Assembly (NCBI RefSeq): GCF_963921235.1
Contig: NC_086105.1
Location: 113,894,001 to 113,958,000, forward strand
Direction: 5' to 3'
Origin: Mobula hypostoma
Taxonomy: Eukaryota
DNA: 64,000 nt
Part shown: positions 1 through 64,000 of the stretch, piece by piece
How positions within the stretch are numbered: the first letter of the stretch is position 1
Layout of the letters: each line of letters starts with the position of its first letter
Notes under the pieces: model-generated
Database searches by the model: none
The model's input: the letters and a program-made list of their open reading frames with translations, nothing else
Told to the model about the DNA's origin: nothing
Program-made: the position numbers and the translations under genes

Positions 1-2278
1 GTCCACTTTGCTTGAGTGTTTCCCTACAAAAAGGCTTCCAAAGATATCCTATATACAGGACAGAGGGTATTGATCTACTTGTAGTCCTGGGTTGATGGTG
101 ACCTTAAGATCACCAGAGATTCTGACACAACCATCCTTCTGGGCTACTGGGACCACAGCCATATCCCATTGGCCCCACTCAAACATGGAAAGAAATCCTT
201 CAGCCTCTATATGATCTAGCTCACTGGATACTTTATCACAGATGGCATAAGGAACCAGATAGGCTTTGTAAAACTTGGGTGTGGCATTTTCATTTAATAC
301 ACTCTTACCCTTGAAATATTTGAGTTTTTCAGTGCTATTCCTAAACACTGCTGTGATATCATCCAGTCCCTTTCTTAAATGACTTTCAGTTGACTCTATT
401 CCAGAGGATGTAGCATGCAAATTGTGGTGGATCTTGAATCAAATTGTAGTATTCCCAGACAATTAAGGCCCCACATACAAGCCCAATACGGCTTGTTGGT
501 TGTTGTATTTCACTGTTACAAATGTCATTCCCGCAGGATTTATTTTTTCTCAAGTACAAGTTCTTAGTTAGATATTTGCAGACTTCAGTATCTTTGAAAT
601 GCTGGGAAAAGTAATTTTGTAGAACGCTGAAACAGTCAAGCCACTGTCCAATTCCATTTTAATTAATTTGCGGCTCACTACTGATGTAAACCATATTGGT
701 TGTCTGTTGTTAGTTTTCACATGGTAGATCTCAAGGCTACTCAGTCCTGTGCCACTCGTATCATTATCACATATTTCATGCACAGCATGCAGATTATACT
801 CTTTTTGAAACTGGAAGTTTACTTTGTATATTCCCTGTTCAGTCGATTTATTTTTTTATCTGTCTGATATGCTCTTTACAGGTGCCCTACTTCATTACAT
901 TTTCTTCAAATTTTGCCTTTAATCCAGCATTGGTCTGGTGTATGTGAGCCTCTGCCATAATGGTAACTCAATTCGTTCAACCAGGCAGGTCTCTGTTCAG
1001 TCATTGCAATTTTGTTCACGTTCACTTTCATTCCTGACTGCAACTCAGTTGCGTGTCTGGCTGCTGTTGCCATTGATACAGGAGTTTCAACTGCTCCTTT
1101 ATATGTGAGTGGTGCTTCAGTTAGAGCCATTTTTGAATGTTTTCTTGTAAGATTCCACAAACGAAATGATTTCTCAGTCCATCATGGAACTGACAATGCT
1201 CAGACTATTTCTTTAGTTCAGCCATGCAAGCTGAAATGGGCCCCCCTTCTTCTTGATTTCACTCATGAATCCTAAAGCATCCTGCAATCAACAATGGTTT
1301 TGTTCTGATTGTTCCTACATTACATTCACAATATTTGCAAAGCTCACTTCAGTTCGTTTAGTTGGAGCAGACAAACTTCTAAGCAAACAGTATGCTTTTC
1401 TGCCTATTATATTCAGCGTGGCCAAGTGGTTAAGGCATTCGTCTAGTGATTTGAAGGTCGCTAGTTCGAGCCTTGGCTGAGGCAGCGTGTGTGTCCTTAA
1501 GCAAGGCACTTAACCACACATTGCTCTGCGACGACACCGGTGCCAAGCTGTATGGGTCCTAATGCCCTTCCCGTGGACAACATCGGTGGTGTGGAGAGGG
1601 GAGACTTGCAGCATGGGCAACTGCTGGTCTTCCATACAACCTCGCCCAGGCCTGTGCCCTGGAAGCATTCCAAGGCGCAAATCCATGGTCTCACGAGACT
1701 AACGGATGCCTAATCAATTCAGCAAAACTGGTATTTGCTTTTCTTTGGCTATCTTATTTGCTTTATAATATAGTTCAATTTGTTCAATATACATAATAGT
1801 TATCTTTCCCATGTAGCCAGCCATTTCTGCTTTTTATCCCTTTTATTATCACCCAGCACTCACGTTTATGAACCTGTGAATTTCATCCGTTTCTGCTTTT
1901 TTAAAAAACTTCACTTTCTTTCTCTTGCCCCTTGCAAGGAAAAAAAAACGTGCAGAACTTTTTTTTTACTTGAACACCTCACTGGGCTTCAACAGGTAGG
2001 TAGTCATCTCTGGTTTGTTTTAAAACTTACTCATCACCACTGTTACATTTTCTAACTCCAAAACAATAAAAGTAATTATAAAAAGCATGAAACCAGGGAT
2101 AATGTGCCTACTTACTTTTCACTTTAATGAGGCACACACTTATGTCGTAGTGGCATAATAATGTATGCCATTCATAAACTTTTACATATAACATGTAATT
2201 ATTTACATAAAGAATGCTTAATCAAACAGTATATTTACAATATTACTCACATATTATTGAAATATTAAATAGACAACA
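1..2278 (-). mobile_element. Ty3/Gypsy LTR retrotransposon, decayed 5' part (LTR, PBS, gag, protease, start of RT)
   Basis: Frameshifted gag from ATG 1824 (MAGYMGK...PVLLNIIGRKAYCLLRSL), zinc-knuckle relic HYGRGSHTPDQC, protease motif MELDSG, RT segment PVAQKDGCVRISGDLKVTINPGLQVDQYPL. Candidate LTR 2041-2278 has TGTT/AACA termini and is followed by PBS-like TGGTGATGAG. Confidence 0.88.
1418..1716 (+). mobile_element. tRNA-derived SINE (CORE-like body, RTE-like tail) inserted in Gypsy gag
   Basis: Box A tggccaagtgg, box B gttcgagcc, CORE-like gtgtccttaagcaaggcacttaacc; 7-bp TSD ATTCAGC at 1411-1417 and 1717-1723. Confidence 0.85.
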
Positions 2279-2751
2279 AATTTTAAGTTGCAGAAGATAT
2301 CCTGAGGATTCTCAATTTCATTCACGTTTCAGATCTCAGATTCTGGATTGTTGCAAAGAACAGGTGCAGTGTACAGTGCCATGCATTTGACAAAAAAAAT
2401 GATACATGGTTAATCATGTATTCAGTGTTAATCTGAGAAAGAAGTCTGAAAGTAGAACTGTAGTAAAATGGTAATATTCCCATGGAAATTAAGAAAATCA
2501 TCTCCGCCCCATATTAACTACATGACTGCATGCAAAGTGTGATTTTAATCAGAGTCCACAACAGAACCAATCTCAATGCAGAACAGCATCATGCAAGGCT
2601 GTCAATGCTCCAACACATTTCTTAATCTTCCTCACCTGCAGTATACAAGCTCACTTCCAACAAGTCTTATTCAATTGTGGATCCAACTTACAGGACAATT
2701 ATGAAATTATGAAACATTCAACTACTATCTTCACTTCAAAACCAAGGCAAC

Positions 2752-4236
2752 CTTCAGTCTCACCAACATACAGGAGACCACACCGGGAGCACCGGACACA
2801 GTAAATGACCCCAGTAGACTCACAGGTGAAGTGTCACTTCACCTGGAAGGACTGTTTGGGGGCCCTGAATGTTAGTGAGGGGAGGAGGTGTAGGATTCGT
2901 AAGGAGTAATCCCTGCAGAAAGCAGAAAGTGGGGGGGGGGGTGGGGGGAGGAGAAAGGGAAAGGTGCTCGGTGGTGGGATCCCATTGGAGATGGCAGAAG
3001 TTCTGGAGAATTATGTGCTGGTGGGCTGGTAGGTGAGCACAAGAGGAAACCTATCCCTGGTAGGATGGCAGGAGTATGGGGTAAGAGCAGACGTGCGTGA
3101 AATAGAGATGTGGTTGAGGGCAGTAGTGATGGTAGAGGAAGAGAAGCCCCCTTCTTTGAAAAAAGGAGGACATCTCCTTCAATCTGGAATGAAAAGCCTC
3201 ATCCCGAGAGCAGATGCGGTGGAGACTGAAAAATTGAAACCTTCTTTCACTGTGATCTCTGCTGCTCTGCAACTCTTCGACTATCACCCCATCAGGCTCC
3301 ACATCGAGCACATAATTCTCCAGAATATCTGCCATCTCCAATGGGATCCCACCACCAAGCACCACTCCACCCCCCACTTTCTGGTTTCCACAGGGATCGC
3401 TCCCTGCACAACTCCCTTGTCCATTTGACCCTCCCTACTGGCACTTATCCTTGCAAACAGATGTGCTACACTTGCCCCTACACCTCTTTCCTCACTACTA
3501 CTCAGGGCTCCAAACAGTCGTTCCAGGTAAGGCAAAATTTCACCTGACAGTCTGTTGGGGTCATATACTGTGTCCAGTGCTCCCAGTGAGGCCTGCAGTA
3601 TATCAGTGAGACCTGATGAGGATTAGGAGACAATTTCACTGAGCACCTACACTCCGTCCACCAGAAGAAATGGGATCTCCCAGTGGCCACCCATTTTAAT
3701 TCCACTTCCCATTAACATTACATGTCAATCTATGTCCTCCTCTACTGTCATGATGAGGCCATACTCAGGGTGGAGGAACATCTGATATTCCATCTGGGTA
3801 ACTTCCAACCTGATGGCATGAATGAACTTCGATTTCTTGAACATCTAGTAATGTCCCCCACCCCCATTCTCTCACCTTATCTCCTTGCCTGCCCATTGCT
3901 TCACTCTGGAGCTCCACCCCCTTTCCCTTCTTACATGGCCTTCTGTCCTCTTCTTATCGGACTCTCCCTTCTTCAGCCCTGTAATCTATTTCACCAACTT
4001 CTCAGCTCTTTACTTCATCCCCCCACCTCCCTCCCAGTTTCACCTATCATCTTGTGTTTCTTTCCCCTCCCCCACCTTTTAAATCTACTCATCTTTTTTC
4101 TCCAGTCCTGCCAAAGGGTCTCGGCCTGAAATGTTGACTGGACCGTTTCTCCCCCATAGATGCTGCCTGTCCTGCTGAGTTCCTCCAGTATTTTGTGTGT
4201 GTGCTTGGATTTTCCGGCATCTGCAGATTTTCTCGT
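2752..4236. mobile_element. Penelope-like element: minus-strand segment (~2752-3240) joined to a plus-strand 3' part (~3241-4236)
   Basis: GIY-YIG relic (FT*QSVGVIYCVQCSQ*GLQYISET**GLGDNFTEHL) near 3540-3650; 2970-3020 is the reverse complement of 3310-3355; pLTR end with hammerhead relic. Confidence 0.85.
4103..4140 (+). ncRNA. Degenerate minimal hammerhead ribozyme (CUGCCAA core variant)
   Basis: cagtc-ctgccaa-agggtctcggcct-gaaatgtt-gactg; A6 and G8 altered. Confidence 0.6.
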
Positions 4237-4274
4237 TTTTGGTCCAATCAGAAATTTATCGAGTTGCAACAATA

Positions 4275-5585
4275 CCTCACAGCCCTTGAACTCAGTCTCC
4301 CAAATAATGAAAGTTAACCACCATATGCATTCTTAACCACACTACCAACCTGTGCAGATACTTTGAGAGATCTATGTATGTGGACCCCAAGATCCCTCTG
4401 TTCCTCTACACTACTTAGAATCCTGCCATTATCCTTGTATTCTGCCTCCAAGTTGGACCATCCCAAGTGTATAATTTCACACTTTTCCAGACTGAATCCT
4501 ATCTGCCACTTCTCATCCTATCAATGTCCTGTTGTAACCCATAACAACCTTCTACACTATCCACAACTCCACCAACCTTCGTGTCATTTGCAAATTTACG
4601 AACCCATCCTTCTACTTCTCCATCCTGTTCAATTATAAAAATCACAATGAGCAGGGGTCCCAGAATAGATCCCCATGGAACACCTCAGATCGTTGACTTT
4701 CAGGCAGAATATGCTCATCTACTACCACAAGCTCCCCTTGGGCAAGACAAATTTGAATCCACTCAGCCAAGTTTCCCTGGGTCCCATGCCTCCTAACGTT
4801 CTGAATGAGCCGACTATGGGGAACCATGTCAAACACCTTACGGAAATCCATATACATCACATCAATTTGTTCTGTCACTTCCTTAAAGAATTCAATTATA
4901 TCTGTGAGCCATGACCTGCACCTCACAAAGCCACACTGACTATCCCTAATTGGACTATACTTTTCTGGATGCTTGTAAATCCTGTCTCTAAGAATCCTCT
5001 CCAATAATTTTGCCATCACTGACATTAGACTCACTGGTCTATATTATCCCGAGATTATTACATTTTTTGAACAAAGCAATAACACTTGCCACCATCCAAT
5101 CTTCCGGTGGCCAGCAAGTGCACCAAAATCATTGCCAAAGGCGCTGCAATCTCTTCCCATAGTAACCTGGGGTATACAGTATTCTGCCTGGCCCTGGGCA
5201 CTTATCAATCCTAATATTTTTCAAAGCTCCCACATGTCCTCTTTCTTAACATCAACATATTCTAGCATATCAGCCTTTTTTTTTTACCCTGTACTCACAA
5301 TTATCAGGGGCCCTTTCACTGATGAATATTGAAGCGAAAGTATTCATTAGTGACCTCCCTTACCTTTTTCAACTCCAGGCACATGATTCCTCTTTTATCT
5401 CTAATCAGTTCTATCCTAGTCATCCTTTTGTTCTTTATGAACGTGTAGAACACCTTGAGTTTTTCCTTAATCCTATTCACCAAAGCATTCTCATGCCCTC
5501 TTCTCGCTTTCCTAAATCCATTCTTAAGCTCCTTCCTGGCCTTCTAGTAACAGTCTAAAGCCCTATCTCATCCTTGCTTCCTTGA
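4275..5585 (-). mobile_element. CR1 LINE ORF2 remnant
   Basis: SLMSVMAKLLERILRDRIYKH...QCGFVRCRSWLTDIIEFF...YMDFRKVFDMVPH, CR1 RT motifs with frameshifts. Confidence 0.88.
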
Positions 5586-5587
5586 AA

Positions 5588-5810
5588 GGCCTAGATAGAG
5601 TGGACATGAAGAGGATATTTCCAATAGTGGGAGAGTCTAAGATCAGCGGACACAGTCTCAGAACATCCCTTTAGAAGAGATAGGATAAATTTCTTTAGCC
5701 AGAGCATGGTTAATCTGTAGAAGTAATTGTCACAGGCCGCTGTACAGGCCAAGTCATTGGGTATATTTAAAATAAACACTGATAAGACAAAGCTTGTGGG
5801 GAGAAGGCCA
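5588..5810 (+). mobile_element. CR1 3' fragment
   Basis: ctagatagagtggac...tttccaatagtgggagagtctaag...tttctttagccagag, similar to other CR1 3' ends in the window. Confidence 0.7.
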
Positions 5811-6159
5811 AGGTATAATAATCGATACTAGGTATAATAATCGATACTTATCCTTCCAGCTTATTTGGAGAAATTTGCTGATTTCATATTGATTCTATTT
5901 TGGACATAACTTTTTCAGTGCATTCAGATGTTGCTGTAATTGTCAGATCTATGGACCATGAGTTTGGTGTCCTAATATTTAAGTGCTCTTTCCTAGGGTG
6001 GCATGGTGAAACTTTGTCCGAAGACACTGCAGAGTTGCATGGCCAGTGTTCTAGAAGACCGTATTCTTGCAAATATTGACTGTAAAGCCCAGCCTCGTAT
6101 ACTTTATTAAATGAGTTAATATTTGGAGCTTGGATTCCAAATATGCACAAATGCCAGCA

Positions 6160-8000
6160 TTGTCAGAATCAGATTTATTATCACTGGCATTTATCGTGAA
6201 ACTTGTATGTGGCAGCAGTACATCACAGTACATAATAAAAACTGATATATATTTATTTTTTAATTAAATAAGTAGCAGAAAAAAAGAAAGAGTAATGAAG
6301 TTCAAAGCCCATTCAGAAATCTGATAGCTGAGGGGAAGAAACTTCCCTGAATCATTGAGTTGTGTGCTTTCAGGCTCCTGTACCTCCTCCCTGATGGTAG
6401 CAATGAGAAGAGGGCATGTCTTGGGTGAGGGAGGGGGGGTCCTTCATGATGGATGCTGCATTTTGAGGCATCACTCCTTGAAGATGCCTGGACACTGGGG
6501 AGGTTAGTGCCCATGTTGGAGCTGACTGAGTTTACAACTTTCTGCAGCTTATTTTGATCCTGTGCAGTGGCACCACCCCTCACCCATACCAGTGAGAATG
6601 CTCCCCAAGGTACATCTGTAGAAATTTGCAAGCTCCTTTGGTGACATACCAAATCTCCTCAAACTCCGAATGAAATATAGCTGCTGTTGTGCCTTCTTTG
6701 TAGCTGCATAAATATATTAGGCCCTGGATAGACTCTCAGAGATGTTGACAGTCAGGAACTTGAAACTGGTCATCCTTTCCACTTCTGATCCCTTGATTAG
6801 GATTTTACCCTTTCTGAAGTCCACAATCAACTCTTTGGTCTTACTGACGTTGAGTGCAAGATTGTTGCTGTGACACCACCCAACCAGCTGATCTACCTTG
6901 CTCCTGTACGCCTTCTCATAACCACCTGAAATTCTGCCAGCAAGAGTTTTGCCATCAGAAAAAAGTATAGATGGCATTTGAACTGAGCCTAGTCTCACAG
7001 CCAAGGGTGTAGACAGAGTATAGCAGTGGGCTAAGCACACATCCTAGAAGTACATCAGTGTTGATTATCAATGAGTTGGAATGTTATTTCCCATTTGCAC
7101 AGATGGAGGTCTTCTGGTGAGGAAGTCAAGAATCCAGTTGCAAAGGTAGGTATATAGTCCCAGGTTTTTGAGTTTCTTGATCAGACTGTAGGAATGATTA
7201 TGTTAAATACTGAGCCGTAGTCAATAAACGGCAGCCTGACACAAGTATTAGTATTGGCCAGGTGATCTAAGGCTGCGTGAAGAGCCAATGAGATCACATC
7301 TGTTGTAGACTTATTGTTGCGATAAGCAAATTGCAGTGGATCTAGGTCCTTACTCAGGCAGGAGGTAATTCTAGCCATAACCAATCTCTCTTCATCACCA
7401 TAGATGTGAGTGCTACAGGATGATAGTCATTAATGCAGATTACCCTGCTCCTCTTGGGCACTGGTATGATTTGTTGCCCTTTTGAAGCAGGTGGGAACTT
7501 CCAACTGTGGCAGTGAGAGATTGAAAACCTCTTTGAACACACCCACCAGATGGTTCACACAGGTTTTCAGAGCCCGCTTGCAAGATTCTCAACAGATCAC
7601 AGGGTCACCGGATGCTGCAGGTATCCTCATAGTTGTAGTTTTATTCTCCTTTTCAAAGTGTGTTTAAAAGATGTTTAGCCTATCTGGGAGTGAAGAATCA
7701 CTGCTATTCATAATGTTAGGTTTCACTTAGTAGGAACTAATGGCCTGCAAACCCTGCCAGAGTTGATATACATCCAACTACACCTCTAACGTCAATTGAA
7801 GTTGTACTTTTGCTCTTGTGATAACCCTCTAAGTTGTAACTGGCCTTCTTGTATAGCCCTGGATCACCAAACTTGAATGCCACAGGTCCAGCTTTCAGCA
7901 GGCTACGAATCTCCTGGTTCATCCACAATTTTTTATTCAGGTATGTATGTTGACTAATAAACCTGATTCTGATGTAAATTTGGATGATGTTGGTCAAACT
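6160..8000 (-). mobile_element. Rex-Babar (Rex1-like) LINE remnant
   Basis: NDYHPVALTS, LDPLQFAYRNNKSTTDVISLALH, LALNVSKTKELIVDFRK, SFFPSAIRFLN; short-repeat tail (tctga)n near 6163-6175. Confidence 0.88.
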
Positions 8001-8466
8001 TCTGGAATATCACCAGAGTTTTAACAGTTCCCTATTAATTCAAACAATTAATTTTACACTCATGGATTTTTTTTTGATGCTGAGGTACAATATTGCAGTA
8101 AGTCTGAGAGAATTATGCAGTTAGAATTAAAATTAAAATTAGACAGAAGACCCTTGAAGTAAAAAAAGGTTAAAAATGAAATGTTTGGGTGAGACAAAAG
8201 ATATATATAAGCAAGAACTCAAGAGACTCTGTAGATACTGGAAATCCAAGATAGCACTCAAAATACTGGGGAAACTCAGCACATCAGGCAGCATCAATGG
8301 AAAAGAGGATGAAAAAGCATCTAGAATAAGCATGTAGACTATCAAAATAAAGCGAAACTTCAATTTCTGTGTTACACAAATTGCCAAGGACATAAGGGAA
8401 TAGAAATAATTTATTTGGTAATTTTGTAAATGTAGACAAATTATGCATATTATGGTATTAAATGCT

Positions 8467-9044
8467 TCCCCTTCAGCCCGTAGAATGATCGCATTTCTTA
8501 CTTTAATGGCGAAAAGGTGTATTTTACGACATTGGAAAGAGCTTAATGCTCCAACTACCTTTTTTTGGTTCTCTCAGACGATTTTATGTTTGAATCTGGA
8601 GAAAATTAGAAGCAACCTTTATGATTCTTCATTTAAATTTGAACAGATTTGGGGACCTTTTATTCGATACTTTCATTTAATGTAATACATACCCTTCTTG
8701 TCTTTTTTCACTGTTTTTAAAGGAGGTCGGGATTGAGGACGTGATTTTAAGTTTAACTCTGTTTGGTTTCAAGTTAGCCCATTGCTTGGCTTTGCTTTTA
8801 GTTAGTTGCACGGTGGGTTTTTTTTTGGGGTTTTTTTTTTCTTTTTTTTTCCATTGATATATATATAAAATTTAGTATACTATTATGTTATCTTGGTTTT
8901 TTATGTTTAAATTACATTGTAGTATTTTTTTTGGTATTGATACCTTCTGGAATTCTATTATATTTTAACATTGTATTAATGTTTATATGGTTTACCTTTT
9001 TGTATACTTATTCAATAAAAAGATTTAAAAAGAAAGAAAGAAAG
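8467..9044 (+). mobile_element. 5'-truncated L1-clade LINE
   Basis: ORF2 C-terminus ...AKRCILRHWK...LNLEKIR...FEQIWGPF...*; T-rich 3' UTR, AATAAA 9014-9019, (AAAG)n tail, 8-bp TSD TAAATGCT at 8459-8466 and 9045-9052. Confidence 0.85.
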
Positions 9045-9655
9045 TAAATGCTATAACATAACTGACGAGGTACAGTAGTGCTGCTTTGATTCGATGAAAG
9101 TGCCATATTTCTGATTACACAACACATTTTTAGATGAGTTAGAAAACAACCAAATACAGGAATGCCAGATAAATTACAGGGCCATTACAAAAGGATAATT
9201 CAGACTGGTGTGAGACCCTACAAGGCACAGTTAAACTTGAATATTACAAAGCAATTGAGAGAACACCATAGGGCTGCCTCTTTGTTCCAGTAACATTGGT
9301 TTAGTCTCCAATTTGGGTGCTATCTGTATGGAGTCTGTCCCTTCTCTCTGAATATGGGGTGCAGGTTGGTGGTTTAACTGTCTGGGACAAATTGCCTCTA
9401 GTGTGTCATGGGGGGGTGGAGATAATCTTTGTGAATTACATGGGAGTAATGTTAGGATTAGGGTAACTAGGTGGTGAGGAAGGATGTAGATTGCAGTACC
9501 AATGGACTGGCCAGGTAGGCAAAAACATCCAGGACAAAACCAAGTATTTATTTATGGATTTGAGGGGGGAAAGCAATGTTGATCCACATATAATAAGATA
9601 GGATTCAAGAATCATCAAGAAGCCACTAGAGCAGCACAAGGCAGGGAAGCATAAT

Positions 9656-9875
9656 GCAAGGAAATCTGCAGATGCTGGAAATTGAAGCAACACACACAAA
9701 AAAACGCTGGTGAACGCAGCAGGCCAGGCAGCATCTATAGGAAGAGGTGCAGTCGACGTTTCGGGCTGAGACCCTTCCTCAGGACTGAAGGGTCTCGGCC
9801 CGAAACATTGACTGTACCTCTTCCTATAGATGCTGCCTGGACTGCTGCGTTCGCCAACATTTTTTGTGTGTGTTG
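9656..9875. mobile_element. Miniature fold-back Penelope-derived element
   Basis: Two pLTR ends in inverted orientation (~9687-9778 vs 9788-9875); perfect 13-bp TSD AGGGAAGCATAAT at 9643-9655 and 9876-9888. Confidence 0.9.
9750..9787 (-). ncRNA. Minimal type-I hammerhead ribozyme, intact core
   Basis: Reverse complement reads CAGUC-CUGAGGA-A-GGG(UCUCAG)CCC-GAAACGUC^GACUG: 5-bp stem I, CUGANGA and GAAA boxes, GUC cleavage triplet. Confidence 0.85.
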
Positions 9876-10539
9876 AGGGAAGCATAATACTTTTTTTTTT
9901 GTTTAGTCTATAATTTGCGAGATACAATGCCGCTAGTGTATGAAATAAAAGCTATAGTAATAGTTAAAGTTTGTGGACTGTTCTGGTCATTCCATTATTA
10001 GAAAGGTAGCAGGCAGAGACACACATTTGCAAGTATGTTGGCTGGTTGGGAGGTTTCTTTTAAATTAGTGAAAATTGTCTTCCCCTCTTTAGGGCAGAAT
10101 TAGACGGGTTTAATTAGAGGTATATTATGAGGCTCAAATGGGGTGAATAGGAAGGGCCTAATTCCTTTAGCAAAGCAATAATGCTTTGAGTAAATAAGTG
10201 GAAATACAGTGATTGGGGATTGTAACCTACTGTCTGAAAGAGCAGCAGAAGTGAAGATTTTCATCATGTGTAAAACATATTTGCATGAGCATTTGTCATA
10301 CTGAACCTTTTGGTTAAGAATCATGTGCTTAAAAATAGGAATACACATCCATTATTGTTTTTAAATGACTGTTACATAATGGGTTGAAAATATTCTCTCT
10401 AGACTACATATTGCAGTGATTCTGTGGAACTACTGCATCATTAATCAAGCTTCCATGGTGCCAAATGCCAATCAACTTATTACATCAATCCAGCATTCAC
10501 CCTGATGTAAACAGTGCTTTCTTTACCATATCCACTCTG

Positions 10540-11585
10540 CACTAATCACTAAGCTTCAAAACTTCAGCTTCTGTTCCTCCCTCTGTAACTGGATCCTTGA
10601 CTTCCTCATTGGGAGACCATGAATCAGAGCAGATTGGAAACAACATCATCTCCTCACTGACAAACACCAGCACATTGCAAGGATGTGTGTTTAGCCCACT
10701 GTTCTACTCTCTTTACATCCATGACCATATGGCTAGGAACAGCACAGATGCTATCTATAAATTCACTGATGACACAACCGTTACCTGCAGAATCTCATAT
10801 GGTGATGAGGAGGCATGCAGGAGTGAGAAAGATGCGTTGGTTGAGTGGTGTCACAACATCAACCTTGCACTCAGTAAGACCAAGGAACTGATTGTGGACT
10901 TTGGGAAGGAGAGTCAAGGAAAACACACCAGTCCTAACCAAGTGGTCAGCAGTGGAAACGGTGAGCCATTTCAAACTGATGAGAGTTAACATCTCAGAAG
11001 GTATACCCTGGGACCAACATACTGATGCAATTAGGAAGAAGGCATGCCAGTGGCTATATTTCCTTAGGACTTTGATGAGATTTCCTCATCAAAGACTCTC
11101 GCAAATTTCTAGAGATGCACCATGGAGAGCATTCTAACTGGTGGCAACCCCTCCTGGTATGGAGGGGTCACTGCACTGGATCAGAAAAGCTGCAGAGGAA
11201 TGTAAATGCAGTAGCCTCCAAACCATCGAGGGCATCTTCAAAGGGCAATGCCTCAAAAAAGTGGCACCCATCATTAATGACCCCCATCCACCCAGGACCA
11301 CCTTGTCTCATTACTACCATCAGAGAGGAGGTACAGGAGCCCAAAGACATTCACTCAACATTTTAGGAACAGCTTCCTTCCCTCTGCCATCAAATTCTAA
11401 ATGGACAATGAACCCACGAACATTAACTCACTACTTTTGCTCTGTGAGCACTACTTATTTAATTCTCTCTGTATATTTATTTGTTCTCATAATCTATGGC
11501 AATATTTTATGCATTGTACTGAATGGCTATCGCAAAACAACAAATTTCATGACATATGCCAGTGATAATAAATCCAATTCTGATA
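10540..11585 (+). mobile_element. Rex-Babar LINE 3' remnant
   Basis: LQGCVFSPLFYSLYIHD...IYKFTDDTTV...SKTKELIVDF; tail gataataaatccaattctga. Confidence 0.85.
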
Positions 11586-14500
11586 GTTATTTTGCTGGTG
11601 TTTATATAAATACTGCCCCATTTCTACTTCAAATAATTCACCATTTACACATCAGCAGCCAATTCACAATGCCTGGAACCATATAAAGGAAAACAAACCA
11701 CAGGAAAGGCATGTAAAGATTACTCTTTAATACATATTCTTAATGGTCATTAAAAACCAATGCTGAAGAGAGTATCAGTGAACTTCCCCTCCAGCTTTGC
11801 AGCCATTTTTGATATTGTGAATAACCATAAACAGAAACATAATAATCATAGGAAACACAAAAAACAGTGCCTTTTCTTAAAATAAAAAAAACTTTCAAAC
11901 TTAGCCCGTCATTAACATCCCTCAGTTACATTGAAATCACATTCAGATTGCTGTTAATAAAAGCAGAATGACTCCTCTCTCTTTAGCCTTACTAAACATA
12001 CATCCAGAATAAAATGCAAATATATCCATGGAAAGTTTTTGTTTTAAAAACAGTTTTTACTTGTTATGTTCATAGATCCATTGTATACTAAATTCAAACT
12101 TGGTTCCATTGCTGAAGAATAAGTGCCAAACTGCCTCAGTGGGATCTTTCGACACTCAGTAGTGCCTCTTTAGCACGGACCATCCATGTGCAGGTGCTTG
12201 TTGTCTGTTATTAATGCTTTTTTTGCATACAATTCCACAGTGCCGCAAGTTGAGGTGCCACAAAAAAAAGTCAGTGCAACTGACTACTGACATCAAAGTG
12301 AAATTCCTCATCTCTTTAAGAAAAGAGGCTGCAGAGAAGAGAGTAAAGATCTAAAGCAGTTCATAATATTCAAATTGTAAAAGATAAAATATATTTCATG
12401 AATTTCTTGCACAGGCCCTTGATATAAATGCATAATTGGGAATATGCTTCCTCAATAATTGAATGGAAAAGAGAAGCAGAGTGTTCTGAAATTCTTCTTT
12501 GGACATACCCTAAACAAATAAGAAATCCCTAGAACCCAATAATTTTTCAAAACAGCAAAGAACCTTGTTACTTAATTTCTCAATTTCACACAAATTTGAT
12601 ATTATGTACCTTGAATCCAATTATCTTGTGATTGCTTAGTTATTTCCTCAAAACTAAATCTAACATTGAGTGTGCATCTTCTTTGTACAGACTGCATTGT
12701 TACAAACACTGGGATATTATCAAAATAACTTCAGAGCATGAAACAGTACCATTAAAATCCAAAATGATTATTCAAAGTATGAAATTCAGACATTCCACCT
12801 CCTCTCATCAAATATTGCCACACAACATATACAACTTCTTGAGGCTTTAAACATTTTAGACATTATTAATCACTCTATTCAGCTGTGTAATATCATTACA
12901 CAATGCAGAGGAATTCCTTGACTATTATGTACAGTATGCAAAAAATGGATTTAAAGTTAGATTACCGTTTTTAGTACAAATAATCAAAACATATTTTGGT
13001 TGCTTTACTGATATTACTTTCTGTTCCTCTCCTGAAAACTCCACTACAATATGGATCCACAGGACTAGGGTGCTCTCCAGTGGCCATACTTTATGCATGC
13101 TGCAACAATCACTGTTGAGTTACCTTTAAGATGTGGAACATCACAGCAGAACCTGATCCAGTTACCACTTGCTACAACAGATAGTCTAAATGACTGGAAA
13201 AGGGCTTGCTGATGATTCAGTGTCACTCTGAGCAATTCATTCACCTATTAAAAGTCACTGGGAGCACTTGATGTTACAATTATAATTGGATACTAATTGG
13301 CCTGATGAGAAACTGTAATGTATTTTGGTTTTATTACAGAACAATGCAATACTGATAAACGTTATATTTTAAAATGGGACGCTAGATTCAAACCTATGCT
13401 GATATTCTGAATAATCTAGATATGGAGGTATATGGAAGCATTCTTCTCCTATAGCTATTCTTTTTGACAAAAGGCAAACCACAAACATGGTTGTGATTGT
13501 TTTAAATCAACTACTTGCAGCAACTATATTGAAACTGGCTTAATCTTCAACAGGTCAGTCACTATTCTTTTATGTGGCATCACAAAGATGGAATAAACAT
13601 AAATAGTGCTCTGTTCCATCATTCTGATTTAGAAGTTTGAGAATCTTAGCTTGAAAATAAAGGAGGTGCATTAAAGTCTTGCTGATTAGATATGAAACCA
13701 CTGAAACATTCAGTGAGAGAAAGTCAGGAAGGGCACATATGAAAATTGGATGGGAAAGTACTTATTAAAGTAAGTTGAGTAGCTTACAAAGAGATTAATA
13801 TATAACTGTTCTACGGGGTTAATGAGAAGAAATCCATTTTGCAGTTATTATCTGTAACTTTTCCTATAATTGTTTTATGTAAAAACCTAACCTTCAGCAC
13901 AGTTTAAAACCTGAAAAAGTATTTTAATCAGCACGCTGAAGCAAAATTCTGCAGATGCTGGAAATCAATAATGAAAATGTAAATGATACTGCATTTCCAG
14001 TATTTTGTATACTACTTTAATTACCATTCTTTATACCAGTTTCTCAATAGAAACAATTCATCATGGTTATGCATTTTTGGTAAGAAAGCTACAACAGTTA
14101 TATCCGAATGAGTATTTCTCTTTCTACCTCCTAAATGTTTTAAGTATTGCACATTTCCGAGCTGCATTTTGTCTTTTTCATTCTAATTGAACTTTACCAT
14201 TAGCTTTCAACTGATTAAAACACTTACCAACAGTGAGGAAAAGATAATAATTCACTGCTGTCTTTAAATAACATGAGATGCATTGTTACTACTTGGATAA
14301 TGTGGAGATGTAAGGGGAGATTAAACTACCAGGGGATTCTAAAGACAACCAAGAAAACCAGACAAATACAGCAATAATTTCCAGGAAGGAATTGCGGCAA
14401 AAAACCAAAGCAAGCAGTCACAATTCTTAATCCATGCTTGAGCCATGAGAAGTTCTACTCTGCCTGAATTTACTTGTCATTATAAAGTATTAGGAAGGTG

Positions 14501-16530
14501 AAATCTGTTGATTGTAGGATGCATAACTGCAGAGTAGTTCACCCAACTGCCTCCTTGGCAGGTGAAAAACCAAGGTACTAGGTGAGAAATTTTTATTTGG
14601 GAGGTAGATAGTGCATGTGGTTATTTGTTGGTACAGGAGTAGTGTACACAAGATGAAGTAGTAATGCACATGGATGATTCTGCTTGATGCTACTTCTTTT
14701 TCTCTACAACTTAAACCACAATCCAAAGAACCTTTTTTGTGTAATGAAGTGCATGCTTGAATACATATAACAGATGTGGGTCACAAACAGTGCCTTAGAG
14801 TAAAATACACAAATCATGTGAAGAAAATAATTAGTTCTCTGTTTTAGTCTTCAGGATGTTTTCAAATTAAGTTCCATGAGCTCAAACAGAAACATTTCGG
14901 ATTTTGAAAAAAAAAATAAGATCGAGGAGAATGGATTTGAATACAAGTTAGTATGAGTGCTGGTGGGATGGAGTGGCAGGTGTTTGTGGGGCAGGGGGAG
15001 AGGAGAACTATCTTGTCCTATGTCAAAATATTCATATATTTTTACACAGAATACTTACATCTAGGATCATATTCGTCTTCATTGGTTCATAACATCTACA
15101 ATTTCTACCACAATGTCACGTGGCAACTTATTAAAAGATCCTCTGAAGCAGCAGTCAGTAACAATAAAATTAATGCAATTTGAATCTCTCCTGAAATTGT
15201 AAATATTTCTTTACATTCAATCCAACAACTGTATAGGCAGTGACAATAAACTTCACTTGAATACTTAATTGAGGTGTCCGACCTTCAAAACTGTCCACCT
15301 TTGTCAAGAACTCATATTGTTTTAAAAATCCAAGTAGCTAATCAGAAATGTATTGAAAGTAAAAGTAGCCGTAATACAACAATCAGCAGAATCATGAGAA
15401 ATCAAAAAAAAGTTATTTTCATAGAGTTTTTTTTACCCTAACTTATTCAAATCTAATCCAATTATGTAACCGGATTTTGCAGCAATGATTGGAAAAAAGA
15501 TATTCCATGCCCCTAGTGCCGTTTAAAAAATGATCAGATTTAACAAGTTTTGCATCATGATAAGTTGTTGCACTTTCCTTTAAAGTACTTTTATACAAGT
15601 TTCTGCTTTTAATATCTATGGGAAAATGTGTATTAAAGTTGTGAAAATAATGTTTTTGACTGTCATGGAAAATGGGCATTTTTGGAGTTACGCATCCATT
15701 TTACAGATCTATGAATAACTAAACATTATAAAGTGAAACATTTACGTTATATTACTGTCCTTCAGAAATGAAATGATAACACCTTAATTTTGGATTTTTT
15801 AAAGAAAAATACTATGAAAGATTCTTCAAAGTTTTTTTATACATACAATCCACATTTACGGTACAATATTAAATGCTCCATGGTGACCCACACAGTGAGC
15901 AAAACAGTTTCGATATTTAATAAACCTATTAGGTGACCATATAATAACTGTCCAGCAGGTAATTTTTTAACCAATTTGGTGTAGACTGCTTCAGGACTCC
16001 TTTGGATGGCAATCTCTGTTACCTAGCATTTTTGAAAAATTAGTATTTATGTGCTACAATTAAATGACATGATCCTAAAATTATGTTACGTCAAATCAAA
16101 GAATCAGCACAAGTTATTTTGCACAAATGCCACTTTGTTGAGAATTTCATAACAAAATTTAAAACTACACTATTAATTTAAAAATAAAACTCCAAATGTG
16201 TAGAAGTTGTTCAAATATTGACTTTATTTCTGCTTTATGTCTCATATATGCATAATAAAGCAAATAGTCGAGGCTGAGAATATTACTTTCTCATTTCATT
16301 GAAAGGCTTGATGAAATGGTCAACTTAATGAATGTAATTGGGTGGCATGGGCCCTTTGGACTGGAAGGGCCTGTTAATGTGTTGAATCTGTTTAACAAAA
16401 TTGTCTTTCTGACAAGAAGCCAAATATTTTGCTCTACAAGACATCATCATTTCAGAAAATCTCCTATCCAACAACTGTTAAAGTGGGTAAAGTGTTAAAT
16501 ACACATTTCCATTGGGGGGGGAGGAGAGAG

Positions 16531-16581
16531 TGTGTGTGAGTGTGTGTGAATGTGTGTATATACACACACACACACACACAC
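16531..16581. repeat. Imperfect (TG)n-(TA)-(CA)n microsatellite
   Basis: Read directly from the sequence. Confidence 0.9.
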
Positions 16582-19500
16582 GTCATAAAGCTTTTATTAA
16601 TGATTATTATTCAAAATTATTTTAAAATTGTCAGAGAATATTTCTACAGAAAGAAATTGCTTTTTTCAGGTTTAAACATGGAGGTTTACAAGTGCTTATT
16701 CCAATGCAACTAAATGTAGCTGCTGTTTCAATTTTCAGTATTTTGTTTTGCTTTTCAAACTAATTAGAAGAGCTATTCTCCAACAAAATTTGAAGAACCA
16801 AGTTTGTGGATATCTCCATGACATTTGTTAATACAGCTTGTGCCTTCATTTCCAAATTTCTCCTCTAAAAAGTAAATGTACCTAGGTGTCAGGATGAGGG
16901 GAAAAGAACCATTTCTCTCTCCTACTTGATACAAACTCAGCATCCACTTGCTCAGAAATACTGATACTCCAGGATCTGGCTGACTAATTAGTTATCAACC
17001 AGCAGTGCAAGATGCAGCACTATGATAGGCCAGAGCTCAGGATCAGCATGACCAGGGCCAAGATCTTCAACACTAGTGATCAGGAACTTGGGTAGCTTTA
17101 TGGCTGGAACTGGTGTCCAGAGTGCTAGTATCTTTCCAGCTCCCTTTATGCTCACCAGAAAATTTACTACACTACTGTATAATATGTAAAAAAAAGATAT
17201 AAATGTGCTTGGATATTATTAGGAGTAATGTTCAATAGTCTAGAAATTCAGCTAGTCCAACCATGCCAAATCACTTTTTCTATCTTTCTCATTACATAAA
17301 ATTTTATTGCAATTTGAGAACTTGCGCAATATTTACAAAGGCAGATTTCAATAATTTTCTCAATCTCATTAATCTTATTTGTTTTTCCTCAACATAAGGT
17401 ATTGTAAGATATTTCATACTATGGTAATGAAATTACCATGAAATAGAAGCCTTCTGCCTATTGTGCTTGCTGCCAATATATCGTGATTAGACTCAGTACT
17501 AGTGAACATAAATGAACAGAAGCACGATGTATTGCCCAAAGTACTTGACTGCAAAACACATATGCTATGGCAATTTTATCCCACCAAATACTAGCTAATA
17601 ACAACCATCAGTACAAAAATGCAGTATTACACACTGTCCTTGCTAAACTGAGTCAGTGCTTGATGAGGTAAAGCATAAAAGACTAAGAGCAACGATTATT
17701 CAAAGTTCACAACTTTGCCCTATGATAAACCATATGTACTTCCCTATGCGGTGCTATGTTCATGAATGTTTCCTACTGTCAATTTTTTTAAAAACTAATT
17801 CAAGCATTCAAGAACACTGTATGATCTGCGATGTTTAATTATAATAGAGAACCATTAACAAGCTCTATAAAAAGCACAAGTCCATTTCTAGTCTCCCTAT
17901 TGCACACAGTTTTCTGGAATGTGTTACAATAGCAAACAGTACAGAACTTTCCAAAAAAAAAGTCAGTATTTCAAACTTAATTTCAAAAAATGTGAAGAAA
18001 ATTGGGTTAATACTCAAATGATGCCTGCCAGGATTTTGCAACCATTTAAAATTCACATCAATTAATAGATTTCAAGTTCATTTTGACATAATGACCACAA
18101 AAATCCACAAAGGACAAAAAAAAAGATGATGTTGTTGATAATCTTTGTAACTGGTTCCACTAAAGAAATTGACAGGGCACAGACGTGATGGAGCAAAGAG
18201 CGGTTGCTGACCTGTCCAGTTCTCGGGATACTGAGATCCAGAGAGCCTCTTACCAAAGCCAGTAATCTCAGAAAGATAACATGGAAGTGCATTGCAGTAG
18301 TAAAGACATGAATAATCTTGTATTGATAGCTAACATTCAATATTAGTGAATTCAAAATTAAACTCCAATTATTCCTTCCCTTGTCATCTTCAAAGGGTTA
18401 GACTTCAGCACTCCTCACTTCCATGTCAGGAATAAACCTGGTAGGACCAAACGTACCAAGAGCCAAGGAGTTTTAACACAGGAAATCTTTACTGCCATAC
18501 CTCACCAGATGTTAAAGTCTAGGTAGTAGCGCTGTCACCACAAGAGTATCCTGGAACTGATGTGTGGCTGAGATTTGACGTTATCTGATGGTTTTAGTAG
18601 CAAAGACAAATTATCTTCCTGGAAAAGCAGCAACTGTCAGAATTCAAAATTAGAAATGTTCCTACCATTCTGCATTAAAGGCATCAACATCTTTGTTAAT
18701 TCTATTTCCCTTACATTGTGCATATCTCTTGGGTAATGTTTAAATATTGTTAAAATATAACCAATTAATGAATGATTGTAATAGGACACAATCCCTTCAC
18801 AAAGGGAAGGGAGCAATACCCTGATCTTTTTCTTTTCCAGTTCATCCTAAAATGTGTCATCCCACATTAAATGAACTGCTATAAAGAATACTGAACTAGA
18901 TACCTACATTTTACCTGCAAACTATTCCAAACAAATATACTCAAACAATTAATAAAAGTGTCAAACCTAGATTTTATAATTCATATAATAAAATGGAATA
19001 GTTTTAAAATTATTTTCAACATGCCAAGTTTCTGAAAATGTCATTCTTTTTCTTCTCTACCCTCTATTCTTTGAGGTGTATTTATAGTTCAAGAATTTTG
19101 GGACTTGCCTTTGCAGCACTATTATTAGATGTCTTTATTATACTTATGTAAATTTGTGACCTACCATTATTTCCAAATTCCTGCTGCAGTTACACATATT
19201 CAAGTTTTAAAATACACTTAAAAATAGACTTTGGACCTGGGTGAACTGAATTTCAAACAATGTGGGATAAATTACTGACGGCAGTAATATTGTTCTGCAA
19301 TAATAGTGCTGTTGAGCTCAGACCACTGATTATTTTAAGATTTAACAATATGAAATAAACTTCATGTTATAACTACGAGTGGGGCTTAGAAATATAAAAG
19401 CAGCATAGTGTTGCAATAAGAAAACAAAAAAAATGCAATTTCATCAGATCTAATTGTAGTCAGTCTTTGTCTCACCAGAAGATGTGAACAGTGTTCAACC

Positions 19501-19618
19501 TGACATTCTCTGGCCACTTTTCCTTCAGTTTTCCAAATTTAATTCGGAATATAAACATTATTATTTGAATTGACTGAGATAAACATGAAGTTGAATCAGA
19601 ATAATAAGATTAATCTAA

Positions 19619-19995
19619 AGCAACACACACAAAATGCTGAAGGAACTCAGCAGGTCAAGCAGCATCTATGAAAATTAATAATTGTCAACATTTCGGACTG
19701 AAGATTCTTCTTCAGGACTGAAAAGGAAGGGGGAAGATGCCAGAATAAAAAAAAGTTGGGGAGAGGGGAAGGAGACTAGCTGGAAAATGATAAGTAAAGC
19801 CAGGTGGGTGGGAAAGCTCAAGGATTGGAGAAGAAGGAATCTGATGGTAGGAGAGGAGAATGGACCATAGGACAAAGGGAAGGAGAAGGGGACCCAGGGG
19901 GAAATAACAGGCAGGTGAGAAGTGAAAGTTCAGAATGGGTAATCGAGGAAAGGAGGGTGCAGGTGGGAAGAAAATCAGTTTACTGGAAGGTGAAA
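19619..19995 (-). mobile_element. Penelope-like pLTR fragment within the putative FOXK1 3' UTR
   Basis: caacacacacaaaatgctgaaggaactcagc... plus a purine-rich tract; homologous to 3900-4210. Confidence 0.85.
19682..19720 (-). ncRNA. Degenerate minimal hammerhead ribozyme
   Basis: Reverse complement CAGUC-CUGAAGA-AGAAUCUUCAGUCC-GAAAUGUU-GACAA; core boxes kept, stems I and II eroded. Confidence 0.55.
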
Positions 19996-21039
19996 TCTTT
20001 GAAGTGCTGCACATTAAGATGGGTAAAAACCAAGATCAGAGCTCTTCTATTGTATGGGGGTTGCAGGGAGTTCTTGTGAATGACCAAAAATAGACACTCC
20101 GAAAAATGTATTTCACTTAATCAGCTTTGTTTTGTAACCTTTTAAGCAGACACAGCATTTTCTTCATGATAATTTTAATTACCCATATCAATTTTTAAAA
20201 AATTAATCTGCAGTGCTATATAACAGAAGGAATTTTAAATAAAAATAGACAATAACTACCCCATTTAACAATTTTGATTTTGCATTCTGACATTACAGAA
20301 TCCTAGATATAAAAATCACATTGAATATTGAAATACAAATCCAACCATTTTCTAATACCTTTTCAATTCAATGTTCTGAAAGATCTTTACATTATTACTT
20401 AGATTAGGACCAGAAGATTAAGATTGAAATTCCAGAATTTAAAGGGTTGGAAGAGGAATTGCAACTCAAGAGTAAGAAATGCTTGTTATAACCACCAGGG
20501 ATACATCAAATGAGGGGAAAAAAAAGGCTTGGAAGAATACAAACTTCACTTGTATTTTTCACATCTCCAACCGTGGGGATGAATAGTTTTCAGATTGAAA
20601 GCGGAAAATTCCTTGCAATAAAGGTCCAGTATTCATTTCAAATTCATCAGATCATATGTACAGAGGAAAACCAGTAAAACAAGGCAAGGCAAACCTCTAT
20701 GTACACCTGTTCACAAATCCACAAGAGGTTCTCAATTCTTAAGGGTCATTTCTGAAATGAGGTAATACACTTTGCGTAAGGGATTTCCACTGTATTCACC
20801 ATAACGCACTGTTAAAATACTGCAACACCACAGAGGCCCTGCAATGCCACTCTTTGCATAAACCACATTTTTTTCTCATTATACAAGCTTCTGGTCAAAG
20901 CTAATCACTTTAATTGTGAGCATGTAAACTGCTATCAACTTTGTTTACATGTTTTCATGCCCTTTAGTAATGGAGCAGGTGAGAAGTGATTATCACACAA
21001 AGACAGGGGAAAAAAGCCTCCTTGAAGAAATATATCCCC

Positions 21040-21330
21040 ACGAAGAAATCTCTAGCTCATGATCACTCAAAGTGCAGAAACTCTTAGAATAGGTCCAAGA
21101 ACCATAAACCATGAATTGGATGAACACAAATGCACTGCAAAAGATCAGAAGATGCATACTGCCTCACAACTACATACCTGTCCATCCCATTTGCACATTA
21201 TGCCCTATCTGTAGAAGAAATATGTGGTTCTCTCATTGGCCTCATTAGCCACCTCAAAACCCACAAAACCAGAGTGGAACTAAGTCAACCTTGATGCCAA
21301 ATTGACTGCCTAATGAAGATGAAAATGAAG
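21040..21330 (+). mobile_element. Old RTE-like LINE 3' fragment
   Basis: Terminal zinc-finger-like relic (C-P-I-C...SLIGLISHLKTH) and (atgaag)-type tail. Confidence 0.5.
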
Positions 21331-23217
21331 TTAATTTGGTTTTAGATTATTCTTCAAAATTGACAAAAGACTAGTTTATAAAATTTTTAGAAAACTTATT
21401 TTTTAATATATAAAATGTAGCTTCACGCCTTTGATTATGCAGTTTCATAAAGGGATGGTAGGGTACATATCTCCACTAATCTCAATGTTACTCCAGTCTG
21501 CCCAAAGAATGAATATTATTTAAGCCTTGTTACTGCACAAGTCTTGGACAATTCAAAGTATATATACAGTACTTACATCTGTTATTCTTTTCCAGGCAAT
21601 ATTGCTAATACCTACAAATTTGCCCTAGATCTGGTCAAGAAGCAGCACAAAATACATACCGGCTGTGATGCATAAAGTAAAAACAAAATTGATTTCTTCT
21701 TTGAAAAGCAATCTTTAGAAAAGAGTATATTAGAAATTTAGAGGGAAAATACAATTCATTAGCTTAGGCCAATTGATAATCTTGTACAAATTATGCCACA
21801 CCATTAATGTTTCTGATATGGTACACAAATAATATTCTCAAAAAGCAGACTATACTGTGATCAATTAGGTCCAAATTAACTTGTTGCACCAATTTCATAT
21901 CTTAAGATATTTGCATGTCTTATTTTTACAGAGTATTTAATTTTGTTTGTTTTACACACAATGACGCAATTAAGAGGCCAATTCCATAAACAATCTGGGT
22001 CAATTACAGGTGGTTCATTAGATTTAATACAGGGAATAAATCCAAAATTAACTGAACAATATAAATAGCTTGAGTCTATCTGCTATAATTTGATGTGACA
22101 TTTAAAAAACCTAATCACTCCTACATATCTTGTCATTTTCAGCAGATGTTGCTAGCTTCATTAATAAAATATTCAGATGTCCATGGCTGATTAACTGCCC
22201 ATTCTCAATGATCCCAATTACAGCACTGATTTTACAACTCATTAAATTACTTCAACAATTAAGATTTTGCTTTGCTAGTCATTAGTGGGCCACTACATAG
22301 TTTGAAATATCTTCACACACCATTGCAAGTTTGAGAAAGTGATTTATGAAGCAAGTTTCCATTTCAGAGTTTTGGGCAACTGAGCACTTAAAATGACTTC
22401 ACTGTGGGGAAATAATGTGGTTTGACAACATCAAGAGGAGATAATTATCTTTGTGTTAATGACACGAAGTGTAAGGAACCAGGATCACCTGATACCCTGC
22501 CCTTCAAAATTGTAGGCTTTAACAATAGTAGGAGTTATCCCACTTAAAGATAAATTTCAGTCAAAGAGAACCACCGCATACTATACCCCCAAACAACCAA
22601 GTTTCTTGGTTAGAATGGTTGTGGTCTTCACCAAGTGAGCCACACCAAGGATGCAGTTTTGCAAAGTGCAATGCAAGCAGAACAAACAAGCTGAACTTTG
22701 TGGCACCAGGTGAGAGCACAAAACGTCTTCACAATAACCTGGCGTAGCAATGTTCGACTTCAATTTTTTTGGAAAGACCACGTGCACATGTAAATGGCAA
22801 TTCAGCAGTACTCATAAGGTTTATAGTAATTATGTATTTAAGTCAACACAATTACAGAGTCCTATTTCCGTATCACCAAGTTATGTGCTTGGCAATATCC
22901 CACTGCTGTACTGAGGAATTCAAGTCATCTGCTTCCCTCCCACTAATTCTGCAGAACATTTTCTTTCAAATTAAGGCTTGTAAAATAACAACAAAGCCAG
23001 AATTATGGAAATGGATGTACTCTCCATCTCAGCCACTCTTAATCCTACAATCAGTTACCTTGTTTCCTCATTTAAAACATGAGCTTCAGTTCAAGACAGG
23101 CTCATTATTTTCCCCCTCTCTCCCATGAGCTTGGCACCTTGGAATTCTGTTTTTTTTTCTGTGGAACACCCAAAAACATCCTCGCCAATGTAACCTGTTT
23201 CTTGATTCCGGTTTGTT

Positions 23218-23429
23218 TTATTCACTGGTACCCTGTATCTGTGGACTTGAGGTGATCACAGCAAGACCAGAGCCTGATCCAGCTGACTCTTCCATCTTAG
23301 GTCGCTTGGCCTCAGGCTCACCAACAGATGAAGCTGAATGTTGCAGTTCTGTGACAAGTTGCTTGCTCACAACTACAGGCGAGGAAGATGTCGCCTGTGT
23401 AGCCAGGATCTGTAGTGGATTAGTAATGG
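23218..23429 (-). CDS. FOXK1: FOXK1 terminal coding exon (exon 9 equivalent), ends in TAA
   Basis: (T)ITNPLQILATQATSSSPVVVSKQLVTELQHSASSVGEPEAKRPKMEESAGSGSGLAVITSSPQIQGTSE*, resembling the FOXK1 C-terminus; strong polypyrimidine acceptor ttttcttcacttcctcag. Confidence 0.94.
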
Positions 23430-24299
23430 CTGAGGAAGTGAAGAAAATCACAAACAAAAAAAAATTATTTCATCTTGTTAAAAAATAAAATCTACAAGCA
23501 AAAACCATCATATAACAACACATAAAATGTTGGAAACACTCAGGATATGCATTAGTAGCCCTAGTGGTATATTTTAGGTCAATAACCTAACTATGCTTCA
23601 GGGACCTCATTGCTGACACAGCTGAAGATGGATCAGCTTAGGACACAATCCCAAGTAACTCCAGTTGCATCTTCCTTTATGGCCACAGCTGTGAAGAATT
23701 TTAGTGTGATTCTCATTGCCCCAATTTTGCTATGACTCCTTGATTCCACACACTGTCAAGAACAATCACTCTCCCTTTACCTCTGGATTTCTGCTCACTT
23801 GTCCATGATTGAACCAATGATGTAACATCTGAAGATAAGTGGCCCTGTCATAACCCAAGCTGAGCAGCAATATGCAGAGTGCAGGCTTGCAAGTGCTACC
23901 CAGTACCAATATTACCTTATTTCACTTTTCTGATAAATGATCTTAAGTTGACAAGGTGTTATTTTGCTGAATGCATTTTCCATTCCTAAATGCTGGTATT
24001 GTTTTTGGCATTGGCAATTTGGAGGATATTCCTTTAACATCATAGATAATTATCAGAATCTGCTACTTTATTGGAACTAATGCATATAGCCTTTTCTTGA
24101 CATTATGTGAAGTGAACTGGATCAAAAAACTTTTAAAAAAAAATAGGCAGACCAGGCGATGATATCTTAGACCCTGCTCTGCTATTCATTAAGATAACTG
24201 ATATATCACAATGTTATTGTCTTGCAGTATACCCTTAGTTCTCAATTCTCTAAAGATCTAGAAATCTATTGATCTGCCATACAAGGAAAGATAAGAGTT

Positions 24300-26400
24300 G
24301 ACAGGGCCAATGTTTCTTCAGATTTAAGAGCAGGGAAATCTCAATGAAATTCAAGAGAATTCTTATTGGGTCTAGCAGGCTGGATGCAGAGATAATGTTT
24401 TCCCTAGATGAAAAGTTTGGAACAAAGGGGTGCCAATCTCAGAATAGCTTTGCATTGAGAGCAGGAGAGATTAGGGAGCTTAAAGTAAAGGAAACCTTAG
24501 GAAACAGTGATCATAATATGATAGAAATCAACCCTGTAGTTTGAGAGGGAGAAGATAATATCTATCTACCAGTATTACAGTGGAGTAAATGGAATTACAG
24601 AGGCATGAGAGAGGAGCTGACCAAAGTTGATTGTAAGGGGATTCTGTCAGGGATTATGGCAGAACAGTGATGGTTGGAGTTTCTGGGGGTGATTTGGAAG
24701 GCACAGGATACATACATCCCAAAGATAAGGAGTATTCCAAAGGGACGATGAGGCAACCATGGCTGATAAGGGAAGTCAGAGGCAGCATTAAAGAAAAAGA
24801 GGGCATATGATATAGCAAAAATTAGTGGATTTGGAATCTTTTAAAGACTAACATAAGGCAACTAAAAAGGCAATAGAGGGAAAAATATTAAATATGAAGG
24901 AAAGCTAGCCAATAACATCAAAGATGATACCAAAAGTTTTTTTTTCAGGTATGTAGAGGATAAGAGAGGCGAGAGATATGGGACCTGATGGAAAATGACG
25001 CTGGAGAGGTAGTAATGGGGGACAAAGAAATAGCAGATTAACTTAAAGAGCATTTTGCATTAGCCTTCACTGTGAGCATGCCAGCAGTATACCAGAAATT
25101 TGAAAGTGTCAGAAGACAGAAGTGAATGTAGTTGCTATTACTAAGGAGAAGATGCTTGGGAAGCTGAAAGGTCTGAAGGTACCCAAGTGACCTGGGCCAG
25201 ATAGAATACACCCGGGTTCTGAAAAAGGTAACTGAAGAGACTGTGGAAGCATTAGTTTGATCTTTCAAGAATCACTAGATTCTGGAATGGTTCTAGTAGA
25301 CTGGAAATTGCAAATATCAGTCTACTCTTTCAGAAGGAAGGCAAAAGAAACCAAATTATAAGCCATTTAGCCTGATATCCAAGGTTGACAAAATGATGGA
25401 ATCCATTATTAAGGATGAGATTTTGGGGTACTTGGAGGCACATGATAAAGTCGGCCAAAATCAGCATGGTTTCCTTCAGGGAAAATCTTGCCTGACAAAT
25501 CTGTTGCAATTCTTTGAGGAAATAACAGGCAGGATAGACAAAGGAGTATTTGTTTATTTTGATTTTCTGAAGGCCTTTGACAAGGTGCCGCACATGAGGC
25601 TGCTCAACAAGATGAGAGTTCATGGCATTACAGGATAGAAGATTGGCTGACGGGCAGGAGGCAAAGGGGATGAAAGGAGGCCTATTCTGGTTGGCTGCCA
25701 TGACTGGTGGTGTTGCACAGAGGTCGGTATTGGGACCACTTCTTTTCACATTATATGTCAACCATTTGGATGGTAGAATTGATAGCTTTGTAACCAAGTT
25801 TACAGATGATACAAAGACAGCTGGCGGGGCAAGTAGTGTTGAGGAAGCAGAGTGTCTGCAGAAGGACTTAGACAGATTGGGAGAATGGTCAAAGAAATTG
25901 CAGATGGAATATCATGTTGAGAAGTGTATGGTCATGCACCTTGATAGAAGGAATAAAGGCATCATTATTTTCTTAACAGGGAGAAAATTCAAAAATCAGA
26001 GGTGCAAAGGAATTTGGAAGTCCTTGTGCAGGATTCCCTAAAGGTTAACTTGTAAGTTGAGTCGGTGGTATGGAAGGCAAATGCAATGTTTGCATTAATT
26101 TTGCAATGACTAGAATATAAAATCAAAGGTGTAATGCTGAGGCAATATAAGGCATTGGTCAGACAGCACTTGGAGCATTGTGAGCAGTTTTGGGCCCCTT
26201 ATCTAAAAGATGTGCTGGCATTGGGGAGAGTGCGGAGGAGGTTCGCAAGAATGATTCTGTGAATGAGAGTGTTAATGTATGAGAAGCTTTTAATAACTTT
26301 GGGCCTGTATTCGCTGGAGTTTAGAAGAATTGGGGTGGGGGGGGGAGATCTCACTAAAACGGATCGAATATTGAAAAGTGTAGATAGAGTGATGCAGAGA
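24300..26400 (+). mobile_element. CR1 LINE ORF2 remnant
   Basis: LGNSDHNMIE (APE end), NQHGFLQGKSCLTNLLQFFEE, DFLKAFDKVPH, SVLGPLLFTLYVN, KFTDDTK. Confidence 0.92.
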
Positions 26401-26409
26401 AAACGTTTC

Positions 26410-26690
26410 CCATGACCATGATTGTTCTTGGCAAATTTTTCTACAGAAGTGGTTTGCCATTTCTCAGCAGCGTTGTTACAAGATGGGTCACCCCACCCAT
26501 TACCAATATTCTTCTGAAATTGTCTGCCTGTGTCAGTGGTCACATCACCAGGACTTGTGATATGAATCAGCTGCTCCCATGGCTTCACGTGACCATGATG
26601 GGGGGTCGTAAGCAGGTGCTACATCTTGCTGGTGGAGGAAAGGAGCGCCTTACACCTCCTTTGGTAGAGATGTATCTCTATCCTGCCACA
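26410..26690 (-). mobile_element. SINE-like element with RTE-type tail
   Basis: Reverse-complement 3' end aatggcaaaccacttctgtagaaaaatttgccaagaacaatcatggtcatgg resembles RTE/BovB-type tails. Confidence 0.5.
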
Positions 26691-26949
26691 TTGCAAGACA
26701 TATTAATAAAAACTATTATTTCAATAAAAAGTACATATATAAAAAAAATACACAAAAAAAAGAGGAAGAACCTACTGAGGAAGTGTTTGTGGGTTCATTA
26801 TCCATTCAGAAACCTGATGGTGAAGGGGAAGAAGCTGTTCCTGAAACAATGAGTGTGTCTTCAAAGGAAGACACTTGGCACAATCATGCTTTCAAATAAT
26901 ATGATGTAAGGTATTTGTTATCTTTATCTGGTGTACCCAGGATTCAGGA

Positions 26950-26952
<3 letters not shown>

Positions 26953-26983
<31 letters not shown>

Positions 26984-26986
26984 ACG

Positions 26987-27018
<32 letters not shown>
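26953..27018. repeat. Self-complementary (TG)14-tacacgtata-(CA)14 microsatellite
   Basis: Read directly; abuts the left TIR of the Tc1 element. Confidence 0.95.
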
Positions 27019-27020
<2 letters not shown>

Positions 27021-27200
27021 GGTGCTAGAACGTTTGTGAATTCTGTAGAATTTTCTGTATTTCTGCATAAATATGATCTTAAATGTGATCAGATCTTCAC
27101 GCAAGTCCCGAGACTAGGTAAAGCGAACATAATTAAATAAATAACACAAAAAAAATTACGTTATTTTATTTATTAAGAAAAATGATCCAATATTACATGT

Positions 27201-29887
27201 TTAATTGGAGTAAGGGGAAATATGAGGCTATCAGGCAGGTACTTGGAAGCAGAAATTGGAAACAGATGTTCTCAGGGGAACGTACAGAAGAAATGTGGCA
27301 AATGTTCAGGGGATATTTGCGTGGGGTTCTGCGTAGGTACGTTCCAATGAGACAGGGAAAGGACGGTAGGGTACAGGAACCGTGGTGTACAAAGGTTGTT
27401 GTAAATCCAGTCAAGAAGAAAAGAAGAGCTTATGAAAGATTCAAAAAAACGAGGTAATGATAAAGATCTAGAAGATTATAAGGCTAGCAGGAAGGAGCTT
27501 AAGAATGAAATTAGGACAGCCAGAAGGGGCCATGAGAAGGCCTTGTCGGACAGGATTAAGGAAAACCCCAAGGCACTCTACAACTATGTGAAGAGCAAGA
27601 GGATAAGACGTGAGAGAATAGGACCAATCAAGTGTGACTGTGGAAAAGTGTATATGGAACCAGAGGAGATAGCAGAGGTACTTAATGAATACTTTGCTTC
27701 AGTATTCACTACAGGAAAGTTTCTTAGCGATTGGAGGGATGACTTGCAGTGGACTGAAAAACTTGAGCGTACAGATATTAAGGAAGAGGATGTGCTGGAG
27801 CTTTTGGAAAGCATCAAGTTGGATAAGTCACTGGAACCGGACAGGATATACCCCAGGCTACTGTGGGAAGCAAGGGAGGAGATTGCTGAGCCTCTGGCGA
27901 TGACCTTTTCATCATCAATGAGGACGTGAGAGGTTCTGGAGAATTGGAGGGTTGCGGATGTTGTTCCCTTGTTCAAGAAAGGGAGTAGTGATAGCCCAGG
28001 AAATTATAGACCAGTGAGTCTTACTTCAGTGGTTGGTAAGTTGATGGAGAAGATCCTGACAGGCAGGATTTATGAACATTTGGAGAGGCATAATATGATT
28101 AGGAATAGTCAGCATGGCTTTGTCAAAGGCAGGTCATGCCTTACAAGCCTGACTGAATTTTTTGAGGATGTGAGTAGACACATTGATGAAGGTACAGCCA
28201 TAGATGTAGTGTATATGGATTTTAGCAAGGCATTTGATAAGGTACCCTATGCAAGGCTTATTGAAAAAATAAAGAGGCATGGGATCCAAGGGAACATTGC
28301 TTTGTGGATCCAGAACTGGCTTGCTCACAGAAGGCAAAGAGTAGCTATAGACGGGTCATATTCTGCATGGAGGCCGGTGACCAGTGGTGTGCCTCAGGGA
28401 TCTGTTTTGGGACCCTACTCTTTGTGATTTTTATAAATGACCTGGATGAGGAAGTGCAGGATAGGTTAGTAATTTGCTGATGACACAATGGTTGGGTGTG
28501 TTGTGAATTGGAGGGCTGTCAGAGGTTACAGCGGGTCACTGATAGGATGCAAAACTGGGCTGAGAAGTGGCAGATGAAGTTCAACTCAGATAAGTGTGTG
28601 GTGGTTCATTTTGGTAGGTCCAATATGATGGCAGAAGATAATATTAATGGTAAGACTCTTGGCAGTGTGGAGGATCAGAGGGATCTTGGGGTCTGAGTCC
28701 ATAAGACACTCAAAGCTGCTACGCAGGTTGACTCTGTGGCTAAGAAGGCATACGGGGCATTGGCCTTCGTGAGATTGAGTTTAAAAGCTGAGCGGTAATG
28801 TTGCAGCTATATAGGACCCTGGTCAGACCCCACTTGGAGTACTGTGCTCAATTCTGGTCGCCTCACTGCAGGAAGGACATGAAAACCATAGAAAGGGTAT
28901 AGAGGAGATTTACAAGGATGTTGCCCGGATTGGGGAGTATGCCTTATGAGGATAGGTTGAGTGAACTCAGCCTTTTCTCCTTGGAGCGACGGAGGATGAG
29001 AGGTGACCTGATAGAGGTGTACAAGATAATGAGAGGCATTGATCGTGTGGATAGACAGAGGCTTTTTCCCAGGGGTGAAATGGCTAGCACGAGAGGGCAT
29101 AATTTTAAGGTGCTTAGAAGTAGGTACAGAGGAGATGTTGGGGTAAGTTTTTTTTTACGCAAAGAGTGGTGAGTGTGTGGAATGGGCTGCTGGTGGCAGT
29201 GGTGGAGGCGGAAACGACAGGGTCTTTTAAGAGACTCCTGGATGGCTACATGGAGCTTAGAAAAATAGAGAGCTATGGGTAAGCCTAGGTACGAGGGGCG
29301 ATTGATAAGTTCGTAGCCTAAGGTAGAAGGAGTCAATTTTAGAAAACCTAGCACATTTATTTTTCAACGTAGTCCCCTCCTACATTTACACACTTAGTCC
29401 AGCGGTCTTGCAGCATACGGATCCCTTCCTTGCAGAAGTCGGCACCTTGGACCTCCAGAAAGTGGTCCACAGCAGGGGTGATTGATAATGCGTGGCCTAA
29501 GGTAGAAGGAGATGAGTTATTAACTTCAAACTTTCTGCATAATCAAAGAGTTGAAGTGCACGTGCATGTAACGAGAGCTGTATAACTCATCTCCTTCTAC
29601 CTTAGGCCACAAACTTATCAATCACCCCTACTGTGGACCACTTTCTGGAGGTCCAAGACTCCGACTTCTACAAAGAAGAGATCCGTATGCTCCATGGCCG
29701 CTGGACTAAGTGTGTAAATGTAGGAGGGGACTATGTTGAAAAATAAATGTGCTAGGTTTTCTAGAATTGACTCCTTCTACCTTAAGCCACGAACTTATCA
29801 ATCACCCCTCGTAGTTCTAAGGTAAGGACACGTTCGGCATAGCTTTGTGGGCCGAAGGGCCTGTATTGCACTGTAGGTTTTCTATGT
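27201..29887 (+). mobile_element. CR1 LINE (5'-truncated, relatively young) inside the Tc1 left TIR
   Basis: PGNYRPVSLTSVVGKLMEKIL, SQHGFVKGRSCLT, YMDFSKAFDKVP, GVPQGSVLGP; 3' tail gtgggccgaagggcctgta...ttctatgt. Confidence 0.95.
29292..29811. mobile_element. Mariner-type palindromic MITE in the CR1 3' UTR
   Basis: TA|CGAGGGGCGATTGATAAGTTCG...CGAACTTATCAATCACCCCTCG|TA; inverted arms of about 230 bp. Confidence 0.92.
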
Positions 29888-30064
29888 ATTTATTGGGAAA
29901 AATATGTGAATCTCTAAGGTAATGCCCTCTGCAAAAGCTATTTGGAGTCAGGTGTTCCAATTAATGAGATGAGATTAGAGGTGTGAGTTGTAGAAGTGCC
30001 CTGCCCTATAAAAAAGACACACTAAGTCAGGTTACTGACAGAGCCTGCTCTTCTCAAGAAAGGT

Positions 30065-32292
30065 AAGACCATAAGACATAGGAGCAGAATTAGCCCACTC
30101 AGCCGATCGAGTCTGCTCCACCATTCCAACATGGCTGATCCCGGGTCCCACTGACCCCATACACCTGCCTTCTCCCCATAACCTTTGCTGCTCTGACCAA
30201 TCAGGAAACTATCAACTTCCACTTTAAATATACCAACGGACTTGGCCTCCATGCAGTCTGCGGCAGAACATTCCACAGATTCACTACTCTCTAGCTAAAA
30301 TAAAATCCTCCTTACCTCTGTTCTAAAAGGTCGCCGCCCCCCCCCTCAATTTTGAGGCTGTGTCCTCTAGTTCTAGATAACCCCACCACAGGAAACATCC
30401 TCTTCACATCCACCTTATCTAGTCCTTTCAATATTCAGTAGGTTTTAATAAGATCCCTGCCCCTGCCCTCTTCTAAATTCCATTAAGTTCAGGCCCAAAG
30501 CTGCCAAACACTCCTTGTATGTTAACCCCTTAATTTCTGGAATCATCCTCATGAACCTCCTCTGGACTCCTTCCAATGACAACATATCCTTTCTGAGATA
30601 CGGAGCCCAAAATTGTTGACATTACTACTCCAAGTGAAGCCTGTCTAGTGTCTTATAAAGACTCAGCATCATCTCCTTGCTTTTATATTCTATTCCCCTT
30701 GAAATAAATGCCACCATTGCATTTGCCTTCTTGTACAAGGACTCCTAAGTCCCTTTGCACACCGATGTTTGAATGTTTTCCCCATTTAGATAATAGTCTG
30801 CACTACTGTTCCTTTTACCAAAATTCATTATCACACATTTCGTAACACTGTCTTCCTTCTGCCACTTGTTTGCCCATTCCTCCAATTTGTCTAAGTCCTG
30901 CTGCAATTGAATTGCTTCTTCCGCATTACCTACCTTTCCACCTATATTTGTATCATCTGCAAACTTTGCCACAAAGCCATCAATTCCATTATCTAAATCA
31001 TTGACAAACAATATGAAAAGTCATGGTCCTAATACTGACCCCTGTGGAACACCACTAATCACCGGCAGCCAACTAGAAAAGACCCCCTTCATTCCCACTT
31101 GCTGCCTCCTGCCTGCCTGTCAGCCATTCCTTTATCCATGCCAGTATCTTTCCTCTAACGCCACAGCATTATATCTTGTTAAGCAGCCTCATGTGTGACA
31201 CTTTATCAAACACTTTCTGAAAATCTAAGTAAATGATATCCACTACCTCTCCTTTGTCCACCCTGCTTTAAGCTTCCTCGAAGAACTCTAACAGATTTGT
31301 CAGGCAAGATTTCTCTTCACAGAAACTATGCTGACTTTGACTTAATTTATCATTAGTTTCCAAGTACCCTGAAACCTCATCCTTACTAATACACTCCAAC
31401 ACTTTCCCAACCACTGAGGTTAGGCTAACTGGCCTATAATTTCCTTTCCTTTGCCTACTTTCATTCTTAGAGTGGAGTGACATTTGCAAGATTCCAGTCC
31501 TCTGGGACAATGCCAGAATCAAGCGATTCTTGAAAGATCATTCATGACCAATGCATCAGTTATCTCTTCAGCAACCTCTCTCAGGACTCTGGAATGTAGT
31601 CCACCTGGTCCAGGTGAGTTATCAACCTTAAGACCCTTCAGTTTACCTAGCAATTTTTCGTTTGTAATAGCAATGGCACTCACTCCTGCACCCTAACACG
31701 CAGAAACCTCTGGCATTTTGCTAGTGTCTTCCACAGTGAAGACTGATGCAAAGTACTCATTGAGTTCATCTGCCATTTCCCCATTACCTCACCAGCATCA
31801 TTTTCCAGTCGTCCAATATCAAATCACCTTTTACTCTTTATATAACTGAAAAAAATACTTAGTATCCTGCTTTATATTATTGGCTAGTTTGCCCTGTTAT
31901 TTCATCTTTTCCCTTCTTATTAATTCTTTAGTTGCCTTTTCTTAGATTTTCAATGCTTTCCAATCATCCAACTTCCCACTCACTTTTGCTACCTTATATG
32001 CCCTTTGCTTGGCTTTTAGGCAGTCCTTAACTTCCCTTGTCAGCCACAGTTGCCAACACCTGCCGTTTGAGAACAACTTCTTCTGTGGGGCACATCTATC
32101 CTGCGCCTTGTGAACTATTCCCAGAAATTTCAGCCACCCTCTGCTCTGCCGACATCCCCACCAGTAATGCCCTCCAGTCCACCTGGGCAAGCTCCTCTCT
32201 CATGCCTCTGTAATTCCCTTTATTCCATTGCAATACAGATACATGTTACTTATGCTTCTCCCTCTCAAATTACAGTACGAATTCAATCACTC
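30065..32292 (-). mobile_element. CR1 LINE remnant inside the Tc1 element
   Basis: GNYRPVSLTSVVGKVLE, KSCLTNLLEFFEE, FVAKFADDT; tail (reverse complement) tcttatggtctta. Confidence 0.93.
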
Positions 32293-32319
32293 TCATGCAA
32301 AGATCTGTTTATGTGCACC

Positions 32320-33330
32320 ATGCCTTGATCAAAACAACATTCAGAGGATCTTAGCAGAATTGTACAGATGCATCAAGCCAGAAAAGGCTACAAAAGCATT
32401 TCTAAAGATGTGAGTGTTCATCAGTCCACAGTAAGAGAAATGGAGGAAACTCCAGAGAACAGTAAGAGAAATGGAGGAGTGGGCATCCTGCAAAGATTAC
32501 ATCAAGAGTGCAACGTGTAATGCTGAAGGATTTGAAAAAGAAACCAAGGGTAACAGTAAAAGACCTCCAGAAATCTCTAAAACTCCCTAAAGTCTCTGTT
32601 CATGTGTCCCCTATAAGATAACCACTGAACAAGAATGTTGTTCATGGAAGGACACCAGGAAGGAAACCACTGCTCTCTAAAAAAAAAATTCTGCATGCCT
32701 CAAGCTTGCAAAAGACCACCTGGATGCTCTACAATGCTTCTGGGACAACGTTCTGTGGACAGATGAGACAAAAGTTGAACTTATTGGCAGAAATGCACAT
32801 TGTTATGTTTGGAGGGAAAATGGCACTGCACACCAACACCAAAACCTCATCCCAACTGTGAAGCATGGTGGAAGGAGCATTACGGTTTGGGGCTGCTTTG
32901 CTACCTCAGGGCCTGGACAGCTTGCAATCACTGAGGGAACAATGAATTCAAAATTGTATGAAGACATTTTAACGGAGAATGTCAGGGTAGCAGTCCGCCA
33001 CCTGAAGCTTAATAGAAGTTGGATAATGCAACGAAACAATGATCCAAAAGACAAGAGTAAATCAACAACAGAATGGTTTAAAAAGAAAAAAAAAAATTGT
33101 GTTTTAGAATAACTGAGTCAGGGTCCTGACCGTAATCCTATAGAAGTGTTGTGGAAGGACCTAAAGCAAGCAGTTCATGCAAGGAAGTCCACCAACATCC
33201 CAGAGTTGAAGCAGTTTTGTAAGGAGGAATGGCTTAAAATTCCTCAAGCTAATGTGCAGGACTGATCAACAGTTACCGGAAACGTTTAGTTGAAGTTGTT
33301 GCTGTACAAGGGGGTTACACCAGTTACTGA
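32320..33330 (+). pseudogene. Tc1 transposase pseudogene
   Basis: VLWTDETKVEL, PTVKHGGRSITVWGCF, WIMQRNND.K, S.GPD.NPIE motifs, with stops and frameshifts. Confidence 0.92.
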
Positions 33331-34289
33331 AAGCAAAGGTTCACATACTTTTTCCAACAAATACATGTAATATTGGATCTTTTTTCTCAATAAATAAATG
33401 AATAAGAATAATGTTTTTATGTTATTTATTTAATTGGGTCTTCTTTATCTAGTTTTAGGACTTATGTGAAGATCTGATCACATTTTAGGTCATATTTATA
33501 CAGAAGAGAAAATTCTACAGGGTTCATAAACTTTCTAGCACCACTGTAGATGAGTTGCGAGGAGACACAAAGGCACTGAAGCTGGGTGTTGGTTCTGAGC
33601 CAAGTAGGCAAATAGGAGGAAAAGAATGAGAACAATCCCCATAGGGAAGCTCACCGAAAAGGTAGATAATATAGTTGGAACATCATGCTTCTCTCTGGAT
33701 CTTGACTATCCAATTTGAGCAAAACAATACCCAAAAAATATCATTACTCTTGTTATCCATTCACTCGTGTAGAGCAGCATCTTGTTTTAATAGATATTGA
33801 AAGGCTGCAAGGGCCAACAGTGTCTACTTCAAGGGCAACTATTTTGTAGGACATCTGAAACCTAGTTGTATAAGCTTCTTCTAACAGTATTCTTTGTAAT
33901 TTAAAAGAGAAATCATTAATGTAATAATCAGTGATGAAGAATTACTACCTACTTCAGTTTTGTTGTTACCAAAGAAGCAAAATACTTTACTTGTACATAC
34001 AGGTACTCCTCAATTTACAAACATTTGATTTACTAATTTTATTGACAATTCTTTGGGATATATATAAATTTGCCACATGAATCCTTTTTTTGCAATAACA
34101 AATGGCACACCACTCTCCATGCATAGGATACATTGTACTGCAATTTCCACAATGCATTTCACTTGTTCTTTCTGATTTACAAAATTACATTTAACAAAGC
34201 GTTTTCCAAAAAGATACTCATGTAAATTGAGGAATCGCTGTAATTGCATTGCCTTGATCAGCTACAATTAAGTACAAAATATATTAGAG

Positions 34290-36360
34290 TCATCAAATAA
34301 TAACAGAATGGAAACAGGTCCTTTACTCAAGTGGTCTATGCTGATCATAGCATCCTTTCTGCTCATCCCATTTCCCTGCATTTGGCCGTAACTCTCCAAG
34401 CCACTCTCCTCCATCTACCTATCCAAATGCCTCTTAAATGTTGCAATTGTACCTGCCCAACAACTTCTTTTGGCATCTTAATCCAAGTACTCATTATCCT
34501 CTGTATAATGCCCTGGTAAAACTTTCACTGCTAATGTTGTAGGATAGTTCATGTAATGGTTTTTCTGTAGAAGCAGTGTTTGGATTATTGTTAGAGATAA
34601 TGGGTGCTTAGGAATGCGGCCCATCCAGTCCGGAGAGAAACTGGGGAAGCGGGATTTTTTGTGCCTGATACCGGTATGAGCCTTTGTCTTTGTTCTGGGC
34701 ATGAAGTCAAGTGCAGCCAAGTGACAAGGGGACCAGAGTCGTCAGGAGGCGAGAGTAATAGACAGGGAGAGGCCTCCCCATATAGATAATAAAGATCCCA
34801 GGAAGTGTCTGAAACTGAAGTAGTAAATGAGGTAAGGAGGTCTCAGAGTCAGGAAACCCCCAGACAGGCTGGCCTACGCGCACCAGGGGAACAGAGTGTT
34901 GTGCCTATCCCCTTAATGACATAAGTTGTTGCCATTTACACATGGATCAGAGGTCCTGACATCACAAGGTTCCTTTGAAACTTTGTGTTATTCCTGAAGG
35001 GGTGATAAATTATCTCGAGGTCATGAGGACATGCCTATTTTTGGTGGTTGGGGGGGGGGAAGAAAGAGTGTAAGAGAGTAAAAGAGATAAAGGTTTCACT
35101 GCCAATGTCGTAGGGTAGTTCATGTAATGGTCTTTTTGTAGAAGCAGTGCTTGGGTTATTGTTAGAAGTGACAGGAGTTTAGGAAATGTGGGCCATCTAA
35201 TCAGGAGAGAAGGCTGGGAAGCGGGTTTTTTTTTGTGCCTGACACTGGTGCGAGCATTTGTCTTTGTTCAACCGGAGAGGAAGAGAGAAGTTCTGGAGAG
35301 AAGCGGTCTTTACTAACTCTTTAGTTAATATTCATAAATATATTTCCTTTAATTATATGCAGTGTGCGGTCTGTTATTTCCTGCCAACGAGCTGTAACAA
35401 GGCAGAATATCACACAGCATTCACACAAACTGGGGCTTGGGTGGGGGAGACATCCCAATCTCATAGATTTAGCAAGACCAGAGTGTGTATACTCTAGATA
35501 TACGAGGCAGGAGAAAGGTGGGTTTCTCGCCGCTGGGTTAGGAGACTGCCAGCGAGGGCTAACAAGCTGTTTACTGAGGTACCCAGGAAGAAAGGGAGTT
35601 CATCTGTATAAAGAAGTTACCTCTCAAGTCCCTTTTAAATCCCTCCCTTCTGTTACAAGTACTGCAACATTATATCTCAACTTCTAAACTTGATGCCCTG
35701 ACTGATGAAGACCAAGATGCTAAACACCATCTTCACCACTCTGTCTGCTTGGAGGGCTGCTTTCGGTAAAATATGTATTTTTTTCCCCATTCTTCCATAA
35801 CATTCATCTATCCCCTTAGTTCCCTGCCATTCACTGTACAAATCCTATTCTGGTTTAACTGTCCAAAATGCATAATTTCATGCTTATCCAAATTGAAATC
35901 CATTTGCTATTTCTTAGTCCATCTCCCTAACTGATCAAGTTTTCTTCGCAATTTATTGTAACCCGCTCACTGTCAAAAAGACCACTTACTTAGTATCTTA
36001 AGTAAACTTGCTAATCATGCCATGTATCTTCATACCCAAAACATTTACATACATAATAAACAGAGGTCCTTACACTGATTGCTGTTGCACCCACTAGTTA
36101 CAGGCCTCCAACTGGAGAATCAACCTTCAACCATCACTCTCTGCTTCTTATCCTCAAGCCAATTCTGCAGCTACCTTGCTAGCTTCCCTTGAATCCTAAC
36201 CTTCCAGATCAGCCTGCTATGTGGGACGATGTCAAGGACCTTTGTAAAGTCCATCTGTACAACACCTACTGCCCAGCCTTCATCTATCCCCTTAGTTACC
36301 TCTTGGAAAAACTCCAAAACATTCATCAGACATGATCGCCAGTACTCAAAACCTTGCTGA
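34290..36360 (-). mobile_element. CR1 remnant split by an LTR insertion (host parts ~34290-34503 and ~35603-36360)
   Basis: Similar to other minus-strand CR1 copies in the window; host sequence is continuous across the insert. Confidence 0.7.
34504..35602 (+). mobile_element. Solo-LTR-like insertion with internal ~175-bp direct repeat
   Basis: Termini TA(TG-like)...CA, 4-bp TSD TCTG at 34500-34503 and 35603-35606; repeat 34523-34694 vs 35094-35270. Confidence 0.65.
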
Positions 36361-36410
36361 TCAGAAATACTCTATTATTTGTTATAAACATCGTATATAG
36401 CAATTTACTA

Positions 36411-36662
<252 letters not shown>

Positions 36663-36887
36663 TCAAATAGAAAATCTATTTTCATCCACAGTCTTCAATA
36701 TATACCTTGCATTCACATTATGATGTAAAATAGTGAATTTGACAATAAGACAGACTGATTTAATCCCAAATGAATATGGCATAATGATTCAAACAAGAGG
36801 AAGTCTGCAGTTGCTGGAATTTCAAGCAACACACACAAAAAATGCTGGTGAACGCAGCAGGCCAGGCAGCATCTATAGGAAGATGTA

Positions 36888-36925
36888 CAGTCGACGTTTC
36901 CGGTCGAGACCCTTCATCAGGACTA
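36888..36925 (-). ncRNA. Minimal type-I hammerhead ribozyme, intact core, sense to FOXK1
   Basis: Reverse complement UAGUC-CUGAUGA-AGGGUCUCGACCG-GAAACGUC^GACUG. Confidence 0.82.
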
Positions 36926-37134
36926 ACTGAAAGAAGAGATAGTAAGAGATTTGAAAGTGGGAGGGGGAGGGGGAGATCCGAAATGATAGGAGAAGACATG
37001 AGGGGGAGGGATAGAGCTGAGAGCTGGAAAGTTGATTGGCCAGGGCTTCCCCCTCCCCCTTTCTTTCTCCCTACACCTTCCATCCCATGAATCCTTTCAT
37101 ATCCCTTTTGTCAATCAACTTCTCTTCTTTCAGT

Positions 37135-37172
37135 TAGACCTGACAAAGGGTCTTGGCCCGAAACATCGACTG
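37135..37172 (+). ncRNA. Degenerate hammerhead (G8A)
   Basis: tagac-ctgacaa-agggtcttggccc-gaaacatc-gactg. Confidence 0.6.
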
Positions 37173-37845
37173 CACCTCTTCCTATAGGTGCTGCCTGGCC
37201 TGCTGTGTTCACCAGCATTTTTTGTGTGTGTTGCATGGCATATTTATTGATGAATCCACATGTTAAAGAGTATGGAATTGCTTCTGTGAAGATGGTCTAA
37301 ATTTTGAATATTAAGGCAGGGATGGATTTTACATTAGTGAGCAATCAGTGAAAACTTGAGTACCACCAAGTAATTTAGCAGGCACTGAGGGTACAGCAGG
37401 AATAACATTGAACATAAGTGCTTTCAGCCCAAGACATTGTGCTGACCTTTTAACCCAAAAGATCAATCTAATGCTTCCCACCTCCATTGCCCTCCATTTT
37501 AACATCTTTCCCCTCATCTGACATGATGCAGAGGAATGGCAGGTTGCATTCCTTTTTGTAATAATCACAATCAAGTCAGATAATTCATGTAGTTCTTTGG
37601 CCTCTCTGTTTTGAAGTGCATTTTCTGTATGTATCATGGATTTCACCTGATTTTTAAGGGATAATTTCATTGAGTACAGGCTGAGGATCACGCAATTCCA
37701 AATTGGATACTATACTGCCATCACTGGCATAATAATGTTACATGGCAGATGTTAGCGCATAGGATTTTTGTCAAGTAAATGGAAGTTTAAAATGTTATTT
37801 TATGAACAGGAAGTTTTGGAAAACAAACATTAAAGGCTGTGTTTA

Positions 37846-38166
<321 letters not shown>

Positions 38167-38319
38167 TCAACATTTTCACATGTTAGAGAACATTCATGTT
38201 ATAGCCATGGAAATAATTTCTCTTGTTGTTCTACAATGCAAAATATTCATCCATTTACTTTTTTTCCTTACTTTCATTTTAGAAAGGAACACTTTAATCT
38301 TCTCAGAATCAGTTAGTAC

Positions 38320-39495
38320 TTATAGGAGCACACTAGAGTCAATGATGCTATCATCTACTGGCTGAACAGAGCTTACTCCCATTTGGATAAGCAGGGCAGC
38401 ACTGTCAGAATCACGTTTTTTGATTTCTTAAGTGTCATCAATACTATACAGCCAATATTGCTGGAGGAAAAGCTCTGTTCAATGCCGGCTGGCACTTCCA
38501 TTGTATCCTGGATAATGGACTACCTGACAGTTAGACAACAGTTTGCACAGCTTCAGAGCAATGTATCAGGCATGGTTATTAGCAGCTCTGGGGCCCCACA
38601 GGGGACCATATTCGCTCCCTTCCTGTTTACCCTGTATACCTCGGACTTTAGATACAACCTGAGTCATGTCATCTGCAGAAATTCTCTTGATGACTCAGCA
38701 ATAGCTGGGTGTATAAAAAAAAAGATGAGAGAATGAATACAGGGCCCCGGTGGAGGACTTTGACAAATGGTGCAAGATGAATCATCTGCAGCTCAACATT
38801 AGTAAGACAAAGGATCTGGTGATGGACTTCAGGAAGACCAAACCTGTTACTACTGATGGTGAGGATGTGAATGTGGTGAGGACCTACAAGTTCCTGGGGG
38901 TGCACCTGGATGACAGACTTGAGTGGAGCACCAACCAAGGCTGTGTACAAGAAGGGCCAGAGTCACCTCTAGTTCCAGAGGAGTATGCAGGTCTCTCCTT
39001 CATATGTTCTACCAGTCTGTTTTCACCAGTACAATCTTCTATGTGGTGGTGTGCTGCAGCAATGGCATCAATATGACTTAATAAACTGATTAGAAAGGCT
39101 GGCTCTGTTAAAGGAGTCAAACCAGACACACTGGAGGCTGTGGTAGAACAAAGGACCCTATGGAAAATCCTGGCAATTCTGGACAATTGTTTCTCACCCT
39201 CTGCATGTCCACTTTGGCCGAAAAGAGGAGCACTCTTAGTAAAAGACTGCGCTACGCTGCTCCAAAGAGCACTATATGAGGTCATTCTTACCCTCGGGCA
39301 ATAGGCTTTATAATGAGTCAACCTATAGCCGGGGAAGTGATGACCCCCCCCCCCGCCCCTCCTGTTAGACTGTTTGAGGTAACTTTTTTTTATTCTTTCG
39401 TACTTCTCTTCTAATATTTGTATATCTGTGCACCTGTAATGCTACTATGACACTGTAATTTCATTTGGAATCAATAAGGTACCTAGCTATCTTAT
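38320..39495 (+). mobile_element. Rex-Babar LINE remnant
   Basis: VRITFFDFLSVINTIQP, GAPQGTIFAPFLFTLYTSD, LQLNISKTKDLVMDFRK; tail ggaatcaataaggta. Confidence 0.88.
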
Positions 39496-39899
39496 ATAAC
39501 ATGAAATTTCTTCTGCATTTACACATTTTTAATATAAAATCATCAGCATCGAAATAGGCAGAATGACCAACAGTTCAATTACTTTTTTTGATCCTTCATA
39601 GGCTCTGTATTATTAAGATAGCTTTTCCAATATTTCTTCCTGAATAAACTGGAATTTATTCCAATTAAATAGTGGATTAATTTGAAATAATCACATCTGA
39701 ATCTCAATATGTCCAGTATACTATTTGTTAAGTTATTTGAGAGGCAGACATTTAGACCATAGATTTTGTTACAACACTGATCGCTGGGGAGAGTGGGTGG
39801 AGTGTAACTGGCTATTTCCCAACATGGAATCAAATTGCAGTTCCTGAGCAGTAGAACCATCTAGTACATGGAATCTGAATGGGGTGCCACAATTGTGAT

Positions 39900-40135
39900 G
39901 CTACTTCAGCCAAGGAGATTCTGGAATTTGGAGTTCTACCCCATGAACCACGTGAGCTTCCTCCGGGTGCTCCGGTTTCTTCCCACAGTCCAAAGGCATT
40001 CCAGTTAGTATGTTAATTGGTCATTGTAAATTGTTCTGTGATTAATCTACTGTTAAATAGGGTGAGTTGCTGGATGGTGCGGCTTGTTGGACCAAAAAGG
40101 CCTCTTCCGCGCTGCATCTCTGAATAAATAAAACA
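39900..40135 (+). mobile_element. V-SINE-like element
   Basis: V-domain-like ttcctccgggtgctccggtttcttcccacagtccaaag; tail aataaataaa. Confidence 0.75.
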
Positions 40136-40273
40136 TAATGAAACAGAAGGGAACAGAAATTTTAAAAAATGAGAAAAGAATAAAATATAAAGTGTACAAT
40201 GGACATTTAAACCTAACGTCTAATAAATTAAAGAGTTTAAGTGTGTGAAATCATGCTCTTGGTCATGCAATCA

Positions 40274-40519
<246 letters not shown>

Positions 40520-41820
40520 TTAAAATATAGTTTATATAATGATCACTTTATATAACACAGGTATGTTTCCATAAGAGATTCTATCTGGATGAATGTGCAC
40601 CCAGAGTTTATCTTTTTGATAGCTGTAATGAGAAGAAAGTCTCTGAGCTTTGACATTTGTGTCTTTTCACAGAGTACAGTTACTTTATGCATTGAATTTG
40701 TGCAAATTTCTTGTAAATGTTTGAATGATGAGCATTGCTTTTCAAAACACCATGGCAACTCTAATTACTACGATTTAAAACCAGGTGACTGCATTAGGAG
40801 AAATAATCTTTAAAATACAACTTGATACTTCATAATATTGACAATGATAACTTGAACAGAACTACAAATTTTGATAATTATTCCGAAGCATATTTTGTAT
40901 TTATCTATATGGCTCCTTGAGAAATGTAAGCATCTCAAAATAGGCACATGGAGGGCCAGTTTTGGTACTCAAATCATTGTATTGAACAAGACTCTGCATG
41001 CACAAGAGATTTTAGGAAATTTACCCTCTTGCTGGAGTATACCAAAACACTATTAAAAATTAATTTCTTACAATTGATCTCTGAGGAATGCAATGGTAGA
41101 AAGAATCACAAACCTGAATGTAAAAAATGAGTCAGCTCATTTGGCATTTACTAGCAATTTTGCAAAAAAACATGGTTGATTCACTACAAAGTTCATTACC
41201 CTCACTGATTCAACATGCTTAAGCCACAACACACTGAAACAACATTCTTCTTTAGGCATTAAGATCACAGAATGGTATTATATAATTGGAAAATGTACGA
41301 AATCTAATGAACATCTTTTGTAAATCTTGATTGAGATATTGTGATTTTCCTTTACAAACCATGTATTATTTATTATTAACCATGAAAGTTTCTACAAATC
41401 AATTGCATTGGAGCTTGGTTCACCTCCATTAAATGTTAATAATATAGATAACTGTGGTTATTAGTGAAGTGAATAGCCTTGCACTAGAAATGTAACACTT
41501 ATCTTTGATGTTATAAGCTTTTTAAGTACATTTTTGAGAGCAGAATGGCTCAGAGAATTTCAAATTAAACTATCTAAGATTTAATCAAGTAAGATTGAAA
41601 ATCCACTATTGCAACTAACTCAATGATCAAAGTACAGAAGAATAATAACAATCAGAGCATTGAAATTTAAGGAAATCTGCTAGATGCAATTATGGAAGCA
41701 GAGTGTGACAGTAATAAAAATGTTTGAAGATACATAGAAGGGTGAAGATGAACCATGAGGCAAGTTTACAACAGGGGAGCAGTGAGGGCAGTGCAGCAGA
41801 AAGAGAGAAAACAAGTGTTA

Positions 41821-41922
41821 ACACGAGGAAATCTGCAGATGCAGGAATCCTGACGAACAGTCTCAGCCCGAAACGTTGACTGTAACTCTTCCTAGAGATG
41901 CTGCCTGGCCTGCTGCGTTCAC
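41821..41922. mobile_element. 102-bp Penelope-derived micro-element containing a hammerhead motif
   Basis: Inverted tail acacgaggaaatctgcagatgc fused to ctgacga...gaaacgtt-gactg (41850-41882); 12-bp TSD AAACAAGTGTTA (41809-41820) and AAACAAATGTTA (41923-41934). Confidence 0.82.
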
Positions 41923-43119
41923 AAACAAATGTTAGACATTTTCAAAGGAAAAAGAAAGAAAATGTGCCAACAGGAGTTACCAAAATAGCACCAACCACCA
42001 GTCAAAGTGGAAACCTAATGATAAGATAAGATAAAATAGAGGAACAGGTCAGGAGCAAGGTGAGTTAAATGATGATGATGAATATGATGGAACCTGGTGT
42101 GAACTGGGCTGGACAAATCAGGGTCAAAGCAGGTCACCATGATAGGAGAACAATGTCATTAATTTAATAGACCATAAAAAACTACCCTGTCTGGACTAAA
42201 TAGATTTACTAAGTTAATTAGTACACAATCAGCTTGCTTACCAGTGAGAATGTGCTCCTAAGAACAAATGTACTCTTGGAATCAGCACTGAAATAGATCA
42301 TTATAGCATACAGGTGCATTGCTGACAGCAACACTGTGCTAAAATATGTTCAAACATTTTAAAATAGAATGAAATATATATGCAGATATCCTAATTTTTC
42401 ACAAGGTCAGACATGTCTTGATTCAGTAGACACAATAACTGAGAAGAAAGTAAAATCTGTCATAGTAAATAAAAGTTTACAAATACAATATGCAAAGCAG
42501 TGGGTACATTATGGAAAACGATCGTTCACTTTATATATAGCTCTTCTGGTGTTAACGAGCAATTATTTACCTACTTCTTCACACCAATTCCTGTGGGATA
42601 GCTTTTGTACGCTCTATGTCATCTACGTTTGGTGGCAACTGAGGTGGAGCATTTGTATCACCTCCTGATTGTGATTCATTGTTTCTTTCCATAATTAGAA
42701 TTCTGGCATAATACAGATCACCTATTCTTGTTCAATAAGGAATGTAGAAGAAACTTCCCATTACATTTGAGGACAATTGCTGATAATGAGATGTGCAATA
42801 CGGGAACCTAACTTGGGTCTCCTGTTACAAAACTGAAGCTACAATTCCCAAGGATGCAAAAATAATCTAAAAGTAATCAACTCACTAAGAAGTTAAATCT
42901 AAAGCTCGAGTAGAATCAAATGGTTTAAGGTAGAAGATGATTTCCCCCGACAACGTAACTGTAAAAAAATAATCTGTTGAACAAATTTAGAGTTAAAAAT
43001 TAAAGATTAGCATTTTTATTTTTCAGATGTACATTGAAACTTCAATACAGTGAAATGTGTAATTTTGTGACAAATTGACTCAGTAAGAATTGTGCTAGGC
43101 AGCCCGTTAAGTATCATCA

Positions 43120-43300
43120 TGATTCTGCATGCCCTCTACTTACTAACCTAACCCAAATGTCTTTGGGATGTGGGAGGAAAGCAGTGACACGGTGAAAACC
43201 ATGCAGTCATGGGGAGAATTGGCAGTTGAAGGAATTAAACCCAATCGGTGATTGTCTGCACTGTAATGTGATTCTCTAACCACTACACTACCACACCTAT
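43120..43300 (-). mobile_element. V-SINE-like fragment
   Basis: gtctttgggatgtgggaggaaa...ctaaccactacactaccac, the reverse complement of the tRNA head and V-domain. Confidence 0.6.
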
Positions 43301-43607
43301 TTTGTGAAAATTACCTATTTTACCTAGTTCCCATTTTACGAATGCTCTAAATTATAAAATTCAGTATTTGAGTGGTGGAGATATGGGCAAGTTTATGGAT
43401 TTAACAGTGCTGGTTTTTGTCAATGCCTGAAATACAATTCTCTCTAACCACATTGGAACTCCAAACCAGGAATGCAAGAGTCTAGCTTTCAGGACATTAA
43501 TTCTTCCAAAACGCCATAAAAATATTGAACCCTGTAATTTAAGATCAGACTTGTTCTCCAACTGGCTCCTTTTCAATTGAAGACAAACTAAACATTGAAT
43601 TTATTTA

Positions 43608-44359
43608 GAAACGAGAGAAAAATCTGCAGATGCTGGAAATCCAAGACACACACATAAAATGCTGGAGGAAGTCAGCAGGCCAGGCCACATCTATGAAAAG
43701 GAGTACAGACAATGTTTCGGACCGAGTCCCTTTGGCAGGACTGGAGAAGTAAAACTCCAGTCAGAATGGGGCTCCATCTGCCAGAAAAAAAGGGATCTTC
43801 CAGTTGCCACTTATGCTGCATCCGCTAGAAAAAGCGGGATTTCCCGGAGGCCACCCATTTTATTTCCAGGTCCCATTCCCATACATCCAGCCATGGCCTC
43901 CTCTACTGCTATGATGAGGTCACACACAGGTTGGAGGAACAACACCTTATATTCCGTCTGGGTAGCCTCCAACCTGATGGCATGAACATCAATCTCTTGA
44001 ACTTCCAGTAATGCCCCACCCTCCCCTCCCCTTTACCATTTCCCATCCCCTTTTCCCTCTCTCACCATATTTCATTGTCTGCCCATTGCCTCCCACTGGT
44101 GCTTCTCCCCACTTTTCTTTCTTGCATTGCTTTCTGTCTCTTTCACCAGTCAACTTCCCAGCTCTTTACTTCATTCCTCCCACTTCAAGTTTCACCTATC
44201 ACCTTGTTTCTCTCTCCCCTCCTCTCACCTTTTAACTCTATTCCTCAGCATTTTTTCCTCCAGTCCTGCCAAAGGCTCTCGGCATGAAATTTCGACTGTA
44301 CTTTTTTCTATAGACGCTGCCTGGCTTGCTGAGTTCCTCCAGCATTTTGTGTGTGTTGC
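43608..44359. mobile_element. Truncated Penelope-like element with inverted pLTRs
   Basis: Perfect 13-bp TSD TTGAATTTATTTA at 43595-43607 and 44360-44372; hammerhead relics at 43706-43743 (-) and 44261-44298 (+), both with CTGCCAA core. Confidence 0.9.
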
Positions 44360-47000
44360 TTGAATTTATTTAATCGGGGTTGTGGGGGTAAAGAGAGAAC
44401 ACAGGATCCAGAATATGATCTTCTGTATATAGTTCCAATAGAGTTAATCAGTTAACTTGTGTTTGAAGTTTTCATTTAATCCGCAGCTAAAATATACTTC
44501 TGTTAAATATTATTCCGGCATATCTCCTAAAAAAAAAATCCTGGCATCATGCCTGAAAAGTTGTGTCTAAATTTAAGATTATATTTCCTTGCTCCAGATT
44601 TGCATCATCAAAGGAAATACCAATTTTTATCTATCAAATCATTAATTGTCATAACTAGTTCATTTAGGTCTCCCCTTAAAAGTTCTAATCTCAAGAATAC
44701 AATTAGAGATGTGGTGACTGTATGTACTGACAGCAATAACAAAAATAAATTAAGTTACTTGAGGGGTTTTCATTCATTCAAAATATTGGAACCTATGACA
44801 CAAAAAACATATAATCCCATCCTCCTGTGGCTAGCAGCTTTACAAACTGATGATTATTAGTCGATATACATTCTAAAAATACAATAACTAACAACTGTGG
44901 CAACTCGTACAGTAAGCAGAGATCCAGGTCAAAGTTTGACAGAAATACTAAACTGTCTATTGATTTTTTTTCCCTTTGGTATCCACCCCCTATTTAGTAT
45001 CTATTTACAGACTTGGACCTCTTTCTGAAAATCTGCAGACACAGACTCCTAAGCCATCATTCTTTAGTGATAAAGTTCTGAAGATTGCCCCCAAGCATGT
45101 CAAAAACATTGGAGAAAATTGACCCATCATTGCAAGAAAAAATATGATACAAAATGAGGCACAAAATTATTGCAATAAACAGGTATCAATTTCCTGCTAA
45201 TAATGAAGGTGCCAAGAAGTACGTTCCAGATGAAACCAACATCATCACTGTCTCATAGAAATTTGATCAGACAAAATGTTTGAACAACTTTTCAAAAAAT
45301 AAATTTCTGGTAAGCTAGAAGAAAACAACAAAACAAAGTCTTTTTATCAAAAAGGAGAATTTCAATGGGATATTACTTATGATGGGGATAAGTTCATCAA
45401 AATGGAAAAGGGAAACAAGTAATTTGTAAAGAACAAAATTGGTTTATCAGATTTAAAATTGCATTTCTTTCTGCAATCTAAACATTGACCCATTGATCAT
45501 TTTATTCTGTCACGCTACTCAAGTCAAGAAGGAAACTGAAAAATTAGAAGAGTCAGTACTAGCTTTAAAAGCACATCTTTAGTAACTATACATATAATTA
45601 TGGCAGGGCAAAATATACATAGCCATGAATCCTTTGTTCTTATTAAATGTTGAGCTCTTATTTGAATTTTCTGCTGCAAGAAACGCAAAATTACAATCCT
45701 CAAAAATTTTTTAAGTACAAAGGGCCATGAATGTGATCATCTACTGCTAGCACTCTTGCCTAGGAACAGCAAAACAATAGCGTATGTACTACAGCTATGC
45801 ACTAATGTTCTACTTCCAGGCATAAGGTAACTGAAATCATATTCCACTAACAATCTCCTTTGATTTTTCTTTTATTTCCAGATAAGTACGGGGGCAACAA
45901 CAGTGAACTAGAACCAAACTGGAGATCAGCAACAATTTTACATCCAAATTAATGAAACTGGAATCTATTTATATGTTGTTTGAATCAATACATCTTGGGC
46001 CAACTAAAGAATCAAGGCAGCAAGAAAGAAGCTACAAAAAAAGCTGGAATGCACCAAAAAGAATACAAGTTGAATAAAAATCTACATTTCAGTACTAATG
46101 TCATTCTTACCAGGCACGGGTTAGAAAACAAAAGATGCGTAACAATTAACACGTACATCACTAAGTATGACACCTCCAACAATCAACGGTCTCAATATTA
46201 TGTTAAAATGTTAAACTAATCACGATTCTCTCGAAGTTTGGCTGAAATACAGTTATTTCTGCTTCAACTGGAAGAGATGCCAATCAAAAAGAACCAAAGC
46301 CTTGCTTTCAAATGAGAATGGGCATATACATAACTGTACAACATCTTATCTAGCCAAACTGCTCTTTCACACTTTCAATGAGATGGATAAAAAAACAATC
46401 ACATCCTTCACAGTGGTGTTCAGTGAGAAAATCAATACAGTAATAATTACAGTAGGAACAAGGGAAAACACTTACTCAGCTCTGCACACAGCCAGAGGAC
46501 AGCACAAGGGAAAAAGAAGGCAAAAATTGTCAGCACCACTGCACCATGTTTTGTCCTTTTACGAGAGCATTTGGGATTATTGGACATACCACAATGCATT
46601 TGGGATTATCTATCCCTCAGCAGCTGAGAATTTTGGAACAGAGTATTCCAAATAATAAAGCATTGATATTTACTCTGCCACAAAACAGGTTATGTGCATT
46701 GGAGTAGTTGCAGTACTTTCTACAGGGTTCCTGTACAGTCAAGTCTATCTTTATACCAAAGCATTCCTCAGCCCAATCTTGCTCCTATCACAATTTGCAT
46801 TGTAAAAAGATATAGGTATGCACATGGCCTCTCCATGTTACCGTAGTTTCTCTTGGGTGCACATAATTAAACATTTGAAAAGACTATTCAAAATAGTCAG
46901 CCCCAGCACTAATCAATGTTTTTTTACATATAAAATCAGAATTGTTCAAGACATACTGTGAACTTATCCAAAAGTATTTCACAATTTAAAAGAAGCATTA

Positions 47001-47270
<270 letters not shown>

Positions 47271-48608
47271 TTAACTGCAATTAAATATGCACACCAATTA
47301 ACTGAACAGAGCACAACAACTCAAGATCACATCCCACTCAATTAACAAATTATTTTTGTTTTATGGGTAGGTAATCACAAGACAATTTAAATTCCTAGTC
47401 AAGAAATTTAACAGATCAAACAGCATAAAAATAGGCCTATCAATGTCATGTCATTGCAAGTCCATATCCAATGAATCCCATTCCCTGTTCTTTGTCCACA
47501 GCCCTACAATCATTTCCTTTTTTAGGTATATAGTTAATTTCTAAACATGCATCACATGGTAGGGCACATATTAAGAACAATTTATTAAAAGAATTTCCTG
47601 TAATGCATTGTCATATCCTTTCGACATTTGAAGTAGAATATGCACCCATTGTATAGACTACTTCTGAACTGCAGCTTTTCATTAAGCTCACATACTCATT
47701 TCGAACACATATCCTGCCTTGCTGTTTTTATACATACATAGTTGTCTGATCACAAGGCAATGCCAAAAATCTTAGATGTTCTATTACTTCGCCTGATGAT
47801 TGGAAATTTTTGAGATCTGTTACCTTTATGCATATAATTTTAGTTTATCCTTTTAAAAATATTTCAACCATTTTATTCAGAAATAATCTTAGTTTTATAT
47901 ACGCTGAATAACTTGGTCACATTCTAAAATGCAAGCAGTTTGCCACAAGGCACATTTTGTATGTCTTAGAAAGGGCAAATAGACACCAAAAAAATTTTTA
48001 ATCCATCATTGAGAATTCAGCTAAAAACTATCAAAGAAACACAATTTCTGAGAATCTCACATTTTTTACTCAGTCTATGATTGCTAAGAAATATTTTAAG
48101 TATTAAATCAAAACAGTATTTTAAGAACTTTTTAATTTAGTTTTGCATTCCTATGCTCCATTCTTGCAGGCTCCAAGACAAAAGTAAAATTCCTGATGAG
48201 AGGAATTTGGCAGCAGGTAACACTAGCCCTTCATCTCTGTGATCAGCACACTGTAATATCTAGATAGGTAGAATGATGTCTTTTTGCTAAAAGCTCCAAG
48301 GGCTCAATTCAGAAAGAGCTTTGAATTTTCCGAGTTTAGTATGAAACTTAGCAAACTTTCTTTATTCATTGAAAATTATTTTTATATATATGGTAGCAAT
48401 AGCTCACATCTTTTTCAACAACTGCCTCACAATTCAAGCAGTCATGATCTCTGTCCTACTTTTGATCCCCAGTGCTGCATTTTAATTACCGTAATTCAAA
48501 GATAATTTAGCAGCTAATTAGACAATTCCAAAGTCTGGCTAATCTGATAGAATCTTTAAACATCACTCATAGGATAATCAAGTAGTATTAAGAAATGATT
48601 TCCCCTCA

Positions 48609-48854
<246 letters not shown>

Positions 48855-48899
48855 TTATGGTCAGACTGAAACAAAACATTGTATTTTCAATTACAAGAC

Positions 48900-50100
48900 A
48901 TGAGAGAAAGCAGATACTGTTGAACAGAATGCTGTCGTCACCACCATGCACATTTTCAGGGATCGTGATTTCCATGACTCCACTCATCTTCACTCGCCCC
49001 ATCACTAAACTGTTCCCATAACCTATGGACTCACTTTCAAGGACTCAACAACTCAGTTCCTCGATATGTATTGCTTATTTATTTATTTTTTTTCTATCAG
49101 TTTGTATTTGCACATTGGTGGTCTCTGTCCTATTTGGGTCAGTCTTTCATTGATTCCATTGTGTTTCTTTGTAGGATTTACTGTGATTGCCTACAAGAAA
49201 ATGAATCTCATGGTTGTATGTGGTGACATATATATACTTTGAACTTTTAAACTTTGACGGAGTTATCCCCTCTGGTTCAAGAGCCTGATGGTTGACAGGT
49301 AATAACTGTTCCTGAAACTGGTGTGAGTCCTGAGGACCCTGTACCTTCTTCCAGATGGCAGCAGTGAGAAGACAGCAAGACCTGGATGGTGGTTTGGGGG
49401 GGGGGGGGGGGGTGCTTGATGAAGGATGCTGCTTTCTTGTGATAGCAGTTCATGTGGATGTACTCAGTGGTGGGGAGGGGTTTATGTGTGATGGACTGGG
49501 CTGCACCCTCTCCTTTTTGTAGGCTTTTCCTTTCAAGGACATTGGTGTTTCCATACCAGCTGTGATGCAACCAATCAATATACTATCCACCGCATTGGAA
49601 GTTTGTCAAAGTTTTAGATGACATGCTGAATCTTTGTAAACTTCTAAGAAAGTAGAAGTGTTGCTGTGTTTTCTTTGTAATGGCACTTACATGCTGGAGC
49701 CAGGACAGGTCCCCTGAAACGACGACACTGCTGAATTTAAAATTGCTGACCCTCTCCACCTCTGATCCCCTGGTGAGGACTGGATCATGGACTCCTCCTG
49801 AAGTCAATGAACAGCTCTTTGGTCTTACTGACATGGAGTAAGAGGCTGTTCTTTTGGCACCCTTCAGCCAGATTCTCAACCTCCCTCCTATATGCTAATT
49901 CATCATCACTTTTCATTTGGCCAATGACAATGGTGTTGACAGCAAACTTAAATATTGTATTGGAGCTGTGTTTAGCCTCACAGCCATATGGGTAAAGCAA
50001 GTTCAGCAGGGGACTGAGAACATAGCATTTTGAAGCACCTGTTCTCATGGTGATTGTGGAGATGCTGCTACCAATCCAAAATAGAGGATCCAGTTGCAAG
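48900..50100. mobile_element. Rex-Babar LINE fragments (+ tail ~48900-49258; - RT ~49260-50100)
   Basis: TGASKCYVLSPLL, VSKTKELFIDFRR, QHFYFLRSLQRF; tail (actttga)n at ~49236-49258. Confidence 0.8.
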
Positions 50101-50102
50101 AC

Positions 50103-50933
50103 GACATATTGATGTCAGCTTGGCCCTCCCCATTAGCACTTATCCCTGCAAACATGCTAAATGTTATACTGCCCCTACATCTCCTCTTTCAACACTATTC
50201 AGGGCCCTAATAAGTCCTTCCAGATCAGGCAGTACTTGACATGCAAATGTAACAGTGTAATTTATAGTATGTGTTGTCCCTGGTGTGGCCTCCCCTACAC
50301 TGGTGAGATCCAATGTAGATTGGGGAATTGCTTCCTCAAGCACCTTCCCTTTGTCTCCTGTACAGCCAAAATCTTCTGGTGGCCAACTATTTCCACATCC
50401 TCAAACAAACTAATCGGTCCACAGCCTCCTCCACTGCCATGTTGAAGCCAGACACTGACTGGAGGAGCAATGCCTCATATTCTGTCTCTCCAACCTGACA
50501 GCATTAACATCAATTTCTGTAACTACCAGGAATCACTACTCCCCTCTATTCCTTCCCCATCCCATTTCCTCTTGGTCCTGTGGCCCTGTAAACCCTTGTC
50601 TTCCCCTTTCCCCACCCTCATGACTTGCCCATCACCCACATCTTCCTCCCTCTGGTTCCCTACCACCCTCCCTTTATTCCACAGCCTACTGTCCTCTCCT
50701 ATCAGAATCATCCTTCTTCAGCACCTTGCTTCTCCTATCAAATACCTCCAACTTCCCAGTGTTCCCTTCCCCTCCCCCACTCTACTGCCTTCTCCCATCA
50801 TCTGCCAATTTCTGTTCTGCTCCTCCCCATAGCCTTTTATTCTGACCTCTGCCCCCTTCCTTTCCAGTCCTCCATTTCCCTCCATTGATGCTGCCTGACC
50901 TGCTGATTCCTTCCAGAGTTTTGTGTGTGTTGA
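50103..50933 (+). mobile_element. Penelope-like 3' remnant, hammerhead core deleted
   Basis: GIY-YIG relic LTCKCNSVIYSMCCPWCGLPYTGEIQCRLGNCFLKHL; pLTR tail gatgctgcctgacctgctg. Confidence 0.85.
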
Positions 50934-51231
50934 TTCTTTAATTTTATTAGTTTAGTAACACAGTAAAAATAAATCCAGGTCTAACATATTATTCAGAGTA
51001 CAATTAACTGAGATTTAGAGGAAAGTTGGTATTGTGAGTTCATTATTGAATTACATATCCAGAAGCTTGGAAATGATAGTCTGATGGCATAGATAATTAC
51101 ACGACTAGGTCATTTAATCAGTTTACCTAAGTTTTGGAAATGAGAAAACTAGTATCAGTAATAGTAAAATATGATCTGGCTCCATAATTGCTTTTTGGAA
51201 TTTTTTAGAATCACAAGGCAGCAAACTCTTA

Positions 51232-51386
51232 GCAACACACTTAAAAATTGCTGGTGAACGCAGCAGGCCAGGCAGCGTCTCTAGGAAGAGGTACAGTTGA
51301 CGTTTCAGGCCAAGACCCTTCGTCAGGACTAACTGAAAGAAGAGATAGTAAGAGATTTGAAAGTGGAAGGGGGAGGGGGAGATCCG
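51232..51386 (-). mobile_element. 155-bp solo Penelope pLTR fragment
   Basis: 8-bp TSD AACTCTTA at 51224-51231 and 51387-51394; nearly identical to 36826-36980. Confidence 0.88.
51294..51331 (-). ncRNA. Minimal hammerhead ribozyme, core intact, stem I mismatch next to the cleavage site
   Basis: Reverse complement UAGUC-CUGACGA-AGGGUCUUGGCCU-GAAACGUC^AACUG. Confidence 0.72.
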
Positions 51387-52029
51387 AACTCTTAAACGAC
51401 TTCAGAAGTGACCTAAAAAAGCATTCAGTTCAACAGCAATTATGAATGGCCATCAAATGCTTGTCTTTCCAGTAACCCCAACAATCCTCTGAATGAACAG
51501 AACACCATCAAATGTAATGATTCTATACAATAGTGCTGTACCCTTGATATGAGCTATCCGTAATACAATTGAAGTATGACAAAATACGGGAAGAAGCTTA
51601 ACACAGAATTTCTCACTAACACAGCTCTGCATTTCAAAATTATTGCTGACTCCTGAATTTCAGCTGAGGCACTGGCTTGAATGACTTCCAAACCTCCAAC
51701 TTGGAAAGGAAGGATAGGGAGGATGTAATAAAAGGAATTTCCACTGTAGATTACTGTTAGTGAGAACTCTTACTAGAAGATATTTCTGTTGATGCTAGGC
51801 TACAACAGACTCAACAGTCAAAGAGCACTTCTACAACAAGCCCCAAAGCAAGCTTGAGAAACACCACATCAGCTTGCACTTGGGCACACAGTCTCCTTCC
51901 AAGTTCTCGAACTTTAGGTTACTCACTCTTCTTGTCTGTAACAGAAATGACTATTTACATAGTAGCAATTTTCATTCAGTTTTACTTATTCAATTTGTAT
52001 AGTATACCCTGCTGTGCAATTCCCACAAC

Positions 52030-52995
52030 CCCACCAGTTACAACACTGGCGCTCCCTGAAGCTATGTACTCAGCCTGCTGCTGATGTATGATTGTGTCGC
52101 AGGATCCAGGTCAAACTGTGTCATCAAGTCTGTGGAATGCACAACAGTGATTGGCTTCATCAAGAACGATGACGGGACGGAGTATAGAGGGGAAGTGGAG
52201 CAGATGGTGGATTGGTGTGAGAAGAACAACCTAACCCTGAAAGTGGAGAATTGTGGATTTCAGGAAGACGCAGACAAACCATCCCCCTCTGTGGATACAT
52301 GGCTCCTCTGCAGAGAGAGTGACTCAAGATCCTGGGAGTTCACATCACAGATGACCTCACCTGGTCCCTTAATATCACTTCCTTGAACAAGAAGGTACAG
52401 CAGCACCTCCACTTCCTAAGATTAATGCAAGCAAGGCTCACCCCCCCATCTTAACTGGGTTTTACAGGAGCACCACTGAGAGCATCCTAACAAATTGCAC
52501 CTCCGTCTTGTATGGGAGCAGTCGAGCACCAGACCTGAAGTCCCTACAAAGGGCTGTGAAAACAACTGAGAGGATCATATGGGTCTCTCTACCAGCCAGA
52601 GAGGATATTTGCCAGGAGTGCTGTATAAGCAGGGTCCTTAGTTATTAAGGATACCACCCATTCATCCTGCATTCTCTTTCGCTTTCTACCACTATGATGC
52701 ATAAAAACAAGAATGGTCAGGATGAGAAACCTTTCTTCCCCCAGGCAATTAGGCTTCTGAACTCCCGGCCGCATCGTATTCGATGCGTCACTGGTTAATC
52801 TGTTCTATACCTTACAATATTTAATATTAACACACTTTAGTTTGTTATCAATGTATGATTCATCTAGATTTTATCCTTACCTTCTAAGTTATCACATCTT
52901 ATGCATTTTACACCTTGGTTTGAAGAAATGCTGTCTCATTTCTATATACATTACATACACGTATGCAGTTAAGTGACAATAGACTTTACTTGACG
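52030..52995 (+). mobile_element. Rex-Babar LINE remnant
   Basis: YDCVAGSRSNCVIKSVECTTVIG...MVDWCEKNNLTL; FFPQAIRLLN relic; tail acaatagactttacttgac. Confidence 0.8.
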
Positions 52996-53290
52996 TTACA
53001 CAGACTAGGAAGTGCTGCTACCTGCACCATTAACCGTATCAGAGATATTCCTTTTGTTAATAGCTTGTCCTCTCTCAACTTCTCTCCTACTGCAAAATAA
53101 TCTTCTCTCTCTTTCTATATAAAGGGTCCCAACACTGAAAGTTTCGAGCATTTGCTGATTATTATAGATTTTTAGCACCTGCAGTTTTGATCCTTCCTCA
53201 GAAGCAACTGAGACAAACTAACTAAAACCACATATGATAAAATGCAGTAGTTATTACAAAAGCTACCAGAAACTCTAGAACCATAAGTCA

Positions 53291-53533
<243 letters not shown>

Positions 53534-55340
53534 TCAGAAAAACAATCCGGTCAAAAGCTGCTGCATTTATAAAATTTAAGATAATTTAAGATTTATAAAC
53601 TTATGATCAACTTTAGGGAAAAAAGACATTTTCAACAGTTAAGATAGAACAGAACCCAGGGTGACGTACTATCATAAGTAGATTGCAAAATAACAATTTA
53701 ATAATGCTTTCTTCCTCAAACAAAAACTATTTATTTCCTCATACACGATCACATAGAAAATAGGTCTTTGGCCTCGTCCAACAGTTTTATACTAGTCTCC
53801 CTTAAATATCAGGCAACAATCGCATGAAATATCTCTCCTGGCCATTAAGAGTTCTGTCATTACATTATTGAACATTTTTTATGAATATTAAAGGAATCAA
53901 GCAATATTGTAGGGTAGAGTTGAGGTAGCAGATCAATCATGATTTTATTGAATGAAACAGGTGTCAAAAATCCTTCTCTTGCTCTTGTGCTTTGTTGGAT
54001 TCAGGTCTAAATTGTTACCACTTTTTATTTTCCAGTCACTTGTAATACAGCTGGCTCTGTATCTTTTAAGTTTATCTGTAACCCTGAAAGGTCACAGCAG
54101 TGTAAATTAAGACTGTCCTTGTTGTCTCAAAAGCTATTCTTATAAGAAAATTCTCTTATTTGTCCAGCCTGAATCAGTTTTCAGTGTGAAGATTTTTGTC
54201 ATTCTTTGGTTCTTTCTTACTTGCAGTAGAATGAGTTTTTTTTGTTATGAACATCTAATTAAATAGCTGTAACAAGATTTATGCCTCATTCGTCACTTCC
54301 AAAGAACCTTCTGCACAATATTACCTGCAGATCCGAAAGGTTCTATAGCACCAGTTGACTTTCATTAAGTACACAGTCGAGGGGGGAAAAAGCCGTCACT
54401 TCAAGTAATAATGATGTGCAATATATTTTTTGAAACTTGTTTTTTTTCTGCAATGCAAAAACAATGGAAATGATTCCACTGCAAAATTCCTGGGAGGAAG
54501 GCTGTGTTGCCCTTAAGGCATTTATCTGACTTTGTTGAGTCTATGCTTTAAAGATTTGTTTGTAACTATTTTCTAGTTTAAGTTAAAGGTTGATAATTAT
54601 GTTACAGTTTAACAAAGGTAAATTCATTGTCTATGGTATATCGCGGCATGCGATGACGTCACCTCCGGTTTTGCCGCATCTTATGTGTAACTCCGGTTCG
54701 GGAAGGTGTGAAGGTGGGTGCCATGCATGCAGCATGATCGTGAAGAGCTCAGTTTCTACCCACAAAGAAACATTATAGAAGCAACGCCATAAGTCCATAA
54801 GAAAGTATTTGAAGTAAAAATATTAACGTGGTTTTTGTTAAGGAAGCGGCAGTTGGGGAGGCGCGCGTGCCAGCTTTTCAATTTCAAACATGGGGTGGGC
54901 TCGAGCCCGGCGGTGGTTTGACGGGACCCCCTCGCTCACTTCTCGGGGCAACTGGAGACACTCGCTAAAAGAAGAGAGCACACCTGCTCTCCAGAATGAA
55001 ACAGACGCTGTATATGTTTGTATTTTTTTTATCAACAGTTTTCAACATATGATGTTAATGTGGAAGGGTGAACAGTAAATGATTAACCTTACTATGACTC
55101 TGTCTCCATTGGCTCCGGTTTAACATGGTGTTTAGTCAGTTTCAACACACTGCACAAGAACACTACAAAGGCTTTGCATCCAACTGAAAATACTAATGCA
55201 TTCACTAATTCACCACAATAAATCACATCAGATATCAAAGCTGACAATGGATCTGTTTGGTACTTAACCTACCATCAATTAATTTAAAATTGTCAATTAC
55301 TTGGAAGCTATTCCCTACATTCCTAAATGTTTCACTAATA

Positions 55341-56600
55341 TAGTGGATTCTGGTCAATTGGGCGATCAGTTAGTCGGGGCAGCTGTTTATTTGGAACAAC
55401 ACTGAAGAATAAAAACTAATAGAGAAAACAGCCAGGATTAATTTGGGACACCACGCCCCTTAATTGGGACAGGAGACAGTTGCCAAATAGTTTCCAACTA
55501 GCATCAATTGTGTTAAATTATCCATTTGGGTTAACGGGCACTGATTCAAAAAACAGTGATTTTTAATAATTTTGTCTTTAATTTTGACTCTACAAAATTT
55601 CAGACCCTTGCCAAGATGCCGTGAAAAGATTTGACATTGGTCCAAAAAATTATCCTATAGAATCAAATTAAAAGCCATCTGCCTAACAGTGTTAGCTGGA
55701 AGAGATAACCAGAGTGTCGAAATCTACAATTGCAAGCTTGATAAACTGTGGGAAGAACAGGCATTACGCAAGAGACAACGGGAACCCCCAAGAATGGAAG
55801 CATAAAGGCAAGGATGCAGATGTTGAAGAGGACCTCAATCAATGGTTTTCCAATTTAACAGGACACGGTATGCACATCAGTGGACCCATGTTAAAAAGCA
55901 AGTCAGCGGAGCTAGCTAAGACACTGAGTTATTAAGTTTTTAAAGCTACAGATGGTTGGTTGTCTCAGTGGAAATGTAGGCGCCACATTAAATTCAAGAA
56001 AGCACATGGTGAGAGAAGTAGTGCTGGTGCAATAAGTGCAGAAACATATAAATCTACAAAACTCCTTCAGTTGCTTCAAAAACTTTGTACCAATGAACAG
56101 GTCTTTTTAATCGTGCCACATTGGACGGTTTTCTTTGCTACAAACACACATTATCGTGTTCAAAGAAAGCAATGGATCACATAACTGTGTTGTGTTATTC
56201 ACATATGTTAGCAATTGATAAAAAGAAATTGGTTATTGGGAGAAACATTAAGCCTCGATGCTTTAAGTAGCTAAGAATGGATAGTTTACCTGTCAAGTAC
56301 TATGCTAATATGAATGCTTGTTAACAATTGTGTAGCACATCTAATTTAGAATGTTTGAAAAACATTCAGCTGGAATTTCCGGCTGCCAATGCAACATCCT
56401 TAGTGCAGCTGATAGACATGGGAACAATAAACAATTTAAAGAAGGTGTACCATGGAAAGTTGGCGAACCACATTCTTGAAGCAATTGAAAGAAATCTACT
56501 GACATCTTCTTCAACAGCCAAGGGCGTGCAAGGGTTAACCTTTTACAGGCAGAACCAGTTTACTGCCAATCATTTGTGAGAAATAAGCAGTAAGACAACT
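55341..56600 (+). mobile_element. Tigger/pogo DNA transposon remnant
   Basis: CENP-B HTH relic DVEEDLNQWF...ISGPMLKSKSAELA...FKATDGWLSQWK..RHIKFKKAHGE; DDE relic EFPAANATSLVQLIDMGTINNLK; TA followed by TIR-like start. Confidence 0.85.
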
Positions 56601-57473
56601 CAGAAGCCGGAACTTCTACCATCTCCAACGGGATCCCACCACCAAGCACGTCTTTCCCTCTCCCCCCTCACCCCCCCAACTTTCTGCTTTCCACAGGGAT
56701 CTCTCCCAGGCACGATTCCCTTGTCCATTCGTTCCTCCCCACTGATCTTCCTCCTAGCACTTACCCTTGCAAGCAGACCAAGTGCTACACCTGCCCCTAC
56801 ACCTCTTCCCTCACTACCATTCAGGGACCCAAACAGTCCTTCCAGGAGAGGTGACACTTCACCTGTGAGTCTGTTGGGGTCATTTACTGCGTCTGATGCT
56901 CTTGGTGTGGCCTCCTGTATATTGCTGAGACCTGACTTAGATTGGGAGACCGCTTCTCCGAGCACCTGTCCGCCAGAAAAAGAAAGGTCTCCCAGTGGCC
57001 ACCTATTTTAATTCCACTTACCATTCCCATTCCAAAATGTCCATCCATGGCCTCCTCCACCATCATGATGAGGCCACGCTCAGGCTGGAGGAACAACACT
57101 TTATATTCCAATCTGATAGCATGAACATCAATTTCTCAAAATTTCAATAATGCCCTCCCCCCCTTCACCATTCCCCATCCCTTTTCCCCTCTCTCATCTT
57201 ATCTCCTTGCCAGCCGATTGCTTCATGGCCTTCTGTCTCCTTCGCCAATTACCTTCCCAGCACTTTACCTCATACCTCCCCCTTCAAGTTTCACCTATCA
57301 CCTTGTGTTTCTCTCTCCTCTCCCCCCACCTTTTAAATCTACTCAACTTTTTTTTCTCCAGTCCTGCTGAAGGTCCTCGGCCCAAAACATTGACTGTTTA
57401 CTCTTTTCCATAGATGCTGCCTGGCCTGCTGAGTTCCTCCAGCATTCTTGTGTTGCCTGGATTTCAAGCATCT
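56601..57473 (+). mobile_element. Penelope-like 3' remnant with degenerate hammerhead at 57359-57396
   Basis: FTCESVGVIYC...LLYIAET*LRLGDRFSEHL GIY-YIG relic; cagtc-ctgctga-aggtcctcggccc-aaaacatt-gactg. Confidence 0.88.
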
Positions 57474-58572
57474 GGCCCATTGAGTCTGCTCTGCCATTCA
57501 ATCATGGCTGATCCTTTTTCCTATCTCCTCTTCAACCCCAGTTCCCAGCCCTCTCCCCATAACTTTTGATGCCATGTCCAATCAAGAACTTATCAATTTC
57601 TGCCTTAAATACACCCAACGACTTGGCTTCCACGCTTGCATGTGGCAACAAATTCCACACATTCTCCACTCTCTGGCTAAAGAAATTTTTCCGCATCTCT
57701 GTTTTGAAAGGGCACCCCTCTATCCTGAAGCAGTGCCCTCTTATCCTAGACTCTTCCACCATGGGAAACATCCTTACCACATCACTCTGTCTAGGCCAGG
57801 GGTAGGTAACCTTAAGCACAAATGATTTTTTAGCATGCGTTATTCATTAATTTGAAGCAAAACATAACTAGATTTATTTAAATGGATAATTCCCATATTT
57901 CAAGTTTTTTTTAATGGCATTTATCTGGCCAACCATCCGCTCATTAATACGCGATCCAGCCCATAGAGGCAAAAAGGTTGCCAACCCCTGGTCTAGGCCT
58001 TTCAACATTCAAAAGGTTTCAATGAGATCCCTCCTCATCCTTCTGAATTTCATCCTTCTGAATTTCAGCAAGTACAGACACAAAGCCTTCAAACGTTCAT
58101 CGTATGATAACCCTTTCATTCCTGGAATCATCCTTGTGAACCTCCTCTGGACCCTCTCCAATGCCAGCACATCTTTTCTAAGATGAGGGGTCCAAAACTG
58201 TTCACAATACTCAAGGTGAGGCCTCACCAGTGCCTTTTCTCCTTGGAGCAATGGAGGATGAGAGGTGACCTGATAGAGGTGTACAAGATGATGAGAGGCA
58301 CTGATCATGTGGATAGTCAGAGGCTTTTTCTCAGGGCTGAAATGGCTAAAGAGGGCACAGTTTTAAGGAGTTTTGAAGTAGGTACAGAGGGGATGTCAGA
58401 GGTAAGTTGTTACTGTTTTTTTTTGAAAACAGAGAGAATGGTGAGTGTGTGGAATGGGCTGCCGGCAATGGTGGTGGAGGCGGATACAATAGGGTCTTTT
58501 AAGAGACTCTTGGATAGGTACATGGAAAAATAGAGGGCTATGGGTAACCCTAGGTAATTTCTAAAGTACATA
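57474..58572. mobile_element. CR1 3' fragments (- ~57474-58231; + ~58232-58572, continuing at 60224-60290)
   Basis: [40 protein letters not shown]. Confidence 0.9.
57797..57990. mobile_element. hAT (Charlie-type) MITE
   Basis: TIRs CAGGGGTAGGTAACCTT and AAGGTTGCCAACCCCTG; perfect 8-bp TSD GTCTAGGC at 57789-57796 and 57991-57998. Confidence 0.93.
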
Positions 58573-60223
58573 CAGGTGTCTCCCCCTCCCCCCCACGCTT
58601 TTCGAACGTTCGCTTTAAGAAACCTCACTGTTACGAAAGACCTACATTAGTTACCTGTTTTCGCTAACAGAAGGTGTTTCACTGTTACGAAAAAAGACAG
58701 TGCACGCCCCGAGCAGCCGCTCTCCTCCGGATTCGCAACAGCATTGTAGGCGGCATTGCTTAAACACATGCCTGTGAGCATCTGTGCTTTATGTCGATTT
58801 ATTTTGAGCATCCATTTGCAAGATGAGTTCTAAGGTATCGGAAAAGCCTAAAAGAGCTTGTAAAAGTGTTACACTTAGCGTACAACTAGACATAATTGAG
58901 CATTTCGATCGTGGTGAACGAAGTAAGGACAAAGTGAGTTTGGCTTGTGGAAGTTGACAAAGATGATGTTGAAGAGGTTTTGGCATCCCACGACCAAGAA
59001 CTGATAGATGAAGAGCTCATGCAATTGGAAGAGGAAAGGATAAAAATTGAAACTGAATGCAGTAGCGAACTGAACGTGAAGCAACTGCGTGAGATTTTCG
59101 CTGCAATGATAAAGTAGGACTTTAATTTTGAAAGGATATGTCGGTTTAGGGCATATTTGCAAGATGGTTTACGAAGACCTGTATGATAGAAAAATGCACA
59201 AGGCTAGCAGTCAAGCATACTGTCGTTTTTGAAGCCTTCCACATCAGCCACAGCAGATGACGAACCTCGACCTTCGCCATCGAGGTAGGCAGACATAGAA
59301 GAAGATGACCTGCCTGCCCTGATTGACGATGAGATGACACCCGCATGTCTCACCACCCCAGTGGTCCCAACCCCCGGGCCGTGGACAGATACCGATTCGC
59401 AGAGAATGCAGCAGTAACCGGGAGGCACCCGGCACGTCGTTAAGAAAAAAGCCAAAATAAACAAGCTAATTAATTAGGTGCCGCCCAGCACGTAAATGTC
59501 GGCCCAGATCAGAGGCGATTGCCGATTGCGTCGTCTCTAATCTGGGCCAACATTTACGTGCTGGGCGGCACCTAATTAATTAGCTTGTTTATTTCGGCTT
59601 TTTTTTAAAGATGTGCTGGGTGCATCCCAGCTACCGCTGTACCCCTGCCTGCTTCGCGGATCGGTATCGGTTCACCTCCCGGAGGGTGGGGGCCACTGCA
59701 CCACCCCAACCTCTGACGACTCAGCCGAACACACCATCATCAGTGCGCTCTGCGCTGTCTTCCCAATTCTAGTAAGTGATACTACACTGTACATACATTA
59801 TTTCTACTTTATATCGGCTGTGTATTTTTGTGCGTTATTTGGTATGATTTGGCAGCTTCATAGCTTAAAGGTTACTGGAGAGAGTGTTTTTGCCAAAAGT
59901 GCTTACGCCTTGTTTTTACCAAGAGCGCTTGCGTGAGATTTTCGCTACGGAGAACAGTGCAGGCAATGATTGTAGAAAAGTACAGTATTTCTACTTTATA
60001 TCGGCTGTGTATTTATCATATCATTCCTGCTTTTACTATATGTTACTGTTATTTTAGGTTTTATGTGTTATTTGGCATGATTTGGTAGGTTATTTTTGGA
60101 TCTGCAAACACTCACAAATTTTTCCCATATAAATAAATGGTCATTGCTTCTTCACTTTGCGACATTCCGGCTTACGAACAGTTTTATAGGAACGCTCTAC
60201 CTTCGGATGGCGAGAGAAACCTG
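58573..60223 (+). mobile_element. Internally deleted Tigger1-like transposon
   Basis: TA|CAGGTGTCTCCC...GAGAGAAACCTG|TA; N-terminal HTH relic MSSKVSEKPKRACKSVTLSVQLDIIEHFDRGERSKD joined to C-terminal EVDKDDVEEVLASHDQELIDEELMQLEEE. Confidence 0.85.
59358..59700. repeat. Long GC-rich internal palindrome
   Basis: ataaacaagctaattaattaggtgccgcccagcacgtaaatgtcggcccagat pairs with atctgggccaacatttacgtgctgggcggcacctaattaattagcttgtttat. Confidence 0.9.
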
Positions 60224-60289
60224 TACATGTTCGGCACAGCTTTGTGGGCTGAAGGACCTGTATTGTGCTGTAGGTTTGCTATGTTTATA

Positions 60290-63200
60290 GAGCCTCAGTA
60301 TCAAATAATTGCTCTTGTATTCTAGACCTCTTGAAATGAATGCTAACATGGCATTTGCTTTCCTCACCACCGACTTCACCTGCAAGTTAACCCCAAGTCA
60401 CTCTGCATCTCAGATTCCTGGATTTTCTCCCCACTTTGAAAATAGTCCGCACATTTATTTCTACCACCAAAGTGCATAGAAACCATAGAACCATAGAAAC
60501 TACAGCACAGAAACAGGCCCTTTGGCCCTTCTTGGCTGCACCGAACCATTTTCTGCCTAGTCCCACTGACCTGCACACGGACCATATCCCTCCATACACC
60601 TCCCATCCATGTATCTGTCCAATTTATTCTTAAATGTTAAAAAAGAACCCGCATTTACCACCTCGTCTGGCAGCTCATTCCATACTCCCACCACTCTGTG
60701 TGTGAAGAAGCCCCCTCTAATGTTCCCTTTAAACTTTTCCCCCCCTCACCCTTAACCCGTGTCCTCTGGTTTTTTTCTCCCCTTGCCTCAATGGAAAAAG
60801 CTTGCTTGCATTCACTCTATCTATACCCATCATAATTTTATATACCTCTATCAAATCTCCCCTCATTCTTCTACGCTCCAGGGAATAAAGTCCTAACCTA
60901 TTCAACCTTTCTCTGTAACTGAGTTTCTCAAGTCCCGGCAACACCCTTGTAAACCTTCTCTGCACTCTTTCAACCTTATTTATTTATGACCATGCATTTC
61001 CAACATTGTATTTCATTTGCTACTATCATGCCCATTCTCCTAATCCAAGTCCTTCTGCAATCCTACCTACTTCCTCAACACTACCTGCCCCTCCACCAAT
61101 CTTCGTATCATCTGCAAACTTGGCAACAAAACCATCTATTCCATCATCTAAATCATTTATATACAGCATAAAAAGAAGTGGTCCCAACGCCAACCCCTAC
61201 GGAACACCACTAGTCTTTTCTTACCCCTCGCTGCCTCCTACCAATCAGTCAATGCTCTAACCACACTAGTAACTTTTCTGTAATGCCATGGGCTCTTAAC
61301 TTGCTAAGCAGCCTCATATGTGGCAATTCCTCATGTCATGTATGGCACCTTGTCAAGGGCCTTCTGAAAGTCCAAACATACAACATCCACTGCATCCCCT
61401 TTATCTATCCTACTTATAATCTCCTCAAAGACGTCCAACAGGTTTGTCAATAAGGATTTTCCCTGAAGGGAACCATGCTGACTTTGTCCTATCTTGTCCT
61501 GTTTCACCAAGTACTCCATCACCTCATTCTTAACAATTGACTCCAACATCTTCCCAGCCACTGAGGTCATGCTAACTGGTCAATAATTTCCTTTCTGCTG
61601 CCTTCCTCCTTTCTTAAAGAGTGGAGTAACATTTGCAATTTTCCAGTCCTCTGGCACTATTCAGAGTCCAATAATTTTTGAAAGATCATTTCTAATGCCA
61701 TCACAATCTCTAACGCTTCCTCTTTCAGAACCCTAGGGTGCAGTTCATCTGGTCCAGGTGACTTTTGAATTGTATTGGATTGACTATTTCTTACATCCTT
61801 TACATACATGAGTAATAAAAATCTTTACGTTATGTCTCTGTCTAAATGTGTAATGTGCAATCCTAGTAATTCATAATAATTTATAATAAAGGAACAGTCA
61901 ATATAACACAGAAATACACTCAAACCAGCATGAGTTAATCAGTCTGATGGCCTGCTGGAAGAAGCTGTCTCAGAGCCAGTTTGTCCTGGCTTTTATGCTA
62001 CAGTACTGTTTCCCGGATGATAGTAGCTGGAATAGATTGTGGTTGGGGTGACTTGGGTCCCCAAAGATCCTAAGGGCCCTTTTTACACACCTTTCTTTGT
62101 AAATGTCCTGAATCATGGGAAGTTCACAACTACAGATGCGCTGGGCTGTTCGCTCCACTCTCTGGAGAATCCTGCTATTAAGGGAGGTACAATTCCCATA
62201 CCAGGCAGTGATGCAGCGGGTCAGGATACTCTCAATTGTACCCCTGTAGAAAGTTCTTAGGATTTGAGGGCCCATACCAAACTTCCTCAACTGACTGAGG
62301 TGAAAGAGGCGCCGTTGTGCCTTTTTCACCACACAGCTGGTGTGTACAGACCACGTGAGGTACTCGTGATGTGAATGCTGAGGAACTTAAAGCTGTCAAG
62401 CCCAGATCCATTGATGTCAATAGGGGTTAGCCCATCTCCATTCCTCCTGTAATCCACAATCAGCTCCTTTGTTTTTGCAACATTAAGAGGTTGTTTTCTT
62501 GACACCACTGTGTCAGAGAGGTGACTTGTTCCCTGTAGGCCACCTCATTATTGTTTGAGATTAGGCTAATCAATGTAGTGTGATTGGCAAATTTATGTAG
62601 CAGATTAGAGCCGTGAGTAGCAACAGAGTCATGGGTATACAGGGAGTAAAGGAGGGGACTTAGTACACAGCCCTGAGGAGCTCCTGTATTTCGAGTCAGA
62701 TGAGTGGAGGTGAGGGAGCCCACTCATACTACCTGCCGGCGATCTGACAGGAAGTCCAGGATCCAGCTACACAAGGCAGGGTCAAGGCAGAGATCTCGGA
62801 GCTTCTTGTCAAGCCTGTTTGAAATTATGGTGTTGAATACTGAACTGTAGTCCAAGAACAGCATTCTCACATCAACAACCTCCTTTTCTAGATGTGTAAG
62901 GACTTGTGTACCTTTAGGTCTTTCAGCTTTTTGAGGACCTTCTTTCTTGTAACAGTAACCATGCCCACTTCTCCTCCCTCACACACTACATCAGGCATAC
63001 TGCTAGTGTCTTCCACAGTGAAGACTGATGCAAAATACTCATTTAGTTCAGCAGCCATCTCATTGTCCCACATTATTATTTTTCCTGCCTCATTTTCTAG
63101 CAGTCCTATATCAACTCTCAGTTCTCTTTTACTTTTAACATACTTGAAAAAACTTTTACTATCCACTTTGATATTATTTGCTAGCTTGCTTTCATATTTC

Positions 63201-63690
63201 ATCTTTTCCGTTTTAGTTGCTCTTGGTAGGTTTTTAAAAACTTCCCAATCTTCCTCCTTCCCACTAATCTTTGCTTTGTTTTATGCCCTTTCTTTTGCTT
63301 TTACAATAGTTTTGACTTCCATGGTTGTACTATTTTACCATTTGAGCATTTCCTCATTTTTGGAATACACATGCCCTGCACCATCATTTTCTTCAGAAAC
63401 GTACACCATTGCTCCTCTGTTGACATCCCTACCAGCAGCTCCTTCCAATTTACTTTGGCCAACTCCTCTCTCATGCAACTGTAATTTCCCTTACTCCACT
63501 GAAATACTGCTACATCAGACTTCACTTTCTCCCTATCAAATTTCAAGCTGAACACAATCACATTATGATCACTAGTTCCTAAGGGTATTTTTTTACCTTA
63601 AGCTCCCTAATTGCCTCTGGTTCATTACATAACACCCAATCCAATATAGCTGATCCCCTAGTAGGCTCAATGAGAAACTCTCCTAAAAAA
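60290..63690 (-). mobile_element. CR1 remnant hosting a second CR1 3' end (~60476-60985) and a Rex-Babar element
   Basis: SQHGSLQGKSLLTNLL, LDFQKALDKVP, AELNEYFASVFT; nested tail (catagaa)n at ~60476. Confidence 0.88.
61765..62895 (-). mobile_element. Rex-Babar LINE remnant nested in CR1
   Basis: NTGAPQGCVLSPLLYSLYTHD, LNVAKTKELIVDYRR, FYRGTIESILT.CITAWYG; host sequence gactt repeated on both sides. Confidence 0.88.
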
Positions 63691-63730
63691 GCTATGTAGG
63701 ACTCTCAGTAATACTAGACAGACTATTAAC

Positions 63731-64000
63731 TGTTAATCGCAAAATGGCTTCTCTGAGGTGTTATATTAAAATGGCTTCTTGTACTGTTAACTGCTGAGCA
63801 AGGGGTACTCTGTAACAGCAATGATTGGGTTATACAATGTGATAATGGAAACTGTATTCATTAGTTAGCCAATGGAAGTCATGTTCTGTTGTCTTGTATA
63901 TGTGTGCTGAGCTGAGGGGCACGGGCTTTTTCGGGAGGCAAGCAGAGAGGACGGACATGTGAGGAATGGACAGCGGTTCCAGGGCGGCGGATACCGGACC
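63731..64000 (+). mobile_element. Probable LTR 5' part, running off the window
   Basis: Starts TGTT; ctgtaacagcaatgattgggttata..gataatgg resembles the LTR at 34560-34605. Confidence 0.45.

Follow-up and report, generated by a model that had tools for sequence, protein, structure and literature searches.

Hammerhead-derived blocks in the tails of an abundant, probably Neptune-type Penelope-like element at a Mobula hypostoma locus

Introduction

A 38-nt motif recurs along a single locus of the ray Mobula hypostoma, which raises the question of what the motif is, what carries it and how many of its copies could act as ribozymes. An earlier note on this DNA had described a family of about 11 minimal hammerhead ribozymes hidden in Penelope-like terminal repeats. 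We have analyzed the window, that is, the whole stretch of 64,000 nucleotides (contig NC_086105.1, positions 113,894,001 to 113,958,000), and complemented it with a genome-wide view that consists of assembled contigs of public DNA and RNA runs. Minimal hammerheads of metazoan Penelope-like elements (PLEs) were reportedly also the subject of work by Lunse, Weinberg and Breaker in 2016 (cited in PMC6765202). Such hammerheads have been on record since 2014 (Cervera & de la Pena 2014, PMC4209133).

Results

Eleven copies of one block

The motif is present, in the orientation announced, at all 11 coordinates of the earlier note. Throughout the window, these sites are homologues, each a copy of a single 38-nt block that lies inside a retroelement tail of ~180-250 nt. 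A nhmmer profile made from nine copies recovered the same 11 sites and two related tails without the block (Table 1). An exact search for CTGANGA-N-GAAACGTC retrieved three matches, while 0.00 were expected in 100 shuffles; the chance expectation for the motif in shuffled controls is zero.

Between the consensus and the published PLE minimal hammerhead (PMC4209133) there is feature-by-feature agreement, and the type-I fold proposed earlier is upheld: stem I has 5 bp and is followed by the CUGANGA box and one bulged A, stem II has 4 bp, and then come GAAA, the palindrome ACGU and the triplet GUC. Helix I and II pairing was found in 89% of cells, compared to 12-44% when the partner was slid; no compensatory changes or covariation were detected among the window copies. 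Of the two boxes by which the motif had been defined, the 5' core (C3-U4-G5-A6-N7-G8-A9) is found in the consensus and in only five of the ten copies that cover it, while GAAA, with the 3' core G12-A13-A14, is intact in 10 of 11; U16.1 followed by C or U is common to all 11. The ACGU palindrome is present in the consensus and in four of 11 copies, the others reading ACAU, AUGU or AUUU, and most of these losses are due to CpG decay. The canonical G10.1-C11.1 pair is formed in four of the eight full copies; genome-wide, base 11.1 is C in 46% and U in 52% of contig depth. The G behind the mismatch of copy 36888 is rare, at about 2% of depth.

We searched the window with our own strict descriptor, in which stem I has 4 bp or more, CUGANGA is required and may be followed by a bulge, G-C or G-U closes stem II, and GAAA and UH must be present together with a palindromic helix III. 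A single match, 9750-9787(-), was retrieved, and none in 200 Markov-shuffled windows. The parts of this copy read CAGUC / CUGAGGA / A / GGGU-CUCA-GCCC / GAAA / CG / UC^ / GACUG, with a predicted cut at 9755^9754; the arithmetic behind the cleavage coordinates proposed earlier for this copy and for 36888 (36893^36892) is correct. Speaking of about 11 ribozyme motifs is nevertheless an overcount, since the 11 comprise one canonical copy, two near-canonical ones and eight relics.

Rfam hammerhead models gave no match, either at the gathering score or at E<=10, a 66-nt stretch included. This is expected, because these models contain the helix III hairpin that the minimal variant lacks. For 9750-9787, a double-hammerhead dimer is feasible at -19.9 kcal/mol, yet it is not the minimum-energy dimer. 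Conservation of the block is no higher than that of the tail core ATAGATGCUGCCUGGCCUGCUG.

Table 1. Hammerhead-derived copies, related tails, coding remnants and insertions in the window
Positions	Strand	Feature	5' box	Details
4103-4140	+	Sublineage B relic	CTGCCAA (A6->C, G8->A)	AUGUU
9750-9787	-	Canonical minimal hammerhead, the only fully canonical copy	CTGAGGA	Sole match of strict descriptor
9788-9814	+	Partial copy, inverted arm of the 9750 insertion	A9 is the first base (AAGGG...), rest absent	ACAUU
19682-19720	-	Relic of a third, more divergent lineage	CTGAAGA	AUGUU; decayed stem II with 1-nt insertion; stem I 3/5 paired
36888-36925	-	Near-canonical copy	CTGATGA	Both boxes, ACGU and GUC intact; G.G mismatch at 10.1-11.1
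37135-37172	+	Relic	CTGACAA (G8->A)	ACAU; one stem I mismatch
41850-41882	+	Copy from about C3, without stem I 5' strand	CTGACGA	ACGU kept; stem II 5' strand mutated; triplet GUU
43706-43743	-	Sublineage B relic	CTGCCAA	ACAUU
44261-44298	+	Sublineage B relic	CTGCCAA	AUUUC; broken stem II
51294-51331	-	Near-canonical copy	CTGACGA	Boxes, ACGU and GUC intact; G.U at 10.1-11.1 and A.C at 1.1-2.1, both due to CpG decay
57359-57396	+	Sublineage B relic	CTGCTGA (A6->C)	AAAA replacing GAAA; ACAUU
8222-8319	-	Tail-only fragment without hammerhead		nhmmer
50835-50955	+	Related tail, block missing directly after CCAGUCC		nhmmer
3320-4241	+	Longest copy, ~920 nt		CxxC linker, decayed endonuclease, ~270-nt 3'UTR, hammerhead relic, long tail
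3554-3823	+	GIY-YIG endonuclease remnant, 4 stops		tblastn with P0001, E=3.6e-26 (best), 55% identity; legible GVIY...YISET, CCHH (CVQC...HLH), DGMN
43808-43990	+	Endonuclease remnant inside inverted pair 3		
50275-50497	+	Endonuclease remnant upstream of block-less tail 50835-50955		
56607-57484	+	Long copy, ~880 nt		CKQTKCYTC linker; decayed endonuclease 56873-57129
9658-9876		Inverted pair 1, one insertion; long 30-nt tail on left arm, short end on right arm		Target-site duplications 9644-9657 / 9877-9890, 13/14 identical; best 12-mer 12/12, never reached in 2000 random controls
36797-37234		Inverted pair 2; long tail (~41 nt) on minus arm, short end on plus arm		Weak target-site duplication 36776-36785 / 37235-37244, 9/10; best 12-mer 10/12, about 2% by chance
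41825-41922		Mini-insertion, 25-nt inverted tail piece fused to truncated copy 41850		Target-site duplications 41809-41824 / 41923-41938, 14/16; best 12-mer 11/12, 0.2% by chance
43608-44359		Inverted pair 3, arms ~175 + ~560 nt; 38-nt long tail on minus arm only		Exact 13-bp target-site duplication 43595-43607 / 44360-44372

Insertion anatomy

Three head-to-head (tail-out) inverted pairs and one mini-insertion, all bounded by target-site duplications, were identified in the window. The block is located 100-140 nt upstream of the insertion's 3' end, and the copies begin at scattered points 0 to 780 nt before it. The tail extension is one-sided and 30-43 nt long, the opposite arm of the inverted pairs ending at ...GTGTGTTG. 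No tandem array of hammerhead units was detected in the window by TRF; on the same strand, neighbouring copies are at least 2.4 kb apart. The proposal that the motifs work as dimers through the palindromic stem III, which needs two same-sense copies, finds no support here: the paired copies of the window are inverted, and therefore a transcript from a pair does not contain two same-sense blocks.

The carrier element

Remnants of a degraded GIY-YIG endonuclease, with a CxxC linker and CCHH, are found 210-270 nt ahead of the block, which in the element follows the endonuclease stop codon by the same 210-270 nt. In a tblastn search with an intact relative, P0001, endonuclease remnants were found upstream of five tails, in the same orientation. 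GVIY...YI(G/S/A)ET, C..C...H.H, LEEQH and DGMN remain legible across the remnants, and a CX3-4CxxC linker can be read directly as CKQMCYTC at about 3455-3480 and as CKQTKCYTC in the 56607 copy. GIY-YIG was the top Pfam match of P0001, at a sub-threshold score (15.6 vs 22.6 bits), and the broken endonuclease pieces of the window gave no Pfam GIY-YIG match. The CX2-5CxxC linker is a marker of Neptune/Nematis and CCHH is a marker of the PLE endonuclease (PMC8557442). The carrier is thus very probably a Penelope-like retrotransposon of Neptune type, highly abundant in the ray genome, an assignment made from the linker and endonuclease motifs only, with the reverse transcriptase and the 5' part absent from the window.

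No PLE reverse transcriptase is present in the window, where every copy is truncated upstream of the linker. The RVT_1 matches at 4642-5034, 10597-10989, 25622-26041 and 27969-28427 belong to unrelated LINE-like repeats. Likewise, the window contains no full-length element, tandem copy or direct pseudo-LTR (pLTR) pair. Of the Penelope-like terminal repeats postulated earlier, the Penelope part stands, given the GIY-YIG remnants, the inverted pairs with target-site duplications and the one-sided tail. The terminal-repeat part finds no support here: no such repeat is visible as a repeat, the window holding only 3' ends of 5'-truncated copies.

Genome-wide copies and variants

In two organisms, the block is covered about 2x10^5 times as deeply as unique sequence, which suggests, as judged from contigs of public runs, a copy number of roughly 10^5. 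The high density claimed for the motif is borne out and is in fact very high. Roughly 110 nt ahead of the block, depth drops about 5-fold, and loose contig ends are concentrated exactly at the block's two borders, 36887 and 36922-24. Variants that account for at least 10% of depth are confined to N7 (C/U), 11.1 (C/U) and loop II, all of them positions tolerated in hammerheads. No changes of G8 or G12 are among the listed variants, though each is the partner base of a CpG; the C of these CpGs is changed in about half of the depth. The canonical letters are somewhat more frequent in RNA-run contigs than in those of DNA runs. No pile-up of RNA ends at GUC^G was seen in the RNA-run data, which consist of assembled contigs only.

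On copy 4103, 21-47% of depth comes from the sublineage with CUGCCAA (A6->C, G8->A), corresponding to roughly 10^4 copy-equivalents. The dead core of this older sublineage is inherited, not gained copy by copy. Within the block, 5' junctions are located at position ~5 in copy 41850 and at ~12 in copy 9788, and both positions recur as junctions in contigs from elsewhere (joints to 37139 and 37146).

Discussion

The best explanation, to which we assign a probability of roughly 0.85, is that the block is the minimal, helix-III-less type-I hammerhead of an abundant Neptune-type PLE, and that the copies in the window are fossils of target-primed reverse transcription. The hammerhead-bearing 3' region would be a pseudo-LTR in the tandem copy of the element. 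Reverse transcription would start inside this region at alternative sites, leading to either the short end (...GUGUGUUG) or the long one (+30-43 nt), and would mostly halt early, leaving 5'-truncated copies. Frequent priming from both sides of a staggered break may produce the tail-out inverted pairs with their 10-16-bp target-site duplications. By analogy with the family, two same-sense blocks in the RNA of a source element could pair via ACGU, form a double hammerhead and be cut after GUC. Following insertion, the block would decay, fastest at its four or five CpGs, which would be why only one copy is intact and two are nearly so, the other eight being dead. Each genomic copy spans the cleavage site, and therefore its template RNA was uncut there (or religated).

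A rather unlikely alternative is that the block descends from a hammerhead but is no working ribozyme anywhere in the family, even in source elements, and is kept as a structured site recognized by protein, as a point of reverse transcriptase pausing or template switching, or as a passenger. The multiplication of the CUGCCAA sublineage after the loss of its core, to the roughly 10^4 copy-equivalents mentioned above, the recurrence of 5' junctions inside the block, both in the window and in other contigs, and the derivation of all copies from RNA uncut at the site argue for such a block. The published record also leans that way in part: metazoan minimal hammerheads cleave poorly in vitro (PMC4209133), hammerhead cleavage is not required for insertion of the anole PLE in vitro (PMC11167929), and there are successful PLE clades without hammerheads. 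However, the common variants of the young, dominant lineage spare every invariant core position, at two CpGs only the ribozyme-sparing change is common, and the modest enrichment of canonical letters in RNA-run contigs points in the same direction, as does the universality of hammerheads in canonical EN+ PLEs (PMC8557442).

It is improbable that the short copies represent a non-autonomous, retrozyme- or SINE-like unit of hammerhead plus tail that uses the Penelope enzyme in trans and spreads by itself, perhaps via small circular RNAs. Animal retrozymes are traced to PLE pLTRs in a 2026 preprint (bioRxiv 10.64898/2026.07.22.740005), the young lineage A copies in the window are all <=250 nt with none reaching coding sequence, and the fall in depth upstream of the block would fit such a unit. 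On the other hand, tandem hammerhead arrays are absent from the window, the scatter of 5' ends indicates truncation rather than a fixed unit, and the upstream 100 nt of lineage A share homology with the 3'UTR found in the long copies that bear the endonuclease. Chance likeness of a repeat to the hammerhead consensus, for which one could invoke the single strict match and the silence of Rfam, is effectively refuted by the zero matches in 100 and in 200 shuffled controls and by the fit of the consensus to five independent published PLE-hammerhead features inside an element with PLE hallmarks.

The carrier, read as a Neptune-type PLE, is a known kind of element, and there is little new in kind. 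The ray block shares with metazoan PLE minimal hammerheads (PMC4209133) the type-I topology without a helix III hairpin, the palindromic 15.2-16.2 (ACGU) that makes a double hammerhead possible, the 5-bp helix I, the unpaired base between A9 and G10.1, the G10.1-C11.1 pair and the location downstream of the ORF. The occurrence mostly as scattered single motifs in truncated copies, sometimes as close opposite-strand pairs, the very high copy number and the extensive sequence variation are common to both as well. In contrast to the 7-8-bp helix II of Schistosoma minimal hammerheads, that of the ray has 4 bp and a CUCG loop; the host is an elasmobranch, which is not described in surveys of metazoan PLE minimal hammerheads, and one ray sublineage differs from these in its shared non-canonical core, CUGCCAA. 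Fish Neptune EN+ PLEs (Arkhipova 2006; Craig et al. 2021, PMC8557442) have the same C-terminal GIY-YIG with CCHH after a CX2-5CxxC linker, 5' truncation with an inverted 5'-truncated partner copy, a 30-40-bp tail at one end and a hammerhead in the pLTR region.

Poseidon PAc of Anolis carolinensis (PMC11167929) likewise has two 3' ends, with and without a tail segment, that are attributed to internal initiation of reverse transcription; such initiation and the extension of both strands have been shown for this element (PMC11167929). Both DNA strands are cleaved and extended in PAc, which would yield tail-out inverted pairs such as those seen here, and in neither case are there RNA ends at the hammerhead site (here, in assembled contigs only). 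Unlike the ray element, PAc lacks the CxxC linker, and its ORF starts at hammerhead stem II, whereas the AUG in CUGAUGA is not conserved in the ray, N7 being G, U, C or A; in 36888, the one copy with that box, the frame runs for 15 codons before it closes. Animal non-LTR retrozymes (PMC7229834; bioRxiv 10.64898/2026.07.22.740005) are similarly hammerhead-bearing, non-coding and derived from PLE pLTRs, but they form tandem arrays with canonical type-I hammerheads and circular RNAs, whereas the ray copies are dispersed, minimal and non-tandem.

Annotation based on Rfam misses about 10^5 ribozyme-like relics per genome, and they are better masked as Penelope tails than scored singly as ribozymes. 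The relics sit in introns, in both orientations.

It is possible, and we put it forward tentatively, that a dead-core source (CUGCCGA, with A6->C, and then CUGCCAA) made thousands of copies, which, together with the block junctions at ~5 and ~12, would mean that catalysis is dispensable and that the block acts mainly as a reverse transcriptase stop or template-switch point. If true, this would be natural in vivo evidence that hammerhead catalysis is dispensable for vertebrate Penelope retrotransposition, and selection on the core in the young lineage would then have to serve another step, for example, the processing of tandem source transcripts. The young lineage with a canonical core and the older one with an inherited dead core provide a natural contrast, which could help to decide whether transposition requires the ribozyme.

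Hammerhead Motifs and Their State of Preservation

The earlier note had described eleven sites of a recurrent 38-nt minimal type-I hammerhead motif (here, the block), and each coordinate and orientation was confirmed by direct reading of the window. The same 11 places were recovered when the window was searched with an nhmmer profile made from nine copies; two related tails (the 3′ repeat around the block) that lack a block were matched by this profile as well. Three exact matches to CTGANGA...GAAACGTC are present in the window, with 0.00 expected. In the window copies, the block is never isolated but always embedded in a repeat of ~180–250 nt, where it is followed in the 3′ direction by a linker, the highly conserved core ATAGATGCTGCCTGGCCTGCTG, a T-rich/(GT)n stretch and the end.

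Across the eight full copies, the majority consensus is CAGTC-CTGACGA-A-GGGTCTCGGCCC-GAAA-CG-TC-GACTG, in sequence a perfect minimal type-I hammerhead. As can be seen from the table, where copies are named by their start coordinate, the observation of eleven homologous copies holds, but only one of them is intact. Many of the copies' changes are CG→TG or CG→CA at CpGs of the block. Along the lines of the RNAmotif search suggested in the earlier note, we wrote a strict minimal-hammerhead descriptor of our own; it retrieved a single match from the window, and 200 Markov-shuffled windows yielded none. No hammerhead was matched by Rfam, whether at gathering score, with the cut-off relaxed to E ≤ 10 for the whole window, or with a 66-nt stretch as query; its matches were only spurious sub-threshold microRNA calls on palindromes and microsatellites. 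This silence is expected, since the Rfam hammerhead models include a helix III hairpin.

Positions of hammerhead blocks, Penelope-related remnants, insertions and LINE-type fragments in the window
Position	Strand	Feature	State or match
4103	+	block, sublineage B	core CUGCCAA
9750–9787	−	block	sole copy with every hammerhead element
9788	+	block	begins at A9
19682	−	block	CUGAAGA kept; stem II decayed
36888	−	block	boxes kept; G.G at 10.1–11.1
37135	+	block	G8→A; ACAU
41850	+	block	begins at ~C3; stem II broken
43706	−	block, sublineage B	core CUGCCAA
44261	+	block, sublineage B	core CUGCCAA
51294	−	block	G.U at 10.1–11.1; A.C at 1.1–2.1
57359	+	block, sublineage B	core CUGCUGA; AAAA
8222–8319	−	tail without block	
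50835–50955	+	tail without block	
3554–3823	+	P0001 tblastn match	E = 3.6e-26; tail downstream, same orientation
43808–43990	+	P0001 tblastn match	tail downstream, same orientation
56873–57129	+	P0001 tblastn match	tail downstream, same orientation
50275–50497	+	P0001 tblastn match	tail downstream, same orientation
2741–2809	−	P0001 tblastn match	within inverted internal fragment without tail
9658–9876		head-to-head pair	target-site duplication 13/14; best 12-mer 12/12
43608–44359		head-to-head pair	target-site duplication 13/13; best 12-mer 12/12
36797–37234		head-to-head pair	target-site duplication 9/10 (weak); best 12-mer 10/12
41825–41922		mini-insertion	target-site duplication 14/16; best 12-mer 11/12
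27432–28427	+	LINE-type RVT_1 (Pfam)	
4642–5034	−	LINE-type RVT_1 (Pfam)	
25622–26041	+	LINE-type RVT_1 (Pfam)	
10597–10989	+	LINE-type RVT_1 (Pfam)	

The sub-threshold microRNA calls fall on other features of the window. Positions 59466–59585 form a near-perfect palindrome that folds into a stem of 50 bp (−102 kcal/mol, z = −21). It has mir-15 matches on both strands and is probably a transposon of the fold-back or MITE-like kind rather than a microRNA. The mir-297, mir-466 and similar matches at 26948–27018 and 16528–16590 lie on palindromic (GT)n/(CA)n microsatellites and are low-complexity artefacts. The RVT_1 fragments come from LINE-like repeats unrelated to the Penelope tails; the region 4262–5538 matches 28808–27488.

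Folding and Cleavage

Stem cells of the window copies are paired in 89% of cases, compared with 12–44% when the partners are slid; no compensatory pair changes were counted among the eight full window copies. When block and flank identity were compared in copies inside the window, the tail core was as conserved as the block. Two hammerheads could pair through ACGU at −19.9 kcal/mol, although this structure is not the predicted minimum. A dimer requires two hammerheads of the same sense, which the inverted partners cannot provide.

The block family is present in contigs of RNA libraries. RNA-run contigs displayed no pile-up of ends at the cleavage site, though contigs cannot show absence. Every genomic copy spans GUC^G, and it thus follows that the template RNA was either uncut there or religated. 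Metazoan minimal hammerheads have low activity in vitro (PMC4209133). In an in vitro insertion assay of an anole Penelope-like element (PLE), cleavage was unnecessary and no RNA ends appeared at the hammerhead site (PMC11167929), and successful PLE clades that lack hammerheads are described (PMC8557442).

The Carrier Element

Three copies, 3320–4241, 56607–57484 and 43808–44359, all on the plus strand, extend far upstream of the block, and their translations contain a broken ORF end with the motifs C-x3/4-C-x2-C, GVIY...YI(G/S/A)ET, C..C...H.H, LEEQHLIF and DGMN. Stop-free pieces of this endonuclease region had no Pfam match, and the look-up of a 60-aa piece in the ESM Atlas gave no usable match. 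A large protein search retrieved a single relative, P0001, an intact protein of 97 aa whose best Pfam match, below threshold, is GIY-YIG; it was used as a tblastn probe for further remnants. PLEs of the Neptune/Nematis type are defined by a CX2-5CxxC linker that leads into a C-terminal, CCHH-containing GIY-YIG endonuclease (PMC8557442). By its endonuclease remnants, linker, inverted copies and tail, the carrier fits a Neptune-type, endonuclease-bearing PLE, seen here without reverse transcriptase or pLTR: the window holds no full-length copy, PLE reverse transcriptase, direct pLTR pair or tandem array. A retrozyme array was rejected for this last reason.

The hammerhead lies 210–270 nt past the stop codon, at 100–140 nt from the 3′ end. 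Its sequence and position assign the block to the minimal hammerheads of PLEs, a class known since 2014; the ray family itself is undescribed in the literature, as far as examined. The interpretation offered in the earlier note is supported in part, with respect to class and carrier. The AUG within CUGAUGA was also considered as an ORF start, on the model of the anole element, and rejected: N7 is variable, only copy 36888 carries this AUG, and the frame there closes after 15 codons.

Several remnants deserve separate mention. Immediately upstream of the 3320–4241 copy, 2741–3019(−) is an inverted internal Penelope fragment (endonuclease region) with its own 3′UTR, hammerhead and tail all missing; either this inverted arm was never complete or a later deletion produced it. 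In the tail at 50835–50955, which has an endonuclease remnant upstream, the block is absent directly after CCAGUCC, either by clean deletion of the ribozyme or as a lineage without it. Exactly where the two arms of the third inverted pair meet, at 43771–43854, an endonuclease-coding segment is duplicated in tandem (44-nt unit, 1.9 copies).

Anatomy of the Insertions

Copies form three head-to-head, tail-out pairs, and a mini-insertion consists of a 25-nt inverted tail piece and a truncated copy; all four lie between direct repeats of target sequence. In 2000 random controls, a best 12-mer match of 12/12 was never observed and 11/12 was observed in 0.2%. One arm of each pair ends ...GTGTGTTG, and the other arm is 30–43 bases longer (CTTGGATTTCCAGCATCTGCAGATTT...). 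This extension corresponds to the one-sided 30–40-bp tail described as unique to PLEs (PMC8557442). For the anole PLE, the tail difference was explained by reverse transcription from two internal start sites, and its enzyme cleaved and extended both DNA strands (PMC11167929); we infer that priming from both strands would yield exactly such inverted pairs.

The 5′ ends of copies are spread from 0 to ~780 nt upstream of the block, the scatter expected for truncation. The mini-insertion ends at 41915–41922 with ...GCGTTCAC, upstream of both usual 3′ ends despite its target-site duplication, and this end may be a third reverse-transcription start site. In addition, 5′ junctions recur at two fixed points of the block, ~position 5 (..CCUGA) and ~position 12 (AAGGG..). 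They were found in window copies 41850 and 9788 and in contig joints to 37139 and 37146, at other loci and in two organisms, a pattern suggesting that reverse transcription tends to stop or switch templates there.

Abundance and Variants Genome-Wide

Logan contigs from four runs were placed at 80% likeness on 36600–37400: two DNA runs, one from organism A, an exact match to the window, and one from B, a close relative, together with two RNA runs. The summed word depth of the block was ~4 × 10^6 in A, compared with 19 in unique flanks, and 9.5 × 10^6 in B, compared with 42. Summed depth is not a copy number, and it gives a rough indication of ~10^5 copies, in agreement with eleven per 64 kb. 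Loose contig ends accumulate at 36887 and 36922–36924, the exact block borders; the block is thus common to sublineages whose immediate flanks differ. The tail core ATAGATGCTGCCTGGCCTGCTG (4159–4193, 36843–36869) has a summed contig depth 2–10 times that of the block, so that it either has many more copies or is present in other repeat families too. The depth of RNA-run contigs falls at 36653/36654, from ~75 and 30 (36600–36653) to 0 (36654–36761). This drop resembles the boundary of a minus-strand exon, and the 36888 hammerhead lies ~235 nt away from it.

Differences amounting to at least 10% of depth were listed, with three left out of the listing. N7, U in the reference, is C in 44% of depth; position 11.1 is C in 46% and U in 52%, the reference G being rare. 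Two stem II/loop II positions also vary at this level, one being private to the reference. The invariant core bases, stem I and ACGU are untouched among the differences listed. At the CpGs C7pG8 and C11.1pG12, the ribozyme-sparing C→U change is found at about half of depth, while its ribozyme-killing partner, G→A, is absent among the differences listed. Since neutral CpG decay should be symmetric, this bias in depth-weighted contigs suggests either that source elements were under selection or that the variants are those of founders. Canonical letters were somewhat commoner in RNA-run than in DNA-run contigs (C15.2, 90% vs. 70–74%; C17, 87% vs. 65–72%).

A Sublineage with a Dead Core

A6 and G8 are essential to hammerhead catalysis, as established by mutational work. 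All four sublineage-B copies in the window carry C6, though their mutual likeness is only 70–80%, so that CUGCCAA is inherited rather than private decay. When the same four runs were placed on the sublineage-B copy at 4040–4245, the A6 site of copy 4103 was A in 53–68% and C in the remainder, and the G8 site was G in 63–79% and A in the remainder. The C6 and A8 states were nearly equal in share, and the depth was ~2.4 × 10^5 in run X1. The sublineage therefore went on multiplying once its core had changed to CUGCCAA. Of all the points above, only this dead-core sublineage and the recurrent in-block junctions might reward study at genome scale.
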